A DNA stretch of 64,000 nucleotides from Candidatus Thorarchaeota archaeon (GTDB lineage: Archaea; Asgardarchaeota; Thorarchaeia; Thorarchaeales; Thorarchaeaceae). The DNA lies in contig JAFGAR010000064.1 of the NCBI GenBank assembly GCA_016933575.1, positions 32,001 through 96,000 of the forward strand, read 5' to 3'. Below are positions 1 through 64,000 of the stretch, one piece after another. The notes under the pieces were generated by a model. The model searched no databases. It had not been told where the DNA came from and was given only the letters and a program-made list of their open reading frames with translations. Both the position numbers and the translations under genes were made by a program. The stretch's first letter is position 1; each line of letters starts with the position of its first letter.

Positions 1-1
1 A

Positions 2-622
2 AACTCTGGACCAAATACAGCATTACTCGATGCCCTCTACTCATACGTTGACAGCGGCAGGAAACTGCTAATGTGCAACTATGATGTTGATTTCTATCCT
101 ACTCATCCGTTATGGTCAAAAATTGGAATTGAGTACTCTAGTGACATTACAACTGCAGACAGATTCTTTGTTTGGGATGAAATGCATGAGATATTCAATG
201 AACCATTTGATTATGGACTAACATACTTCAATGCGACCCTTAGTTTTGGTGATGATGGCGATCTGCTAACGGTAACTGGCGGATCTGTTGCATTAGCAGG
301 ATATGCTGTAAACGAAACTGCAGATAACGCACTTATTGTTCTCAATAGTGCAGGCACAGTTCTCTACAATGGCTTTCTCTTTGATATGATGGCTGGTGAT
401 ATTGATGACTCGACATATGAGGATCGATTTGAGTTATGGACCAACGAGTTAGCTTTTATGGTTACGACTGGTGGCGGAACTACATTACCATTTGACCTGC
501 TAACTCTTGCTATCATCGGCGGGGTGGCTCTGGTCCTAATCATCATCATTGTATTGGTGGTGCGGCGTAGATCATCTACTCCTGCTCCAAAACCAAAGAA
601 GAAGTCCACCAAGAAGAAATAA
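2..622 (+). CDS. C-terminal fragment of a secreted, membrane-anchored surface protein (5' end outside window)
   Basis: The frame is open from base 2 to the stop at 622. It ends in a Thr/Gly linker, a hydrophobic helix (LLTLAIIGGVALVLIIIIVLVV) and a basic tail (RRR...KPKKKSTKKK). Confidence 0.8.
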   Translation, partial: NSGPNTALLDALYSYVDSGRKLLMCNYDVDFYPTHPLWSKIGIEYSSDITTADRFFVWDEMHEIFNEPFDYGLTYFNATLSFGDDGDLLTVTGGSVALAGYAVNETADNALIVLNSAGTVLYNGFLFDMMAGDIDDSTYEDRFELWTNELAFMVTTGGGTTLPFDLLTLAIIGGVALVLIIIIVLVVRRRSSTPAPKPKKKSTKKK

Positions 623-630
623 CTTGAACT

Positions 631-673
631 GAGAAGCCTTTAACAGAGGCTTCTCCTCTCTTTCTTTTTTTTT
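631..673 (+). terminator. Hairpin + U-tract terminator
   Basis: GAGAAGCCT-ttaacag-AGGCTTCTC followed by a pyrimidine/T run, directly after the stop at 622. Confidence 0.7.
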
Positions 674-826
674 AAATCAAAACAAGTGGCAAGTCTCAGC
701 TGCTCACCGTTTCATCATTGCACAAGGCTCTGACAGTAATGTTAGCCTCATCGACTGCCAAATATTTCTTAATGCTATTCTCTTATCAGTATGTTCAATG
801 GACTAATATGCGGGAATATGAAAAGT

Positions 827-2629
827 TCAATCTAGTCGATGTCTCGCCTTGAATCTGGCAATTGCCTCAGGTCCCATTCTTCCGACTTTCCGGTCTATAT
901 CTTCTTTGAGAATCCTGATCATAGATGGTCTGCCATGACAGCAGTTGTACTTACTCTTTGTTCTGGACAATTCTTCGATGAGGTCGCGGATTTCTTCATT
1001 ACTTAGAGACTGGCCTGAACGGATTGCTGAGTGGCATGCTGCAACTTTAATTACATTGTCCATGAAAGCATCCACTGCTTCTTTTTCTCCAATATCGACG
1101 ATTCTATCAACTAATGATATTAGTTCTATCTCACTCGCAACTCGTCCAAAAATCTCAGGCACTGCTGAGATAGATATCTCATTACCACCAAAACTAGTAA
1201 TTGAGAATCCAATGTTGTCAAGGGTCTCTGCGAGGTCAAGGATCTGTTCGGCATCTTTCGGACTCAGGCTCAGAATAAATGGCTGAAGTAGTTCCTGAAC
1301 CGCTACTGTTCCAGTGTTGACTTCTTTTCTCAATTGTTCGTACAGAACTCTCTCATGTGCTGCATGTTGATCTACTATGAGAAGTCCTTCATCAGATTCG
1401 AGGAGAATGTACAATTTATGTATCTGGCCAACAATCCTGAATACGCCGCCAAGAATTTCGACTCCAATCGATTCTTCATTCTCTATATCTGGTGGCTTGA
1501 GAATCACCTGTTCAACAAGAGGTATAGCTGCTATTTGTTCCTCTTGAAGAATTGGTGCAGTTCCATGTGATTCTTTCTCATTATTCTCCTGAGTTGGCAA
1601 TCCTAGGATCGATTCGAGGGTTGTTGCTTCAGTTTTTTCTTCACGTTCACCCAAAGCATATCTCACTGCTCTACTGACAGCTTCGCAGACTTTTTCAATA
1701 TTGAGAATACGTACTTCTCTTTTAGTTGGGTGAACATTGACGTCAACCTTAGACAGATCTAGAGAAACATCAAGAGCGCATATTGGAAACTGACCTTTCA
1801 TCAGAGTTGTTGAGAATGCGATTTCTACAGATTGACTCAATCGTTCATCTGATATCGGTCTCTTGACCACTGAGAAATACTCTCTTGACCTATTTCCACG
1901 CGAGATTGGTGGTCTTGCAATGAATCCACTGATTCGTATCTCATCGGTCTTGTAATCGACATCGACCAATGCCTTAGCTACATCTATGCCCCAAAGCGCT
2001 GTTATCCTATCAGTAGCACTCTGTTTAGGTGGGCAATCTATTACAAGTTCATTGTTTCTTCTCAATCTAAAACCAATCTCAGGTCGTATGACTGCGTGTC
2101 TCATTACGGCTTCCTGAATTCTCTGAGCTTCAGTTTTTTCATCTGCAAGATGTTTCCGTCTTGCAGGGATATCTCTGAATAAGTCTGTGACTTCTACAGT
2201 TGTTCCAACTGGTCGCGCTTGGTCTCTAATTGTTGTCTTTTGTCCAAATCGGGAAGTAACCACAGTACCTATCTCTTCACTCTCTGTTTGCGTAGTGATT
2301 CTAATATCTCCAACTGCCGCTATACTTGCTAATGCTTCTCCCCTGAAGCCATAGGTTGCAATATGCTCAATATCCTCTCTTGTACTGATCTTACTGGTTG
2401 AGTAACGGTGCAAGCAAATTGCACAGTCCTCTCTCAGAATACCAGTTCCATTATCTGACACTACAATTGATTTTGTGCCACCCTCTTCAATGGATATATC
2501 TATCAGGTTTGCTCCTGCATCAAGGGAGTTCTCCATCAATTCCTTTACTATTGATGAAGGATTCTCAATCACCTCTCCAGCTGAGATCAAGGACACAAGG
2601 TCCTCGGTCAGCATCCTGACCTTACCCAT
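827..2629 (-). CDS. mutL: DNA mismatch repair endonuclease MutL
   Basis: N-terminal ISAGEVIE, VKELMENSLDAGA and GFRGEALASI (GHKL ATPase); DVNVHPTKREV; C-terminal DQHAAHERVLYE, ACH and CCHGRP endonuclease motifs. Confidence 0.97.
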   Translation of the reverse strand: MGKVRMLTEDLVSLISAGEVIENPSSIVKELMENSLDAGANLIDISIEEGGTKSIVVSDNGTGILREDCAICLHRYSTSKISTREDIEHIATYGFRGEALASIAAVGDIRITTQTESEEIGTVVTSRFGQKTTIRDQARPVGTTVEVTDLFRDIPARRKHLADEKTEAQRIQEAVMRHAVIRPEIGFRLRRNNELVIDCPPKQSATDRITALWGIDVAKALVDVDYKTDEIRISGFIARPPISRGNRSREYFSVVKRPISDERLSQSVEIAFSTTLMKGQFPICALDVSLDLSKVDVNVHPTKREVRILNIEKVCEAVSRAVRYALGEREEKTEATTLESILGLPTQENNEKESHGTAPILQEEQIAAIPLVEQVILKPPDIENEESIGVEILGGVFRIVGQIHKLYILLESDEGLLIVDQHAAHERVLYEQLRKEVNTGTVAVQELLQPFILSLSPKDAEQILDLAETLDNIGFSITSFGGNEISISAVPEIFGRVASEIELISLVDRIVDIGEKEAVDAFMDNVIKVAACHSAIRSGQSLSNEEIRDLIEELSRTKSKYNCCHGRPSMIRILKEDIDRKVGRMGPEAIARFKARHRLD

Positions 2630-2638
2630 TAAACCACC

Positions 2639-4204
2639 TCATGTCCGAGCGATTGAGTATTCAACTATTCCTCCCACAACAGTCATTTCTACATCGACAT
2701 CATTGATATCTTGTGGATCTATCTCCAATATATTATCTGAGAGGACAACAAAATCCGCTCTTTTTCCCACTGTCAAACTACCTAGAGTGTCTTCCTGAAA
2801 TACAGAGTATGCACTCTCCATCGTGTAGCATCTAAGAGCTTCTTCAACCGTAAGCCTCACCCTGTCGTTGTGATGAGTGGTGGCTGACCAGATTCCATAT
2901 AGTGGTCCATAAGGCATTCCATCAGAACCAAAGCAAAGTCGTGCTCCATTATCTAGAGCAACACGAAACATATTCATCCCACGAACTGTTTCTTCGTCGA
3001 GTCGTTCATCATAGAGTCCTCCTGGCTGTTGCCAACGACCAACAAAGTTTGGCTGCATTGATAAAATTAGACCAAGACCTACGGCTCGTCGAATCTGATA
3101 TTCATTAATTAATTCTGCATGTTCGATCCTGTGTCGTTGTACTCTGATTGCACTTTTAGTTTCAAGCCTTTCAAAGGTTGAAATGACCATCTCAATGGCT
3201 TCATCACCAATTGCATGAGTCGCTGTCTGAATGTTATTTTCAACAGCCTGTTTGATAACAGACTCGTATTCTTTTGGTGGGAAGAATATCATTCCCTTAT
3301 TCTGTGGGTTCTTTTTGTATCCCTTCGACACTGCTGCAGTCATTGCGCCTATTGATCCGTCTGTGAAGATCTTGACACCTCCAACCTTGACCAAAGGACT
3401 TCCCATAGCTGATGTCATTCCCAGATTTATCATATGGGACATCTGACTAACAGGAATATTGACAATCATCCTAGTGGTTAGTCTTTGCTGCATCTCAATT
3501 TCACGTATGTGCTTCAAAGTACCACTCGCGGCGTTATCAACGACAGCAGTTATTCCATGCTCATTAGCAATCCTATTTCCAGCAATCACGCCATCACGAA
3601 TCTTGTCAGGTCCTGACCTTACTTTTTCCCACACTTCATCGATGTCCTTTAACACTCCAGTTGGTTTTCCTTTCCTATCTTTCTCGACCCCAGTCTGCTT
3701 GAGCGATATTCCTAGCTTCTTTAATCCCACAGAATTCACGCTTGCAAGATGTCCATCTACTCGTGTTACCATAATTGGTCTCGTCTTACTAACATCATCC
3801 AAGTCCTTACCATTGATGTATCGTTTCTCAGACCAATCGCTCTCATCCCAACCATAACCAAGTACCCATTCATCATCCCCATAATTTGGCAAAACCTCTT
3901 TCAACGCTTTCTGTACATCTTCTACTGACTTTGTTGTCTCTAGTTTGACATGAGACTCTTTCACGCCTGCACTTGTTAAATGGGTGTGCGCATCAATGAA
4001 TCCGGGAACAACTGTCTTTCCACCCAGGTCAATGACTCGTTTTGCCGCGGGTACTAATTCTACAATTTCTTCCTCTTCTCCAACAGCCAGGACCTTATAG
4101 CTCTTTACTGCCAATGCAGAAGCGTATGGTTTCTGAGGATCCATTGTGATGATATTTCCATTGAAAACAACTAAGTCAGCTTCAATCTTCAAGGTATTTC
4201 CCAC
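2639..4204 (-). CDS. Amidohydrolase family 3 (YtcJ-like) metal-dependent hydrolase
   Basis: PGFIDAHTH, KIFTDGS, HAIGD, HRIEHA, GSD and GKRADFVVL motifs. Confidence 0.9.
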   Translation of the reverse strand: MGNTLKIEADLVVFNGNIITMDPQKPYASALAVKSYKVLAVGEEEEIVELVPAAKRVIDLGGKTVVPGFIDAHTHLTSAGVKESHVKLETTKSVEDVQKALKEVLPNYGDDEWVLGYGWDESDWSEKRYINGKDLDDVSKTRPIMVTRVDGHLASVNSVGLKKLGISLKQTGVEKDRKGKPTGVLKDIDEVWEKVRSGPDKIRDGVIAGNRIANEHGITAVVDNAASGTLKHIREIEMQQRLTTRMIVNIPVSQMSHMINLGMTSAMGSPLVKVGGVKIFTDGSIGAMTAAVSKGYKKNPQNKGMIFFPPKEYESVIKQAVENNIQTATHAIGDEAIEMVISTFERLETKSAIRVQRHRIEHAELINEYQIRRAVGLGLILSMQPNFVGRWQQPGGLYDERLDEETVRGMNMFRVALDNGARLCFGSDGMPYGPLYGIWSATTHHNDRVRLTVEEALRCYTMESAYSVFQEDTLGSLTVGKRADFVVLSDNILEIDPQDINDVDVEMTVVGGIVEYSIART

Positions 4205-4349
4205 GCACTTGATTATCTCAACAACGCCATATCTTTCTTGTCATTAAATCATGTGGGTTTTATTTTTTCTTCTCTTGGAAAAATAAACATCCAGCATATC
4301 CTCATATATAGAATTCACTGTTAATAATGATGGATATATAATATTTACA

Positions 4350-4426
4350 AGTGCCACCGTATGCCATACTTCAGTGTTCTGACGCGTCATCACTTCTCGT
4401 GGCGGGCGAGAGCAGACGGTTGCACT
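4350..4426 (+). promoter_or_regulatory. Putative structured 5' leader of the giant surface-protein gene
   Basis: The closing stem AGTGCCACCGT(A)TGC / GCA(G)ACGGTTGCACT encloses two small hairpins and ends just before the GGAG RBS. Confidence 0.4.
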
Positions 4427-4441
4427 CTGGAGATGACTTGA

Positions 4442-7400
4442 ATGCGTTCAATGCGATTAATCAACAAGACATTCACCTTGTTCCTATTGACATTGTTCGT
4501 AGTTTCCTTTGCAATGGCAGGTAATTCTGCAGCCATTCCTCAACAAGACTCTATAGTGATTGAGGATATGAACTACCTGGCTAGTCTACAACCAGTTTCC
4601 CAATCTACAACCGCAGATACTGGGACAAATGTGAATTGGTACACAGACACAGGACACTACAACAATACATGGACGTGGTCGAATAACAACTGGCTCTTTG
4701 GACCTGAAGCCAGCTATGAAATTTTCTATGACAATGGTAGTCAAGTCGATAAACTCGACTATCTGCCAGTTTCAGAACAGATTACTTGGAAGATAAATAT
4801 TCCAAAGAATGTTCTTCGAGGCTCTGGTATCAATTCAGTCTACATCAATGGTTGGTACATCGTACCTCCTGAGGCAAACATGACTGCTAGTTTCAATATT
4901 GACTTTTACAATGGGACTCCAGCAACATGGTCTGTTTATTCCTACAGCTGGAACCGCACCAACTATGAAAGCGGTCCACCATTCCTAACAATCAACCAGC
5001 CTGGTTGTTCCTTAACAGAGGACTCAGCTATGTATTATGTTACATACAAGATTACATTCTTGGAAGAAGTCCCCGTTGGACTCTACGGTATTAACATTCA
5101 GATTACTGATAGCGATTACAATTCACACACAGTGAAATCCAGGTATGCTTCAACATACGAGAGTGATAAGATTGCCATTGGTATCCCACGGTCTCTAGCT
5201 TATAGCGAAGCGTATCATGGTGGTTACACACTGGAGAAACAAGATCTTTCTGGTGATTTAATCTACAGTGTAAGCCGTGAAACAGACTTTATGATGCGTT
5301 TCAATATCACAGGAAACGGAGATCTCGACTATGCTATGCTATGGTCATACTTTAGTGGTCAGATGAAGATTCCTGTGAACCGAACAGGATATCATGATGT
5401 TATGGTAACAAAGACTGGTGGTTGGGTCTGGAATCCAGAAATTCAAACTTATATATACAACAATTCAATCGAGTTTACGATACCCGAGAGGGTTTGGGGC
5501 GAATATACAGAATATGAGTATTACTATGGTTCTGACTATCGAGAATATGAATATCGCTATCTTATGTACAACGCGACAACCGGTCTAGATGAAGTATATA
5601 CCTCAACTAGCACCCAACAAATGCAACTGATGTTTGTCTTCAATTTTACAACGTGGTCATTTGAAACACTCTATGGATTTACATATACAACATACCCCTT
5701 TGAGACCTTCGTGCCAGGAGTATATTATTCCGAAACTATATTCTACACTGAGCCAATCGAAAATGCTCCATTCCAAATGTTCGAATTGAATCTTGGATTA
5801 AGCAACGCCTATTCCCAAGATGGTGTTGTGAGTGTTGAATTCATAGGACATTTCACAGAGGATGCACCTAAGGGTTCTGTAGTCAATTTCTATGACATGG
5901 TCGTTGATAAAAGTGGCTTCTATTATGGCATTAATGCTGGAGACACTGGTGATTATCCTATGACTTGGCAAGAATACAATGATGCCAAGTCTGTAGCAGT
6001 TGAATCACCTGTCACTATAGCAAAACTTCTGCGACCAGACGACTCGCCTGTCTATGGTTGGTTCTTTCCAGCCAAATCTGGTGAGGAATTCAAAGTTCGG
6101 GGTCGTCTCCAAGGAGGAGCTGATCTAGCTTCTGATATCGATGGAGCCATCTTCGAGATGAAATCCTATGATAGTCACTATACTGATACATCTTATGGAT
6201 ACACAGACATGTACTATGAGATTCTAGTGGAATCTGATGCTACTGTAACAATGACAGCTTACAACTACACTGCATTGAACAATTACACATACGGATATCA
6301 CTGGGAGTGGGGACAGTACCTCGCAACTGGTTGGCATTATGAATACAATGAGACCTCTGGAGAAACAATATGGGTCTATGGTGATTACTACACCTATGGT
6401 GAACAATGGGTTGAAGGATGGTATTGGGACTGGTTCTATTTCAACCAAAAGACAGGTGAATGGGTGAATTATCGAGATTGGTACTACTACGATTATAGAT
6501 CTGAGGCAACAAAAGTCAATACTGCATTTGCTGAAGTATCTAACATAACCATCTATACGAGTGGCGGAGATCTCTATTACTCATTCCTTGTGAATCTTAC
6601 TGATTATGTCCGTGAGATTTCTCATTGGTGGGACTTCAGATTTGCAAATAGCACCTGGATAGAGGATCCCTCTTCCGAGATGGGTTTCCATGATATTGGT
6701 ATCTGGAGATCTGGGTGGATTCATAGCTTCGATCATATGGGCGAAGAGGTCTATGTAGATGTCACATCAAAGATTGGTGTGTACAACAGCTCAATCTCTG
6801 GTATCTCAGATTGGCTTCCAGTCGAAGAGACCCCCTATATCTCAATTGATGGTGTTGACTACCCAATCAAAGTTCGAAACATCATGTATTCTTACTCTAC
6901 TACGACTGAGGAGAGAATTCTCTTCTATGACAATGATGGTGAGTATTATGAACTCCTGAATGGCACCAAGATCTATATTCAAAGCGAGCGGACAGCCTTC
7001 ATCTATAATGTGACCATTCCATTCTATGGTTCGTTCCTCACAACTCAGAAACATGCATACTATTGGTATGACGGAGTCGAATATTGGAACAGCTGGATAG
7101 ATATCAATGGCAATGTTCACCAAGGAACTGATTATTCCGACTGGGATATGAATGCAATCGTGGAGTACCTTAGCTCGTCAGATATTATTCAAGCTGGATA
7201 CTATCTTCGTGTAGGTGAATCAACAATCCTTCGCGTGCAAGACTATCCACGCAGTGATCCTAGGACTGGTACAGAATATATCTTAGATGAATTCGGTACA
7301 CGATATGATCTAGTCTATGTTTATGGTTACCAATACATTGACTATGAAGGATTGCTTCAACGTGTATCCTACACACAAGAGTACTTTAACGCAACTTACC

Positions 7401-10318
7401 TCTCATCTCCAGTATTTGTGCCTGGATGGCAAGCACTGCAGGAGCAGTGGTTCACAGTTGAAGGTCATAATGAAATGCCTTATCCTGGTGCGTTAGCTGA
7501 CTGGTCAGGAGTCTATTATACTGACGCGGAATACTACGGAAAGGTTCCAACAACAAAGACCATTGGTATAAATGAACAGACATACTTTGTTGAAGGTAAT
7601 CCTGATATGTCAGGTTGGAACGAATATGACAATACTAACCACACCGGCTTCTGGGTCATTATAGACTCCACAAACTACTCGCTTGATGGTCAAAGAATGT
7701 GGCATGCTTCAGTAAATGGTACTTCATATTGGCAACCTGCGGTTGTAGGTAGAACCCTCGATTATGGCTCCTTTGATGGTATGGCTTTCGAAATCGAGGG
7801 AAGTATAGGTATCATCACAGAAAGCAATTACTATGTTTCATACTTGTACAACTCAAGCTACAATTATGAATATGAATGGTGGGTTGATTTAGAAAATGGT
7901 ACTGTCCTTTCCTGTGAACCACGAACTATTTTCGAGGTCTATCTAGTGAATGCTAATGGTACCTTTGTCTACACATATAATCCCTATCCATATGAAGAGT
8001 ACATCAGCGAAACTGAACGATACTACTACATTCTGGACTTGGATGGTATTCGACACTATGTTGATAATTATTACAAACTACCTGTCCAAGAATTAGTCGT
8101 AACCGTTGGTTGGGTCGAGTATAACACATCTGGATTTGGAACATTCCACTATTTTGTAAATGGCACTGAATATTTCGAGGACTATAGTGGTGGTCATGGT
8201 GGTGTGACAACAATGGTCTTCACCAATGGCACACTATCCGGGAAATATTTCTTCAGATGGTCTGATCATGATAATGTAATCTATGAAATTGTCTACGAAG
8301 GTACGACTTACCAAACGACTTCTTCTCATAGCTATATATACCAAGTCGGTAGTGTTCTAGGTCAGGCATTAGTGTACAAACTTCAACCAATCCCAAGTGT
8401 CACTTTCAAGAACTTCAATGAGATCATTGTTGGAAATCCACGATGGGCTCTCTGGGGAGTTCAGACTTGGGCTAAGTCCGATGTTAACAATGCACTAGAT
8501 TTAGATGGCGACCTGTCTACCACAGATGACCAGTACTATGTGCTCTCTGAATATCAATCAACAAACTCATGGACTTCTGAATGGAGCCGCATGTGGGTTG
8601 ACCTTGTTTGGGATCCAAATGGAACCTTATTTGGCGATGAGATGTACATCCACTCTTGGATGGGTGTTGAAACATATACCTGGTCATATCAATGGGCTGA
8701 GAGTTTCTATTGGTATCATGCTGATGACTTCACTCCTGTAGACTCAGCTGAGTGGACTATCATCAACTCCACAATCTTAAACGAGGATGGTCTTCCTCGG
8801 GCTGGGTACTGGGACATCGCTCATATGGCAAATAATGTCACTTGGGAAGATATAGTCACCGAAGCAATTGAGAATGGTTGGGACTGGTTTGATCAGGGTG
8901 AACAGACATGGACTTGGCTATCTTTCGGTGTAGGTCAGCATTATGGTGTTGACACTGAGACCGGATGGTCTTCACTTGATCTTCGCTATGAATACTCAGG
9001 ACTGATGATCTGGGAAGATGGACTTGTTGGCAATAACTCTGTCATGGAAACCTACATGACAAATCCTGGCGATGGTGAACTCACTCACTACTTTATCCCT
9101 GATTCTGTGGATAGCGTAAGCTTTGTCACTCCAGGCATGGCTTACAGTGTTCCTGATGCATCTGGATCACTTCAACTTGATATTGAGGATGAAGTGACTT
9201 GGGGCGTCACATTTTCTGGCATCAATGGAACTACATTCCCATTCAATGCCTATGCATATTGGGACTGGTACGGAGGTGTGGTGACAGGAACTGACCTTCG
9301 AACATTTGATGAAAGACCCACAAAGGTCGCCATTGATATGATTGAATTCCTAGTCCATTTTCAGGGACATCTCAATTCAACAGAAGGTGCGACAAGTAAC
9401 TATGCTACCATGAAGGTCGATAACACCGTAGGTCAATGGGGTGTTGATCTTAATGGAGGTATTGAAAATCTAGACGGCAAATCTTTGGCTCTAAACTATC
9501 TTGCTGATATCAGCACTTCACAGTTTAAAGTGAATGCATCTGCAGTTGGTCAAGAAGACACGATTGTTTCAGACCGATTCGAGATTGGTGATACTAGTGC
9601 AAAGTTCGCTGAGATGATCATTGGAGGCGTAACCTATGAGTGGGCTGGTGATCCATACACACAATACAATGTATCGAGTCAGACAACTCCATACAGCACC
9701 TTCACCAGTGCCTATCAGTCTGATAATGGTCAGTCTGCAACCTCTTGGGCATTCACATCAACACAGTACTACGTTTCAATAGGTTTTCCAGAGTGGGATG
9801 GTCTCTATGTCTATCAAGACCCAGTCTTTGTTGGCTATATATCAACTTCTGGACAGACTGGTGGTGACAGCGTAGAATTCAGTGCTTTCAGCATCAATCC
9901 TTCAGTTCCCACTTCAAGTGATTCTGTTGAAGTGACTGTAGACATCTATTCCGATTATACAATCTGGAATGTTAACCTTGTCTATAGTACTGATGGTGAA
10001 AACTATGGTATGAACACTGCTATGTCAAAGATGAGTGACACTCGATGGAACGGAGTAATTCCTCCATTCTCTGATGATACTCAGATTTGGTACAAGATTG
10101 TTGCCTACACTGACTCTGGCACTTTCGAGTCAGCTCCACAATCATATATAGTTGGACAAGGAATGGTGACAATCACTCCTACCTTCCCAACTACAACAAC
10201 AGGTTCCACTGGTCCGACATGGACTGGCGAGGGTCCCTCGCTGGAACTTATTATGATGATTGGTGGGATTGGTCTGGTTGTTGTGATGATAGCAGCGATG
10301 GCTAGGCGACGAAAGTAA
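4442..10318 (+). CDS. Giant (1958 aa) secreted Tyr/Trp-rich surface glycoprotein, S-layer/adhesin-like, with C-terminal membrane anchor
   Basis: N-terminal signal peptide, many N-x-S/T sequons, Thr-rich linker, C-terminal TM helix + RRRK. No catalytic motif recognised. Confidence 0.8.
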   Translation: MRSMRLINKTFTLFLLTLFVVSFAMAGNSAAIPQQDSIVIEDMNYLASLQPVSQSTTADTGTNVNWYTDTGHYNNTWTWSNNNWLFGPEASYEIFYDNGSQVDKLDYLPVSEQITWKINIPKNVLRGSGINSVYINGWYIVPPEANMTASFNIDFYNGTPATWSVYSYSWNRTNYESGPPFLTINQPGCSLTEDSAMYYVTYKITFLEEVPVGLYGINIQITDSDYNSHTVKSRYASTYESDKIAIGIPRSLAYSEAYHGGYTLEKQDLSGDLIYSVSRETDFMMRFNITGNGDLDYAMLWSYFSGQMKIPVNRTGYHDVMVTKTGGWVWNPEIQTYIYNNSIEFTIPERVWGEYTEYEYYYGSDYREYEYRYLMYNATTGLDEVYTSTSTQQMQLMFVFNFTTWSFETLYGFTYTTYPFETFVPGVYYSETIFYTEPIENAPFQMFELNLGLSNAYSQDGVVSVEFIGHFTEDAPKGSVVNFYDMVVDKSGFYYGINAGDTGDYPMTWQEYNDAKSVAVESPVTIAKLLRPDDSPVYGWFFPAKSGEEFKVRGRLQGGADLASDIDGAIFEMKSYDSHYTDTSYGYTDMYYEILVESDATVTMTAYNYTALNNYTYGYHWEWGQYLATGWHYEYNETSGETIWVYGDYYTYGEQWVEGWYWDWFYFNQKTGEWVNYRDWYYYDYRSEATKVNTAFAEVSNITIYTSGGDLYYSFLVNLTDYVREISHWWDFRFANSTWIEDPSSEMGFHDIGIWRSGWIHSFDHMGEEVYVDVTSKIGVYNSSISGISDWLPVEETPYISIDGVDYPIKVRNIMYSYSTTTEERILFYDNDGEYYELLNGTKIYIQSERTAFIYNVTIPFYGSFLTTQKHAYYWYDGVEYWNSWIDINGNVHQGTDYSDWDMNAIVEYLSSSDIIQAGYYLRVGESTILRVQDYPRSDPRTGTEYILDEFGTRYDLVYVYGYQYIDYEGLLQRVSYTQEYFNATYLSSPVFVPGWQALQEQWFTVEGHNEMPYPGALADWSGVYYTDAEYYGKVPTTKTIGINEQTYFVEGNPDMSGWNEYDNTNHTGFWVIIDSTNYSLDGQRMWHASVNGTSYWQPAVVGRTLDYGSFDGMAFEIEGSIGIITESNYYVSYLYNSSYNYEYEWWVDLENGTVLSCEPRTIFEVYLVNANGTFVYTYNPYPYEEYISETERYYYILDLDGIRHYVDNYYKLPVQELVVTVGWVEYNTSGFGTFHYFVNGTEYFEDYSGGHGGVTTMVFTNGTLSGKYFFRWSDHDNVIYEIVYEGTTYQTTSSHSYIYQVGSVLGQALVYKLQPIPSVTFKNFNEIIVGNPRWALWGVQTWAKSDVNNALDLDGDLSTTDDQYYVLSEYQSTNSWTSEWSRMWVDLVWDPNGTLFGDEMYIHSWMGVETYTWSYQWAESFYWYHADDFTPVDSAEWTIINSTILNEDGLPRAGYWDIAHMANNVTWEDIVTEAIENGWDWFDQGEQTWTWLSFGVGQHYGVDTETGWSSLDLRYEYSGLMIWEDGLVGNNSVMETYMTNPGDGELTHYFIPDSVDSVSFVTPGMAYSVPDASGSLQLDIEDEVTWGVTFSGINGTTFPFNAYAYWDWYGGVVTGTDLRTFDERPTKVAIDMIEFLVHFQGHLNSTEGATSNYATMKVDNTVGQWGVDLNGGIENLDGKSLALNYLADISTSQFKVNASAVGQEDTIVSDRFEIGDTSAKFAEMIIGGVTYEWAGDPYTQYNVSSQTTPYSTFTSAYQSDNGQSATSWAFTSTQYYVSIGFPEWDGLYVYQDPVFVGYISTSGQTGGDSVEFSAFSINPSVPTSSDSVEVTVDIYSDYTIWNVNLVYSTDGENYGMNTAMSKMSDTRWNGVIPPFSDDTQIWYKIVAYTDSGTFESAPQSYIVGQGMVTITPTFPTTTTGSTGPTWTGEGPSLELIMMIGGIGLVVVMIAAMARRRK

Positions 10319-10321
10319 TTC

Positions 10322-10360
10322 AAAGAAGAGGGGTTATCCCCTCTTTCTTTCTCTTTTTCT
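10322..10360 (+). terminator. Hairpin + pyrimidine-tract terminator
   Basis: AAGAGGGG-ttat-CCCCTCTT then a T-rich tract, between convergent genes. Confidence 0.65.
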
Positions 10361-10365
10361 AAATA

Positions 10366-11013
10366 CTATTTCTTCGGAACTTTCTTCCAGTCATCAAGAA
10401 ATTTTTGTATACCAATATCCGTAAGTGGATGATTGACCATCTTGTCCAACACTGCAGGTGGTATTGTTGCAATGTCTGCTCCAATCAATGCAGCTTCATA
10501 AACATGGATTGGATGCCTGATACTCGCAACAATTATTTCTGTTTCAAATCCATAATTTACATATATTTGGGCAATACTCTCAATCAGTTCCATTCCAGTA
10601 TGACCTACGTCATCCAATCGACCAATGAAAGGCGAAACAAATGAAGCACCAGCCTTTGCAGCTAGGAGGGCTTGGTTCGCGCTAAAGCACAAAGTGACAT
10701 TTGTCTGAATTCCTTCATCTGCGCATTGCTTCACAACCTTAAGACCTTCCCAGGTCATCGGAATCTTAATTGCTGCATTATCTATCCAGCTGTTTAATTC
10801 ACGAGCCTCTTTCATCATTCCCTCAGCATCCTCACTGACTGCCTCGAGACTGATTGGTCCTGTGACGAAAGATGCAATCTCATCTACAATCTTTCTGAAG
10901 TCTTTTCCTTCCTTTGCTACTAGCGAAGGATTTGTTGTAACACCGTCAACCATCCCTCTCTCATGCGCTTTCCGAATTGCTTCAACATTTGCAGTATCTA
11001 TGAAGAATTTCAA
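10366..11013 (-). CDS. tal: Transaldolase (TalC/MipB-type)
   Basis: [18 protein letters not shown] (Schiff-base Lys), NVTL and SPFIGR. Glu in SLEAV and Phe in SPF favour transaldolase over FSA. Confidence 0.92.
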
Positions 11014-11118
11014 TTGTAATTTGCTCCTTGTTGACCTAAGTTGGGTCTATACTGACAAGACAATAATTGTTACAGGATTTAAAACGTAGGGTTTGTCTCT
11101 CAAACGGCAATCACCAGT

Positions 11119-11775
11119 CTATTCCATAGCTTTCTTCAGGTCTCTTACCCGTTGTTCGATATCTAGCGCTTTAAACACTGCAGAACCTGCGATAAAGAAA
11201 TCTGCTCCAGCTTTTCTCAGATTGCCAATATTTTCGAGTGTGACTCCACCATCTACCGCAATACGAACACTCGGTTTTAGTTCATCAAGTAGTGTCCTTA
11301 GTTTCGTGATTTTACTTGTTGATGATGGAATGAATTGCTGACCTCCAAATCCCGGACAGACACTCATTATGAGAACTGAGTCGATGAGGTCAATGACTCC
11401 TTCAACAGACTCCACCGGTGTTGCAGGATTGAGAGTGATTCCTGCTCGTCCACCATGGTCTACAATCATCTGGACTGTTCGATAAATATCGTAAGAACCC
11501 TCAATATGTGGATAAATCAATTCCACACCCGCATCAATAAACTTGGGGATATACTCTCTAGGATTAGTTATCATCAGATGCGCATCAAGAGGACGATCAG
11601 TGATCTTCTTCATCTGTTTGGCAACCCAGGGACCAAAGGAGATGTTTGGCACGAAGTGTCCATCCATAATATCAAGATGGAAATAATCAGATCCTCCTCT
11701 CTCTGCTGCTCTGATATCCTCTTCGAGGTGAGCAAAGTTCGCTGCAAGTATGGAGGGTGTCAGTAAGGGCTTCAT
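11119..11775 (-). CDS. rpe: Ribulose-phosphate 3-epimerase
   Basis: PSIL, HLDIMDGHFVPN, DAHLM, MSVCPGFGGQ and VDGG motifs. Confidence 0.97.
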   Translation of the reverse strand: MKPLLTPSILAANFAHLEEDIRAAERGGSDYFHLDIMDGHFVPNISFGPWVAKQMKKITDRPLDAHLMITNPREYIPKFIDAGVELIYPHIEGSYDIYRTVQMIVDHGGRAGITLNPATPVESVEGVIDLIDSVLIMSVCPGFGGQQFIPSSTSKITKLRTLLDELKPSVRIAVDGGVTLENIGNLRKAGADFFIAGSAVFKALDIEQRVRDLKKAME

Positions 11776-11842
11776 GGCATGTTACTCTCGCACATGCTCG
11801 TTTTTAATCTTCGCGATTTGTTATAATCGCCCATCTAATCCT

Positions 11843-13486
11843 TCAATCCTTGAGGAGTTTAGGAATCTGAAAGTGAGCAAGCAATACTATTGCAATCGTA
11901 GCAAGTCCTTGCATTGAGAGACTCAAGATCTGTGAGCCAGTAAATATCATAGTTATGCCAAAACAGAGCAGTGGTCCAACTCCAACGATGGCTCCTACAA
12001 ATCCAGCGATCAGTGCCATTCTCTGATCTGCGGCTAGGTTGATTGCCACTGCACGCCCACCACCTCTGTATCGATACATTGTCGCACCGACTGACATTGG
12101 TACTGCATATCCCAAAGGTACCGCAATGATAGGCACCATGATGACAAGCCAAGTAATTGGATTGAAGATTGAAAGTAGTAAGGCAATCAACAGCATAGTT
12201 ATAGTATATGGAATGATTGAGATTACTACTTTCCCTCTAAGTACCAGTTTTGAACTCAAAGGAAGTCCTTCATGAATTGATGATCCCTGTGTATCAAACA
12301 TCATCACTGAAACAACTGACAACCCTGAGAAGAGATTTCCATAGGCAACTGCTGTGAGAGCTGTGATACTATGGAGCGGTCCATCGCGAGCCCATCCTGC
12401 TATCATAGGATAGAGCATAATCATAAGGAAGACTGGTATTGCAAAGATTATTGCTGAACCGACACTCTTTGTAGCCATCTTCATGTCTTTTCTGATGACT
12501 GCCATCAAAGGCGTCTTCGTTATAATTTCGATTTCTCTCAATGCAGTTGTTCTTCCAGTTGAAACTCCACCAAGGGCAAGACCTCTAAGCAGATTTCCAC
12601 TCTGTCTATAAAGCACGACTGCAATGACTCCATAGAGTAGGGACATACCGAGAGCAATGTAAGGTATTAGTTGATTGCTCATGACTACTCCCGGTGTAAC
12701 AATAGAGGTTAAGAATCCAAAAGAGAATGGAAAGAGGATTGACAAGAAGAGGTAGGTGCCATCGAAGGTTTCTGCGAACTGAATTACAAATTGTATAATG
12801 TACGGGATATAGCTTGCCAACATGTAGATGCTCATGATTCCAACAACAAGACCAATAGTTGCAGCTAGTCGTATGATCGTTCCTAACTTTGTTTCTTCGG
12901 ACGAGTGTATTTTTTCTTGGAACCAACAAGAGAATCCAATTAGTGTACGGAGTGACACTGAGACTGTTGCCGAACAACCTATGAAAGCGACCATAGCTGC
13001 CAGTGGACCGAAGAGAATTAGTAATGCAATTGGGAATATAGCTACAGTCATTACTGCTGGAGCTAGAAAGACTCGCATAAACGCTAAGACTGCCAGGCTC
13101 TCTAATTCTTTGGTGCTGAGTGGTAACGTGCTAGGAAGTTTCATTGCACCAGACGTAAAGAATCCTGTCGTTGTAGTGAGATTAAGGAAAAAAATCAGAA
13201 TAAATGCGAGAGCCATGAAGAGTGAAAACCCAATCGCTAATCGGACACCCAAATTGCCTAGACTAGTATCAAATGCCATGCCTGCAATTGTAAGAGATGC
13301 TAGCATAGTGAGTATGATTACACTCATCATGCCATTTACCCTACTTGCTGAACGGATGCTTCTGGAGATTTTCTCAGGGTCTTCCTTTATCCTAGCTTTA
13401 TTCCCGGGATTATTTTCAAGGAATCCATCGAATCTCATCTGATTTGCAATTACACCTGCGATTCTCCACCGTTCCCTGAAGTTCAA
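11843..13486 (-). CDS. ABC-2-type exporter permease (multi-TM)
   Basis: Polytopic membrane protein with two permease-like halves; its start overlaps the stop of the ABC ATPase gene. Confidence 0.75.
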   Translation of the reverse strand: MNFRERWRIAGVIANQMRFDGFLENNPGNKARIKEDPEKISRSIRSASRVNGMMSVIILTMLASLTIAGMAFDTSLGNLGVRLAIGFSLFMALAFILIFFLNLTTTTGFFTSGAMKLPSTLPLSTKELESLAVLAFMRVFLAPAVMTVAIFPIALLILFGPLAAMVAFIGCSATVSVSLRTLIGFSCWFQEKIHSSEETKLGTIIRLAATIGLVVGIMSIYMLASYIPYIIQFVIQFAETFDGTYLFLSILFPFSFGFLTSIVTPGVVMSNQLIPYIALGMSLLYGVIAVVLYRQSGNLLRGLALGGVSTGRTTALREIEIITKTPLMAVIRKDMKMATKSVGSAIIFAIPVFLMIMLYPMIAGWARDGPLHSITALTAVAYGNLFSGLSVVSVMMFDTQGSSIHEGLPLSSKLVLRGKVVISIIPYTITMLLIALLLSIFNPITWLVIMVPIIAVPLGYAVPMSVGATMYRYRGGGRAVAINLAADQRMALIAGFVGAIVGVGPLLCFGITMIFTGSQILSLSMQGLATIAIVLLAHFQIPKLLKD

Positions 13487-14262
13487 TCCGAGAGTGCCTC
13501 CCGAAGAGCATCAACGCCAATTTGGACTTCTTCTTCTTGCTCTGTCAATCTGAGGAATATCTTCTCAAGGGTTGCGCCTTCCTCGTGAGCCTGGCTTCTC
13601 AGATCCTCTATTGTCCCCTCACCAACCATGACTCCATCATCCAGTATTCCAACTCTATCACATAGACCCTGTGCTACTTCCATGATGTGTGTGGAGAGTA
13701 AAACAGAACCTCCTCCCTCAACATGAATTTTGATGATGTCCTTCATAATCTTGGCAGTTCGTACATCAAGACCTGCGAAAGGCTCGTCAAGGATTAGGAG
13801 TGTTGGAGCATGAAGTAGAGCTGATATGAGCATGGTCTTCTGTTTGTTACCTTGCGAGAGCGTAACGATCATGGAGTCGAAATACCGTTCGAAGTCTAGA
13901 GCTTTCACCATCTCTTTGATCCGTTTATTGACTCGCTCAGATGGCAATTCTCTGATGGACGCAATGAATTCAAAGAGCTCGCGTGGTGTAAGTGAGTCAT
14001 AGAGATGATGTTCTTCTGGAACATATCCCACCAATCTCTTGACTTCAATCGGATCATCAAGAGAACTGATACCATAAATCTTCGATGCACCACTATCAGG
14101 ATCAAGCAGTCCCATGAGACATTTAATCGTAGTTGTCTTTCCGGCACCATTTGGGCCAAGAATCCCATAGATCTCGCCCTCTCGAACTTGGAAGGTCACA
14201 TCACTCACCGCAACGAGACTTCCAAAGGATTTTACAAGATTTTCAATTTCGACAGCTGCCAT
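13483..14262 (-). CDS. ABC transporter ATP-binding protein
   Basis: Walker A GPNGAGKTT, signature LSQGNKQ, Walker B LILDEP, H-loop STH. Confidence 0.95.
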   Translation of the reverse strand: MAAVEIENLVKSFGSLVAVSDVTFQVREGEIYGILGPNGAGKTTTIKCLMGLLDPDSGASKIYGISSLDDPIEVKRLVGYVPEEHHLYDSLTPRELFEFIASIRELPSERVNKRIKEMVKALDFERYFDSMIVTLSQGNKQKTMLISALLHAPTLLILDEPFAGLDVRTAKIMKDIIKIHVEGGGSVLLSTHIMEVAQGLCDRVGILDDGVMVGEGTIEDLRSQAHEEGATLEKIFLRLTEQEEEVQIGVDALREALSD

Positions 14263-14485
14263 TTATTTGAGCTCCATCATAATCATGTGTAGATAACGAC
14301 ACATCCGCCTATTGATAATCCGTTTGAATTAATATAACATTTCACAACAACGCTAGAATATCAAATCTAGAGTACGTTCTCTGACTTGGAGTCAATAGTT
14401 GTTGACTATGTGGCTTAATTCAATTATGCAATAAACCATTTCGAATGATGAAAATAGATAAATAATTCTAAGTTTCAGCATAGCT

Positions 14486-14716
14486 TTGGTTAGGAACATG
14501 GTAGACAATGACGATATCCCAAATATCGATAATGTCAATACTGGCGAGGCGTGTACAGTACTTCTAATGATAGCTGCTTTTGTTGCTGCGATGAATACTT
14601 TCGTAGTCTCATCAGATCCTTTTAGCTTCTATATGACAATAGCACTAACATTTGGGCTTATTGCTATCGCATCAGCAATATTGACGGTTGGACGACGAGT
14701 CAGTTCCAATGCCTAA
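14486..14716 (+). CDS. Small two-TM membrane protein
   Basis: Short ORF with two hydrophobic helices in an otherwise empty intergenic gap. The start may be the ATG at 14498. Confidence 0.55.
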   Translation: MVRNMVDNDDIPNIDNVNTGEACTVLLMIAAFVAAMNTFVVSSDPFSFYMTIALTFGLIAIASAILTVGRRVSSNA

Positions 14717-14902
14717 TGCTCGTATTGAATTTAACAACCTCTTGATGCATAAGAGACGCCATAAATGATCTTAGTCAGAATGAAGATTCAAATTTCAAAA
14801 AGCACTTAGAACAGAACCAAGCATACCCCACACAAGTGGTTCTTTCCTATCTATTCTAATCACTAGTCGATAGATTTCCTCAACTTCTAAAGCCATCCTT
14901 GC

Positions 14903-16171
14903 TTATTCTGAATTTGAGATACGTTGATAGAGAACATATAGAACTATCAACCAAATTGGTGTTATTGGGTCTAATCCAAGTACTAGATAATAGAGAACAA
15001 TTCCTATTGAGAAGAAAGCAAGTAGGTTGTTAGATCCTGCCCATAGAGTGTCAAGTTTTCGTTTCTCGCCTTCTTGTAGGGTTGGTGAACTATAGAGTTG
15101 CAGCATTGAAGGCGCAAGAAGTGCATACCAGAACGACAGGAATAGAAACCATGAATCAGGGTAGACCAAAAGAACAAGAAACATCATAGAAGCAAAGTGA
15201 TGTGTGTACCTCTTTTTATCCATTGGTGATCTGATGAATGAGATATAGTTCCTTGAGAAAATGTAACCTCCAAGAGTCAGGATTACTGCATACTGAAGAA
15301 TATTGGTGTCAATAAAGGGAAGGAGTGCAACTGCAAGTCTTGTAATACTTGTGCTGTGATGATAAGAAAGTCCCTCAACGAGATTCACATGTATGAAATC
15401 CATGAATGCAAAGGGATATAGAAAGAAATACACGATATTTGGTATCATTGATACTAGGAATCCAAAAAATACACCACCAAACTTCTTGAATGGAATGGCA
15501 ATCCCAAGTTTTCTTTTCAATGTGAAAGGTACCAAAAAGGGGAGAAATACAACACAGAAGGGTTTGATGGTTATTGCTATACCGATTAGAAGTCCAATCA
15601 TGATAGGTATTCTAATTGAGTGTTCTGAAGACACAAGTAGTAAGAATAGTACTAATAGAACAAGGAGAATCACGAGCTGCGAAATCTGACCGAGTATGAG
15701 GTTCACAACATTTGGTGGGGTGATTGCTACGATTGCCAATGTTCTTTCAAAGTTCTTCGTTGACGGCAATACACCTCTTTTCACACTTATGGCATAGACT
15801 GCATAAACTATTAGGATACTGAATATCATCATCATTGTGATATTCAATATGTAAAGTGCATACAATGGAATTATTGCAAACAAAGACATGTACGCTGCAA
15901 AAGATGGTAAGTATCTGAATGGTAGGCCATTTGGAGCTACAAAATAGATGTTTCCTGGTGAAATTAAGAATTCCTGACCTGCTTCGTAGAAGACTTGGAA
16001 ATCCATTGTATAGACTGTAGTGCCTACGCTACCTGTAATCATTAGATAGAGAAAGATAATGAGAACGCAGAAATAATACCCAAAATTGAAAGCAACTCCT
16101 CCAAGAAGTAAGTGTGATCTCTTTAAATACTGTATAAACGACCCTAACGAAGCAGGTTCATTTTCTACCAT
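14903..16171 (-). CDS. GT87/DUF2029-like GT-C fold membrane glycosyltransferase
   Basis: TM1 followed by DFQVFYEAG, then PFRYLP, LGQ and IKP motifs; many TM helices. ATG 16171 overlaps the upstream stop. Confidence 0.75.
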   Translation of the reverse strand: MVENEPASLGSFIQYLKRSHLLLGGVAFNFGYYFCVLIIFLYLMITGSVGTTVYTMDFQVFYEAGQEFLISPGNIYFVAPNGLPFRYLPSFAAYMSLFAIIPLYALYILNITMMMIFSILIVYAVYAISVKRGVLPSTKNFERTLAIVAITPPNVVNLILGQISQLVILLVLLVLFLLLVSSEHSIRIPIMIGLLIGIAITIKPFCVVFLPFLVPFTLKRKLGIAIPFKKFGGVFFGFLVSMIPNIVYFFLYPFAFMDFIHVNLVEGLSYHHSTSITRLAVALLPFIDTNILQYAVILTLGGYIFSRNYISFIRSPMDKKRYTHHFASMMFLVLLVYPDSWFLFLSFWYALLAPSMLQLYSSPTLQEGEKRKLDTLWAGSNNLLAFFSIGIVLYYLVLGLDPITPIWLIVLYVLYQRISNSE

Positions 16172-16737
16172 ATAGGAACACCCCACAATAAGGCTTCAGA
16201 AATGAGCAATGAAACACTCGAACCAAAAAATAAACCTATCACAATCAGTGCTTCCGGCCATTTGTATCGCTTTGTCCATCTCTCATCAATTATAAAGAAC
16301 GGAATGAAAAGAATGGCTATACTGAATGCCATCAAGATGAGGTTGGGAGGTTGAATATAGTTTCTCGCATCAAACAATATCATTAAGATGGCTAATATAA
16401 CAACAGGTGGATGTAGGGTGAGTCTCTCAAGAATTGCCCAGTTCTTCTTCTGAGCCCAATGCTCTTGTGTCTGAAATTTGCGAATGAAATTGATATCCCA
16501 GACTGATGTCACAAGTAAGATTGGAAATGCTATCATCACCATGATATTTAAAGGATAGACACTTAGACCAAAGGCTAGTGCAAGACATGTGTAATATGAA
16601 AAAAATCGACTGAAATATCTACGTCTAAAATCCAACTCACTCTTCAATTTTATTTCTACTATCCACACTCTAAAGAGAAAAAACACGATACCTACTACAA
16701 CGATTATTTCTAGATATCCCAATATTTGAATCCTCAT
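16165..16737 (-). CDS. Hypothetical integral membrane protein
   Basis: About 6 hydrophobic segments; coupled to the downstream GT87 gene. Confidence 0.65.
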   Translation of the reverse strand: MRIQILGYLEIIVVVGIVFFLFRVWIVEIKLKSELDFRRRYFSRFFSYYTCLALAFGLSVYPLNIMVMIAFPILLVTSVWDINFIRKFQTQEHWAQKKNWAILERLTLHPPVVILAILMILFDARNYIQPPNLILMAFSIAILFIPFFIIDERWTKRYKWPEALIVIGLFFGSSVSLLISEALLWGVPIW

Positions 16738-16830
16738 TTCTTTCTCAAATATGCCTATTAAGATAATTTTTTGAATTCACAGATATCGACACAAAAACCT
16801 ATTGGGTCATGCTTTTTTTCGAATCCTCTA

Positions 16831-17265
16831 TCATTTTTCCTGATGAAGGTTCTTCTTGCAATCATCACAGATGATGTATACATCCAGACGTTGTCCAATG
16901 GGTTGTTTCCCAATCTCTGAGATAATATGATTCCATTTATTTCTTAAAGTATCAGAACTATAGTCCCAAATCACTCCACATCCCTTACAGATGATATTGA
17001 TATGGACCGAGGTGTTGGGATCAAAGCGTGAAGGTTGACTATTGAATCGTAATTCTGTGAGCATTCCCATTTCTTTAAGCATGTCCAGTGTGTGATATAC
17101 TGTGGTCATACTGATTGCGGGATGCTTTCTCTTAATCTCTTCAAAGATCTGCTCAGCGTTAGGATGTTTCTCATTCGATAGAACTATCTTACAAATTGCA
17201 ATTCTCTGTGGGGTTATCTTATACCCATTCTCTCTAAGTCTAGAGATTAGTTGTTCCTCATTCAT
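16831..17265 (-). CDS. perR: Fur/PerR family transcriptional regulator
   Basis: TPQRIAI, HPNAE, TVYHTL, RFD and a CxxC...CxxC Zn site; divergent from catalase. Confidence 0.85.
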   Translation of the reverse strand: MNEEQLISRLRENGYKITPQRIAICKIVLSNEKHPNAEQIFEEIKRKHPAISMTTVYHTLDMLKEMGMLTELRFNSQPSRFDPNTSVHINIICKGCGVIWDYSSDTLRNKWNHIISEIGKQPIGQRLDVYIICDDCKKNLHQEK

Positions 17266-17322
17266 ATTATCGCCAGTCTGAAGTTCTTAGTTGGAGCTTT
17301 TCATTCAACTTTTATTATTTCC

Positions 17323-17390
17323 CATTATAGATAATGCTTAAATAAAAGTGTTTGTTATTTAGTTTCTATTACAATTTAGTTTCTATTACA
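17323..17390. promoter_or_regulatory. Putative PerR/Fur operator region
   Basis: Inverted repeat CATTAT-AG-ATAATG (17323-17336) plus a perfect 17-bp tandem repeat ATTTAGTTTCTATTACA x2 (17357-17390). Confidence 0.55.
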
Positions 17391-17391
17391 A

Positions 17392-18864
17392 ATGAGGATG
17401 AGAAACATGACCGATTCAAAAAAGAAAAGAAAGGAAGAGCAACTAACAACTGCCTCTGGTTTTCCCGTTTCAGATAATCAGAACTCGATAACTGCTGGAG
17501 AACGCGGTCCATTATTAGTCGAGGATTTTCATCTATTTGAGAAACTGGCTCACTTCCATAGAGAACGTATTCCTGAACGTGTTGTTCATGCGAAGGGAGC
17601 TGGAGCTTTTGGTACATTCACAGTGACTCATAATATAACCAAATATACGAAAGCGAAGCTATTCTCAAAAGTTGGAAAGGCGACTGATGTCTTTCTCCGT
17701 TTTTCGACAGTCGCTGGAGAGAGAGGATCAGCAGATACAGTACGTGATGTACGTGGATTTGCTATCAAGTTCTATACCGAAGAAGGAAATTGGGATATGA
17801 CTGGAAATAACACCCCAGTATTCTTCGTTCGCGATCCCCTGAAATTTAGTGATTTTATCCACACACAGAAACGTCTTCCACAGACTAACCTTCGAAGTGA
17901 GACCATGTGGTGGGATTTCTGGTCTCTCTGTCCAGAGTCTCTTCATCAGGTAACAATTCTGTTCTCTGACCGAGGGACGCCCTATGGTCATACACACATG
18001 AATGGGTATGGAAGTCACACATATAGTTTCATTAATGCAAAGGATGAACGATTCTGGGTGAAGTTCCATATCAAGACCAAACAGGGAATTAAGAATTTCA
18101 GTGCTGATGAAGCAGCACGAATGACTTCACAAGATCCTGATTGGTCCACTCGAGACCTCTTTGAACGGATTAAGAGGGGTGATTTTCCGAAGTGGAGTTT
18201 CAAAATTCAGATAATGCCTGAAGAGGACGCAAAGACATATCGTTGGAATCCCTTTGATTTGACCAAAGTCTGGCCTCATAGTGATTATCCTTTGATGGAC
18301 GTAGGGGTGCTTGAGTTGAACAAGAATCCAGAGAATTACTTTGCTGACGTGGAACAGGCAGCTTTTGCTCCTTCCAATGTAGTCCCTGGAATTTCGTTCT
18401 CACCGGATAAAATGCTTCAGGCTAGGATTTTCTCCTATGCAGATGCCCATCGATATAGGCTAGGGGTCAATTATCAGTTATTACCAGTAAATCGTGCTAG
18501 AAATGCAAAAGTACACAACTATCAACGCGATGGCTTTATGAGATTTGATGGAAATGCTGGCGCCAATGTCAATTACGAGCCCAATAGTTTTGGTGGTCCA
18601 GTTGAGAATCCTGCTTTTCGAGATCCGCCTCTGAAGATTTTCGGAGATGCAGATAGGTATAATCAACCAAGGGTTGAAGATGATTTCACTCAACCTGGCA
18701 ATCTCTTTAGACTGATGTCAAAAGAGGAACAGGAACGGCTCATTGCTAACATCGTGAATTCGTTGAAGAATGTACCTGAATTCATACAGAAGCGTATGCT
18801 TGAGTACTTCCATAAGGCTGATGCTAATTATGGGAAGGGTGTTCAGAAAGGTTTGGGATTATAG
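17392..18864 (+). CDS. katA: Monofunctional small-subunit heme catalase
   Basis: [15 protein letters not shown] (distal His), GNNTPVFF and [11 protein letters not shown] (proximal Tyr). Confidence 0.97.
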
Positions 18865-18874
18865 AAACTCAATT

Positions 18875-18911
18875 TAAAAAAGAAGGGATTGACTCCCTTC
18901 TTCTATCTTTT
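18875..18911. terminator. Bidirectional hairpin terminator
   Basis: A-run, AAGAAGGGA-ttgac-TCCCTTCTT, T-rich tract, between convergent katA and MFS genes. Confidence 0.65.
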
Positions 18912-18927
18912 GATTTCTTGTTCGTAT

Positions 18928-20070
18928 CTATTCGATAGTCAATAGTGAATGAACTGCTGATGCTAGCGCTGCTATGGTGAATAAGGAAAGGATTGATGGA
19001 ATTCCCATACCTAGTCCCAATAGTAGTGCTGCAGCGAATGATCCCAATGCAATCGCGGAGTCAACTCCTGCGGAATAGATTGCCATACCTTTTGCTTCTG
19101 ACTTTGTAGATACACTTGATACAAATGAATTGAGAGCAATGTTCGCAGAGGCTAAGCCAAAACCAATCAATGCTGCGGCTATAATATATCCAATGATATC
19201 CGTGAGAATGACAAGAGTAGTAATTCCTCCTACAACGAATACTGCTCCAATTGATGCAACTCCTCTGTATTGAGAGTTGCCTGTCCAGACGCCACCAAAT
19301 ACGGAACCTATTATTTGAGCAAATGCGAAAGCTGTAAAGAACAGTCCTGGATTGTCTATACCATGAAGCACTGCTACTTCTGGAGAGTAGCTTAGTAATA
19401 ATCCATGCGGGATGAAGAGAAGAGCAATAGATATTGTAGGAGTCAGGACTGCTCGTTCAGGCATTCCCGATATCGGAACTTCATGTTCCAATACAGGTGG
19501 AATCGATCTCCAAACACAGATTGATAGTAGTGTGCTTATGATACCTATTCCAAATCCAATTTGAAAACAGAATATGAAATTCTCAAGTGACTGTATTGTA
19601 ATAATCCAACTACCAATTACTGGGAAAAACATTAGACTCAGAGACCCGAAGACATTTAGATATCCCAATGCTGCACTCATTCTAACACTCTCTGTATTTT
19701 CAGAGATCATTGTGAGGATAGTGACTGTTGACAGAGCCCATCCAAAACCCTGAACTGCTCTAATCACGTATACAGTTGCTATGTTCGATGCAAGTGAATA
19801 CCAACCAAGCGTAAGTGTGAGTACTACATTCCCAATAACAAGTGCGGCAGCATCGTCTATCTTTTCAATGATCAAACCAGACAAAAACCTTGATAGGACT
19901 GCTGAGAGGGTGAAGATCCCAAACGCGGTTCCTAGAGTCCCCGCTTCGCCAGACAGAAAGAGAATATAGTCCTGTAGTGCTGTCAGGACAAGGTTGTATG
20001 CAGAATACACTGCAAATGCAACTACTATAGTGTACTTGGTTGCAGCAGATAGGGGCTCTCTGTATTTCAT
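18928..20070 (-). CDS. MFS transporter
   Basis: About 12 TM helices; IRAVQGFG motif in TM4. Confidence 0.85.
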   Translation of the reverse strand: MKYREPLSAATKYTIVVAFAVYSAYNLVLTALQDYILFLSGEAGTLGTAFGIFTLSAVLSRFLSGLIIEKIDDAAALVIGNVVLTLTLGWYSLASNIATVYVIRAVQGFGWALSTVTILTMISENTESVRMSAALGYLNVFGSLSLMFFPVIGSWIITIQSLENFIFCFQIGFGIGIISTLLSICVWRSIPPVLEHEVPISGMPERAVLTPTISIALLFIPHGLLLSYSPEVAVLHGIDNPGLFFTAFAFAQIIGSVFGGVWTGNSQYRGVASIGAVFVVGGITTLVILTDIIGYIIAAALIGFGLASANIALNSFVSSVSTKSEAKGMAIYSAGVDSAIALGSFAAALLLGLGMGIPSILSLFTIAALASAVHSLLTIE

Positions 20071-20278
20071 TTACTCTAGTCACTATATCGCTGAATATTG
20101 AATCGGGTTATATCGTTGCTGGCCTGATCTTCAAAATACATACTGTCAGATCTTATTTTATTGAGTGAGTGTAATCTTCGTTACGCAAATTATGCACGAA
20201 GTCTCAATAATGAGTTAGAAATACTTGAAGAAGAAAATATATGTGGATTTGAAACTATTAATTCTCAAGTGGTAAGAT

Positions 20279-21163
20279 TTGAGGTTGCAGCAAAAGAGAG
20301 CATGTGCTTCCGCGATACTTGTTTCACTCACACTAGCAATGATGCTGGTATCACTTCAAACTGACCCCGTGAAAGCGAATCCAGTAGTCATTGGGCTTAT
20401 CCGATCGGAATATGGCACTATTACTAATGGCACCTTAGTCTCAATGCCTTTTGCTAATGTCAGAGCTGATATTGTTAGGGCTCAGAATGAAATTAATGTT
20501 CAAATGGAGGGCAATTACACAATAACGACAAATCTGTCTCAAAATGCTACTCTTGGCTTTGCGTTTCCAAAGAATCAAAGTCTAATTGAAGATTTCACAA
20601 TGCAAATCTACATGAACAGCACACTTGTGAGTCATCAAATTTTTGGATGGGACGATTTTGAAATGCAAGCAGTTTTTTCGAATTGCACTGTTGATGATTA
20701 TCTCACCGTATACTGGGCGAGCTTTGCCATCTTTAATTTCGAATTAATCGGGAATGCGACATATATTATGAATGTAAATTCCACAATGACCACAGGCATT
20801 GCATTTTATGAGGGTTATGAAACTTTGGGAAATGAATATTGGTATGAGTACATAGTTGCAAGCGCCAATACTTTCAATGGAAGTACAATTGAAACTGTGA
20901 CTTTTTCCATCTATGACGAACCAGATTTCGATTCCAAATCCTATATACCTGATGAGTATCTTACTGTGTCTGACTATGATGATTATAGTGAGGCTATTTG
21001 GCATTTTAATACTAGCGAATTCACGGATGAAAGAGTAAGATTCAAGGGATGTATTAATGCGCCATTTTATCAACAACCAGGATTCAACACAATCGTCGTA
21101 TTTGGATTAGTTGTTATTGGACTCATATCTGTGGCTATCATATACCGAAAATTCATTTCATGA
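20279..21163 (+). CDS. Secreted membrane-anchored hypothetical protein (paralog of 26473..27348)
   Basis: Signal peptide, beta-rich ectodomain, C-terminal TM + basic tail; shares motifs with 26473..27348. Confidence 0.75.
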   Translation: MRLQQKRACASAILVSLTLAMMLVSLQTDPVKANPVVIGLIRSEYGTITNGTLVSMPFANVRADIVRAQNEINVQMEGNYTITTNLSQNATLGFAFPKNQSLIEDFTMQIYMNSTLVSHQIFGWDDFEMQAVFSNCTVDDYLTVYWASFAIFNFELIGNATYIMNVNSTMTTGIAFYEGYETLGNEYWYEYIVASANTFNGSTIETVTFSIYDEPDFDSKSYIPDEYLTVSDYDDYSEAIWHFNTSEFTDERVRFKGCINAPFYQQPGFNTIVVFGLVVIGLISVAIIYRKFIS

Positions 21164-21226
21164 ATTAGTCTAGTTGCTTTCAACAAGAGCTTCTTATAAT
21201 ACCGCTAGTTCAGCTCGAAATAGTGG

Positions 21227-22642
21227 TTGATCTTTTTGAACGATGACACTGACATCTCATCTCTACGTGATGTACCGAATTCAAAGGATAAAGAACCGGA
21301 ACTGACTTGGAGAATGTCTGTTAGGTATCTCATGTCTAATAAGAATTTCAAAGTCTTTGTCATCACGAATTGGATTATGGGAAGCCTAAACGTTGTCTGG
21401 GGAGTTCTGAATCTCTACTTGCGAGACCTTGGCATAGAATATGTTTCACTAGGTATTCTATTCTCAGTGATGACAATTGTCACATTGTTTGGTACACTTG
21501 TCGCGAGTTATCTGGCTGATAATTATAATCGCCGGAATCTCGCAATCATTACGATGCTAATCAATGGCCTTGCTTTTCTAATCCTCTCAATGGCAAGCTC
21601 GATTGAAATAGTGGCGCTTGGTCTGATAACTCTTGCAACATCAAATTTCACAGGCCAAGGAGGCACCGCTTACATCTTCCAGGTCACTGATCGTCGATAT
21701 GGCGGTGTCGCAGTAAGTCTCTTTACCATGGGAACTCTCTTTGCCTTGGGTCCTCTCTTTGCTATGGCTATTATGTTCAATATGGGCTGGGGTTTTATCG
21801 CTATCATGCGTACAATTTTCCTCGTCGGAGCAATCCTATTTGCAGTAACTGCCATTATTAGAATTATCTGGCTTGACTCAACGCCTATTCCAAATAGGGA
21901 AAGACATCAGTCAATACTCAAAGACTTCATCTCTGAGAGTTTTCGCGGTCTTCGTTTGTTAGTAAGAGTGTTTCCAATCTTTGTCGCAGTGATGATGATT
22001 GATGCTATGAGTGATAATATGTATGGATTCTCAAATCTCTTCTATGTAAACGAGACCTTGAACTTCAACATTGGTCAGATATTTTTGATGTTACTCATCA
22101 CCCTTGCATTGTCTGTGCCACTCACGCTCTTTCTCGGTCGCTGGTTTGACAAACATGGCGGTAAGAGGATTACAATTGCAGTCTACTCAGTAATGCCATT
22201 AGCCCTAACATTATTGATAGTTGCAAAGTACGTGAAATATATAGTTCCTGAGGAGTGGGTTGCTTTACTTGATGGTCTGTACCCTGGACTTGGAGTAATA
22301 TTTTCACTTGCATTTATTGCAACAGCAATGAAGACGACTAATGACAATCTCTGGGGAACTGTGATGAATGCGTACATTCAGAAGTCTCTTCCACGTGAAG
22401 ATTTGGGTAAAATGCTGGGTCTCTCAGCATTATTGGTCCTTCTTATAGGAACCGTTGCTCCAATCTTCTCGGGATATATCTACAGTCTCTTTGAAGGAGT
22501 CCCTCTTATTGTCGGCGCAATCATACTCAATATTGTCATTCTGATAATTCTGATCACTAAAAACATAGAACCTCGGGTTGATATTGAGAAGCTGGAAGCT
22601 GAGCTAAGAGGAGAGTCTATTGTACGATCTGACATGTCATGA
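21227..22642 (+). CDS. MFS transporter
   Basis: About 12 TM; motif-A-like loops SYLADNYNRR and GRWFDKHGGK. Confidence 0.88.
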   Translation: MIFLNDDTDISSLRDVPNSKDKEPELTWRMSVRYLMSNKNFKVFVITNWIMGSLNVVWGVLNLYLRDLGIEYVSLGILFSVMTIVTLFGTLVASYLADNYNRRNLAIITMLINGLAFLILSMASSIEIVALGLITLATSNFTGQGGTAYIFQVTDRRYGGVAVSLFTMGTLFALGPLFAMAIMFNMGWGFIAIMRTIFLVGAILFAVTAIIRIIWLDSTPIPNRERHQSILKDFISESFRGLRLLVRVFPIFVAVMMIDAMSDNMYGFSNLFYVNETLNFNIGQIFLMLLITLALSVPLTLFLGRWFDKHGGKRITIAVYSVMPLALTLLIVAKYVKYIVPEEWVALLDGLYPGLGVIFSLAFIATAMKTTNDNLWGTVMNAYIQKSLPREDLGKMLGLSALLVLLIGTVAPIFSGYIYSLFEGVPLIVGAIILNIVILIILITKNIEPRVDIEKLEAELRGESIVRSDMS

Positions 22643-22690
22643 TTCATGAAAATTATCCTCCATATAGCAGAACAGGTGAGATTGGAAAAT

Positions 22691-23644
22691 TCACTTGAAA
22701 TTAATCGAATGTACAATCATGCGAGAATTGACATTGAAACCGATTTTTTTGTACAGATTGTATGCAGTCGTGTTTTTTGCATCAACACCAATACTGACCA
22801 TTTTGCACCCCCCTGCTATCATTTCTTTGATAGTTTTAAGAAGCATATTCTTTGCAATTCCCTTCCTTCTATACTCATCAAGAATTCCAAACAAGTGAAT
22901 ATGCTCTTCTTCGTTTCGGGAGTGAACAATCACAAATCCAAAGATTCTTTCACCATCCTTCCAAACGAATGAAAGATACTTGTTGAATAGATCACTATGA
23001 ATAGCTTGTTCAAATTTTTCCCTCTTCTGACTTTCAGAGCTATTAAGGAATTCTGTATCTTGACTCTTTGAGAATGTATCATGATAGCATTTGTAAAGGT
23101 CCTCTTCGTCCGCATACTGCAACCAGACCAACCAATAGCCAAGCTTGTCAGTCCGTGGAACCTTGAAATGTTCCAACTGAAGGGTCAGATAGACGTCATC
23201 TTCAGATTTTCCAATACCCTTACCATTGAACCACTTTGCACACCTTTGATAATCTTCGTGATTGTTATCATTGATTTCACTAAATTTTGCATCAATCCGA
23301 GTTATCTCATTGGACTTGGCATAATCCAGTATCCCTTCTAGAAGAAGGTTAGCAATTTCATCTTCATCATCGGTTTGTTCAATAATAGGCTGCCATCGAC
23401 CCAATTCAACAATAGACTTTGTATCTCTATTCAATGACGCCCAACCACACAGAGTTCCTTTTCTTCTCACCATCAAAATTTTCTCAGCAGGAAATCTATC
23501 CTGAATGTTGGTCAAGTATCTTCTAATTCCATCAGCATCTTCCGTATTCCTATAAACTCCAATTCTATTGTTAAAAACAAAATTGGATACTTCATCTATA
23601 ATTGATTCGTTCCAACCCTCAGTAATTAGCTCGAGCTCCGTCAT
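22691..23644 (-). CDS. Tandem GNAT N-acetyltransferase
   Basis: C-terminal YRRKGIAK acetyl-CoA motif and NTTAYNLYKKIGF; degenerate N-terminal GNAT domain. Confidence 0.85.
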   Translation of the reverse strand: MTELELITEGWNESIIDEVSNFVFNNRIGVYRNTEDADGIRRYLTNIQDRFPAEKILMVRRKGTLCGWASLNRDTKSIVELGRWQPIIEQTDDEDEIANLLLEGILDYAKSNEITRIDAKFSEINDNNHEDYQRCAKWFNGKGIGKSEDDVYLTLQLEHFKVPRTDKLGYWLVWLQYADEEDLYKCYHDTFSKSQDTEFLNSSESQKREKFEQAIHSDLFNKYLSFVWKDGERIFGFVIVHSRNEEEHIHLFGILDEYRRKGIAKNMLLKTIKEMIAGGCKMVSIGVDAKNTTAYNLYKKIGFNVNSRMIVHSINFK

Positions 23645-23722
23645 TATTACAGAATGAATGAATAGCTAGTTATGATTCTTTCTACCAATTTCTGGTGTGC
23701 GAAAACCAAAAAAAAATTGACA

Positions 23723-26323
23723 TTACTCAGTTCTTCTTTTGGCCTCTTCCTGCATTTCTTTTAGTTTCACTAGTGCATCTACAGGAGTTGTTCTATCCAA
23801 ATCCAAGTTCCTGATTTCATCAATAAGTGGATCCTCAATCACAAGGGATTCCAAACTTGCTTGTTCTGTTGACTTGAAATCGATTGCACTATCACCAACA
23901 GTAACACGATTCTCCTTCTCAATCCTCAGGAGGATTTGGTTCGCTCGTTTCACAACTTCATCCGGAACTCCTGCTAAAGCAGCTACATGTATCCCGTAGC
24001 TCTTATCAGTTCCTCCATCGACAACCTTGTGAAGAAATACAATCGTATTGCCTGATTCTTTAGCAAGTGTGTGCACGTTCTTTACTCCATGATATTGTAA
24101 CGCCATATCAGTAAGTTGATGAAAATGCGTTGCAAAGAGCGTGCGTGTCTTCATCTGAACAATTCTCTCAGCAACCGCCCATGCAAGAGCCATCCCATCA
24201 AAGGTTGAGGTTCCTCTTCCTATCTCGTCAAGGATAACAAGACTACGATCTGTTGCATTATTCAGAATATTAGCAGTTTCAATCATTTCGATCATAAAGG
24301 TGCTTTGTTGTGCTGTAAGGTCATCAAATGCACCAACTCGTGTGAAGATCCTATCAACAAGACCAATCTCTGCACTCTTTGCAGGAATAAAAGATCCCAT
24401 TTGTGCAAGCAGTACAATGATGGCACATTGACGCATCCATGTCGATTTTCCAGCCATGTTCGGTCCAGTTACGATGATGAGTGTTGACCCACCATCTCCA
24501 ATCTCTACACTATTTGGCACAAACTCATTTGGCCCAAGTATCATCTCTAATGCTGCATGTCTTCCATCTACAATCTTGATTCTTGTTTTTTCTGTGATAG
24601 TTGGTCTACAATATCTCCGTGTGACTGCGATATCTGCTAGTGATGTGAGTACATCAGCAAGTGCAATAGCAGACGAGTTTTGTCGAAGCTTTGTTGATAC
24701 TCCTCGTACCTGTTCTCGAAGTTCCTCGTATATCTCAAATTCAAGTTTGTTTATTCTCTCCTCTCCTGCTAAGACTGCGGATTCCTTCTCCTTTAGATCC
24801 GGTGTGATGAATCTCTCAGCATTTGCTAGTGTCTGCTTTCTCTCATATTCTGATGGAGCCATATTCAGATTTGATTTAGTAATCTCAATATAATACCCAA
24901 AGACCTTGTTGAATCCGACTTTGAGAGATTTGATACCCGTTCTTCTTCTCTCTGTTTCTTGAAGGGCTGCAATCCATTTCTTATCAGAGGATATAGTGCC
25001 TTTGAGATTGTCCAAGTCTGAACTGAATCCCTTCTTGATCATCCCACCCTCTTTCACAGAAACTGGTGGGTCATCGACAATGGCAGCTTTCAAAGTATCA
25101 TGAAGCGCTTTCAGAGTATCTATTGACCCTGCAGCCTCGTGTAACAACTTACTTGAACAGGAAGATAGTGCTTTCTTAGTAGCAGGCAAGTTTGCGAGAG
25201 AGTTCCTCAATGCAAGGAGGTCTCGTGCTCCGGATGTACCAAACACAATCCTGCTTGTAATCCTCTCGAGGTCTCCGAGATTTCGTAAGCTATTTGAAAT
25301 ACTCTGCCGGTTCATTGCATTTCTTGCAAGTTCTTCAACTGCGTCTAATCTTTGTTCTATCGCATCCCTATTCCGTAGTGGTTGTTGTATCCACTGCTTT
25401 AGTTTTCTCTTTCCCATTGGAGTGACAGTCTTTGATAGAACACTGAATAAAGTCCCTCGTGGAGAACCATCTCTCGCGTTCTTTATGAGCTCAAGATTTC
25501 TCTGAGTCTGTGTATCAATGACCATGTGAGCATCAATAGAGTATGTTCTAAGCCCAGCGAGCGACACATTACTACTCCGATGGACTTCTTTGAGATATAC
25601 AAGAACAGCTCCCACAGCTCCTAAAGCTACTGCCTTTCCAGCAATACCATATCCCTCAATTGTAGCTACATTGAATTGTTCTTTTAACAGACTCTCTGCA
25701 TTTGATTTCGAGAAATCTAAATCATTTCGAAGTGTGACATGAATCCCAAGTTCCGAGAGTCTGGTTCTGACGTCTGATTTTGATTGAGAATTGGGGAGGA
25801 GTACCTCGGATGGAGAAATTCTCCCAATCTCGTTCATTACAGTTTCACTATCAAGAGTACCCCCAATCTGAGTAGCTGAAAAATCACCTGTAGAAATGTC
25901 AATTGCTGCAAGTCCCACCTCTTCATTATCTTCAAGTACAGCCAGTAGATAGTTGTTTGTGGAGTCCTCAAGCATTGAACTCTCAAGAACAGTCCCAGGT
26001 GTTATGATTCTTACAATATCTCGTTTAACAAGTCCTCTGGCTTGTGATGCATCCTCCATCTGCTCTGCGATTGCTACAGTGAATCCCTGTTGCAGTAGTT
26101 TTGCAATATAGCCATCAACAGCATGATATGGAACTCCGCAGAGCGGCCATCGATCCACTCCCTCACCTCGAGCAGTCAGTACAATATCAAGTGCTTTGCT
26201 CGCAACCTCTGCGTCTTCATTAAACATCTCATAGAAATCACCAAGCCTGAACATCAAGATGCAATCGGGATACTGTCTCTTCAACTGAAGATACTGCCGT
26301 TGCATCGGTGTTTGCTTGGTCAA
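23723..26323 (-). CDS. mutS: DNA mismatch repair protein MutS (MutS1)
   Basis: TPMQRQY, FRLGDFYEMF (mismatch-binding Phe-x-Glu), TGPNMAGKST, STFMIEM, DEIGRGTST, FATHF and SYGIHVA. Confidence 0.98.
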   Translation of the reverse strand: MTKQTPMQRQYLQLKRQYPDCILMFRLGDFYEMFNEDAEVASKALDIVLTARGEGVDRWPLCGVPYHAVDGYIAKLLQQGFTVAIAEQMEDASQARGLVKRDIVRIITPGTVLESSMLEDSTNNYLLAVLEDNEEVGLAAIDISTGDFSATQIGGTLDSETVMNEIGRISPSEVLLPNSQSKSDVRTRLSELGIHVTLRNDLDFSKSNAESLLKEQFNVATIEGYGIAGKAVALGAVGAVLVYLKEVHRSSNVSLAGLRTYSIDAHMVIDTQTQRNLELIKNARDGSPRGTLFSVLSKTVTPMGKRKLKQWIQQPLRNRDAIEQRLDAVEELARNAMNRQSISNSLRNLGDLERITSRIVFGTSGARDLLALRNSLANLPATKKALSSCSSKLLHEAAGSIDTLKALHDTLKAAIVDDPPVSVKEGGMIKKGFSSDLDNLKGTISSDKKWIAALQETERRRTGIKSLKVGFNKVFGYYIEITKSNLNMAPSEYERKQTLANAERFITPDLKEKESAVLAGEERINKLEFEIYEELREQVRGVSTKLRQNSSAIALADVLTSLADIAVTRRYCRPTITEKTRIKIVDGRHAALEMILGPNEFVPNSVEIGDGGSTLIIVTGPNMAGKSTWMRQCAIIVLLAQMGSFIPAKSAEIGLVDRIFTRVGAFDDLTAQQSTFMIEMIETANILNNATDRSLVILDEIGRGTSTFDGMALAWAVAERIVQMKTRTLFATHFHQLTDMALQYHGVKNVHTLAKESGNTIVFLHKVVDGGTDKSYGIHVAALAGVPDEVVKRANQILLRIEKENRVTVGDSAIDFKSTEQASLESLVIEDPLIDEIRNLDLDRTTPVDALVKLKEMQEEAKRRTE

Positions 26324-26472
26324 TGTGTCTCCCTACGTACTCTTCGTTTAGCTGACTCTCATATAATAGCATCGCCATTTGGAAAAGATACAATCCTGAA
26401 TTTCCTATTGTAATTCAAGAGAATTCTATGCACACAACATAGTTTATGAATCCTGGCGAACTCTGAAAAAGT

Positions 26473-27348
26473 GTGGTTGATGGGATGATAAGAAGAAAGA
26501 TCTCTAGTTTTCCAATTATACTGATTCTCTTCTCATTGACATTCATTTCAGTCTCAATACCCTCATGTAGTGCTAACTATGCAAACTGGGGTATCATGGT
26601 CAATGGGACGTCATTCAATAATGGGTCTCATATTAGTATGCCATTTGCAGATGTTCAAATCAATATAACGAGAACCGCATCAGTAGTCTATACTGCTTTG
26701 ACTTCCGAATTTCATATAACGACCAACACAACTCAAAATGCAACCCTTGCTTTTGTCTATCCTTCACCTATTCCGGATCGACTGCTCTATGAGGAAAACT
26801 CGAGTATGCAAATTTACGGCAATGGTTCACTATATAATTACACAGTATACGAATACGATGATTTTGCGGATGATGGATTCTCTGATAATTTTATGATTGA
26901 TTATCCCTTTGTACAACCTTGGACAAGTTTTGCTGTCTTTGATATTGAGTTGACAGCCAATACAACAATGATTCTCTCAACTATATCGAATACTGATTAT
27001 CTGGCAAATATGGACAAATTTGAGTATCATTACATTGTTGGAAGTGCAAGAACCTTTGAAGGTCATACAATCGAGCATATTCACTTCCATGTAGTCGAAC
27101 AAGTACCATTCTCAAGCTCTCACTTCTATCCCAACGAATCACTTTCAATTGTCAAGGATGGTATTGTGTCTGATGCACTATGGGACCTCAACATTACCGA
27201 ATTCTCGTTTGATATTGTAGGATTTGATGCTGAATACCAAGATCAGTTACTAATTTTCATACAGACGATTTCAGTATCTGGTTTTGTTATTTTCATTATC
27301 TTCATCATCTATCAGTTTGGTTACAAGAAATCGAAAAGTACTGGTTGA
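26473..27348 (+). CDS. Secreted membrane-anchored hypothetical protein (paralog of 20279..21163)
   Basis: Signal peptide, ectodomain, C-terminal TM + KKSK tail. Confidence 0.75.
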   Translation: MVDGMIRRKISSFPIILILFSLTFISVSIPSCSANYANWGIMVNGTSFNNGSHISMPFADVQINITRTASVVYTALTSEFHITTNTTQNATLAFVYPSPIPDRLLYEENSSMQIYGNGSLYNYTVYEYDDFADDGFSDNFMIDYPFVQPWTSFAVFDIELTANTTMILSTISNTDYLANMDKFEYHYIVGSARTFEGHTIEHIHFHVVEQVPFSSSHFYPNESLSIVKDGIVSDALWDLNITEFSFDIVGFDAEYQDQLLIFIQTISVSGFVIFIIFIIYQFGYKKSKSTG

Positions 27349-27398
27349 GGAAAAGAAGGCTTTAAACATAAGAATAAGGACTTGTTTAATGAAGAATC

Positions 27399-28601
27399 AT
27401 GGATAGTAGCTTCTTTGATGTTGCAGTAGTTGGCGCTGGACCAGCTGGTTCTTCTGCTGCGGCAATTCTATCTAGAAAAGGTTTCAAGGTTGCATTGTTT
27501 GATAGACGAGCAAAGATAGGCGTACCAGTACAATGCGGTGAACTTCTCCCGACTCCATCTGAGATTAGGGACATTTTTCCTCGATCCAAATATATACCGA
27601 AACTAGTAGATGTACGGTCTGAATTCGTGACAAACAGAACTTCTCAAATTATGCTAATTTCGCCTGATGGACATGGCGTTGAATTCGATTTCAAAACCAA
27701 CATTATCGACCGTGCAAAGTACGATTCATATCTTGTTGAGCAGGCTTGCAATGCGAGTTGCGAGTTACATCTCTCATCCCTAGTAACCGGTCGTTCTTCA
27801 GCGAATAGACTCTCAGTCAAGACACAATCTGGGAGTAAAGAGATGCAGTCGACAATAGTTGTAGGTGCAGATGGACCCAACTCTCTCATTTCAAAGACCA
27901 TTGACAACAATTATGCTGATATCGACAGAGACCTGAGCCTATCACTAAATTATGTCATGAGAGGCGTAGACTGCGATGAAGAAAAGGTTCTGATGTTCTT
28001 TGGCAGAAATATCGCTCCGGGTGGATACTTCTGGATTATCCCAAAGGGTGATTCGCTAGCAAATGTAGGATTCGGTCTTAGGAGGTCTCTCTCAGCTCCC
28101 CATGTATCTCTAACAAGTCACATGAAGCATTTCATTACCAAGAATGCAATTGCCGCTCCAATGTTAAGAAATGCTAAGATTCAATCAAGAGTGGGAGCAT
28201 TGATTCCAGTAGCAGGTTCCGTTGATCGTTCATATTCTGATAGTGTAGTACTCGTTGGAGATGCAGCAGGTCATGTGATGCCATCAAATGGTGGAGGCAT
28301 TCCACAAGCACTTGGCGATGGATATATTGCTGGTCACGTGATCTCATCACACTTTGAGAAAGGAACAGAGCTTAGCTTCTATGAGAAGATATGGCGAAAT
28401 GAGTTTGGAAGACAGCTTGATGTAGCTCTTTCGGTCCTCAGGATTGCTGATAGTGTAATGGTATCTGACCCATTGACAAATGTCTGTATGAGACTCGCAG
28501 GAAGACAATTCTTAGAACCTCTCATCCGTTGCAGACTTCCTATTCCCGTGGAGTTTATTTCCAAGACTTTTGTGCGAGCCTTCAATGCATTGATGAATTG
28601 A
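27399..28601 (+). CDS. Geranylgeranyl reductase family flavoprotein
   Basis: DVAVVGAGPAGS, QCGE, IDRAKYD, GADG, PGGYFWIIP and VGDAAG..P..GGGI motifs. Confidence 0.9.
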   Translation: MDSSFFDVAVVGAGPAGSSAAAILSRKGFKVALFDRRAKIGVPVQCGELLPTPSEIRDIFPRSKYIPKLVDVRSEFVTNRTSQIMLISPDGHGVEFDFKTNIIDRAKYDSYLVEQACNASCELHLSSLVTGRSSANRLSVKTQSGSKEMQSTIVVGADGPNSLISKTIDNNYADIDRDLSLSLNYVMRGVDCDEEKVLMFFGRNIAPGGYFWIIPKGDSLANVGFGLRRSLSAPHVSLTSHMKHFITKNAIAAPMLRNAKIQSRVGALIPVAGSVDRSYSDSVVLVGDAAGHVMPSNGGGIPQALGDGYIAGHVISSHFEKGTELSFYEKIWRNEFGRQLDVALSVLRIADSVMVSDPLTNVCMRLAGRQFLEPLIRCRLPIPVEFISKTFVRAFNALMN

Positions 28602-28641
28602 TGCTATTCACATATCGCTTAAATGCTACCTTTCAAGTTCG

Positions 28642-29256
28642 ATGTGCATGAATGATATTGATCCTTCATACTACAAAGGTATGGAGCTTATATTTCAAGG
28701 TCGATTTGAAGAGGCTGAGCCCCTTCTGCTTGAGGCTTTGAAGACTGATCAAGACAATGCAGAGCTACTTTGTGATCTTGGACTTATTTATGAGAATCTT
28801 TCAAGATGGGATGCGGCTGAAACGACCTTCAGAACAGCTACAGAGAAGGCACCCGATAGCCTACAGGCTTGGATTAAATATGGCCGAGTGTTAGATAGAC
28901 AGAAGAAACATAATGACGCAGAGGCTGCATACAAAAAAGCATTAGACCTTGACCCTGAAAATTCCTTTGTTTGGCTCGATCTTGGATATTGCTTCTATAA
29001 ACAGAAGATGTTTCCTGAGGCAGAACAGGCTTACATGAAGGCTCAGCGTCTTTATCCTGAAGATATTAACACCTATTTTCTACTGGCTCAGACTCAATTT
29101 GAACAAGAGCATTATGATGAAGCTGAGAAAAATATCCGGAAAGTAGTGAGTGAAGAACCAGACTTCAAAGAAGGTTGGTGTCTTCTTGGGGATATTCTTG
29201 AGAAGCTTGGACGCATTGATGAGTCAAAAGATGCGAGATCCAAAGGCGCTGATTAA
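28642..29256 (+). CDS. Tetratricopeptide repeat protein
   Basis: Roughly 34-aa periodic helical repeats (LG..Y, A...Y.KAL.LDP). Confidence 0.9.
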   Translation: MCMNDIDPSYYKGMELIFQGRFEEAEPLLLEALKTDQDNAELLCDLGLIYENLSRWDAAETTFRTATEKAPDSLQAWIKYGRVLDRQKKHNDAEAAYKKALDLDPENSFVWLDLGYCFYKQKMFPEAEQAYMKAQRLYPEDINTYFLLAQTQFEQEHYDEAEKNIRKVVSEEPDFKEGWCLLGDILEKLGRIDESKDARSKGAD

Positions 29257-29270
29257 CAACAGACCTTAGC

Positions 29271-30326
29271 CTAGAAGTCTCTATCACACGCATGGTCAGC
29301 TAGTGCGCAGAGAAGATCTTCATTCAGAAAACCTTTGTTCCTAATAGTTTCTTTTGCCTTGGCCGCATATTCATATGCGAGAGAATCAGCATGTTCTATG
29401 GAGTCCGATCTTTTAATCAAATCTAATGCGAAATCAATCTCGCCATTTTTAAGTAGTTCAATGGAGTGTTTTGCTTCCTCTTCTGAACTTGACTCTAGAG
29501 CATGTACAAGTACGTAGTTTGTCTTGTTACCCTTGAGATCTGAGAGAACTGACTTTCCTACTGAGTTTTCACTAGCGACTACATCTAAGATATCATCCTT
29601 GATCTGAAATGCATATCCCATTTGCTCACCAAATATCTCAAGAATGCTACTCTGCTCTTCTGAGGCTTTTCCAATCATTGCACCAACTTTCGCAGCTGCT
29701 CTCATAAAAGAAACCGTTTTTCTACGAACTACATCGAAATAGCTCTTAGTAGTGAATTGGTTAGAGGTTATAAGATACATTAGAATATCTGAAGCCTCTC
29801 CCTCACACATTTGAATCCCTGCTGCTGCTACGATATTCATTAATTCCAATGATGCATGATCGCTTACAAGTTTCATGGCTCTAGCTATCAGCAGGTCTCC
29901 AGCAATGATTGCCATTCTACTTCCAAATTTGCGGTGAGTACTTTCTACTCCTCTACGTATTGCATCATCATCTATGACATCATCATGAATAAGACTCGCA
30001 GTCTGAACAAACTCAGTGGCAACAGCAAACGGCAGAGCTTCATTAAAACTACCCCCCACTGCTTCACAACTTAGTGTCGTGAGAAGAGACCTAACATGTT
30101 TTCCTCCTGCTTGAAGAAGATGCTGTGCAGTATCATATAGTATCTCTGGCTCTCCTCGCTCTGACTTGAAAACTCTGATAATCTCTTCATCAATGATTGC
30201 AAGTCGCTTGTGTAACTCCTTACTGGCACGGAGATCAATCTTTTGTCTTCGGAGTTGCCTTGATGAATTTTCATTATCATCTAAAGCAGTTTCCAAGATG
30301 TCAATATCTTTGCGAGGGTCAGGCAT
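29271..30326 (-). CDS. Trans-polyprenyl diphosphate synthase (possibly medium/long-chain type)
   Basis: GGK, first Asp-rich motif SLIHDDVIDDDAIRRG, KT, second motif FQIKDDILD, and GK...SD..GNK. Confidence 0.92.
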   Translation of the reverse strand: MPDPRKDIDILETALDDNENSSRQLRRQKIDLRASKELHKRLAIIDEEIIRVFKSERGEPEILYDTAQHLLQAGGKHVRSLLTTLSCEAVGGSFNEALPFAVATEFVQTASLIHDDVIDDDAIRRGVESTHRKFGSRMAIIAGDLLIARAMKLVSDHASLELMNIVAAAGIQMCEGEASDILMYLITSNQFTTKSYFDVVRRKTVSFMRAAAKVGAMIGKASEEQSSILEIFGEQMGYAFQIKDDILDVVASENSVGKSVLSDLKGNKTNYVLVHALESSSEEEAKHSIELLKNGEIDFALDLIKRSDSIEHADSLAYEYAAKAKETIRNKGFLNEDLLCALADHACDRDF

Positions 30327-30435
30327 CTATAGAATCACCAAATCGCGCTTCAGATGAATTACATTTTCCTGCTGAAATATACCTTAAAGCAATTACTTTC
30401 TGACAAATGGCGTCGTACCCCAATGACGAGGAGTC

Positions 30436-31659
30436 CTATTCGTAAATCTCCTCAAGTCCATCCCAAGTTAATCCCATTGCTTCTGCAACAAGGACCGCTA
30501 GGTCTTTGACAGTCTTGTTGCATCCCGCCTGTGGTAATTGATCTTTCATGTATTCCACACACGAAGGACATCCAGAAGCAACAACATCCGCTTGGGTCCT
30601 CTCTATATCCTGCGCTTTCAACTTCCCAATATCTGCGGCAAATTCGTGATCAAAAGCCCGAAGGACACCACCACTTCCACAGCAATAACAATTATCCTTG
30701 TTATGCGGCAGTTCTTCGAACTCAACGCCGGGTAGAGCGGCAATGATATCTCGTGGTTCATCATAGAAACCTGAGTTACGTCCAGCATCACATCCATCAT
30801 GATAAGTGAGTTTGATATTGAGGGGCTTTGTAAATTTGATCTTGTCCTGATCTATGAGTTCCTTTATGTACGAATATCCATAGACAACTTCGAAACCATG
30901 ATCAATATTCAGGAACTCTTTGTATTCATGAGCCCACATTTTGAAACAGCCCGGGCAATTTGTGATTATTCTCTTCACCCCAAGTTCCTTATATCTCTCG
31001 ATGTTATGTTCTGCTAGTGTACGTGCGCCTTCAAAATCGCCAGTCATAATCAACGGTGCTCCACAGCAATATTCCTCCTCGCCAAGGACTGTGTAATCCT
31101 CACCTATATTATCCATTATAAGCGTCGTTGCGATTGTTGCCTGAATTGACACACCTCTGTAAGATGATGAACATCCAAAGAAGAATGCAGTCTCTGCTGA
31201 TTTTCCTTGTCTATTGAGAAGGTCATCTTCATTCGGTGTCCAATAGGACCACCCTTCAATCCTATCCATCTGCGACTGACCCTGTATATTGCAGGTCTTG
31301 AGGAGGGTCTCTTTTGCAGTGTTCATTGACTCAGGCCACATACCACGTTTCATGAATTCTCCTCGAAGGACCTGGTAAATCTTGACGAAGGGTATGTCAG
31401 TCTGACAGATTTCCTCACAACCTCCGCAGAGCGTACAACCGAATATTGCATCCTTTAAGCCTTCTAATCCATCTGTTGGACTTATTCTCCCTTGTATCAG
31501 CCCTCGAGCAAGAAGCATCTTGCCTCTCCCAGAATAGCTATCTACACGCTTTACTTTGTATGTCGGACAGGCTCCATGTCCAATCTGGCAATAGCTACAT
31601 TGGGCACATATGTATGGAAATTCTTCGAGCCCATATTTCCGTAATGCTGGGAAGTCCAT
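30436..31659 (-). CDS. HdrD/GlpC/GlcF-like Fe-S oxidoreductase (2x[4Fe-4S] + two CCG domains)
   Basis: CAQCSYC..CP and CTLCGGCEEIC ferredoxin motifs; CCG domains FFGC..YCCG..NCPGC and YHDGC..CCG..GCPSC. Confidence 0.9.
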   Translation of the reverse strand: MDFPALRKYGLEEFPYICAQCSYCQIGHGACPTYKVKRVDSYSGRGKMLLARGLIQGRISPTDGLEGLKDAIFGCTLCGGCEEICQTDIPFVKIYQVLRGEFMKRGMWPESMNTAKETLLKTCNIQGQSQMDRIEGWSYWTPNEDDLLNRQGKSAETAFFFGCSSSYRGVSIQATIATTLIMDNIGEDYTVLGEEEYCCGAPLIMTGDFEGARTLAEHNIERYKELGVKRIITNCPGCFKMWAHEYKEFLNIDHGFEVVYGYSYIKELIDQDKIKFTKPLNIKLTYHDGCDAGRNSGFYDEPRDIIAALPGVEFEELPHNKDNCYCCGSGGVLRAFDHEFAADIGKLKAQDIERTQADVVASGCPSCVEYMKDQLPQAGCNKTVKDLAVLVAEAMGLTWDGLEEIYE

Positions 31660-31721
31660 TATATGTCACTCCGGAGATTGGATTTGAACGACTTTGCGTG
31701 CTGTCCAATTAGGGTCTGCGT

Positions 31722-31808
31722 TGCCTAGCCGCCTTAAAACCTTTCTACACGGTATTGAAATAATATCGCACAACGGTGTGCCTCGCTATGTTTTTATGCA
31801 ACTAGGCA
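31722..31808. promoter_or_regulatory. Mirror-image divergent promoter pair
   Basis: Minus-strand GTTTTAAGGCGGCTAGGCA (31740-31722) vs plus-strand GTTTTTATGCAACTAGGCA (31790-31808): 15/19 identical. Central palindrome GCACA-acgg-TGTGC (31768-31781). Confidence 0.55.
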
Positions 31809-31859
31809 TTCCCGGCTCTCTAAAACCCTCCTTAGGTTCAAAGCCTGGAGAGACAATTC

Positions 31860-33800
31860 ATGGGGCTCAAACATAAACAGATTGATCAGCTCAAAGAGAT
31901 TTTTGGAGACCGTGTAGTCACGGCTAAACATGAGCTATTTCTTCAATCCATGGATGTGGGTTCTCTTCCAAAGCAGGTTGGCTGGTTGATGAATCTCAAA
32001 CCAGATGCTATCGTTCAACCAATGACCCCTGAAGAGATTCGTTCACTCTATAAATTCGCAAATGCGGAAAAAATCCCTCTGGTTCCTAGAGGCGCAGGCA
32101 CTTCTGGCTATGGTGGTGCAATACCACGAAAAGGAGGCGTTGTTGTTGATATGCGCCGTATGGATAATATTGTAACAGTTGATGAGAAGAATCTGACCGT
32201 TGTTGTAGAACCCGGTATCTGCTGGTCCAATCTTCAACTAGAACTCAATCGACTTGGTCTCGACCTACGCTGCTATCCCTCATCTGCCCTCTCCGCCACA
32301 GTTGGAGGCTGGGTAGCCCAAGGAGGCGATGGGATAGGTAGTTTGAAGTATGGGACTATCAACAAGAACTGTGTTGAATTTGAAGTAGTTCTTCCAAATG
32401 AGAAGATAATTCGTACAAGTGATACAGATCTCTTTTGCGATACAGAGGGTATCCTTGGTATACTGACAAAGGTAACCCTAAAGATTAAGCCCTTGACCAG
32501 GATCAAAGCCTTTGTCTCTAGCTTTCCAGAGAATTACCTAATGAATCTCGCAATCGAGAAGATTCTAGAAGACGGTCCACTCCCTTTCACAATAAAATTT
32601 GAAGAATCTAAATACACAGACTTGAAGAAGTCTGTCTGGGAGGAGGACTGGAAATTCCCGTATCCTGTTCATCACTGTACTATTATGGTCGTCTACGAAG
32701 GTGATGAAGAAGAGATCGAGACCGGTGCTGAAGTGGTTCGCCAAGTCACAGAGGCTCACAAAGGAGTCCTATATGATGACCATGTAGGCGAGCACGAGTG
32801 GCATGAGCGATTCTACCCAATGAGAATCAAGAAGGCCGGACCTACCCTTGTAGTTGGACAAGCATTTGCACCACTCGAAAACTTAGGTGCTATCTTTGAT
32901 GACTTCCAGTTTGAACAGGCATCTGCGAAGGCAGGTATTGATGGTTATGTCAATTCTAAGAACGCAGTCACAATGATGGGATATTTTCTCGAAGATGAAC
33001 GTCGTTCTTTCTATATGCTATCATGGTCTCAGAGCTTTGTCATTTTCAAAATTGCGCAACGTCACGGTGGACATCCACATTCAACTGGTATATGGTTCGC
33101 TAATTATGCACATATTTACTTCGGCAAACAGAGATTAGCTCGAATCCGAGCAGCGAAGCTGAAGTGGGATCAAAAAGAGATTTCGAATCCTGGTAAAATC
33201 TTTGCATATTGGCTTCCCTTCATGTTACGTGTGGGCAAGTACTTCATGTGGATTGGTTTCGATTTGCTACGGAATGGTTTTGGCAGGATTGCACCAATTC
33301 TTCTGAAATGGCTTCAGAATGTACCACCACTGAAGTGGTTATTACGGTGGGGTCGCGCTCACAGTCCTTGGCCGATTCAATACGGACTCGGGTGTTGTAT
33401 GGCTGATGGCGCAGCCGCAGTAGCATCACGATGGGATATAGAGAGATTCGGGATGCTCCCTCTCTTTGGACCCCGGCAGACGGATGTCCTTTGGATCTCA
33501 GGATCCCTTACAAAGAAGATGGCACCACGACTTCGTCGAATCTATGAACAGATGCCAGAGCCAAAGTATGTCATATCCTATGGCCAATGTGCAGCATCTG
33601 GTGGAATGTTTTTCGATGGATATTCTTTAATCGCTCCTGCTGATACGGTCGTGCCAGTGGACGTCTATATCCCCGGCTGTCCTCCCAAACCTGCTGACTT
33701 TGTGAGAGCTCACTTGATTTTACAGAACAAGATACGCGCTGGGACTACACACTGGCAAAAACGGTACGAGAATCAGGATTCGATGGGGTTGATTCAATAA
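31860..33800 (+). CDS. nuoB: Fusion: GlcD/VAO-type FAD-linked oxidoreductase + NuoB (N2 cluster) domain
   Basis: N-part: PRGAGTSGYGG, ATVGGWVA, TEGILGILT, NPGK. C-part: WPIQYGLGCC, DIERFG, PRQTD, KMAPRLRRIYEQMPEPKYVIS.G.CA.SGG, PVDVYIPGCPP. Confidence 0.92.
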   Translation: MGLKHKQIDQLKEIFGDRVVTAKHELFLQSMDVGSLPKQVGWLMNLKPDAIVQPMTPEEIRSLYKFANAEKIPLVPRGAGTSGYGGAIPRKGGVVVDMRRMDNIVTVDEKNLTVVVEPGICWSNLQLELNRLGLDLRCYPSSALSATVGGWVAQGGDGIGSLKYGTINKNCVEFEVVLPNEKIIRTSDTDLFCDTEGILGILTKVTLKIKPLTRIKAFVSSFPENYLMNLAIEKILEDGPLPFTIKFEESKYTDLKKSVWEEDWKFPYPVHHCTIMVVYEGDEEEIETGAEVVRQVTEAHKGVLYDDHVGEHEWHERFYPMRIKKAGPTLVVGQAFAPLENLGAIFDDFQFEQASAKAGIDGYVNSKNAVTMMGYFLEDERRSFYMLSWSQSFVIFKIAQRHGGHPHSTGIWFANYAHIYFGKQRLARIRAAKLKWDQKEISNPGKIFAYWLPFMLRVGKYFMWIGFDLLRNGFGRIAPILLKWLQNVPPLKWLLRWGRAHSPWPIQYGLGCCMADGAAAVASRWDIERFGMLPLFGPRQTDVLWISGSLTKKMAPRLRRIYEQMPEPKYVISYGQCAASGGMFFDGYSLIAPADTVVPVDVYIPGCPPKPADFVRAHLILQNKIRAGTTHWQKRYENQDSMGLIQ

Positions 33801-34318
33801 TGGCACTACGCGAAGATAGCGAACCCTATTGCTTAGCTTGGGTTGGTTTCCTCTTGATGGGTGCATATTATGCCAATTTCGGATACCAACTATGGACCAA
33901 TCCTGTTGCAGTATCTGCTTTCATCAACAACTCTCCCTCAATGCTAATCCTCCTTGGATTGCCTCCACTAATGGTGTTCCTGTTTACAGGGTACTTGCGA
34001 CCTTCTCGTGGAAAAGCAAAGATGAGCATGCTAGGTCCCTCTGTCATTGCAGGATTGTTCTTCGTGATTATATCATATCAGGTTGGATCAACGACTACTA
34101 TCCTCGGAGATCTGATAGTGTTTTCAGCATGGGGTATTGGAAGTGCTTTGTTGACAGCTGGAGGATTTTCAATTATGGCTTCTTTGGAGAAGAACACATC
34201 TCCTGGAATTATGGATATTAGTTCACTTCATTATGGTCCTGTAAAAGAAACGCCTGCACCTACTGAGGAGTCAGTACCTCAAGGCTCCGATGTAAAGCCA
34301 GCGGAATCGGCACAATAA
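33800..34318 (+). CDS. Hypothetical 4-TM membrane protein coupled to the FAD-NuoB gene
   Basis: TAATG stop/start overlap; four hydrophobic helices and a polar tail. Confidence 0.75.
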   Translation: MALREDSEPYCLAWVGFLLMGAYYANFGYQLWTNPVAVSAFINNSPSMLILLGLPPLMVFLFTGYLRPSRGKAKMSMLGPSVIAGLFFVIISYQVGSTTTILGDLIVFSAWGIGSALLTAGGFSIMASLEKNTSPGIMDISSLHYGPVKETPAPTEESVPQGSDVKPAESAQ

Positions 34319-34321
34319 TTC

Positions 34322-34696
34322 CTAGTCTGTTTCTGGAAGCCATGCGAGAGCCGCAAAGGCCAGCAATAATCCACAGGCCATCCAGAAAAAGAGTAGAGCT
34401 CCCATTAGACCTTCTGGAAAGAGCGTTATGATAAGGAATCCATGGACACCACCTATGATTCCTGACAAAGTTGTCAGACTGACACGACCCGGTCTCGATT
34501 TGGTCCTTGCAAGAGCAAAAGTTGAGCATACGGTTACTATGCCACTCAGGAACAGAACTAGTTTAATCGCTATGTCTGAGATAGTAGCTGTTAGAATTAT
34601 CCAGAAGTATACTCCAAGGAGTCCCATCCCAATAAGAAGGACCAAGTAATAGAAAAATGTGCCACGGATGAATGACAACCAATTCGACCTCTTCAT
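34322..34696 (-). CDS. Hypothetical 4-TM membrane protein
   Basis: 124-aa hydrophobic ORF convergent with 33800..34318. Confidence 0.65.
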   Translation of the reverse strand: MKRSNWLSFIRGTFFYYLVLLIGMGLLGVYFWIILTATISDIAIKLVLFLSGIVTVCSTFALARTKSRPGRVSLTTLSGIIGGVHGFLIITLFPEGLMGALLFFWMACGLLLAFAALAWLPETD

Positions 34697-34979
34697 TTGT
34701 TACTACGAGAAAGTCGAAGTGTTGTGCTGTATATTTAACTCCTTTGAGTGATGTTTGTTTGGGCGAATGGTTTTTAACATGCATTCAGAATGCGCCTGCT
34801 TAAGTTCGAAAGTACGGAACGTGACCATAAATGGTGATGTGCTGTGCAAGCCAGGATCAAAGATGCGGAGCTTAGAGAATGAAACATTTGTGCACTGAAA
34901 CCGCAAGAGATAGATATTGCAGACAAGAAGTCATTTTCCACAACTCACCTGGCGCTGAGTTTTCACTCTAGGAGGTCTA

Positions 34980-35432
34980 TTGATTACGATGAGGCTTTTC
35001 ATCGATTTCTTCCCGGTGCTTGTCTGGGCAGTATTAGTTATTGTCCTGATTCTCGGAATGTTAGTTGGATCTTGGGTATTGAGGCCTCATGTTCTCCAGA
35101 ATAGTGAAAAGACATCGAGCTACGAATGCGGTGAAGAACCAATAGGCCCCGCAAGAATTGCCTATCCCTACAACTATCTTGTCTATACTATCCTGTTTGT
35201 TGTTGTTGATGTGCTTGGCGCATTTCTGTGGTTACTTGCTGCATCCTCTTTTCGATTGAGCCCGACAATCGTTTGGCAAGTCCTTGTATTTGTGCTGATT
35301 CTTATGGGTGGTCTCGGCTTTGCCATGAAGATGCTTCCCCAGACTTTCCTCAGTGGAAAAGAAACTCTAGCACTATATCGCGAAGCTAAGGCTGCAAAGG
35401 AAAAACAAGAGCTTGAAGCAGGAGGTCACTGA
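34980..35432 (+). CDS. nuoA: Complex I-like subunit A
   Basis: 3 TM, EKTSSYECGEEP loop, LFVVVDV; GGAGGT RBS. The start may be ATG 34989. Confidence 0.92.
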   Translation: MITMRLFIDFFPVLVWAVLVIVLILGMLVGSWVLRPHVLQNSEKTSSYECGEEPIGPARIAYPYNYLVYTILFVVVDVLGAFLWLLAASSFRLSPTIVWQVLVFVLILMGGLGFAMKMLPQTFLSGKETLALYREAKAAKEKQELEAGGH

Positions 35433-35436
35433 AGAG

Positions 35437-36081
35437 ATGCAACTCGATATATGGTTTGAAGAGGCTGAGTTCATTGTAATTGCTGCCATTGTCATTTTTC
35501 TTGCATACCTTGCACTGGAACATCGTGACATTGTCTACGCGGCATTCTTTTTTGGCTTCATGGCCTCTTTTGTTGCTGGTTTCTTTCTATTGCTTGAAGC
35601 ACCTTTCATTGCAGGTATGCAGATCGCTGTATACACTGGAGGGATTAGTGCATTGATAATCTTCGCAGTGCTTCTTCTACCCCGAGCCCAAGACTCTTCC
35701 TTGGAGGTCTTCGCTTCGCCTAGAAGAAGGAATGCTGGATTGGTACTATCAGCGATGGTTGGCTCATTGTCAGCAGCCCTAGCCCTCGTTTTTCCATGGT
35801 ACGAAACTTTCTCATCAGTGACTCCGCCACTTGAGAACAATCTTGAACTTCTCTCAAAATGGCTCTGGTCTGATCATGGTATCTATGTTCAGATGATTGC
35901 TCTCATCCTTCTCACAGCAATTGTTGGATCTATTGCTATTTTGAAGATGGAGAAAGCAGAACGTCTCACACCTATAGTAAGTGATTTTGGTGTTGAGTCA
36001 GTTCCTGAACCAATTGATGACGAAGCATCTGATATTGAAGATGAATCCCCGCAGAATGGGACTGAGGAGGTTGATACATAA
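35437..36081 (+). CDS. nuoJ: Complex I-like subunit J
   Basis: LEAPFIAGMQIAVYTGGI and LILLTAIVGSI motifs. Confidence 0.9.
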   Translation: MQLDIWFEEAEFIVIAAIVIFLAYLALEHRDIVYAAFFFGFMASFVAGFFLLLEAPFIAGMQIAVYTGGISALIIFAVLLLPRAQDSSLEVFASPRRRNAGLVLSAMVGSLSAALALVFPWYETFSSVTPPLENNLELLSKWLWSDHGIYVQMIALILLTAIVGSIAILKMEKAERLTPIVSDFGVESVPEPIDDEASDIEDESPQNGTEEVDT

Positions 36082-36401
36082 TGGTCCCCCTCTCCTGGTA
36101 TCTGGTGGTGGCGTTCATTCTCATAGGTCTCGGAATCTATGGAATGATGGTCAAGCGAAATCTCATACGTATTCTAATTGGAGCTGAAATCCTTGGTAAT
36201 GGAGTCAACATTGCCCTAGTTGCTGTTTCAATCTACAGCCCTGTCTTCACATTTACGGGACAGGGTTTACTCATGCTGGTGATCTCTGTGGCAGCAGCTC
36301 ACACAGCTCTTGCGATGGTTCTGATGCTTATTTACAATCAACGATACAAATCAGTTGACCTTGGTAGACCATTCAAACTGGAGGATGATAGCAATGCCTG
36401 A
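36081..36401 (+). CDS. nuoK: Complex I-like subunit K
   Basis: IGLGIYG..KRNLI.ILIGAEI, GQ, VAAA; 3 TM. Confidence 0.92.
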   Translation: MVPLSWYLVVAFILIGLGIYGMMVKRNLIRILIGAEILGNGVNIALVAVSIYSPVFTFTGQGLLMLVISVAAAHTALAMVLMLIYNQRYKSVDLGRPFKLEDDSNA

Positions 36402-36903
36402 TGCATCGTCACTGGGTCGTGCAATCATCAATAAGCTGCCTGAGGTCGAGTCTAAACCACTTCAGGGAAATAAGATCGAGCTCCTGGTCCCTCATGAGAA
36501 AATTCGAGATGTGGTATCACTTATTGACGAATTGGTTCCCGATGCCTTACCCGAATCTGCATTTGGCATTGATCTTGAGGATGACAAATACGAAGTAGTC
36601 TACATATTTTGGTCTCATGAATCAACGATGCTCTGTCAGTTACGAGTTTCACTTGTAGGGGAGAAACCATCAATTCAGACTGTTAGCGACATATTTCCTG
36701 GGTTGGAATGGCATGAGCGTGAAACTAGTGAGATGTTCGGTATCACCTTTGAGAACCATCCTGACATGAGACCTCTCCTGCTGCCTGATGATTTGGTTGG
36801 AAAATATCCCATGAGAAAACGATTCAAGACCGATCGAAGTCGCCTTGAAGAAACTGGCCTTTCAACCCCTAGTCCTAGACCTGAACGTGGAGGTGGCGAA
36901 TGA
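36394..36903 (+). CDS. nuoC: Complex I-like subunit C
   Basis: YEVVY and WHERETSEMFGITFENHPDMRPLLL...YPMRK. ATG 36394 follows a GGAGG RBS. Confidence 0.92.
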   Translation: MPDASSLGRAIINKLPEVESKPLQGNKIELLVPHEKIRDVVSLIDELVPDALPESAFGIDLEDDKYEVVYIFWSHESTMLCQLRVSLVGEKPSIQTVSDIFPGLEWHERETSEMFGITFENHPDMRPLLLPDDLVGKYPMRKRFKTDRSRLEETGLSTPSPRPERGGGE

Positions 36904-38040
36904 ATGTGTCCAGATATCCTTGATGAAACCAGTGAGATCTGGTTTGGTCCTCAACATGTCAGTGCTCATGGGTGGGCTACAAAACTGAAACTTGTTGGAG
37001 ACTACATTGTCGAGTGTGACCCGAATGCTGGATATTTCCATCGTTCGGCTGAAAAATGTCTAGAGTTCCGTAATTTCAGGCAAGGTTCAATGGTATGTGA
37101 ACGTATCTGCATGATGGAAGCATTCGTTGCAGAATATCCCTATGTGGCTGCAGTCGAGAAGATTGTTGATCTTGAGGTCCCAGAACGCGCGAAAATCATG
37201 CGTACTATCATGATTGAGATGAATCGGATTCATTCTCTTCAGTTTTGGTGGGGTCAATTTGCAGGGGAGTTAGGTCTCTTTGCGATGCTGCTTTGGCCCT
37301 GGGTTGATAGAGAATATACACTTGATGCTTTTGAGGAACTGACTGGGTCTCGTCATACTGTATCCTATGTCACACCTGGCGGGGTTAAGTATGATTTCAC
37401 TCCCAAGTTCTTGGAAAAATTTGAAATTGCACTCTCTAGAGTGGAAGAACGAATCCCGATCTTCAAGGACATGTTTCTTGGTAGCCCTACGTTCAGGTTA
37501 CGTACCGAGGGAGTAGGTCAGTACACTGCAAAACAAGGTCTCAAGTGGGGCTTGAGTGGTCCTAATATCAAAGCTTGTGGTATTCCAATGGACCTCCGTA
37601 AGGATGACCCTGACTCGAATCTTGCATATGATATGATTGATTGGGAAGTACCCATTACAATAAACGAGAATCATCCTGGTGAATGCGATGCATTTGACAG
37701 ACTAGTTCAGCGATTCAAAGAAATTGAGACTTCAGTTGGTATTATCAGAAAGCTCTTACCTCTTGTCCCTGAAGGTCCAATCATTGACCCCAAGGCTCGA
37801 GCCAAAGTCAATCGTCTACCTGAAGGAGAGGGTTATGGTAGGATTGAGGGTACTCGTGGAATCACAACCGTTTGGTTGAAGACATTCGATAAGGCTCAGA
37901 CTCCATATAGAGCCAAAATACGTGGTCCTTGCTTCGCATCATATTATGCATTGAAGCATATTGTGCCAGGTGCTCGTTTTGCGGACTTTCCAGCGATATT
38001 TGGAAGCTTGGATCCTTATCCCGGGTGGTGGGACAGATAG
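36904..38040 (+). CDS. nuoD: Complex I-like subunit D (no NiFe site)
   Basis: FGPQHVSAHG, GYFHRSAEK, EMNRIHS, PGGV, EGTRG, PYRAKIRGP and terminal GSLDP..WDR. It lacks both hydrogenase CxxC pairs. Confidence 0.92.
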   Translation: MCPDILDETSEIWFGPQHVSAHGWATKLKLVGDYIVECDPNAGYFHRSAEKCLEFRNFRQGSMVCERICMMEAFVAEYPYVAAVEKIVDLEVPERAKIMRTIMIEMNRIHSLQFWWGQFAGELGLFAMLLWPWVDREYTLDAFEELTGSRHTVSYVTPGGVKYDFTPKFLEKFEIALSRVEERIPIFKDMFLGSPTFRLRTEGVGQYTAKQGLKWGLSGPNIKACGIPMDLRKDDPDSNLAYDMIDWEVPITINENHPGECDAFDRLVQRFKEIETSVGIIRKLLPLVPEGPIIDPKARAKVNRLPEGEGYGRIEGTRGITTVWLKTFDKAQTPYRAKIRGPCFASYYALKHIVPGARFADFPAIFGSLDPYPGWWDR

Positions 38041-38053
38041 GAGGTGCGATGAG

Positions 38054-39199
38054 ATGCAGTTCGATTTCATAACTTGGCTTGACGGGCTTTATAATTGGTT
38101 CATCGGTCTCTTGATCTGGTTTTGGAATGTCATTGAATGGTTCTTCTTTTGGATCATTGATCTTATCAATGGAGTATGGGCCATAGTAATAATCCCTGAG
38201 AATTTCATGTTTCTATTCCGTTCTATTATATTCCCTGGACTCATCTTCATCGTGCTTGCACTCATTTTCAGTATCTGGTTCATCCGGAAGACATGGGCAC
38301 GAATTCAGGATAGACGTGGACCGACACATATGGGCAAGTATGGTGGTCTACAATTGTTTGCGGATGCAATCAAACTCATGGCTAAGGAAACAATAATTCC
38401 CGACAAGGCAAGACGTTGGGCTTATAGGATTCTACCTTCGTTACTCCTCTTAATTGTACTACTTCCCTTCGCATTCATACCCTGGGATCCAATATGGAAT
38501 ATTCTTGGAAATCCTGCCTTTCCCGACCTTTCTGTGAGCCTAGTGCTAGTCTTTGCATTTCTCACTGCAGTGCCTGTACTCTCACTACTAATCGGTTGGG
38601 TCTCAGGTTCCAAGTATTCTCTGATTGGAGGATTTCGAGCTGCAAATAACCAATTTGCCTCCGAGATACCCATGGTCATTTCTTCTATTGGTCCTGCAAT
38701 GCTTGCTGGTTCTCTGAGTCTCTTCGGAATTGTTCAAGCGCAGACCAGCATCTGGTACATTGTTCTTCTCCCAATCAACTTTACCACCTTCATGGTTGCT
38801 GCAATTGCCTCTGTAGGAACGTTTCCCTTTGATGCTCCCGTTGCAGACTCCGAGATTATCTTCGGGTGGCGAACAGAGCTATCGGGCATCTACTTCACGT
38901 TGGTCTATTTTGCTGAGTTTGCCGAACAAATGCTTTACTCAGCCTTAATGGTTGTACTCTTCTTTGGTGGTTTTAATGGACTTCCATTCTTACCAGGAAT
39001 TGTCAATTTCCTAATCAAGTGGCTTGTCGTATTATTCATCTTTGTAGTTGTGACATCTTCCTTCTATAGAATCAGACAGGACCAGATAGTGCACCTTTGT
39101 TGGAAATACTTACTGCCACTTTCAATACTTAATGTAGTTCTTGTCATGTTTGCAGTTGTCTACATACCAGGACTACTTCCGCTTGTGATAGGAGGATAA
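38054..39199 (+). CDS. nuoH: Complex I-like subunit H
   Basis: RK..ARIQDRRGP, GLQLFADAIKLMAKE, SKYSLIGGFR, PFD and RIRQDQ. ATG 38054 follows GGAGGTG. Confidence 0.93.
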   Translation: MQFDFITWLDGLYNWFIGLLIWFWNVIEWFFFWIIDLINGVWAIVIIPENFMFLFRSIIFPGLIFIVLALIFSIWFIRKTWARIQDRRGPTHMGKYGGLQLFADAIKLMAKETIIPDKARRWAYRILPSLLLLIVLLPFAFIPWDPIWNILGNPAFPDLSVSLVLVFAFLTAVPVLSLLIGWVSGSKYSLIGGFRAANNQFASEIPMVISSIGPAMLAGSLSLFGIVQAQTSIWYIVLLPINFTTFMVAAIASVGTFPFDAPVADSEIIFGWRTELSGIYFTLVYFAEFAEQMLYSALMVVLFFGGFNGLPFLPGIVNFLIKWLVVLFIFVVVTSSFYRIRQDQIVHLCWKYLLPLSILNVVLVMFAVVYIPGLLPLVIGG

Positions 39200-39203
39200 T
39201 GCG

Positions 39204-39635
39204 ATGGGTTTCCTAAGTAATCTTGGTGAAATATTTCAAATCCTGAAACACGTCTTTCGTCAAACATTCAAAAGACCATTCACTTACTTCTATCCATTTG
39301 AAGACAGACCTTATCCTGAGAGAACCCGTGGCAGACACATCCACATTCGTGAGAACTGTACTGCATGTGCTCAGTGTGTGAGAGCATGTCCTGTTGCAGC
39401 AATTCGTATTGACAAGGAAGATAGAAAGTTCGAGAAGGATGCAGCTCTCTATTTTGATTATACGCGTTGCATTTTCTGCGGAGATTGCGTCAGTGCCTGT
39501 CGATTCGATGCACTTTTCCATACGAAAATCGTGGACCTCTCGGAGGGTGACCGTGATGACCTTATCTATGGCCCTGATAAGATAACAAAACTCGATAGAG
39601 ACCCTCTTGAGTGGCGTGGAAGGAGGTTCAGGTAG
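39204..39635 (+). CDS. nuoI: Complex I-like subunit I (2x[4Fe-4S])
   Basis: YPFE..RGRH, CTACAQCVRACP and CIFCGDCVSAC. Confidence 0.95.
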   Translation: MGFLSNLGEIFQILKHVFRQTFKRPFTYFYPFEDRPYPERTRGRHIHIRENCTACAQCVRACPVAAIRIDKEDRKFEKDAALYFDYTRCIFCGDCVSACRFDALFHTKIVDLSEGDRDDLIYGPDKITKLDRDPLEWRGRRFR

Positions 39636-41134
39636 TGTTGTTTGGAATTCCCTTCATGGCACTATCACTCGCCGTGATGTTCATCGGAGGTCTCTTCATC
39701 TACCTGTTCAAGGCTAGCATTGGCGATGCAGCTGGTAGAATTGCAGTTGCTGTGTCTCTTGTAGGAACCATCCTGATGATTCCTCCATTCTACGAGCTCA
39801 TGATGTTTGGCTCATCCGTTGAAACAGCAGTATGGTCAAATCTACTTGAGCCATTTGGGCTGTACTTGGATCCAATTGCATTTCCAATCACTTTTGCTGT
39901 AGTAGTTCTTGGATTTCTATCAGTTGTCTATGCGGTGGGTTATACCAAACATACTGAGAACAAACCTACTTTTTTCGCAAATCAATTGTTCTTCATAATG
40001 GGAATGACATGGGTAACTCTTGCGACTAATATGATCGAGTTCTTTATAGCTTGGGAGCTTATGTTGGTGCCAAGCTACTTCCTGATTCTGTTCTGGGGTT
40101 TCCCTGAAACCAGAAAACGTACTGCTCTGAAATTCTGGTTGTACACACAATCTGGAGCTGTCTGTATCCTGATAGGCTTTGGACTTCTCTATGCTCAGGG
40201 TGGTTCATTTGTTCTGGCAAATATTGTTGCTAATGGTGACCTCATCTTCAAGGTCATTTTCATACTTCTAGCTGCTGGATTCCTTGTGAAAATGGCAGTT
40301 TTCCCAATCCACTGGTGGTTACCACCAGTTCATGCTGAGGCTCCAACTCCAATCTCAGTCCTATTGTCTGGTGCTATGATTGAAACCGGCGCCTATGCTC
40401 TGGTACGATTCGGTACCCTGACCCTTTACGATGCAGCGATATCGCTCTCAATCTGGGTAGCTGCACTCGGTGTTATCACGATGTTCTATGGCGGTTTCAT
40501 GGCACTAGCTCAGGTGGACATCAAGAGACTCCTTGCTTACTCCTCCGTTTCACAGATGGGGTACGTACTATTTGCTCTCGGTTCTGTTACAATCATAGGT
40601 GTTTCAGGTGGAATGTTCCATCTCATCAATCATGCTTTCTCAAAGGGTCTGCTGTTTATGACCGCTGGAGCTGTTATTCATCAGACCGGACTTCGTGATA
40701 TTAAGAAGATGGGAGGTCTCTCAAATAAGATGCCTATCACCGCCTTCGCAGCTGCCATCGGAATGATGAGCATTGCCGGTAGTCCTCCGCTCTCCGGATT
40801 CGCTTCGGAGTGGATGATGTTCCTCGGGGGATTTAATCGTGCTATAATTACCGATCCATTTACCCATATTGTCCTAGGAACTAACTTACCATTTCTGATT
40901 TTAGCAATTTTAGCTGTTTCCAGCTCTATCCTCAGCGCAGCATACATGCTTCGTTTCTTCTGGCGAGTCTTCCTTGGGCCTCATCCCGAAGAGCTCGAAG
41001 ATGTTAAGGAAAGTCCAAGATCCATGACCATTCCGATGATCATCCTTGGTGTCCTCATTGTAATCTTTGGAATATTCCCGAGCTTGGCACTAGATGTCAT
41101 TGTCCCGGCGTTTTCGAGTGCACTTGGTCCGTGA
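39635..41134 (+). CDS. Additional NuoM/MrpD-like antiporter subunit (second M)
   Basis: AWELM, KMAVFPIHWWLP..HAEAPTP, DIKRLLAYSSVSQMG, NHAFSKGLLF and GFASE. The start is probably GTG 39635. Confidence 0.88.
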   Translation: MLFGIPFMALSLAVMFIGGLFIYLFKASIGDAAGRIAVAVSLVGTILMIPPFYELMMFGSSVETAVWSNLLEPFGLYLDPIAFPITFAVVVLGFLSVVYAVGYTKHTENKPTFFANQLFFIMGMTWVTLATNMIEFFIAWELMLVPSYFLILFWGFPETRKRTALKFWLYTQSGAVCILIGFGLLYAQGGSFVLANIVANGDLIFKVIFILLAAGFLVKMAVFPIHWWLPPVHAEAPTPISVLLSGAMIETGAYALVRFGTLTLYDAAISLSIWVAALGVITMFYGGFMALAQVDIKRLLAYSSVSQMGYVLFALGSVTIIGVSGGMFHLINHAFSKGLLFMTAGAVIHQTGLRDIKKMGGLSNKMPITAFAAAIGMMSIAGSPPLSGFASEWMMFLGGFNRAIITDPFTHIVLGTNLPFLILAILAVSSSILSAAYMLRFFWRVFLGPHPEELEDVKESPRSMTIPMIILGVLIVIFGIFPSLALDVIVPAFSSALGP

Positions 41135-41144
41135 GGTGAATCAA

Positions 41145-43397
41145 ATGCTCTTTGGTCTACCAGAATATCTAATCATCGTCATTCCACTTGCAGGTTCCTT
41201 ATTTGTCCCAATAATTGGGAGGTATAGTACTCGTGCTAGAGACTGGACTCCTGCATTGTTGATGGGCATCTCTATGATTCTATGCTGGTCTCTCATACCT
41301 GACATTGGATCAGTCCCTAAGACCTGGAATTGGATCAACATTCCTGGACTTGTGATTCCCTTTAGTATGCTTCTTGACTCACTGTCCGTCATCATGGGTG
41401 TACTTGCTAGCACGCTCTGTTTTCTCATATACGTGTACAGCACCGAGTACATGGCACACGAGGGAGATAGAGACCGCTTCTTCTTCCTGATGCTTGCCTT
41501 CGGGGGTGGTATGCTTACCCTGGTCCTCTCAAACAACCTCCTGATTGCGTTTATTGGATGGGAGATCATGGGATTTTGTAGTTACGGACTCATTGGTTTC
41601 TGGAATGACAAGCGCAATCCTCCAGAGGTAGACCCAACTGGCTATGAGTCAAGTAATCCGTTGCTGCAGTTCAAGACCGAGGGCGAGTACAATACTCATT
41701 GCGGAACAAAGGCTTTCGTGGTAACAAGAATTGGTGACGCACTGATGCTGGGCGGCATCCTGCTTCTATTTACATTCACAGGGTCATTTCTCTTTCAAGA
41801 CACATCAATTGGAAGTCAGGCTGTTGAAGGTATTGCAGAACATGGCGGCTGGATAACTGCCCTAGCTGGTGTGGGTCTTCTGTTGCCCACGCTTTTGTTA
41901 ATCTTTGCTGGCGCGATTGGAAAGTCAGGTCAATTCCCTCTGCAGGTATGGCTCCCCGAAGCCATGAGTGGTCCGACTGCGGTTTCTGCTTTGATTCATG
42001 CTGCAACCATGGTCAAAGCAGGAGTCTATATCACTGCAAGATTTCTCTTGACAATCGTATCTGCTACAGAGACAAGCGGACACTCTTCATCTGCTATTGG
42101 GATGTTTCCGCTACAGATAGGCTTCCCTGATGCGTTCACCTTCTTTGCCATAGTTGCAATCGTTGGTGCTCTCACCGCATTCATTACTGGTACAATGGGA
42201 ATGGTCTCAAATGAACTGAAGCAGGTGTTGGCATTCTCAACTCTTAGCCAACTAGGCTATATGATGCTTGCAATAGGTACTGCTGGCATGTTGACGCATT
42301 ATGATGTTGCTTATCTGAGTAGCGTCATGCATGTCGTCAGTCATGGTGCATTCAAAGCGTTGCTGTTTCTCTCATCTGGTGGGATTATCCACGCGTTACA
42401 TACCAAGTATATGAGTAAGATGGGCGGGTTGAAGAAGTATATGCCCAAGACCTTTGCGCTTATGTGGATTGGAGTGCTAGCGTTGTCAGGAATTCCTCCA
42501 TTCTCAGGTTTCTGGTCAAAAGACTCAATCATAGAGCATGTATATGCACTTGGTGTTGAAACGCCTCTGGGAATTTTCCTGTTCATTCTTGCTATCGCAG
42601 CTGCGGCTTGTACAATCTTCTATAGCATTCGACTCATGGGAATGGTCTTCTATGGCCCATCAGAGTTTGACGAACATGACCAAGAGGAGGAATCAATCAG
42701 TAGCCATAATGACAAAGAGGAATCCGAAGAATCTCATGACGAACATCGCGGGGTACCCTCTGATCCAGGTCCAGCTATGATGATTCCGCTCTACATTCTA
42801 GCAGCATTCACTATCATTGCCTTCATAATCTATCCAATGATACAGAATATTGTCCTCCAGACTAATAGGGACTTGTTTATCATATTTCTTGAGGATATGG
42901 TAGCTGCGAAATTTGGTCCAGAAGGTTTAGTTCCCTTCACACTCACCATTGGAGCACTTGCTCTTGGTGGGATTCCAGCCTATTGGATTTACATTAAAAA
43001 CCAAGATACTCCAAACTCAATCATTCCAGAGAATGGAATTCTTAGGAAGTTGCACAACTTCTTGAAGCACCGCTGGTATATCAATGAGGGATACTATTGG
43101 TTTGTCAACAAGTTCCTCAGATTTGCTGATCTCTGGCGCAGGGAGATTGATGAGCCTATAATTGATGGCATTGACTTCAAGTCTGCAGCCACAGCCCAGG
43201 TACTTGCGACTAAGATTCGATGGTTTGATGATAATGTTGTGGATGGTTTTGCTGAGGCCGTGTCAACAAAGAGTGTTGAAGCTTCTGAGGTTGGACTTGA
43301 GTCTCAGACAGGAAAGATCAATGACTACGTCGGAGTGGTGATTTTCGGAGTAGGTCTCCTGATCATCATTGGACTTCTATCATTGGGGGTGCTCTAA
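41145..43397 (+). CDS. nuoL: Complex I-like subunit L
   Basis: GWEIMG, TRIGD, GKSGQFPLQVWLPEAM.GPT.VSALIHAATMVKAG, HGAFKALLF, GFWSKD, and a lateral helix ending QTG + terminal TM. Confidence 0.94.
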   Translation: MLFGLPEYLIIVIPLAGSLFVPIIGRYSTRARDWTPALLMGISMILCWSLIPDIGSVPKTWNWINIPGLVIPFSMLLDSLSVIMGVLASTLCFLIYVYSTEYMAHEGDRDRFFFLMLAFGGGMLTLVLSNNLLIAFIGWEIMGFCSYGLIGFWNDKRNPPEVDPTGYESSNPLLQFKTEGEYNTHCGTKAFVVTRIGDALMLGGILLLFTFTGSFLFQDTSIGSQAVEGIAEHGGWITALAGVGLLLPTLLLIFAGAIGKSGQFPLQVWLPEAMSGPTAVSALIHAATMVKAGVYITARFLLTIVSATETSGHSSSAIGMFPLQIGFPDAFTFFAIVAIVGALTAFITGTMGMVSNELKQVLAFSTLSQLGYMMLAIGTAGMLTHYDVAYLSSVMHVVSHGAFKALLFLSSGGIIHALHTKYMSKMGGLKKYMPKTFALMWIGVLALSGIPPFSGFWSKDSIIEHVYALGVETPLGIFLFILAIAAAACTIFYSIRLMGMVFYGPSEFDEHDQEEESISSHNDKEESEESHDEHRGVPSDPGPAMMIPLYILAAFTIIAFIIYPMIQNIVLQTNRDLFIIFLEDMVAAKFGPEGLVPFTLTIGALALGGIPAYWIYIKNQDTPNSIIPENGILRKLHNFLKHRWYINEGYYWFVNKFLRFADLWRREIDEPIIDGIDFKSAATAQVLATKIRWFDDNVVDGFAEAVSTKSVEASEVGLESQTGKINDYVGVVIFGVGLLIIIGLLSLGVL

Positions 43398-44978
43398 TTG
43401 CAGGTAGACTCTACAACTTTGATAACAAGTATTCCAATGAATATCCTCGTCCTCATACTTGTCATTCCTCTAGTTGGTGCGGTCCTTGCATACATCGCAG
43501 GCAGCAAGGGTGCACGTGCAATCACACTCCTGATTACGACACTCGAACTAGGCTTAGCCCTTCTACTCATTCTAGGTACTCCTTCAGTTGGTCCAGATCC
43601 TGGTGGAATGAGTTACACATGGATCTATACGATTGCGAGACTTGGAACCACTGTTGATTCTCCTGTCTTTCAAATCATTCTTGGTGTTGATGGAATCTCA
43701 GTAGTAATGATCCTCCTCTCCAATCTCGTCGTATGGATTGCAGCAATTGCATCAAATCATATCAAGAACGCAGAAGGTGTATACTACTCCTTATTCCTGC
43801 TCCTGCAGACAGGCCTCCTTGGAGTTTTTGTATCTCTTGATCTCATTGGATTCTTCATCTTTTGGGAACTTGTCCTTGTACCAATGTTTTTCATCATTGG
43901 CAGATGGGGCGAAGATGGAAGCAGACACGCGGCTATCAAGTTCTTCATCTATACTCATCTTGGTTCTGCAGTAATGCTCGTTGGATTCTTCTACATCTAT
44001 TTCATGTCTTATCAGTTCAATATTCTTGGATATCCAACTGCAGTCCCAACATTCAGCATGGTTGCGCTTCGGAACATCGGACTTGACCCAACCATTCAGA
44101 TAGGTTTTGCTCTTGCCATATTCATGGGTGCAGGCGTGAAACTTCCAGTATTTCCATTACATAACTGGTTGCCATGGGCTCACGTAAAGGCACCAACTCC
44201 TGGTTCAGTTATCCTCGCTGGAATTCTTCTGAAGATGGGTGGGTATGCATTCATCAGACTCGGACTTTGGATGGTCCCAGAAGCAATGGCTAGACTTGCC
44301 ATTCCCTTTGCCTTTGTGGCTGTCTTCACATGTATCTACGCTGCATTTACCGCACTTGCTCAGACTGATATGAAGAGCCTTGTAGCTTATACGTCTATCA
44401 ACCACATGTCATGGGTCCTACTTGGCGTTGCTGCGTATGCGGCTGCCTACAATTCTCCAGATGCAGCTATTCGAGCTGCTGCGAACTTGGCTATCCAAGG
44501 TTCTATATTCATGATGTTCTCACACGGCACCATAATCTCTGTCATGTTCATTGTAGCTGGGCAGCTCAAATATAGTGTAGGTACTCGTGAGATTCCCGAA
44601 GTTAAGGGATTGATGACACAGGCTCCTAAACTCTCAGCGATTATGATCATTGCTACCTTGGCAGCTTTCGGTCTTCCTGGATTTAGTGGATTCATAGCAG
44701 AGGCACTGGTCATCTTTGGAGCCATTGTCATTCATCCGTGGACCGCATTCATCGCGTTTGGCATTTTCTTGACAGTAGGCTACATGCTCTGGATGTTAAA
44801 TCGAATTGTCTTTAGTGATATTGACCCCGAAAAAAGCGTGAATGAAGCCGCACGAAGCGATCTCATTGCTCCAATCCTCATGTTAATTCCTGTGATTCTG
44901 CTTGGGATTTGGCCTGATCTGATATTGAATCTCGTTCAACCAGTTGTTGAACTGATGCTGAGCGGAGGTTTACCATAA
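43398..44978 (+). CDS. nuoM: Complex I-like subunit M
   Basis: DGIS, FWELVLVPM, KLPVFPLHNWLPWAH..APTPGSVILAGILLKMG and GLPGFSGFIAE. Confidence 0.94.
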   Translation: MQVDSTTLITSIPMNILVLILVIPLVGAVLAYIAGSKGARAITLLITTLELGLALLLILGTPSVGPDPGGMSYTWIYTIARLGTTVDSPVFQIILGVDGISVVMILLSNLVVWIAAIASNHIKNAEGVYYSLFLLLQTGLLGVFVSLDLIGFFIFWELVLVPMFFIIGRWGEDGSRHAAIKFFIYTHLGSAVMLVGFFYIYFMSYQFNILGYPTAVPTFSMVALRNIGLDPTIQIGFALAIFMGAGVKLPVFPLHNWLPWAHVKAPTPGSVILAGILLKMGGYAFIRLGLWMVPEAMARLAIPFAFVAVFTCIYAAFTALAQTDMKSLVAYTSINHMSWVLLGVAAYAAAYNSPDAAIRAAANLAIQGSIFMMFSHGTIISVMFIVAGQLKYSVGTREIPEVKGLMTQAPKLSAIMIIATLAAFGLPGFSGFIAEALVIFGAIVIHPWTAFIAFGIFLTVGYMLWMLNRIVFSDIDPEKSVNEAARSDLIAPILMLIPVILLGIWPDLILNLVQPVVELMLSGGLP

Positions 44979-46483
44979 TGCTGCAATTAGACATCTTGCT
45001 TGACAGCCTAAGGGCTTTATTAGCCCCTCTAAGAGACCTATTGCTCGCAATTGTACCAGCTGAATGGATCATGTCCCTTCCTGCTATTACTCTGGTAGTC
45101 TTTGGATTACTTGCCCTAATGGTCGGACTTCGATATAATCCATTAGTCATAAGCTTCATCGGTGTCATTCTTGCAACATTTGAGATGCTTCTGTTCGATC
45201 CCAGTGCTATGAGTGGCTATTCGTTTGGAACATTATTCATTCGCGATGCTTTCACCGATTTCTTCATCTACATTGTTCTTATCGTTGCTTTCCTAGTCTT
45301 GCTCTCTTCCACTCTTTGGGGGGGTGACAAAGGGACCTACAATTTCCTACTTCTCCTCTCTTTTGCAGGAGCTCTCTGGGTAATTATGGCGACAGATCTT
45401 GTAGCTCTATTTCTTGCCTGGGAACTGATGTCCACGCCAACTTATGTTCTCGTTGCTCTTAGTCCAAGACGGGAATCTGTAGATGGCGCTACAAAATACT
45501 TCGTTATGGGCTTGCTTGCAACAAACCTCATGCTACTTGGCATTGCTCTGACTATTGGTGTTACTGGAACCACTGACCTTCACACCATTGGAGTGTTCAT
45601 TAATAGCCTATGGGCTTCACCAGCTGGTAGTGAACCAGCGGTCTACACAATGCTTCTTGCAATGGTCTTGTTTATTGTTTCATTCGGATTCAAGGTCGGT
45701 ATATTTCCTGGATGGCAATGGGTTCCTGATGCATATGCAAGTGCTGATGGTAGTGTCACTGCTTATCTTGCAGGAGGTTCTAAAAAGACAGGAGTGAGTG
45801 CCCTTCTACGAATCTTGATGGTTGCATTCTTTGTTGCTAGGACTGAGTGGACTCTATTAATAGCTGGTGTAGCAATCCTAACAATGATCATTGGTAATCT
45901 ATTAGCTCTCGCTCAGAAGGATATCATGAGGATGTTAGCGTATTCCAGCATTGCGATGATGGGTTATCTCTTCATTGGTATCGCCGCAGCTAACGAATTG
46001 GGCATGGCTGCAGCTAGTTTTCATGCATTCACTCATGCAATAATGAAGACAGCTGCCTTCATCCTTGTGTGGATGCTATCTTTAAGACTCACGAAGAGAA
46101 TAACCTATGATGACCTCGCGGGATTGAACAAGCGAGCACCCATTGCAGCAGCTATGTTTGCCATACTGATGCTCTCTCTTGCAGGACTTCCTGTAGGTGT
46201 AGGGTTCTGGTCAAAATTAGTACTCTTCCAGAGTGCAATCCTCGCAGACATGTGGTGGTTGGCTTTGATAGGTCTCTTGAACTCAGTCTTCTCCTTGGGC
46301 TATTATTTACGAATACTGAAATATACTTACATGATTGAACCTGTTGATGACTCGAAATTAAATCTACCAAGAGTACCCCTATTTGCAGTAGGCATTTGTG
46401 TAGCTATTGTTCTCTTGCTGTTGGTATTTCCAAACCTTGTCCTTGATTATGCCTTTCAAGCGGCATTGACCTTCTTCCCATAG
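44978..46483 (+). CDS. nuoN: Complex I-like subunit N
   Basis: AWELMS, KYF, FKVGIFP...WVPDAY, SKK, RMLAYSSIA and LSLAGLP...GFWSK. Confidence 0.94.
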   Translation: MLQLDILLDSLRALLAPLRDLLLAIVPAEWIMSLPAITLVVFGLLALMVGLRYNPLVISFIGVILATFEMLLFDPSAMSGYSFGTLFIRDAFTDFFIYIVLIVAFLVLLSSTLWGGDKGTYNFLLLLSFAGALWVIMATDLVALFLAWELMSTPTYVLVALSPRRESVDGATKYFVMGLLATNLMLLGIALTIGVTGTTDLHTIGVFINSLWASPAGSEPAVYTMLLAMVLFIVSFGFKVGIFPGWQWVPDAYASADGSVTAYLAGGSKKTGVSALLRILMVAFFVARTEWTLLIAGVAILTMIIGNLLALAQKDIMRMLAYSSIAMMGYLFIGIAAANELGMAAASFHAFTHAIMKTAAFILVWMLSLRLTKRITYDDLAGLNKRAPIAAAMFAILMLSLAGLPVGVGFWSKLVLFQSAILADMWWLALIGLLNSVFSLGYYLRILKYTYMIEPVDDSKLNLPRVPLFAVGICVAIVLLLLVFPNLVLDYAFQAALTFFP

Positions 46484-46535
46484 AAATAGGTAGCAAGTAA
46501 ATTATCATAGAAGGATGCAACTCAATGCTTTAAAT

Positions 46536-47087
46536 TCAAATCTCTGAATCTCTCTCCCTTTCCTGCAATATAGCCAGTTTGGTACATTCTTCGAATAGCT
46601 TATTGATATTGTGTCCTGTGCGTGCTGATGTTTCAAAATAACGGACACTCAACCATTTCCTGAGCATTTCACCAGCCTCTCGAGGAACAAGTCTGTCAGC
46701 TCTATCAACTTTATTTGCAACTAATGCAATAACAGCTTCTGGGCAGACAGATCGGAAACTGTTGTACCATTCATTCACATTGAGATAGGTATCCGGTCTT
46801 GTAACATCATAAACAATGAATGCCATTGATGATCCAGTCATGTATCTTTGCCGAAGGTCTTTATACGTGGGTTGTCCTGCTAGATCCCACAAGACTACTT
46901 GCGTCTGAAAATGTTCTCCATCAATTTCAATATTTACAATCTTAACTGCTATACTAGTACCAATTGTAGCCTTATACTGCTCACCAAATCTGTTCTCCGT
47001 GTATCGCATTATACAGCTGGTCTTGCCAACTGCTCCATCTCCTAATGCCACCATCTTGAGAACATATTGCGGACCTTCATCAGTCAA
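46536..47087 (-). CDS. Rab/Ras-like small GTPase (eukaryotic signature protein)
   Basis: G1 GDGAVGKT, G2 YKATIG, G3 WDLAGQ, G4 NKVD, G5 ETSA; no C-terminal Cys prenylation motif. Confidence 0.95.
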   Translation of the reverse strand: MTDEGPQYVLKMVALGDGAVGKTSCIMRYTENRFGEQYKATIGTSIAVKIVNIEIDGEHFQTQVVLWDLAGQPTYKDLRQRYMTGSSMAFIVYDVTRPDTYLNVNEWYNSFRSVCPEAVIALVANKVDRADRLVPREAGEMLRKWLSVRYFETSARTGHNINKLFEECTKLAILQERERDSEI

Positions 47088-47168
47088 GATAGTTACATCC
47101 TATTGCACTGCTCCGTTTAATAATCTGAGATTTAACCATTCTGGCAAAAATCGATACTTTGATTTCAT

Positions 47169-49139
47169 CTAGCACCCATGGGGCAACAATACAATGAATC
47201 TAGAACCCTTTGAATGATCACCCTTTACTCGATTCTCAATACGAATACTCCCACGATAATTGTCAATGATCTGCTTAACAAGGGTAAGCCCCACTCCTGA
47301 GATTCGTCGAATATGGTCACTCATTCCAGTGAACAGTCGCTCTTTGGTATGGTCATCAATTCCATCTCCCCAATCGAGGAATTCCATTTTCAGAAACTCG
47401 CCATCATTGATAACTTCTGTATTGACCTCTATGTACACATCCTTTGATGCTGTAAATTTTACAGCATTATGAAGAAGATTATAGAAGACGTCCTGAAGGA
47501 AGTCGTCAGCCATGATACAATAACTACCTCTCTCGATATTCGTCTTTACAGTGATTGGTCTATTTGGAAAAGACTGTTTAACAGTTTCAATGGCAACAAA
47601 CAACGAGTTTGCTGGGTCTGTCTTCTCAAGAGCAGGAGCAGATTGATTGACTAATGAGAATTTCTTCACATTTGATATCAGAGACACGCTCCGATTCACT
47701 TGCATCAATGCATTTTCAGCCATGATGCGGAGTCTATCTGGTAAGTATTCATCCTCTAATATCAATTCAAGACTTGCCATTATTCCTTGATGCATATTGT
47801 TGAGGTCGTGAGCCATCAGATCTGTTGCCCATTCAGCCCTTGCTAAAGCCTCTTCTCTCTGTTTCTGAGCCTCGATTCTTTCAGTTATATCTAACGAGAA
47901 TCCACCAATAAGCGGTGGTTTGCCATCTCGGAAGATTGGAAATTTATGTGTACGGAATATCTTGATTTTACCATCTCTGTCTCTGACTTCCTGAATTCTA
48001 TCAATTGGTCCCCTTACAAGAACTTTCTGATCCTCTTCAGTTAACATCGCAGCACGATCTTGTCTAAAGAGATCAATATTCTTGAGACCTTCCCAGTCAG
48101 TTCTTGGTGGCATGTTTTTCATATAATGATTTATGAAGACAACTCGGGAGTCATGGTCTTTGATATATACTGGTCCTGGCATATTATCTGCAAAAGCCTT
48201 GAATTGCTCTTGACTATCTTTTAATTGCTCGTCAGTTCTTTTTCGTTCGAGAACAGTCCCGAACATACCAGCAATTGTAGCAAAGACAATTCTATGGTCC
48301 TGTGTTAGAGGTCTCACTTTCCTTGATGCAATATTAATGACTCCAACTAATGAACGATCAGCTCCAATTATTGGCCAAAAAATCAGGGTTTTAATTCCTA
48401 TCGAAATTGCTCGAGACATTCTATCTATGCTCTCAGATGATTTGGTCACATCTTCAACAAAAAGCGGTTCTAGAGTTCGAGCAGTCCTTGCGACAAGATA
48501 CGTCGAATCATCCACGGATACACTATCTGCAATCGATGTGGTATCTAGATTCACTGAGGCTATAAGTTCTAGAGAATTGCTCTCTTCCACGAATAGACGA
48601 ATGGTCCCGACTTCAAAGTCTAGAGTGTCAATAAGTTCTTGAAGGACATCCTTGCAGACCTGGGATAAATTCTCAGTACTTAATGCGGCCTCTGCAATGA
48701 TACTATACGCTTTCCTCTCTTGAGCAATTGTTTTCTTCGACATTTCATCTTTAGTCATATCTGATGCGTAAGCGATAATGTATTTTTTACCAGAAATGTC
48801 CAGAGTATTCGCTGTAATCTCTAATATGACAGTTTCTCCGTCCTTGCTTGTGAAGGAATAACGGTCTTGGTCAACCTGGTGGTGTTTCTCCATTAGATTC
48901 GTGAATCTCTGTAATGCTTCTTCTCTTTGGTCTTCAGCTAGGACACTGGCTAAGTCTGAAACATCTTGACCTATTGCCATATCGTATGGGATTCCAACTT
49001 TATTGCTAAGCCATTTGTTAATGTATTCTATCTTCCTATCTCTTACTATAATGACTCCCTGTGGTGATGCCTCAAAAAACATCTTGAAAATCTCGCACTC
49101 ATCATTACTCTTCAATGCGCGAGTCATTTCATCATACAT
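47169..49139 (-). CDS. Cytoplasmic PAS-GAF-PAS sensor histidine kinase
   Basis: H-box MAHDLNN, N-box NLLHNAVKF, DWGDGI and SGVGL; N-terminal PAS/GAF-like segments ending DMT/DITER. Confidence 0.9.
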   Translation of the reverse strand: MYDEMTRALKSNDECEIFKMFFEASPQGVIIVRDRKIEYINKWLSNKVGIPYDMAIGQDVSDLASVLAEDQREEALQRFTNLMEKHHQVDQDRYSFTSKDGETVILEITANTLDISGKKYIIAYASDMTKDEMSKKTIAQERKAYSIIAEAALSTENLSQVCKDVLQELIDTLDFEVGTIRLFVEESNSLELIASVNLDTTSIADSVSVDDSTYLVARTARTLEPLFVEDVTKSSESIDRMSRAISIGIKTLIFWPIIGADRSLVGVINIASRKVRPLTQDHRIVFATIAGMFGTVLERKRTDEQLKDSQEQFKAFADNMPGPVYIKDHDSRVVFINHYMKNMPPRTDWEGLKNIDLFRQDRAAMLTEEDQKVLVRGPIDRIQEVRDRDGKIKIFRTHKFPIFRDGKPPLIGGFSLDITERIEAQKQREEALARAEWATDLMAHDLNNMHQGIMASLELILEDEYLPDRLRIMAENALMQVNRSVSLISNVKKFSLVNQSAPALEKTDPANSLFVAIETVKQSFPNRPITVKTNIERGSYCIMADDFLQDVFYNLLHNAVKFTASKDVYIEVNTEVINDGEFLKMEFLDWGDGIDDHTKERLFTGMSDHIRRISGVGLTLVKQIIDNYRGSIRIENRVKGDHSKGSRFIVLLPHGC

Positions 49140-49242
49140 GGACTACACCAGCTAATGTTCCTCTAAAATGATTTTGAATGTATTTGCGTTGTAAACCTTT
49201 GTAAATGACAAGGATTATTTTTTACAACTTCCCCTCTCATAT

Positions 49243-49548
49243 AGTGTACACTTGTATACATTAATGTCTTTTTATGCACAATCTTTATAAATGAGTCAAA
49301 ACTCGGGGTTTCAACCGTTTCTGAGTGTGGAGACATGATTCGAGTGTGCCTTGGCCAATGGCAAAGGGGCCTTGTCGGGCCCGTTTAGTCATTCCGCCAT
49401 ATATCACATTCAGCACTCCATCTTTGGCTTCTTTTCTATGGAAATCATTGAGATTCCTAGTTCACTCTAGGATACAATCTCTGAAGCACTTGCTACTGAT
49501 TCAGAGGAGATGCTACACAGAGAAACGGTGAGTAGAGGAGTTTGAAAA
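49243..49548 (+). promoter_or_regulatory. trpB2 promoter and long structured leader with Trp-codon uORFs
   Basis: Palindromes AGTGTACACT and TGTATACA, TATA box TTTATAAA (49284-49291), uORF 49335-49388, GC-rich hairpins. Confidence 0.45.
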
Positions 49549-50904
49549 ATGATAAAGACAAGAATCCTACTAGATTGTGAAGAAACACCAACTCACTATG
49601 TCAACATCTTGCCACACTTGGAAACACCCCTTCCACCGCCCTTGGATCCAGGCACTGAGGAACCAATTAGTGCAGACGCCCTGTTGGCTCTCTTTCCGAA
49701 GGAGTGTGTAAAACAAGAAGTGGCAACAGAGAAACGAATTGCTATTCCTGAAGAAGTAAGAGATATCCTGATTCGCTCAGGGCGCCCCACACCTCTTCAG
49801 CGAGCAGTAGGTCTTGAAAGATATCTCAAGACACCCGCTCGTATCTACTTCAAAAGAGAGGATGCTTCACCAACAGGAAGTCATAAGCTCAATACAGCTA
49901 CAGCACAGGCATATTATGCTCAGAAAGAAGGAACTGAGCGACTTGCAACAGAGACTGGAGCTGGACAATGGGGTAGTGCTGTTGCCCTTGCCTGTTCGTA
50001 TTTTGGACTTGAAGCAATGATATACATGGTTCGTATCAGCTACGAGCAGAAACAATATCGTGGTACACTGATGCGTACATATGGGGGAACAGTTGTCCCT
50101 AGTCCGTCAGATAGAACAGCATACGGTCGGAAGGTGAACGCTGATAATCCTGACCATCCAGGTACTTTAGGGATTGCAATTAGCGAGGCTCTAGAAGACA
50201 CGATCAATACAGCAAATACAAAGTACACTCTAGGTTCGGTTCTGAACTTTGTATTGTTACAACAGACTGTAATTGGTCAAGAGGTCAAGGCTCAATTAGC
50301 AGCTGCTGAAGAGACTCCGGATGTATTCATTGGTTGTGTTGGCGGCGGCAGTAATTTCGCGGGAATGACCTATCCATTTCTTGCTGATGACAAGTTTCGA
50401 GAATGTGATTATATTGCTGTTGAACCTACTGCATGTCCATCCTTGACAAAGGGTGAATATCGTTATGATTTCGGTGATACAGCAGGTATGACACCAAAAC
50501 TAAAGATGTATACTCTCGGAGCGGATTTTGTTCCTCCAAAGATACATGCTGGTGGTCTTAGATATCATGGAGTTGCTCCTACTATCAGTGCTCTGGTAGA
50601 GGAGAGTCGCATTAGACCAATAGCATATGACCAGCTGGAAGTACTAAACGCTGGTGTTGTATTTGCTAAGACTGAGGGAGTAATTCCAGCGCCTGAATCT
50701 GCACATGCAATAAAGGCAGCCATTGATATTGCGCTAGAGGCCAAGAAGAAAAAGAAGTCGAAAGTCATCGTATTCAACCTCTCGGGGCATGGTCATTTTG
50801 ATATGGCTGCATATGGAGCTCTTCTTGATGGAACACTCAACGGTGAAGACGTGAGTACAACCACCCAAGTGCAGAGGGAAGCAGTAGCATTCACAGAGAG
50901 ATAG
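49549..50904 (+). CDS. trpB2: Tryptophan synthase beta chain, type 2 (TrpB2)
   Basis: [14 protein letters not shown] (PLP Lys), [33 protein letters not shown] and NLSGHG; no trpA nearby. Confidence 0.95.
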
Positions 50905-50912
50905 ATCATTAC

Positions 50913-50945
50913 GCCGTTGGTTTTGCCAGCGGCTCTTTTTTTTTT
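50913..50945 (+). terminator. Hairpin + T10 terminator
   Basis: GCCGTTGG-ttttg-CCAGCGGC followed by TC and a run of 10 T. Confidence 0.75.
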
Positions 50946-50980
50946 GAACTGAACAGCCTGATGATCCAACTGTATGTTAT

Positions 50981-52411
50981 CTAATTCGCGGAACGTGTCA
51001 CAGGCTCTATTGTGTTTTCATTTTTTTTTGCAATTTTGATTACATTCACCAGTGCTTTGCTAGCTCTTTGGGGATTGGAATAGAACGGAATACCTGCAGC
51101 CTCAAGAATTTCATAACCCGGTGGTTTATTCTGCTCTGGTGATGAGAGGATACTTACTATTGGTTTTGAGACCTTGCTGGATGCTTGGACTATTTTTTCA
51201 ATTGGAATGCCTCCCCCAATACCCTCTTGATAATTCGGAGCAAAGACAATCATGACAGAATCATAGCGATCATCATTTAGTATAATATCGAATGCTCTTC
51301 CAAAGATGTCTGGATTTGCCCATCCTTGAGCTAGTAGATCCACAGGATTCTTGATAGGTATCTCAATAGGCATGTTGAGTAGAGATTGAATCGATTTTGC
51401 CGCTTCTCTCGAGGGGGGTGGCAGAATAGCACCATCTAGCTCCAGAGTCTGCGCAGCAATCAAGGCAATTCCAAGCGTATGAGTGACAATCGCAACGCTG
51501 TCACCTTTTGGTCTATGAGGACAAACCGAGAGTAGATGTGCTGTGTCGATCATCTCTGACACACCTGCAACCTCAATCGCTCCAGATTGTTTTATTGCAC
51601 CACTATAGATCTCCGAGTTGCCTGCAAGACTTCCAGTATGACTCAACGCAGCATCTCTCGATGCAGGGGTCTTGCCCACCTTGAATACAATTACTGGTTT
51701 CATTGGAGTTGTTTTTGAGATCTCATCTTTCATTTCACGTCCATATTCAGTACCTTCGACAAACAGACAGATAACATCAGTTTGCGAATCATCTCGTAGA
51801 TATCGAATCATATCATGAAAATCGATATTCACTCTATTCCCGACACTGGCGAACTTTGATACTCCAAGTCCTCTATCAGATGCTTGGTACAACATCAGTC
51901 CTGTAACTCCACCACTTTGACTCACCATTGCTACAGAGCCTGCTTTCATGGGAACTGGATGTGGGAAAAAAGTCGCATTGAGATTCAATCTTGGGTTTCC
52001 AGCTCCCAGACAATTCGGACCAATCACTGCAATCCGTGCTTTATCTGCTAGTTCCTTTACCCGTCTCTGATGTTCAACACCCATTCCACCAAGTTCTTTG
52101 AACCCGGCTGAAAAGATGATAGCTCCCCGAACTTTACCTTCTGCACAATCCTCTAAGGCTGATAGCATTTGTTGCGGACCTACCGCAATCATTGCGAGAT
52201 CGACAGGACTCTCAATAGATGTCACGGTTGGATAACATCGAACTCCTTGAATTGAATCCAGTCGGGGATTGACGGGGAAGACATTCTTTTCAAAAGATTT
52301 CAAAGCAAGTAATGTCAATGCTCCAAGTTTGTCAGGTTTATTGGAAGCCCCAATGACAGCTATGGACTGTGGGTTGAAGAGCCTTTCAAGGGATTCATTT
52401 TTCCAGCTCAT
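50981..52411 (-). CDS. acdA: Acyl-CoA synthetase (NDP-forming) alpha subunit / ACD
   Basis: PQSIAVIGAS, SAGFKE, IGPNCLG, SQSGG, SHTGSLAG (phospho-His) and NPVDL. Confidence 0.88.
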   Translation of the reverse strand: MSWKNESLERLFNPQSIAVIGASNKPDKLGALTLLALKSFEKNVFPVNPRLDSIQGVRCYPTVTSIESPVDLAMIAVGPQQMLSALEDCAEGKVRGAIIFSAGFKELGGMGVEHQRRVKELADKARIAVIGPNCLGAGNPRLNLNATFFPHPVPMKAGSVAMVSQSGGVTGLMLYQASDRGLGVSKFASVGNRVNIDFHDMIRYLRDDSQTDVICLFVEGTEYGREMKDEISKTTPMKPVIVFKVGKTPASRDAALSHTGSLAGNSEIYSGAIKQSGAIEVAGVSEMIDTAHLLSVCPHRPKGDSVAIVTHTLGIALIAAQTLELDGAILPPPSREAAKSIQSLLNMPIEIPIKNPVDLLAQGWANPDIFGRAFDIILNDDRYDSVMIVFAPNYQEGIGGGIPIEKIVQASSKVSKPIVSILSSPEQNKPPGYEILEAAGIPFYSNPQRASKALVNVIKIAKKNENTIEPVTRSAN

Positions 52412-52423
52412 TATTCTATCTCC

Positions 52424-53329
52424 TCAGCTGTATTTTTTGAGAAGTGTCTTTATTGTCTTAAGAATAAATTCGGATACTTCTTCTCTCGCTTTCTCGTAGC
52501 TCTCCATCTTAATAATTGGAATCTCATTTTCTAGAGCCCGATTGACCAGATAATCTTGGATTAGTCTTGTTGAATTAAATTCCTGCTCCCTGATTTCCTT
52601 GTCTGATGTGACAGTTCTTAGTTTTCCAGAAGCGTGTTTTTCAAAGAACATTGCTCTATGTGTATTAACGCTCGGATTAACGAGTACCTCAAGTATTCCA
52701 TCACTTAGTGAATTCAAAGATCCTGGTTGAATATGAACACCCTCAACAACGACCTGAGTTCCTTCACTCAGAACTCGTTGAATGAGGTCATCAATGAAGG
52801 GTTTCATCAGGTCTATTTGAGCTAGGTATCCTCTGACCACAGGATGGAGATATTGGTCACCCAGTTGTTTGTATCTGTATGCTTGATATGTATGACAAAA
52901 GATCTCTGGAGCTTGCTTTTCTTGATAGACTCCGCGAACCAATTGTCGAACTGTATCAGTACTAATGAATCGGGTAGCTGTAAGGTCTTGAATCAATTCA
53001 ATCGCTAAGAGTGATTTTCCTGTGGCTGAAGCACCTTCCAATACGAGGACCAATGGTGGTATTGATTCATCCTCCCCCCTTAGTTGTTCATACTGCATTA
53101 GTAAATCGTAATTCTGTTTTACTGAATCAGGATAGTTGGAAAGTGAACTTCTTATCGACTCTATTAGTTGATTTTCAGTCAACGTTTCAGAATTTGCAGG
53201 GTCAGGCATGGTTGATGAGATGATATCCGATATCTCATGAAGATCTAGACCACTGAGCCTAAGTTTTCCCCTCTGAATTGAAATTGGATATGGTATTGAA
53301 TTGTCTTGGAATCTTAGTTTCATCTTCAT
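52424..53329 (-). CDS. 2-phosphoglycerate kinase-like P-loop protein
   Basis: EGASATGKS, STDTVRQ, VVVEGVH and IQDYL motifs. Confidence 0.75.
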   Translation of the reverse strand: MKMKLRFQDNSIPYPISIQRGKLRLSGLDLHEISDIISSTMPDPANSETLTENQLIESIRSSLSNYPDSVKQNYDLLMQYEQLRGEDESIPPLVLVLEGASATGKSLLAIELIQDLTATRFISTDTVRQLVRGVYQEKQAPEIFCHTYQAYRYKQLGDQYLHPVVRGYLAQIDLMKPFIDDLIQRVLSEGTQVVVEGVHIQPGSLNSLSDGILEVLVNPSVNTHRAMFFEKHASGKLRTVTSDKEIREQEFNSTRLIQDYLVNRALENEIPIIKMESYEKAREEVSEFILKTIKTLLKKYS

Positions 53330-53361
53330 AACCTAGCAGATAATCCATTGTCTGTTCCAAC

Positions 53362-53853
53362 TCAAAAGGACTTCCGTGAGCAATATCCTCTTGCTTCTCT
53401 ACCCTTTGTTCCTTCCAATGTTCTGGTTGTTACTGGGCGAGTCTTGCTCTTTCTTTGTCTACCCATGAATGGTCTGCTCATGTCTATGGAATCCATTGAT
53501 GTTTCTATTTCTTCATCGGATGGAGTAATTCTTCCCCTCCTTCCTTTCGAAAGAATCATACATTCATCATGCATACTAATGAATCCCTCCGATAGAACGT
53601 ATGAGTGATCCGGTTCAACAAGTTCGATGTCATCATTCCAAAGAGTTAGTTTGATTCTTGCAGTAGAATCTCCGACTATACACTCACAGATTTTATACTC
53701 CGTACCTGTTGATTTTGATCTTACAATCCTAATGAGGCTTTTCTCAATGACTTTGAAAAGAATATTGATACATGTCATTCGTGGTTCTAGATGAACAATC
53801 TCGGTTGAGTTAAATGAACTAGCAGGATTTGAATTATCTGTAATATGAGTCAT
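53362..53853 (-). CDS. Single OB-fold ssDNA-binding protein (SSB/RPA-like) with basic tail
   Basis: INILFKVIE...VGDSTARIKLTLWN OB-fold signature. The start is uncertain (ORF open to 53901). Confidence 0.75.
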   Translation of the reverse strand: MTHITDNSNPASSFNSTEIVHLEPRMTCINILFKVIEKSLIRIVRSKSTGTEYKICECIVGDSTARIKLTLWNDDIELVEPDHSYVLSEGFISMHDECMILSKGRRGRITPSDEEIETSMDSIDMSRPFMGRQRKSKTRPVTTRTLEGTKGREARGYCSRKSF

Positions 53854-53913
53854 GATAAGGTGCGCATCCAAAGATGTGTCCATTCTCACACTAAAGAACA
53901 CCTATCTAGTTAC

Positions 53914-55002
53914 TCAACTATGAATCTCTCTCAATGCTTGTTTGAGCATATCTAATCCCTTGACAAGTTCTTCGTGTTCTCCACCGAAACCAATTCGTAG
54001 ATGTCCATCCAGCTCCATATGAGACCCCGGAACAGTGAATGTACGGTATTTAGTTACGAGCAATTGACATAACTCATCCGTACTACCTCTTCTTCTGAGT
54101 CTGGGAGCTCCAACGACGCCACTCTTTGGTTCAATCCATTCTAACCAATCTTGATTATCCATCCACTCTTTTAGAACGACAAAATTTGCCATCATAGCCT
54201 CTCTTCTCTCTTTGAGCAGAGTCTCTCTCTTTTCTAAAACTGCCTTAGCAATAGCCTCTCCTATTGAAGAATTGCAGATTGTCACTTGTTCACGAACAGC
54301 TCTTACTGCCTGTATTATTGGAGTGTCCGCAACCACCCATCCAATACGGATGCCTGGAAGTCCCCATGTCTTTGACATGCTGGTCAGGCTGATAGCATTA
54401 GAACTCATTGTTGCAGCTAAGGGTGGTGGTGTTTCGAACATCATTTCACGATAGGTTTCATCCACCATAAGATATGCCCCAACATCTTCTGCAATCTCAA
54501 TAGCTTCTTTCAATTCCTTCTCTGTTATCACAGATCCTGTTGGATTATTGGGGTGAGTAAGTGTAATGAGTTTTGTATTAGGTCTGACGAGTCTACGTAA
54601 CTCATCCATATCTGGTCTGAAGTCATTATCCCATTTCAATTTGAACAGTGAAAGATTTCTATTTAGAGACCTTGGAATCTGGTATAATGAGGGATAGGTC
54701 GGATGTTCGACAATAATGTGGTCATTCGGTCCCACTAGGTGGCCTATCACTGAGAAATTGCCTTCGCTTGCCCCTGTAGTCACTGCAACATTTTCGAAGT
54801 CTAAGCTCCTGTAGCCCTTTGCAATCTCTGCTCTAAGTTCTGGATTTCCTAGGTGGTAACCGTATCTCAGCTCAATCTCGTTAAGGTCAATACCCAAGTC
54901 TTTGACTGAGAGATATTTCATTCCACTCTCACCGATATCGTAGTCGACCTCAAACTGATACTTGTCAAACCATATCTCCAAAGGCATTCGTTCGAAGACC
55001 AA
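53914..55002 (-). CDS. Class I/II PLP-dependent aminotransferase
   Basis: HPNNPTG, VDETY and SMSKTWGLPGIRIGW. Likely TTG start at 55002 after a GGTGA RBS. Confidence 0.92.
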   Translation of the reverse strand: MVFERMPLEIWFDKYQFEVDYDIGESGMKYLSVKDLGIDLNEIELRYGYHLGNPELRAEIAKGYRSLDFENVAVTTGASEGNFSVIGHLVGPNDHIIVEHPTYPSLYQIPRSLNRNLSLFKLKWDNDFRPDMDELRRLVRPNTKLITLTHPNNPTGSVITEKELKEAIEIAEDVGAYLMVDETYREMMFETPPPLAATMSSNAISLTSMSKTWGLPGIRIGWVVADTPIIQAVRAVREQVTICNSSIGEAIAKAVLEKRETLLKERREAMMANFVVLKEWMDNQDWLEWIEPKSGVVGAPRLRRRGSTDELCQLLVTKYRTFTVPGSHMELDGHLRIGFGGEHEELVKGLDMLKQALREIHS

Positions 55003-55143
55003 AAATGTCACCAGCCTCTGTTTTAACCAACGATAATATATAGATTCGCGAATGTTCATATTTGCTAAGTAATAGCAATCCATACTATTGATAAGGTGCG
55101 GAAGCAGATACCATACATACTAATCAATAATGAGGAATCATCT

Positions 55144-55557
55144 ATGACTCTACGAATTCTAATCGTGGATGACGAACCCGCAATCCACGAGGTTATGGAG
55201 GCATATTTGAGGAAGTTTCTAGATGATTTTGAGTTGATCTCGGCTGCAAACGGGTTTGAAGCAGTTTTGCGTGCAAAGGACTGTATGAAAAAGGGACGCA
55301 CTCCAGATTTTGTTCTTATGGATATGAAGATGCCTGAAATGAACGGTTTCGAATGTACAAAGACTCTAACAGAACTTGGTATTTCTAATATCCATCTGTT
55401 AACAGCCTATTTTGATGGAGAATCGTTGAAACAAGCAGCAGAAGTGGGTGCAAAGGGTGTCCTGAAAAAGAGTGATGGATTCGCATCAGTAGCCAAGAAA
55501 GTCGCTGAATTACTGCGTGGTTCCAAGGAACCTACTCCACAACCTAGTTCTGTATAA
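55144..55557 (+). CDS. Stand-alone response regulator receiver (CheY-like)
   Basis: LIVDDE, LMDMKMPEMNG, LTA and conserved Lys. ATG 55144 is the probable start. Confidence 0.92.
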   Translation: MTLRILIVDDEPAIHEVMEAYLRKFLDDFELISAANGFEAVLRAKDCMKKGRTPDFVLMDMKMPEMNGFECTKTLTELGISNIHLLTAYFDGESLKQAAEVGAKGVLKKSDGFASVAKKVAELLRGSKEPTPQPSSV

Positions 55558-55631
55558 ATCATCAAAACCCTTTTCAATTGAGACTTATAGAATTGCACTC
55601 CAATCTATTCCTGCTGGAGATGAAATTGAAA

Positions 55632-57221
55632 ATGCGTCGCTCACCATCAAAGATTCTATTCTTTGGTATCATGACGGTATTTATCGTGGCTTTGCTTGGT
55701 AGTTATACGGTAACTACTACAACTGCACAACTACCGTCTTTTCCTGATGACTTTTTGCATGATGATACACTCTATGTGTATACTGCCTTGGATGGCGAAA
55801 ATGTCCTTGAAGCTAATTCACAATCTGCACCAATCGTACTCAATACAGAGAGTCCTATGTTGCTGACTCTGCAAATAAACGTGTCAAGTACACATGACCT
55901 GAATATGAGTGGTACGATTGTATTTTACTATCAGGGGATACCAATCTTCCCGATAGTGATAGTCGAACCCGGAACAAATTCTTCATGGATTTGGGTGCCT
56001 CATGATGTGGCCATACCTGTTGTAGAGGCTTACATCGACTTCAGCTCAATTCTAAATTATGGTCCATTGCAACTCATCACGGGCATTATCCAGGCTGCGA
56101 TCGATTTCAATTATTATGTTGAGGGAGATGCAACTCTTCACACACTCCAAAGTGACTCGTTTTATTTTAGCATTCCTGCCACACCGACCTCTGTATTCAC
56201 ATCTGTAACGGGTATCAGTGCATCCATTGCAACCGTTGGAGCTGTTGTTGGTGTAGGAAATGGCTTCATGAGTCTCTTTGAAGGTCTAAAAACTGCTTAC
56301 AAACTCAGAGGAATTCACAAGAAAGCCTCTGAGATTAGATCACTGCCAAATCTCACTGTTATTGGTGCATTGCCCCTCCTCTTCTCTATGCTTGCAGGAA
56401 TGATGAAAATTGGAAAGAAGAAAGATGTGAAGATAGAAGAATCCCGAGAGGATGGAAGTGTAAGCGAGTATATAATCCGGCAGAGACTACGCGAAGTAGC
56501 GCCTGATGCATGGCCAGTTGATAAGTGTCCAAAGTGTAAGAAAGATTGGAATAAAAAATTGGACATGTGTAAGAAATGTAATTTCACACAGACAGATGCA
56601 CGTGAATACTATTCTGATTTACTTGTTTCAAAAGTTCCTAGTGCCTTAAAGGTCATGGGGAAGAAGAAATCATCTGATATCCGAACCTTGGCAAAGAAGA
56701 CCAAATCTACAGACTATAACGCTGGAGTTATTGCAGCCGCAATGGTTGACACTGGGGTGACTGAGATAGTAAAAGTTGGTACTCCATTCAGATCCTTTGT
56801 CATGAATATTGCAGGTCTAGCTTTCCTCGTTGTCACATGGCAACAACTCCTTGGTGACAGTGCAAGTACCTTCCAGACAACAATTACAATTGTCGGAGCG
56901 GCAATGTCCCTTGGAGTAATAATTGCACTCTATGTGAGTCGCAAGACGCAAATTCAGAAATTCCAGAGTGACATGGATGCAGGTAAGAAATGGATGCCAA
57001 CAGAGGAAGAAGCGAAAGCAGAAGCAGTCGCTGAAGAATCGCAATCAGAATCCTCTGAAGAATCAGAATCTGCCTCTGGAGAGGATATTCGTGACTCAGC
57101 TCCTGATGATGCAAGGTCTCCTGAAAGTTCAATAGAAGAAGAACCTGAACATGAAACTGTGTCTCATTCAGATGAAGTCGATGAGAATCTGGACTCATTT
57201 GAAGAAGATGGTGAAGATTGA
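55632..57221 (+). CDS. Hypothetical multi-pass membrane protein with ectodomain, CxxC/CxxC zinc ribbon and acidic tail
   Basis: Signal/TM, beta-rich domain, TM segments, CPKC-x9-CKKC, two more TMs and a Glu/Ser-rich C-terminus. The start is uncertain (55620-55632). Confidence 0.75.
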   Translation: MRRSPSKILFFGIMTVFIVALLGSYTVTTTTAQLPSFPDDFLHDDTLYVYTALDGENVLEANSQSAPIVLNTESPMLLTLQINVSSTHDLNMSGTIVFYYQGIPIFPIVIVEPGTNSSWIWVPHDVAIPVVEAYIDFSSILNYGPLQLITGIIQAAIDFNYYVEGDATLHTLQSDSFYFSIPATPTSVFTSVTGISASIATVGAVVGVGNGFMSLFEGLKTAYKLRGIHKKASEIRSLPNLTVIGALPLLFSMLAGMMKIGKKKDVKIEESREDGSVSEYIIRQRLREVAPDAWPVDKCPKCKKDWNKKLDMCKKCNFTQTDAREYYSDLLVSKVPSALKVMGKKKSSDIRTLAKKTKSTDYNAGVIAAAMVDTGVTEIVKVGTPFRSFVMNIAGLAFLVVTWQQLLGDSASTFQTTITIVGAAMSLGVIIALYVSRKTQIQKFQSDMDAGKKWMPTEEEAKAEAVAEESQSESSEESESASGEDIRDSAPDDARSPESSIEEEPEHETVSHSDEVDENLDSFEEDGED

Positions 57222-57225
57222 ACAT

Positions 57226-57273
57226 AAAAAAAAGGTGAGCTGGGTGGTATGAAAACCACCCTCTTCCACCTTT
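57226..57273. terminator. Hairpin terminator between convergent genes
   Basis: A8 run, outer arms AAAGGTG/CACCTTT and inner GGGTGGT-atgaaa-ACCACCC. Confidence 0.6.
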
Positions 57274-57295
57274 AATTTTCATCTAAATCGATAGT

Positions 57296-60200
57296 CTAAT
57301 CACTGCTAGTTTTTGTATCTTCTTCAGAGTCGTCTTTTGATTCGTCAAGACTCTCAACATCTTCTGTTGGAGATTCGGGGATGGAATCGATAGACTCTTT
57401 CACAAATGGTTCTGATTCTGCTTTGATAGTTGGATTTGAAGCACGATCGATGACTTGTACTATCTTTGATGAGATGAACGGTATCACAACCAAGAAAGCT
57501 ATTGGCATGAGTACAATCACACCTAGCTCGTAACTCTGAAGGAAGTCCATGGTTGTAACTGCTGCAGCACCAACTACTACAAGAAACATTAGGAACTTGA
57601 TTCTGATTGATGAACTGAATCTACTTACCAACGTATCTCTTTCATCCTGAATGATGCTTGTTGGAGTATCTGCATCTTTCATCTTCTCAATCCTCTTCAA
57701 TCCCTTACTTACCTCTCTATAGAGATTTACCACAACTACCAAGATTGAAGAAAGATATGCCGTAAAGATTGTCGTCATGATTGTTGGTATAGAAATCTCA
57801 CCTATCGTGAATGCTTGATCTATCATGTAAGCCTTAAACCAATCAATCTCTGTACCATAAGTCAGTATCATAACTATGACAACAGGAACGAAGAATAGAT
57901 GTCCAAGACCGGCTATCATGCGTTTCTTACTGAGCGCACCTGTTACCATGACTGCAGATACAGCATCTCTATAGAGCCAGAGTCCGTAGAGCAGAACAGA
58001 TGCACCAAGCAACGCAACAGTTAGAATCAATGCACCACCATAGTCTCCAACTGCATAAAGTTGAGTCGATACGATAAACCCTGCTATACTTGCTAATATG
58101 ATTAAGATATAGAGTCTATCCATTCGTTTGACTGCTCTCTTCAGTTCTTCTTTGCTGGAGTATGTTCTCCTGAGCGTAGGTGCTAGTCTGAAGTAAATGA
58201 ACATACCCAACAGACTTACAATAAATGAAATTCCTGTAAAGGTGAATATGGTTGGAGTATCCATGACCCCGATCTCAGGTTCTGCAACAGATAGATAGAA
58301 CGAGGTTGCCATCTCTTTAGATTGAACAAATTGACCTTCAACTTCTATCGAAATATTCTTCGTCCCGTATCCTTCAGTTATCGGAAGATGCTCGATGAAG
58401 AGTATATAGAGCCCCATCTGATCTGATTCTTCAGCTATCATCGTTGGCATGCCCATTGTTGTAACAAAGACATCCAACCCTGGAACTGGATTGCCATATG
58501 CATCGACTATTGTGATGCCAATCAGGAGCGATTCTCCTTGAGAGGGTTGCTCTGGATTGAAGTCCACAAAGAATTCCAATACACCCAGAATGGTGATATT
58601 TCCGCTGATTGCGTTTCCACTCTTGATATCTTCGTGACTGACAGAAACCGAGTAGCCATATTCACCGGGTGCCCATCCAGTTGTTGACATGTTGACTGCG
58701 TATACACCTTGGCCAATCTCCATCAAATTGTACGAGAGGGCCTTCACAAAGAATTGAACAGTTGCCCCTGATACCGGCCGTCCAATCCAATCTTCAAGTG
58801 TCAATTCAAGACGTGTTCTCTCACCCTGCAGAATTGTCCACCCTTCTGATGAGGTTATCGAGGCAGAAGCTGCAGCATCAGAATATGCTCGTATCTTGAA
58901 GGTTCCAGACCAAGGATTAGCAAATGTTGCATTGACATAGATTGTAAAGTTATTCTCGCCCATTAGGAAATCCGCTTGAACCGTCAGGGCATAGTCAGGA
59001 TCACCTGTTGTATCAATCTGAGTGTATAGAGTTCCATTGATATCGATCGTGACACTCGTTCCAATGAATACAGGTCCGTACTTGTCCTTCACAAAGATGT
59101 TAATAGTAAACCATGAGCCGCCTTCGACTCTGGTTTCATAGAACACATTAGGTTGAAGATTGCCATAGACATCAAAACTAATCTCTGTGGCAGGAGGTCC
59201 AATAACATCCGGCTTATTCACACTGAGTTCGAAAGTCTGGTTACCAATTCCAAGGCTTATTGTATGAAGGAACCTGTAGCTGCCGGGACTTGTCGGACTC
59301 TCAATCATACCATATACCTGTGGACCACTCCTTAATGTGACATCAGCTCCGGCAATCACATGACCATATGCATCTGAGATATTGAACCACGCTCCAACAA
59401 CCGAATCCTGTTGGACGATAGCTGGGAAATCTGTTGAAATCACCAAGTTCTCTGTTAACACTTGTACTGTGAAGACTTTCCCTCTGACGCCTTCAGCTAA
59501 TGCATAGGCATGATTTGCTCTACCCACAGCAATATGATTTCCTGCTTCAAGTTGAACCTCAGGAATTTCCAAGATATGTGCTTGACCTGATACTATCGTT
59601 CCCAAAACAACACTATCAATGGAAATAGTCACAGTAGCATCATCTACAACCCCACCAAGATTATCAAAGATTATTGCGCGGAATGATGTATTTACTCCCT
59701 GTTGGACTATGTCTGGGACTTGCAAATCAACATGCAAATTACTTCTCACAACAAGTGCATTTTCATATGAATGGTGGAATAAGTGATAGAATCCATTGTC
59801 TACAGTAATCGTCAAATTGATTGTACCTATTGGCCAAGTCACGTCAGTCAACGCTGAGTATTTGCCTTCAGCTGCCCAGTAATAGAACCCGAAGGTATTA
59901 TCCCCAGCTCCCTCAGGTGTCATGTAGTGAGCTGTCATATAGATACTTGCGTCATCTACGATATCTCCATGGATATCCAATACAGTGACATTCACAGAGA
60001 AACTCTCTCCCTGAACTAAATCTGTTGAGGAATATGACAGTGATACGTCAAGAAGATAACTACTATCGAGATTTCTGACTGCTCCAAGAATCATACTATT
60101 GATTGAAGCGAATGGATATGCAGCAATCTCCGCTCCAGGAACTACATCAATATTTCCAATGACCAGAGGATTACGCACCTCGCCCACCTTGACAGTCCAC

Positions 60201-62974
60201 TCCACAACTCCGTGGAGCGAGACTGATGTAAGTAGCTCATCCTGATCCGTAAAAAGTAGAAACTCTTCATTAGTATCTCCATCAAAATCAGTGACTACTG
60301 CACTGAGTGGCGTAGCCCCTGTAACCTGTATTGACCAATGCGTTGTTAATGATGTTTCAGCACTAACTAATTGAAGTTCTCCAGAGCTAAGCAGGACCAT
60401 TAGTTCATCGGTTTCACTACCCATTGCATCATGTGGAAATATGTAAGTAATGTCTTCATGAGGAATTGCATAATATTGGGTATCATTCATATTAGTCGTC
60501 GTCTGATCGAACACGAGTATACGTCCTGTTGGATCCGATCCATTCCAGTAATTAATAGCAGCAACGAATTCTTCTTCGCCTGTCAGCGCATTATATCTAC
60601 TCCAGATTCCAGGAGTATCTTGGTCTGAATACGCGCTGAGGTCAACATCAAGTGACCTAATGAATGACAGGTCATCAGCATTATGGAGATCAATAGCTGA
60701 ACTTGATCGAAGAATCGCAATATACCCATCGCCTGTACTGGCATCATTGATTACTGAAAAACCCCGAATTCCAACACTGCCAGCAATAGGCACTTGTGAC
60801 CAGCTTGTGTCTGAATCCATTTTAATTATCGAATATGGCGATGTATCTGATACGAGAAGCAATTCTTGGTTTCCATCACCGTCATCATCAATTACTCCTA
60901 GATAATTGAAACTCTTGTATGGGTAGGGACTGATTCCTTCATTAATTAGAGAGAGTGTAGATCCATGATATGCATGATATCCCAGGAATGAGCCACTCTT
61001 GTAGTAGTAGTCGAGTACAATGATATCTGCAACATTATCCCCATCTAGCATTGCAGTATAGACCTCGAAGTACTCCCATCTAGTTCCTCCGTTGACAATG
61101 GTCACATTATCAAGAACTGCACCAGAGCTTGAATACTGGGTGAGCGTTAAATCTTCGACACTTCTCTCTCTCTCAATTGTATAAATTACAGTCTGTCCGT
61201 CAGAAAGATTTCCGATATCTGATTGATGAGCTCTGTACGTTACATAGTCAGTATCACTCTTGTCTACTTGCCATACAAAATTACCCATAACATTGAAACT
61301 TAACGGATGTGTTGTGTTGCCCATATTGATTGTATTCAGATATGTGTCTTGGAATTCGAAGTAGTATTCATAGAGGCCAGTTACAAGATTTCCAATGAAC
61401 GCGTAGTATAGTCCTTCAGAATGGGAAGAATACATCTCGTCTTGTGGTTGAATCCAAGGACCCGCACCACCGACTCTCATGAAAATGTCTGCATGCTCAA
61501 TATCTGATGTTTCATTGACTTGTATTTGAATTGTCACGTAATCATCAAGAATTGTAGGGTGGCTTGGTTCCATCGGTAGTTGAGCCAGATCTGGAGGTGT
61601 GGAATCGCTCAGGAGTAAATAAACATCTCCCAGTACTCTACAGATGACATCGACCCTTGAATCTCCATTAGTATCAATTGTATCAATCTGGTATGAATTA
61701 GCTACATTACGCACATCAATCAGATATTCAGTATAGGCAAGATTACCATCATTACCACGGACTATTCCAAGACCACCATCGGTCGTACCAATAGCAAGAT
61801 CATCAAGTCCATCTGCATCCATTGGACCTACATCTTGTTTTTTATCACCGGGAATATAGATTCCAGATACTTCTCTTATTGGGAAACCCATATTTCCATT
61901 TCTGAAATAAGCTGTTTCTTGATCCCGACTGACAATGACTAGGTCCTCTTGGGTGTCAAGGTTAAAATCGCCAGTTTGTATTGACCTGTATGAACTATAG
62001 AGTAAATCCACATTTTGCGTATATGAAACTCCAAGAGTTGGACCCGAATAGACAACAATATCTCCATTCGATTCTATTGTGGCAATTTCATCGAGGCCGC
62101 TTCCCCATTGAAATGTCACCATATCTTGGATGCTATATGAAAGTAGAATTGATTGAAGCTGAGACCCATCAGCTGCGACCAAGGTCAAATTTCTCTGTCC
62201 ACTGGTACCTGCTGTATTCGCAAGAGCTATTGAATCCTCAGTGAGGCTAGCAAACTTACCAATTGCCAAACCATAACTATAATCCAAGAGAAATGAACCA
62301 ATTGTTGCATTGTTGTGTAGATCAAAAGTCAGAAAGTTATCATTGTTATTTGTATTCTTTATCACGGCGTCTGGATATTCATCACCACTAAAGTTGCCGA
62401 AACCGACCACTGATGCATAAAATGGTACGGGATATTTTGATACGACTCCATCATCTAAATCGACAACCAGAATGTAATACTGAGGATTGACATAATTACG
62501 AATCATAAATTCTGAATCGCCATCGTTATCGACATCGCATGCAATGATACCTGATCCCGACCAAGTGTTTCCTGCTGGAATTGATATATCCAAAGAGAAG
62601 TCATTTGCGATATCTACAAAATAGAGTTTATCCTCATCATCGATGACATATGCAAAACCCTGATGGCTTTGAACAGTTCCGACTGCAATTGGAATACTCG
62701 AAGAACCCGGCAATGTGTAATGATAAAGAGATTGTGCCGGTAGGAATCCATCACTATCATATAAACTTAGGTCTGTTGAAGATGGACCTAGATTTATCAT
62801 AATTGGCATTAGAAGCATGAATGAAATGAATGCTATCGTAATCAATCTAAAAATCCTCAAATCTGTGCTATGCATTTGCTTTGATTTGGGACGGTAACTA
62901 CTCTCTTTTCTGATTGCAGAATTAACACTCATTTTAGATGCATCCCTCTCTTTCTTGATGGTGGCATAGTTCAC
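57296..62974 (-). CDS. Giant FG-GAP/VCBS-repeat + Ig-like surface protein with C-terminal 7-TM domain
   Basis: N-terminal signal helix; repeated DxDxDG-like motifs (DVDNDGDSE, DFNLDTQED, DADGLDD, DTNGDSRVD, DGDNVAD, DDGDGNQE, DFDGDTNE); repeated D.YG.PV.GA Ig-like units; seven hydrophobic helices; acidic tail. Confidence 0.85.
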   Translation of the reverse strand: MNYATIKKERDASKMSVNSAIRKESSYRPKSKQMHSTDLRIFRLITIAFISFMLLMPIMINLGPSSTDLSLYDSDGFLPAQSLYHYTLPGSSSIPIAVGTVQSHQGFAYVIDDEDKLYFVDIANDFSLDISIPAGNTWSGSGIIACDVDNDGDSEFMIRNYVNPQYYILVVDLDDGVVSKYPVPFYASVVGFGNFSGDEYPDAVIKNTNNNDNFLTFDLHNNATIGSFLLDYSYGLAIGKFASLTEDSIALANTAGTSGQRNLTLVAADGSQLQSILLSYSIQDMVTFQWGSGLDEIATIESNGDIVVYSGPTLGVSYTQNVDLLYSSYRSIQTGDFNLDTQEDLVIVSRDQETAYFRNGNMGFPIREVSGIYIPGDKKQDVGPMDADGLDDLAIGTTDGGLGIVRGNDGNLAYTEYLIDVRNVANSYQIDTIDTNGDSRVDVICRVLGDVYLLLSDSTPPDLAQLPMEPSHPTILDDYVTIQIQVNETSDIEHADIFMRVGGAGPWIQPQDEMYSSHSEGLYYAFIGNLVTGLYEYYFEFQDTYLNTINMGNTTHPLSFNVMGNFVWQVDKSDTDYVTYRAHQSDIGNLSDGQTVIYTIERERSVEDLTLTQYSSSGAVLDNVTIVNGGTRWEYFEVYTAMLDGDNVADIIVLDYYYKSGSFLGYHAYHGSTLSLINEGISPYPYKSFNYLGVIDDDGDGNQELLLVSDTSPYSIIKMDSDTSWSQVPIAGSVGIRGFSVINDASTGDGYIAILRSSSAIDLHNADDLSFIRSLDVDLSAYSDQDTPGIWSRYNALTGEEEFVAAINYWNGSDPTGRILVFDQTTTNMNDTQYYAIPHEDITYIFPHDAMGSETDELMVLLSSGELQLVSAETSLTTHWSIQVTGATPLSAVVTDFDGDTNEEFLLFTDQDELLTSVSLHGVVEWTVKVGEVRNPLVIGNIDVVPGAEIAAYPFASINSMILGAVRNLDSSYLLDVSLSYSSTDLVQGESFSVNVTVLDIHGDIVDDASIYMTAHYMTPEGAGDNTFGFYYWAAEGKYSALTDVTWPIGTINLTITVDNGFYHLFHHSYENALVVRSNLHVDLQVPDIVQQGVNTSFRAIIFDNLGGVVDDATVTISIDSVVLGTIVSGQAHILEIPEVQLEAGNHIAVGRANHAYALAEGVRGKVFTVQVLTENLVISTDFPAIVQQDSVVGAWFNISDAYGHVIAGADVTLRSGPQVYGMIESPTSPGSYRFLHTISLGIGNQTFELSVNKPDVIGPPATEISFDVYGNLQPNVFYETRVEGGSWFTINIFVKDKYGPVFIGTSVTIDINGTLYTQIDTTGDPDYALTVQADFLMGENNFTIYVNATFANPWSGTFKIRAYSDAAASASITSSEGWTILQGERTRLELTLEDWIGRPVSGATVQFFVKALSYNLMEIGQGVYAVNMSTTGWAPGEYGYSVSVSHEDIKSGNAISGNITILGVLEFFVDFNPEQPSQGESLLIGITIVDAYGNPVPGLDVFVTTMGMPTMIAEESDQMGLYILFIEHLPITEGYGTKNISIEVEGQFVQSKEMATSFYLSVAEPEIGVMDTPTIFTFTGISFIVSLLGMFIYFRLAPTLRRTYSSKEELKRAVKRMDRLYILIILASIAGFIVSTQLYAVGDYGGALILTVALLGASVLLYGLWLYRDAVSAVMVTGALSKKRMIAGLGHLFFVPVVIVMILTYGTEIDWFKAYMIDQAFTIGEISIPTIMTTIFTAYLSSILVVVVNLYREVSKGLKRIEKMKDADTPTSIIQDERDTLVSRFSSSIRIKFLMFLVVVGAAAVTTMDFLQSYELGVIVLMPIAFLVVIPFISSKIVQVIDRASNPTIKAESEPFVKESIDSIPESPTEDVESLDESKDDSEEDTKTSSD

Positions 62975-63156
62975 TCAATTCCTCAGTAAGAACCTTACAG
63001 TGTACCATTCTAATGTGAATCGAGTGATTTCTCAAAGCACCACTCAGAAACTTTTGATTTTTTTCCTTTTATCGATTCTGTGCGTTTCTATGTTGATACC
63101 GATATGCTAAATATGATGATGTCCGGAAGAAAAATCAGTAATTGGAGAGTAGTTTC

Positions 63157-64000
63157 ATGGTTGAACATATCGCAATTATTGGCTGTGGTGCTGCTGGTGC
63201 AACAGCAGCCATGCAGGCTCGAAAATTCGATCGGAATGTCCAGATAACACTCTATAACAGTGAGAAGTATTCCCAATACTCTCGTTGTGGTCTGCCATAC
63301 ACAATATCAGGAAAAGTCAAAGCCTTTGATGATCTGGTTCTGATGCCAGCTGAGAACTGGGAGAGTCTGAATATATACGCAAAACTCGGGATTACTGTTA
63401 CTGATATTGATCACAGTAATCATGAACTCTCCTTTGGTGGAGTTGGTGGTGAAGGCAAACAGGAATATGATGCTCTCATCTTCGCAACTGGGGCTAAAAA
63501 TGCAGATCCTCCAATTACCGGACTGGAAAAGAAACGTGTGTACGGTCTAAGAACACTTGATGATGCAAAAGCGTTGGCAGAAGAGGCAAAGAAATCCAAG
63601 AATGCGGTCATCATCGGAGGTGGTCTAGTTGGGATGGAGGCCGCGGAAGCATTTCATGAACGAGGACTACATGTCACAGTTGTAGAGTTCTTGCCACACG
63701 TTCTCTTGGCAATGGTTGATCCAGACATGGCTCAGATTATTGAAGACCACTGTACAGAACATGGCCTTACGATATTGAATAACACTGCAGCCCAAGAGAT
63801 CAAGGGCAAAGATACTCCCACAGGTGTCATCGTGAAGAGTAGAGAATCTGGTGAAATATCAGAGATACCTGCAGATTTTGTAGTTGTTGCTACTGGTGTC
63901 CGTCCAGTCACTGAATTAGCTGAGAAGATTGGAGTGGAAATTGGACCAACTCGTGGAATCAAGACCGATGATAGAATGATGACGAACTTACAAGATGTCT
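63157..64000 (+). CDS. NADH oxidase / CoA-disulfide reductase family flavoprotein (3' end outside window)
   Basis: Absent from the ORF track because it has no stop in the window. Read directly: MVEHIAIIGCGAAG, YSRCGLPY (redox Cys), ATGA, IIGGGLVGMEAAE, ATGVRP. Confidence 0.9.
   Translation, partial: MVEHIAIIGCGAAGATAAMQARKFDRNVQITLYNSEKYSQYSRCGLPYTISGKVKAFDDLVLMPAENWESLNIYAKLGITVTDIDHSNHELSFGGVGGEGKQEYDALIFATGAKNADPPITGLEKKRVYGLRTLDDAKALAEEAKKSKNAVIIGGGLVGMEAAEAFHERGLHVTVVEFLPHVLLAMVDPDMAQIIEDHCTEHGLTILNNTAAQEIKGKDTPTGVIVKSRESGEISEIPADFVVVATGVRPVTELAEKIGVEIGPTRGIKTDDRMMTNLQDV

Follow-up and report, generated by a model that had tools for sequence, protein, structure and literature searches.

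A "2M" complex I, distinguished by an additional (fourth) antiporter-like subunit, was reportedly described by Chadwick et al. in 2018; that study is among the references of PMC11543930. The head-less Fpo-like complex of the Methanomassiliicoccales is assumed to contact HdrD directly and to work as a ferredoxin:heterodisulfide oxidoreductase (PMC7374477). The NuoB fusions found by searching are of the types B-C, B-C-D, and A-B only (PMC11237513). The window analyzed here, a 64,000-nucleotide stretch of thorarchaeal DNA, appears to encode a head-less complex with four antiporters, related to complex I and to MBS, in which the sole NuoB, carrying cluster N2, is linked covalently to a redox enzyme made up of two proteins, a flavin domain and an HdrD-like CCG protein. 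The original prediction knew of no characterized example, and the literature searched yielded no description of a flavoenzyme–NuoB architecture or of a redox enzyme attached covalently to a respiratory pump in this manner.

The ORF at 31860–33800 codes for a single chain of 646 aa, and the HMM scan against Pfam confirmed the three expected domains on it, i.e., FAD_binding_4 (residues 48–187, 6.6e-38), FAD-oxidase_C (residues 231–447, 7e-9), and Oxidored_q6 (residues 512–617, 1.6e-24). The NuoB domain (33330–33800, + strand; residues 491–646) scored above the cut-offs of the NCBIfam NuoB subfamily models NF005012 (180.7, cut-off 116) and TIGR01957 (173.2, cut-off 142.7), and its residues 491–628 aligned end to end with residues 24–161 of Thermus thermophilus Nqo6 (E = 1e-42). 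The N2 ligand set was found intact as predicted, with the motifs GCC (511–513), GQC (575–577), and PGCPP (605–609), and the four cysteines C512, C513, C577, and C607 are invariant among 43 full-length fusion orthologues.

A search of other genomes recovered the fusion, full-length and in the same single frame, in ∼50 species-level genomes from 12 genera (74–93% identity), one of the carriers being a closed chromosome of 3.16 Mb; a chimeric assembly is excluded by this conservation. In one genome, G024, the gene is split at residue 435, and since nuoD is also split on the same contig, the contig carries indel errors. The fusion is always accompanied by the same nuoA-J-K-C-D-H-I-M2-L-M-N set with no nuoB between nuoK and nuoC, and nuoB is missing from this junction in nine spanning loci of eight further genera. 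A sister-family genome with the order J-K-B-C-D-H-I-M2-L-M-N harbors a free nuoB of 152 aa at exactly the K–C position. Orthologous NuoD, TM172, and as124 (described below) are confined to the genera with the fusion. The fusion is real, clade-wide, and under strong constraint, the clade being one of Thor-type Asgard archaea.

The nearest free NuoB (P0145) is 59% identical to the fused domain, and that of the sister operon 45%. The sole other small NuoB-like gene of the source genome, on contig C57, shares only 39% identity and lies in a nuoABCDHI-like cluster. As the large subunit of this cluster keeps all the NiFe ligands (RICGICSATH, DPCFSCTDR), the C57 gene, which has C/D/H/I partners of its own, codes for the small subunit of a group 4 [NiFe]-hydrogenase. 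Gene order, strict co-occurrence, and the position of the free nuoB of the sister lineage between nuoK and nuoC support the fused NuoB as the pump's own; it takes the place of the free nuoB that the ancestral operon had.

The nuo genes had been taken as one operon without nuoB and nuoEFG/fpoF. Their order was confirmed, and nuoEFG/fpoF are absent from the vicinity of the nuo genes; the single operon did not hold, the locus being composed of three units on two strands, namely, the fusion gene with TM172 (+), as124 (−), and nuoA-N (+). The last unit, read on the + strand throughout, includes nuoA (34980–35432; Pfam Oxidored_q4), nuoJ (35413–36081; Oxidored_q3), nuoK (36081–36401; Oxidored_q2) with nuoC (36355–36903; Complex1_30kDa) directly next to it, nuoD (36904–38040), nuoH (37961–39199; NADHdh), nuoI (39204–39635; two [4Fe-4S] motifs, two Fer4 domains), the extra antiporter-like subunit M2 (39611–41134; Proton_antipo_M; NCBIfam NDH_I_M, 299.5 bits), nuoL (41094–43397; 767 aa; Proton_antipo_N and Proton_antipo_M), nuoM (43398–44978; Proton_antipo_M), and nuoN (44978–46483; Proton_antipo_M). 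M2 is also present in the sister operon. The relatives of NuoH measure 376–437 aa, and the true nuoH start probably lies downstream of 37961. The search for nuoEFG elsewhere gave no match to Complex1_51K in the source genome (85.5% complete), and by analogy with known families and their head-less complexes NuoI is presumed to be the docking site for input modules and the point of ferredoxin entry.

Two small membrane proteins are encoded between the fusion and nuoA. TM172 (33800–34318, + strand), with three to four hydrophobic helices and a start overlapping the stop of the fusion, follows the fusion immediately or accompanies the nuo genes in every locus and has no match in Pfam or NCBIfam. 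The four-helix protein as124 (34322–34696, − strand), likewise not assignable to a Pfam or NCBIfam family, occurs in every locus at the same place and in the same orientation (33–67% identity among copies) and, on its sequence conservation, is a real gene. Both are confined to genera g1–g12.

NuoD has a clade-specific pocket. Its best PDB match was subunit L of MBS (6u8y_L, 1e-59), with complex I at 1e-53 or weaker. Both loop histidines are kept (GPQHVSAHG), the quinone tyrosine is replaced (ERICMME), the C-terminal CxxC is missing (DPYPGWWDR), and the motifs ER.CM.EAF and DPY.GWWDR are conserved in eight further genera sampled. Judged from these motifs and an alignment with the hydrogenase paralogue, NuoD lacks both the quinone tyrosine and the cysteines of a NiFe site. 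The sister operon has an MBS-like RAC...VCP pattern. The best PDB match of NuoH was E. coli NuoH (7e-45), and the acidic loop is kept in part (FPFDAPVADSE versus HPFDQPEAEQE in E. coli). In the 85.5%-complete genome, no MqnA/D homologue was found in a search for quinone synthesis that covered one Pfam family, and the single polyprenyl synthase present is presumably the lipid GGPP synthase.

Enzymes of the VAO/D-LDH fold usually act as dehydrogenases. The flavin domain of the fusion (31860–33209, + strand; residues 1–450) was modeled by AF2 with a pLDDT of about 90, and Foldseek matched it to mLDHD (TM 0.82–0.84) and LctD (0.79), in agreement with a VAO/D-LDH-fold FAD enzyme. The earlier label "GlcD-type" was too specific, as the domain fell below the NCBIfam equivalog cut-off for GlcD (131 versus 568 bits) and likewise that for YdiJ, and by alignment the metal motifs HxGDGNxH and EHG of D-lactate/glycolate dehydrogenases are missing, with no His or Glu at the LctD/D-LDH metal-motif positions.

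The segment 33210–33329 (+ strand; residues 451–490), at first regarded as a linker, folds in the AF2 model into two helices (451–472 and 474–486) that run directly into helix α1 of NuoB; its hydrophobic moment is 0.48–0.63, and it contains no TM segment. Unfused flavoprotein orthologues of 498/499 aa carry the same tail, up to the motif PPLKW, and across residues 451–499 (the tail and the first NuoB helix) 21 positions are invariant in 43 fusions. From these alignments, the "linker" is not a new spacer; it is the conserved, amphipathic C-terminal tail that the ancestral flavoprotein had before the fusion. Its presence in the unfused orthologues shows that this ancestor was a peripheral membrane protein from the outset, with a membrane carrier or a free acceptor as its presumed electron partner. 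In place of the tail, paralogues of the family bear TM anchors or an NrfD quinone-module. In solved complex I, helix α1 of NuoB is found at the membrane surface, close to NuoH.

The gene at 30436–31659 (− strand) codes for an HdrD/GlpC/TfrB-like Fe-S protein of 407 aa with two [4Fe-4S] motifs and two CCG domains (Pfam Fer4_8 and two CCG), in which 8 + 10 cysteines are invariant in 38 homologues; its best NCBIfam match, TfrB (169 bits), is below the cut-off of 385. The proposed tie between this divergent CCG protein and the flavoenzyme was borne out by Rosetta-stone fusions, conserved linkage, and a complex model, which together support its assignment as the partner of the fused flavoprotein. 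In 34 bacterial single-chain FAD-FeS-CCG proteins (871–1037 aa), the C-terminal half is homologous to the full length of the CCG protein, and identities to the single-chain forms from Bacillota are 35–40% and 28–34%. The CCG gene adjoins the fusion gene in all genera examined, and in one genus the pair is located 26 kb away from the nuo genes. The model of the flavin domain with the CCG protein scored 0.91, and the best of three controls 0.00. For a score of 0.91, 58 of 80 solved complexes attained that mark, as did 2 of 110 mismatched pairs, rates that apply only roughly here, as our own alignments were used and FAD was included in the runs. The runs agreed in at least 97% of contacts with a partner pLDDT of at least 90. 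Binding is predicted to occur via the [4Fe-4S] domain, with the FAD-binding loops (residues 79–81 and 142–145) placed against the cluster motif C18–C24 of the CCG protein.

The most likely reading, at about even probability, is a ferredoxin-linked, quinone-independent pump that passes electrons to the FAD/CCG module. Reduced ferredoxin would deliver electrons to NuoI, and these would move through the NuoI clusters to N2 and on through the CCG protein's Fe-S chain and FAD, from where a soluble acceptor rather than a quinone would be reduced. This acceptor may be an oxo-acid-like substrate if it binds at the flavin, or a disulfide if it binds at the CCG clusters. Ions would be translocated by the A/H/J/K/M2/L/M/N arm, and the amphipathic tail, TM172, and as124 may keep the module attached to the membrane at the base of the peripheral arm. 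Electrons could also run in reverse; substrate oxidation would then either power the ion gradient or be powered by it. Counting against this reading, a lipophilic ligand could still occupy the NuoD/NuoH pocket, since both loop histidines and part of the acidic loop are kept. The ancestral tail implies a membrane-surface enzyme, and the anchors of the paralogues fit coupling at the level of a carrier. The standard potentials from ferredoxin to pyruvate/lactate span about 260–310 mV, a drop that makes it difficult to power four to five ion channels.

Rather unlikely, yet the strongest of the alternatives, is that the fusion parks a membrane-surface dehydrogenase at the entrance of the NuoH/NuoD/NuoB cavity with no electron exchange through the protein, the lipophilic carrier that one of them reduces serving the other without delay, in the manner of a hard-wired supercomplex. 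The ancestral amphipathic tail continuous with helix α1, the TM anchors, CCG modules, and NrfD anchor with which the family is associated in other settings, and the retained NuoD histidines are consistent with such tethering; the clade-wide loss of the quinone tyrosine, the missing MqnA/D, and the probable lipid role of the polyprenyl synthase in the 85.5%-complete genome argue against it, and the 21 invariant positions exceed what a mere tether needs. No terminal quinol oxidase is known from the group, which also disfavors it.

It is doubtful that the flavin domain oxidizes an organic substrate and feeds N2 through the CCG protein, alongside or replacing ferredoxin, with a terminal acceptor, e.g., sulfane sulfur, reduced in an MBS-like NuoB/NuoD pocket; this is essentially the "dehydrogenase input" of the original prediction. 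The likeness of NuoD to MbsL, the RAC...VCP pattern of the sister operon, and the usual role of the fold speak for it, but the C-terminal cysteine of MBS and the sister lineage is lost from the clade's NuoD, the D-LDH metal motifs are absent, and the potential of 2-hydroxyacid couples, about −190 mV, is too high for sulfur or proton reduction with simultaneous pumping by four antiporter modules. An artefactual or irrelevant fusion (chimeric assembly, read-through frameshift, or a relic NuoB domain beside a free NuoB serving the pump), which the split G024 gene and the free C57 gene might suggest, is extremely improbable and already contradicted by the indel errors of the former, the hydrogenase context of the latter, one frame in ∼50 independent assemblies, and the invariant N2 ligands.

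In comparison with known systems, the fused NuoB resembles NuoB/Nqo6/PSST/NdhK in its end-to-end alignment with Nqo6, its tandem CC with two further cysteines, and its place as the sole NuoB belonging with a complete nuoA,C,D,H,I,J,K,L,M,N set; it differs from them by 490 extra N-terminal residues that form a complete flavoenzyme and the amphipathic tail. The locus shares with "2M" complex I four Proton_antipo_M subunits and a long NuoL, but the latter is bacterial, NADH- or quinone-linked, and has a free NuoB; as the sister operon also has the four-pump arm, this arm is older than the fusion. The MBS (Mbx) sulfane-sulfur reductase of Pyrococcus furiosus (PDB 6u8y) offers the best structural-database match for NuoD, and both lack the NiFe site and the quinone tyrosine. 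However, the fused NuoB is nearer to Nqo6 than to MbsJ (3e-29), NuoH is also nearer to complex I, the membrane arm is of the Nuo type (A, J, K, L, M, N), and MBS keeps the C-terminal cysteine that is lost here and has no flavin or CCG module. Dld-II, LdhAB "GlpCD," and DVU3071-type dehydrogenases combine, as here, FAD_binding_4/FAD-oxidase_C with two [4Fe-4S] motifs and two CCG domains (PMC3949148), and the present enzyme departs from them in the missing metal motifs, the failed GlcD and YdiJ cut-offs, and the fusion to NuoB. The Fpo-like/HdrD system of the Methanomassiliicoccales is likewise an 11-subunit-type pump without NuoEFG/FpoF or an evident membrane carrier, in which an HdrD-type CCG protein is thought to accept electrons directly (PMC7374477), and it is counted as a published precedent for direct electron exit through a CCG module. 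Thorarchaeia, unlike that order, are not methanogens, and whereas HdrD is free there and its association only assumed, here the flavoprotein partner of the HdrD-like protein is covalently linked with NuoB.

The 646-aa ORF at 31860–33800 (+) was confirmed to carry a FAD-binding oxidoreductase and a NuoB domain on one chain, as originally predicted. Analysis with Pfam identified FAD_binding_4 (residues 48–187, 6.6e-38), FAD-oxidase_C (231–447, 7e-9), and Oxidored_q6 (512–617, 1.6e-24). The NuoB domain scored 86.5 bits against PF01058 (cut-off 27) and passed the NCBIfam subfamily cut-offs of NF005012 (180.7 against 116) and TIGR01957 (173.2 against 142.7), while residues 491–628 aligned to residues 24–161 of Thermus thermophilus Nqo6 (1e-42) with no gaps of note. 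The claimed ligand set of the [4Fe-4S] cluster N2 was intact: all four cysteines including the tandem CC (C512, C513, C577, and C607) were invariant in 43 full-length orthologues, as were 21 positions of residues 451–499, which comprise the tail of the flavoprotein and the first NuoB helix. When 5.8 billion proteins were searched, 43 near-full-length clusters of 644–667 aa and some shorter fragments were retrieved, all 73–93% identical, nearly all with the three domains and from Thorarchaeota assemblies. A survey of 87 species-level genomes from the class placed the complete fusion frame in genera g1–g12 only. One of the assemblies bearing it is a closed chromosome of 3.16 Mb with the same gene order as the window. 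Chimeric assembly was ruled out by the presence of a single frame in ∼50 independent genomes; this frame, the invariant N2 cysteines, and the 21 invariant positions together exclude a chimera or a read-through error. Natural fission of the fusion in one genome (G024) was discarded, since that contig also breaks nuoD, pointing to indel errors, and its apparent loss in another (G058, TM172 kept) was traced to an assembly gap in a scaffold region flanked by N runs. No FAD–NuoB fusion outside the Thorarchaeia fusion cluster was detected by a word-index search of 355–1131-aa proteins or by phmmer run exhaustively against 1.84 billion representatives; a 533-aa match (P0144) was rejected as a microbial fusion, being presumably eukaryotic since it lies on a 38-Mb record and adjoins a VQ-motif gene. 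Where public records give it a product name, the fusion is called "NADH-quinone oxidoreductase subunit NuoB," "NAD(P)H-quinone oxidoreductase subunit K," or "hypothetical protein."

The genes nuoA, J, K, C, D, H, I, M2, L, M, and N run unbroken from 34980 to 46483 (+), the last four encoding Proton_antipo_M subunits by Pfam. As had been claimed, Pfam analysis of the window revealed no nuoB, nuoE/F/G, or fpoF among them, and no match to the NuoF-type family PF01512 was found in the genome, which is 85.5% complete. Nine loci that cover the K|C junction, from eight further genera, have nuoC immediately after nuoK and no nuoB between them. In the sister family, represented by one genome (G001), the order was J-K-B-C-D-H-I-M2-L-M-N, with a free nuoB of 152 aa at this junction. 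The direct joining of K to C in the fusion genera and the free nuoB at this place in the sister family show that nuoB has left the ancestral operon and survives solely within the fusion. The orthologous NuoD (at least 72% identical) was found only in fusion genera, usually ∼5 kb from the fusion on the same contig, whereas genera without the fusion harbored only a NuoD paralogue of 31–35% identity. A separate nuoB that might serve the pump was also sought. The genome contains six PF01058 matches, and the only other small NuoB-like gene (163 aa, contig C57) lies within a nuoA-B-C-D-H-I-like cluster whose large subunit retains the motifs RICGICSATH and DPCFSCTDR. This cluster is, by these motifs, a group 4 [NiFe]-hydrogenase, and its small subunit was therefore ruled out as a spare nuoB. 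The four other matches are suggested, by the size of their open frames (261–331 aa), to be hydrogenase small subunits. The fused domain was 39% identical to the C57 small subunit, 45% to the free NuoB of the sister operon, and 59% to the nearest free NuoB among 1.84 billion representatives; free NuoB relatives measure 152–185 aa against 646 aa for the fusion. Three lines of evidence, namely, the K|C junction without nuoB, the strict co-occurrence with NuoD, and the assignment of the other small NuoB to a hydrogenase, thus indicate that the fused domain is the NuoB of the adjacent pump, in which it would bind a [4Fe-4S] cluster and assemble with NuoD, H, and I.

Other loci of this superfamily were also observed. 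The nearest free NuoB is encoded on a 2.6-kb contig (JGI 3300035643) on which a B12-binding radical SAM gene comes after nuoA-nuoB, representing a relative with yet another nuo gene split. A second complex-I-like enzyme of the present genome is spread over two contigs. Its nuoA-B-C-D-H-I-like cluster with the intact NiFe large subunit (C57:61792–65911; L007:9792–13912) lies beside 2-hydroxyacyl-CoA dehydratase genes, and its nuoJ-K-L-M-N-like cluster (C212:43277–49273; L008:7278–13274) beside genes for a LarA-type lactate racemase and an FGGY kinase.

The flavin domain shares the FAD_binding_4 + FAD-oxidase_C fold with GlcD, LDHD, and LctD, and its nearest structures by Foldseek were mouse LDHD (mLDHD, TM 0.82–0.84) and also LctD. 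However, the His-His-Glu metal site of these enzymes (HxGDGNxH, EHGxG) is absent from it by alignment; the motifs align to GYVNSKNAV and GHPHSTG and were missing in all 18 aligned family members, at a place of low alignment confidence. The domain also remained below the equivalog cut-offs of TIGR00387 (131 against 568 bits), NF008408 (88 against 897), and YdiJ (67 against 1350), and a protein atlas query returned generic FAD-oxidase clusters only. With the metal motifs missing by alignment and the GlcD equivalog cut-off missed, the original label "GlcD-type" proved too specific, and naming lactate or glycolate as substrate would be a guess. Paralogous pairs of FAD_binding_4 and CCG genes, accompanied by PNPOx-like and amine-oxidase-like genes, were seen upstream of the locus in other Thorarchaeia (L009:1–5415; L029:1–5931).

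AlphaFold2 modeling of the fusion from a 79-row alignment gave a pLDDT of about 90 for the flavin domain and less confidence for the NuoB part. Three helices were predicted after the flavin domain (451–472, 474–486, and 491–501), amphipathic and not transmembrane. The third aligns to residues 24–34 of Nqo6 and is, by this alignment, the first helix of NuoB itself. The connecting segment had been regarded as an amphipathic linker; its amphipathic character was borne out, but it did not arise as a new spacer, since the unfused orthologues (498/499 aa) of genus g14 share this C-terminal tail as far as PPLKW. In flavoprotein paralogues, this point or its vicinity is occupied by other elements, transmembrane helices in some and a Fe-S/CCG module in others, and an 867-aa Hydrothermarchaeota relative of the flavin domain (P0061) possesses an N-terminal membrane anchor of the NrfD/PsrC type. 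The ancestral tail and these membrane, CCG, and NrfD elements of paralogues mark the family as one of membrane-surface enzymes, and the fusion event joined the membrane tail of the flavoprotein to the membrane-proximal helix of NuoB. P0061 is also another hard link of the flavin subfamily to a quinone-type membrane module.

The divergent CCG gene (30436–31659, −) encodes an Fe-S protein with two ferredoxin-type cluster motifs and two complete CX..CCG..CxxC motifs. Eighteen cysteines (C18, 21, 24, 31, 75, 78, 81, 85; C163, 198, 199, 235, 238, 290, 326, 327, 364, 367) were invariant in 38 homologues. The closest named relatives were TfrB, LdhH, and GlpC, all under cut-off (best TfrB, 169 against 385); the protein thus has the CCG and ferredoxin motif set of HdrD/CCG proteins but reaches no Hdr, Tfr, or GlpC equivalog cut-off. 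About 12 CCG proteins are encoded in this genome. The suspicion that this protein acts with the flavoenzyme gained support from single-chain fusions, conserved linkage, and a complex model. In 34 bacterial single-chain proteins of 871–1037 aa, a homologue of the flavin domain (34–40%) is followed by a full-length homologue of the CCG protein (27–34%). The CCG gene adjoins the flavoprotein in 10 of the 10 further loci that show it, from eight further fusion genera and the unfused g14; in g3 it stands beside the fusion though the nuo genes are 26 kb away. The same pairing of a flavoprotein with a Fer4 + 2xCCG protein is known from Dld-II-type FAD + Fe-S/CCG two-component oxidoreductases. Complex prediction with the flavin domain (1–500), the CCG protein, and FAD scored 0.91 (best of three controls, 0.00). 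Of the solved complexes, 58 of 80 came up to this mark, and of the mismatched pairs, 2 of 110, counts that are rough owing to the use of own alignments and a ligand. Contact agreement between runs was at least 97% and the partner pLDDT at least 90. In the model, the flavin side of the interface is made up of the loops that bind FAD together with two family motifs, RFYPMR.K..GP and DER; these face residues 13–88 of the CCG protein, which form its [4Fe-4S] domain, and the CCG domains point away. Since single-chain homologues had been split and entered into the alignments, this score mainly reflects likeness to single-chain FAD-FeS-CCG enzymes.

Two small membrane proteins are encoded between the fusion and nuoA. 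TM172 (33800–34318, +) has 3–4 hydrophobic helices, and its start overlaps the fusion stop; as124 (34322–34696, −) has four helices and is divergent from nuoA. Pfam, NCBIfam, and the protein atlas gave no known family or function lead for either. Both keep the same places across loci and were found only in g1–g12, and in g3 they accompany the nuo genes rather than the fusion. Both are candidate additional membrane subunits that may have been gained along with the fusion. At 767 aa, NuoL (41094–43397) is long; its counterpart in the sister operon has 690 aa, and the NCBIfam model about 615 aa. Directly after nuoN lie two genes, one for a small GTPase of the Ras/Roc family (46536–47087, −), which is a eukaryotic signature protein of Asgard type, and one for a PAS-GAF-PAS histidine kinase (47169–49139, −). 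Elsewhere in the window, a full-length haem catalase (17392–18864, +; Pfam 1.2e-196) was found between MFS transporters and MutS in this presumed anaerobe, along with two very long ORFs of 1958 and 1892 aa (4442–10318, + and 57296–62974, −).

By its gene content, the locus could be shown to encode a putative head-less four-antiporter pump, the N2 subunit of which is covalently tied to a FAD/[4Fe-4S]/CCG enzyme. In the preferred reading, which stands at about an even chance, ferredoxin would donate electrons at NuoI, from where they would pass to N2 and then, by way of the CCG protein and the flavin, to a soluble acceptor; the enzyme would operate without quinone. NuoD retains both loop histidines (GPQHVSAHG), and the quinone-ligating Tyr (Y87 in Tt, Y144 in Yl) is replaced by Met in ERICMME, the same across the clade. 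The motifs GPQHV(S/A)AHGW, ER.CM.EAF, and DPY(P/V)GWWDR are constant in the clade. NuoH is of the complex-I type, although its acidic loop has changed in part. The longest nuoH frame (412 aa) has a TTG start 80 bases inside nuoD (37961–38040); orthologues measure 376–437 aa, hence the true start is probably downstream of 37961. Next to the CCG gene are genes for a polyprenyl synthase (29271–30326), a TPR protein (28642–29256), and a geranylgeranyl reductase (GGR, 27399–28601). Dedicated carrier synthesis by the synthase and GGR was not supported, as the synthase is the only PF00348 match and no MqnA/D homologue was found in this 85.5% complete genome. GGR and polyprenyl synthase stand beside the CCG/flavoprotein pair here, in g2, g3, g4, and the unfused g14, and two further loci have the synthase only. 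A tethered enzyme working at the level of the carrier, for which the kept histidines speak and against which the replaced Tyr speaks, appears unlikely. The best PDB match of NuoD was the MBS large subunit (6u8y_L, 1e-59), complex I matching at 1e-53 or weaker; of the four NiFe cysteines it retains a single one, both CxxC pairs are present in the paralogue P0124, and the sister-lineage NuoD shows an MBS-like RAC...VCP pattern. That the flavoenzyme is a substrate-input module feeding an MBS-like pocket is rated as quite improbable, and an artefact as barely credible.

The most far-reaching reading is that of a quinone-independent respiratory enzyme in which N2, the terminal cluster of a four-antiporter ion pump of complex-I type, would be wired via the HdrD-like protein to the flavin, coupling ferredoxin oxidation directly to the reduction of a soluble organic acid or disulfide, or the reverse; this is put forward tentatively, at somewhat less than an even chance. 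If true, Asgard archaea would conserve energy anaerobically in a way new to science, and this would be the first gene-fixed case of the long-assumed HdrD-type docking on a head-less complex I. In agreement with the original view that the architecture is uncharacterized, no description of a NuoB–flavoenzyme fusion was found among 8.1 million PMC papers or on bioRxiv. The complex I/MBS superfamily itself is known; the apparent novelty lies in the module and its attachment point. Complex I relatives exchange the modules through which electrons enter at the distal tip of the peripheral arm, and a redox enzyme placed covalently on the N2 subunit, the catalytic foot of the arm, is undescribed as far as could be found. 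Since gene fusion is the strongest genomic evidence of physical association, the locus indicates that the HdrD-like/flavoprotein enzyme sits on the head-less pump. To our knowledge, no respiratory chains are known from Thorarchaeia, a widespread sediment lineage, and the locus offers a concrete target for their energy conservation: a closed genome is available, the subunits are defined, and the unfused orthologue serves as a natural control. The locus is also relevant to the evolution of the complex I quinone pocket from hydrogenase- and MBS-like ancestors.

Complex I-type NuoB is a small free subunit of about 150–260 aa, whereas here it is part of a 646-aa fusion, and a survey of archaeal fusions in this complex reported B-C and B-C-D fusions only (PMC11237513). 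Unlike the 14-subunit NADH:quinone oxidoreductase, the system lacks both the NuoE/F/G module and the quinone Tyr of NuoD, but keeps the His loop. The large subunit of group 4 [NiFe]-hydrogenases has two CxxC pairs, in contrast to the single Cys of NuoD. An MbsL-like large subunit is shared with MBS/Mbx, but their Mrp-type membrane module is replaced by nuoA/J/K/H/L/M/N according to Pfam, and the fused NuoB is nearer to Nqo6 (1e-42) than to the MBS small subunit MbsJ (3e-29). The preferred reading parallels the head-less Fpo-like complex of Methanomassiliicoccales, for which direct interaction with HdrD, an association so far only assumed, has been proposed (PMC7374477).

Follow-up and report, generated by a model that had tools for sequence, protein, structure and literature searches.

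A complex-I-like operon with four antiporter-like subunit genes in a Thorarchaeota archaeon, a further case of the 2M design

The 2M complex I (Chadwick, Hemp, Fischer and Orphan 2018, ISME J 12:2668) is considered here as it is described in passages of later papers (PMC9040806, PMC7300363, PMC9038741, PMC7419157). In these passages, the 2M enzyme is defined by an extra NuoM together with a 26-aa insertion in the lateral helix HL (PMC9040806), and the extra M is stated to have arisen by NuoM duplication. The 2M type is reported there in Thaumarchaeota (PMC7300363) and in Angelarchaeales and AOA (PMC9038741). A preliminary description of the present locus had announced a "2M" complex in an archaeon; the 2M type is supported below, and its occurrence in archaea is what these sources already report. 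In Asgard archaea, group 4 [NiFe]-hydrogenase complexes that resemble complex I and possess a full HL helix were described (Valentin-Alvarado et al. 2024, PMC11291895). Some complex-I-like complexes of Heimdallarchaeia are reported to have fewer pump subunits than complex I (preprint, bioRxiv 10.1101/2024.07.04.601786). The literature was searched for a four-pump complex in Thorarchaeota or other Asgard archaea, and none was found.

The window is the whole stretch of DNA that was analysed, 64,000 nucleotides in length. It carries a tightly packed nuo operon on the forward strand, in which nuoA-J-K-C-D-H-I is followed by the antiporter-like genes M2-L-M-N (Table 1). The position of nuoJ and nuoK upstream of M2-L-M-N corrects an earlier reading. 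All 11 core complex I subunits (A, B, C, D, H, I, J, K, L, M, and N) are present, and B is found only as a fusion domain. Four PF00361 ORFs stand head to tail, with stops and starts that overlap or nearly abut and with SD-like motifs, which verifies that an extra M-type gene (M2) lies between nuoI and nuoL beside L, M, and N, as had been proposed. M2 is directly 3' of nuoI, and its probable start is the GTG that overlaps the nuoI TAG, with AAGGAGG just upstream. The ATG start of nuoL has GAGGTGA upstream, and MLFGLP is the consensus start among 40 orthologs. The oxidase-NuoB fusion gene is upstream of the operon in most Thorarchaeota loci, and copies of the 172-aa ORF, 33-64% identical, occupy the equivalent place in these loci.

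Table 1 Features of the operon in the window, with the models or motifs by which they were recognised.
Feature	Coordinates	Strand	Basis and remarks
FAD-linked (GlcD-like) oxidase-NuoB fusion, 646 aa	31860..33800	+	NCBIfam: NuoB 180.7 bits (493-630), GlcD 131 bits (51-348)
172-aa conserved ORF	33800..34318	+	no NCBIfam match; always between fusion gene and nuoA
nuoA	34980..35432	+	Pfam Oxidored_q4
nuoJ	35413..36081	+	Pfam Oxidored_q3
nuoK	36081..36401	+	Pfam Oxidored_q2
nuoC	36355..36903	+	Pfam Complex1_30kDa
nuoD	36904..38040	+	Pfam Complex1_49kDa
nuoH	37961..39199	+	Pfam NADHdh; homologs align from ~residue 31
nuoI	39204..39635	+	Pfam Fer4
M2, fourth antiporter-like subunit, 499 aa	39635..41134 (ORF open from 39611)	+	PF00361 244.8 bits; TIGR01972 299.5 bits (cut-off 263.8, exceeded)
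nuoL, long form, 750 aa	41145..43397 (ORF from 41094)	+	NF005141 483.5 bits; TIGR01974 460 bits
NuoL lateral helix HL, two D-x-x-(I/V)(I/V)-D-G modules	43074..43313	+	DG at ORF residues 691 and 717
nuoM, canonical type	43398..44978	+	TIGR01972 417.5 bits
nuoN	44978..46483	+	TIGR01770 299.3 bits (cut-off 332.6, not reached); next-best models also NuoN

The survey of gene order across Asgard genomes that the preliminary description had suggested was carried out. The same gene order was found in about 50 species-level Thorarchaeota genomes, and the order I-M2-L-M-N is kept in every Thorarchaeota locus spanning that region. Operons with M2-L-M-N are present as well in one Thermoproteota genome and, among Asgard archaea, in four further families. 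Orthologs of M2 and of NuoD have an identical distribution, in genera g1-g12 of the family. Thorarchaeota genomes with the operon and lacking M2 were sought and none was found; in all 8 of the 8 candidates (NuoD present, no M2 match), the contigs end before M2. Homolog search P0140 gave no named ammonia-oxidiser relatives among its matches.

The operon probably encodes one complex-I-like, redox-driven ion pump. Its membrane arm would have not three but four subunits of the antiporter-like kind, N, M, M2, and L. For this pump we infer the following assembly. M2 would act as a functional pump module, of the archaeal M type, most likely adjoining L in the order N-M-M2-L, and would be held under a NuoL lateral helix that is longer by one 26-residue module (~39 Å at 1.5 Å per helical residue). 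Its central charge would be the NuoL-like Lys of TM11, perhaps paired with the Glu of TM8, and its TM12 Glu is M-like. With one ion per module and one via the E-channel, about 5 ions would be moved per 2 electrons, in either direction.

The charged residues of M2 were compared after alignment to E. coli NuoM, which sets the residue numbering (K234 = AVKMP, K265 = GILLK, E407). The motifs GAMIETG and GFASE in M2 and GILLKMG in M were all confirmed in the sequence. By these coordinates the GILLK Lys is K265 of TM8, and its assignment as the TM7 Lys was ruled out. In agreement with the preliminary description, M2 keeps the TM5 Glu, the TM7 Lys, and the TM12 Glu, and it has Glu at the position of the TM8 Lys. 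TM11 of M2 carries His-His-Lys, with a Lys of the NuoL type. The resulting pattern, E-K-E-(H,H,K)-E, recurs without change in 42/42 Thorarchaeota M2 orthologs. This conservation, together with the gene order kept in the species-level genomes, indicates that the arrangement is not due to chance. The canonical nuoM of the operon has the TM8 Lys and the TM12 Glu and is without the TM11 Lys.

The TM8 Lys is important in E. coli NuoM, and the Glu at this position could mean that M2 sits in the complex as a non-pumping spacer or regulator, so that the ions moved would be those of a three-pump enzyme. This reading is improbable. The TM5, TM7, TM11, and TM12 residues of M2 are invariant in the orthologs, and the same TM8 Glu is found in the sole middle subunit of three-pump Asgard complexes, a subunit that is necessarily functional. 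Within the M2 clade, the TM8 position is variable (E/K/G/A/S/V), whereas the NuoL-type TM11 Lys is always kept. The same observations bear on the ion species. A Na+-coupled module had been proposed. The TM8 Glu was rejected as a specific mark of either the extra subunit or Na+ coupling, since three-pump complexes have it too and the site is variable; it therefore does not speak specifically for the involvement of Na+.

The second line of evidence is the NuoL lateral helix, in which the two HL modules are in tandem with a spacing of exactly 26 residues. The span from WY to QTG is 77 aa in Thorarchaeota NuoL vs 48-53 in three-pump L subunits. In alignment A1, the block from RWY to QTG has 70-71 residues in ten three-pump L subunits and 95-97 in the L subunits of Thorarchaeota and of three other loci (L068, L069, and L071), with 96 in the present one. 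A similar difference is seen in Thermoproteota, where the spans of the four-pump L subunits are 77 (L097) and, counted by eye, ~79 (L099), vs 52-53 at loci without a second M. Across the Asgard and Thermoproteota set, four-pump L subunits are 25-27 residues longer than three-pump ones. The helix extension therefore tracks the pump number in this set, not exactly: the Asgard operon at L082 has an extension of 53 residues, yet only four pump genes, which makes the helix-length rule inexact. Helix length alone is not proof of a fourth subunit. In an AF2 model of the NuoL monomer, a single helix runs through both modules, with pLDDT 34-68 over the lateral helix; at this low confidence the model adds little. 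The M-type gene in the operon and the 26-residue module together support the "2M"-type arm that had been proposed.

A different position of M2 was also considered, in which M2 is distal to L, or forms a separate L-M2 pair (Mrp-like or green-complex-like), rather than lying between L and N, and the helix extension serves another purpose. The adjacency of the M2 and L genes, and an isolated pair of L and M2-like genes in one Asgard genome (L070), are in its favour. That same genome, however, has four pump genes and an L subunit with a block of 98 residues (+27). In addition, longer helices go with more pump genes in the set sampled, and NuoL retains its C-terminal anchor helix past the extension. 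A distal or separately paired M2 is accordingly judged hardly probable, and the placement of M2 next to L within the arm is preferred.

Phylogenetic analysis was performed in two quick trees, in which the reference branches are long and named 2M sequences are not included. M2 is located within the M superclade, in an "archaeal M" clade that also includes the M subunits occurring singly in archaeal three-pump complexes. The other M of the operon is in one clade with the NuoM of E. coli and Bacillus (SH-aLRT 99), and its NuoN likewise joins the NuoN of these two bacteria (SH-aLRT 100). The gene order is similar: M2 precedes L, as does the sole M in archaeal K-M-L-N operons. M2 is an archaeal-type M by descent. 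The locus had been read as the usual L, M, and N with one gene added. In terms of evolution this is half correct: the fourth gene is indeed present, but it is M2 that is of the archaeal type and is placed before L like the sole archaeal M. An origin of the extra M by NuoM duplication is not what was found here, as M2 and M are in different clades in these quick trees.

A grouping of M2 with Mrp subunits, which the preliminary description had named as a test, was not observed: in the trees M2 lies apart from MrpA, MrpD, and Hyf, with the MrpD branch long and unresolved in the first tree and left out of the second. MrpA falls with the L subunits in the first tree. MrpE (PF01899) and MrpG (PF03334) were not found in the 85.5%-complete genome. 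The best solved-structure sequence matches of M2 are MrpA (206 bits), MbhH (192), MbsH', and NuoM (160), in this order; an Mrp origin read from this ranking was ruled out by the trees and by the lack of MrpE and MrpG. Contig C212 has a separate J-K-L-M-N cluster with the remaining three antiporter-like genes of the genome, and C57 has a second NuoD-like gene, so that M2 is not needed there. That M2 belongs to another machine (an Mrp antiporter or the C212/C57 complex) and is merely co-located with the nuo genes is thus very improbable indeed, for all that MrpA and MbhH outrank NuoM among its matches, given also that its place between nuoI and nuoL is strictly kept, with overlapping start and stop.

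The electron-input side is the more unusual part of the complex; as a machine, the arm is of a known kind. The only NuoB of the operon is the C-terminal domain (residues ~490-640) of the FAD-oxidase fusion. In contrast to respiratory complex I (NADH:quinone oxidoreductase), no NuoE, F, or G was found in the operon or its flanks, and in NuoD a Met (ERICMM) aligns to the quinone Tyr of the Y. lipolytica motif RLDY (R-x-D-Y). As to a quinone pathway, no MqnA/D was found in the 85.5%-complete genome, and the best MenA-like match scored 74 bits, below the cut-off of 102. An unlikely but conceivable reading is that the complex runs "backwards", with an inflow of ~5 ions per electron pair driving electrons uphill to ferredoxin via NuoB and NuoI, and with the four-pump arm matched to this input module. 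The donor would then be a flavin-bound organic substrate at about -190 mV, e.g. a 2-hydroxy acid oxidised by the NuoB-fused domain, and the acceptor would be a ferredoxin at about -450 mV. By our own arithmetic from textbook potentials, this gap would be ~50-60 kJ per 2 electrons, equal to 4-5 ions at 120-150 mV. If true, a backward run would account for a 2M arm in an anaerobe without an evident quinone.

With these results, the "2M" design with four pumps is extended to Asgard archaea. Among prokaryotes these are the nearest relatives of eukaryotes, and their energy metabolism is debated. The results also set apart from canonical NuoM an "archaeal M" type, in which TM11 provides the central Lys and the TM8 position varies; this bears on how the central proton wire may be constructed. 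As the 26-residue NuoL module followed the pump number in the archaeal lineages sampled, it provides a useful annotation rule.

The complex was finally compared with known systems. The Pyrococcus MBS and MBH complexes (6u8y, 6cfw) are similar in that MbsL is the closest solved relative of NuoD (6u8y_L, 205 bits) and in that M2 scores well against MbhH and MbsH'; they differ in that the present system has a full NuoL with HL as well as NuoA, NuoJ, and NuoK, and no MrpE or MrpG, genes of the Mrp-type Na+ module, was found. The rhizobial "green" complex I and the Manganitrophaceae Complex_I_3 (PMC9040806) share the presence of more than three pump subunits, and the latter also shares the 26-aa HL insertion. 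In these two, however, two MrpD-like subunits replace NuoL, whereas here L is of the normal NuoL type and M2 is of the M type. The nearest relative of M2 is apparently the middle subunit of the Asgard group 4 [NiFe]-hydrogenase clusters (K-L-mid-N), with 40-47% identity and the same TM8 Glu, TM11 Lys, and TM12 Glu, these clusters being matched to the complexes of PMC11291895 by architecture and not by sequence. They differ in that their pump genes number three and their helix is short, with a block of 70-71 aa.

The Thermoproteota locus L097 (genome G562, 1.2 Mb) has the order J-K-M2-L-M-N ... A-B-C-D-H, and thus shares M2-L-M-N. Its M2 has 43% identity and branches as the sister of the Asgard M2 clade (support 83); the M of this locus is in the same canonical clade (99), and the helix span is 77 aa. 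It differs by an Ala instead of Glu at the TM8 position, a separate NuoB, and another module order; that this locus is tied to "clade 2" of the published 2M complexes, the one of marine Thaumarchaeota, is no more than conjecture. With the 2M complex I, as known by descriptions in the citing papers, the operon shares the M-type fourth gene in the nuo cluster and the 26-residue HL insertion of NuoL, and with the archaeal 2M examples the lack of NuoEFG genes in the operon. The differences are the Asgard (Thorarchaeota) host, the combination of an archaeal-type M2 with a bacterial-NuoM-like M that are no recent duplicates, the fusion of NuoB to a flavin oxidase, and a NuoD without the quinone Tyr. 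The Thorarchaeota operon is a further case of the known 2M design.

On the + strand of the window, the open reading frames and family-model matches between 31860 and 46483 form a single gene cluster, listed in the table together with features discussed for other contigs. The host assembly, in which the window is contig C38, is 85.5% complete, and homologs with 70-90% identity carry Thorarchaeota names. The most likely start of M2, the fourth antiporter-like subunit gene, is a GTG whose codon overlaps the TAG of nuoI and lies 8-9 nt past AAGGAGG. The nuoL gene starts at an ATG preceded by GAGGTGA, and the MLFGLP start is common to 40 orthologs. The M gene directly abuts L, and M and N overlap by one base.

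Features of the window cluster and of related loci
Feature	Position	Strand	Remarks
Whole cluster	31860-46483	+	single gene cluster
646-aa fusion	31860-33800	+	heads cluster; N-terminal GlcD-like FAD oxidase, C-terminal NuoB
172-aa conserved ORF		+	second in cluster; no family match
nuoA, nuoJ, nuoK, nuoC, nuoD, nuoH, nuoI		+	in that order, after a gap 3' of the 172-aa ORF
nuoD	36904-38040	+
M2	39635-41134	+	PF00361 antiporter-like; 3' of nuoI
nuoL (L)	41145-43397	+	PF00361 antiporter-like
nuoM (M)		+	PF00361 antiporter-like
nuoN (N)		+	PF00361 antiporter-like
J-K-L-M-N cluster (L010), same genome	C212:43278-49274	-	membrane module
Second NuoD-like gene, same genome	C57:63584-64339		431 aa
NuoL of locus L082	G101:C25, 6879-9176	-	Asgard family f14

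Two copies of the motif D-x-x-(I/V)(I/V)-D-G occur in the window NuoL; their DG pairs, at ORF residues 691 and 717, are spaced by exactly 26 residues. When aligned with PDB sequences, the first copy matches the single motif present in cyanobacterial NdhF1, and the second copy matches the one in M. smegmatis NuoL. From RWY to QTG, 41 Thor L subunits measure 77-78 aa, against 48 aa for E. coli and 51 for both Bacillus and the C212 L of the same genome. In an alignment of 39 rows (A1), the RWY-to-QTG block measured 70-71 residues in ten L subunits of three-pump clusters and 95-97 in the L subunits of Thor and of three further four-pump operons from Asgard archaea. It measured 98 in L070, which comes from a genome with four pump genes split over two contigs, and 124 in L082. 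Within the Thermoproteota sample, the L span is 77 in the four-pump operon L097, 52-53 in loci without a second M, and about 79 in L099 when counted by eye, the motif search having missed its end. An AF2 monomer of NuoL predicts one helix running through both modules, at low confidence. This helix insertion is named as the hallmark of 2M complex I in a passage of PMC9040806 that credits Chadwick et al. 2018, and the window NuoL shows that hallmark. L082 departs from the rule of one helix module per subunit.

The L082 NuoL has two extra helix modules (124 vs 70-71 aa, +53) in an operon of the order B-C-D-H-I-J-K-M2-L-M-N with four pump genes only; a further antiporter-like gene of 631 aa is on another contig of that genome (G101:C2). 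L082 may represent a five-pump complex, or else it may simply not follow the helix-length rule. L070 (G298:C1, Asgard family f28; its protein is named Hodarchaeota/Promethearchaeota in NCBI) is an isolated pair of L, with a helix extended by 27, and an M2-like subunit with a TM8 Lys. Its neighbours are unrelated (Ras-like GTPase, GlnRS/GluRS, Clp1), and the two other pump genes of the genome are on another contig. L099 (G546:C1, Thermoproteota) presents a second archaeal four-pump order, with two tandem M-type genes before L (Ma-Mb-L ... N). The window NuoL reads IHAATMVKAG, which combines the His of TM8 (E. coli H254) with a Lys at the K265 equivalent; E. coli NuoL carries Thr there. At about ORF residues 523-560 of the window NuoL lies an acidic low-complexity insert, disordered in AF2.

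The M2 residues were read by MAFFT alignment against E. coli K-12 NuoL, NuoM, and NuoN (RefSeq), with the NuoM landmarks K234 in AVKMP, K265 in GILLK, and E407 on TM12. In M2, Glu stands at three of the NuoM positions, E144 (TM5), K265 (TM8), and E407 (TM12), and Lys at K234 (TM7); the TM11 His-His-Lys of M2 aligns to NuoL H334, H338, and K342. The pattern is identical in all 42 extractable Thor orthologs. The preliminary description was right in assigning M2 the TM5 Glu, TM7 Lys, and TM12 Glu, and a Glu for the Lys of the canonical M. Its suggestion of a Na+-coupled module, which may still hold, finds no specific sign in the TM8 Glu, since Glu also occurs in three-pump complexes and the site varies. 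In three-pump Asgard clusters, the middle subunit mostly has this Glu, as does one Thermoprotei relative; elsewhere in the M2 clade the position is Lys, Gly, Ala, Ser, or Val. The TM11 Lys is invariant across this clade, and canonical NuoM has no such Lys. We infer from these sequences that the archaeal M type would place its central charge on TM11, as NuoL does, and that the TM8 Glu of M2 may pair with the TM11 Lys.

M2 scores 299.5 bits against the NuoM model TIGR01972 (cut-off 263.8), with the HyfB, MrpD, and MrpA models nearly equal, and its top solved-structure matches are MrpA, MbhH, and MbsH'. Two quick IQ-TREE (PMSF) trees were built with E. coli Nuo and Hyf, Bacillus Nuo, and plasmid MrpA and MrpD as references. 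MrpD, whose very long branch stayed unresolved in the first tree, was omitted from the second; support comes from short searches, the reference branches are long, and the deep order is unsettled. In these trees, M2 lies inside the M superclade and outside the canonical NuoM clade (SH-aLRT 99), which includes the M of the window and of every M2-L-M-N operon. The two M-like subunits named in the preliminary description fall in different clades. The Thor M2 clusters with the M2 of the Asgard operons L068, L069, and L071 and of Thermoproteota L097. This group is nested in a clade with the subunits that alone occupy the M position in archaeal three-pump clusters, of the Asgard K-L-mid-N and Thermoproteota K-M-L-N types; in the latter, the M gene precedes L like M2 in the window. 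M2 is read as the archaeal-type M and its partner, encoded between L and N, as the bacterial-like one; which of them counts as extra is a matter of viewpoint. The best-scoring M2 relatives in a 50%-cluster library include proteins with lengths of 1250-1330 aa (P0125, P0128-P0130, and similar), one from Sporomusa carbonis, in which a single chain unites two or three antiporter-like stretches.

A scan of species-representative genomes gave 55 loci, all except three Thor or Thor-like, at 67-90% identity. In a tblastn map with the window proteins as queries, the order fusion-orf172-A-J-K-C-D-H-I-M2-L-M-N is the same wherever the contig is long enough; M2-L-M-N also recurs in other Asgard operons. 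In a set of 400 Asgard genomes, genera g1-g12 of the window's family yielded true M2 orthologs (at least 69% identity), and genera g13-g16 yielded none. The distribution of the operon NuoD matches that of M2 exactly; in the eight genomes with NuoD and no M2 match, every contig ends before M2. The nuoB gene exists in the window operon solely as the C-terminal domain of the fusion; NuoB is separate in related four-pump operons of other Asgard families (L069, L071, L082). Three Thor loci (L030, L048, L053) yielded no intact copy of the fusion in the 10 kb upstream.

The three remaining antiporter-like genes of the genome belong to the separate C212 cluster, which stands alone without a Q-module alongside. 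A UbiA-family prenyltransferase gene (74 bits to MenA, below cut-off) lies about 7 kb upstream of the C57 NuoD-like gene. The C212 cluster and the C57 gene probably make up another complex-I-like or hydrogenase-like enzyme, with its genes split between contigs. Searches of this genome found neither the MrpE nor the MrpG family.

On the redox side, the operon contains no NuoE, NuoF, or NuoG gene. In sequence, the nuoD product lies nearest to Pyrococcus MbsL, a subunit of the membrane-bound sulfur reductase (205 bits vs 183 for the complex I 49-kDa subunit). It has Met at the quinone-Tyr position of Y. lipolytica NUCM and retains the GPQH...HG loop. With ERICMM in place of the R-x-D-Y of complex I, the catalytic pocket is not a standard quinone site, nor is it obviously a NiFe site. 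MqnA/D were not found in the genome, and its only UbiA-like gene found scores under the MenA cut-off. Transport of a fifth ion, whether the complex runs forward or in reverse, is a possibility argued on energetic grounds.

In the literature searched, nothing was found on a four-pump complex in Asgard archaea; hydrogenase-like complexes that have three pumps and a full lateral helix are described for them (PMC11291895), as are Heimdall complexes with fewer pump subunits in a preprint (bioRxiv 10.1101/2024.07.04.601786). Known four-pump complexes include Nitrospira 2M and rhizobial green complex I, and Manganitrophaceae have a form with five pumps (PMC9040806). In archaea, 2M is reported from marine heterotrophic Thaumarchaeota (PMC7300363) and in Angelarchaeales and ammonia oxidisers (PMC9038741). 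The Thor operon belongs to this already known four-pump design.
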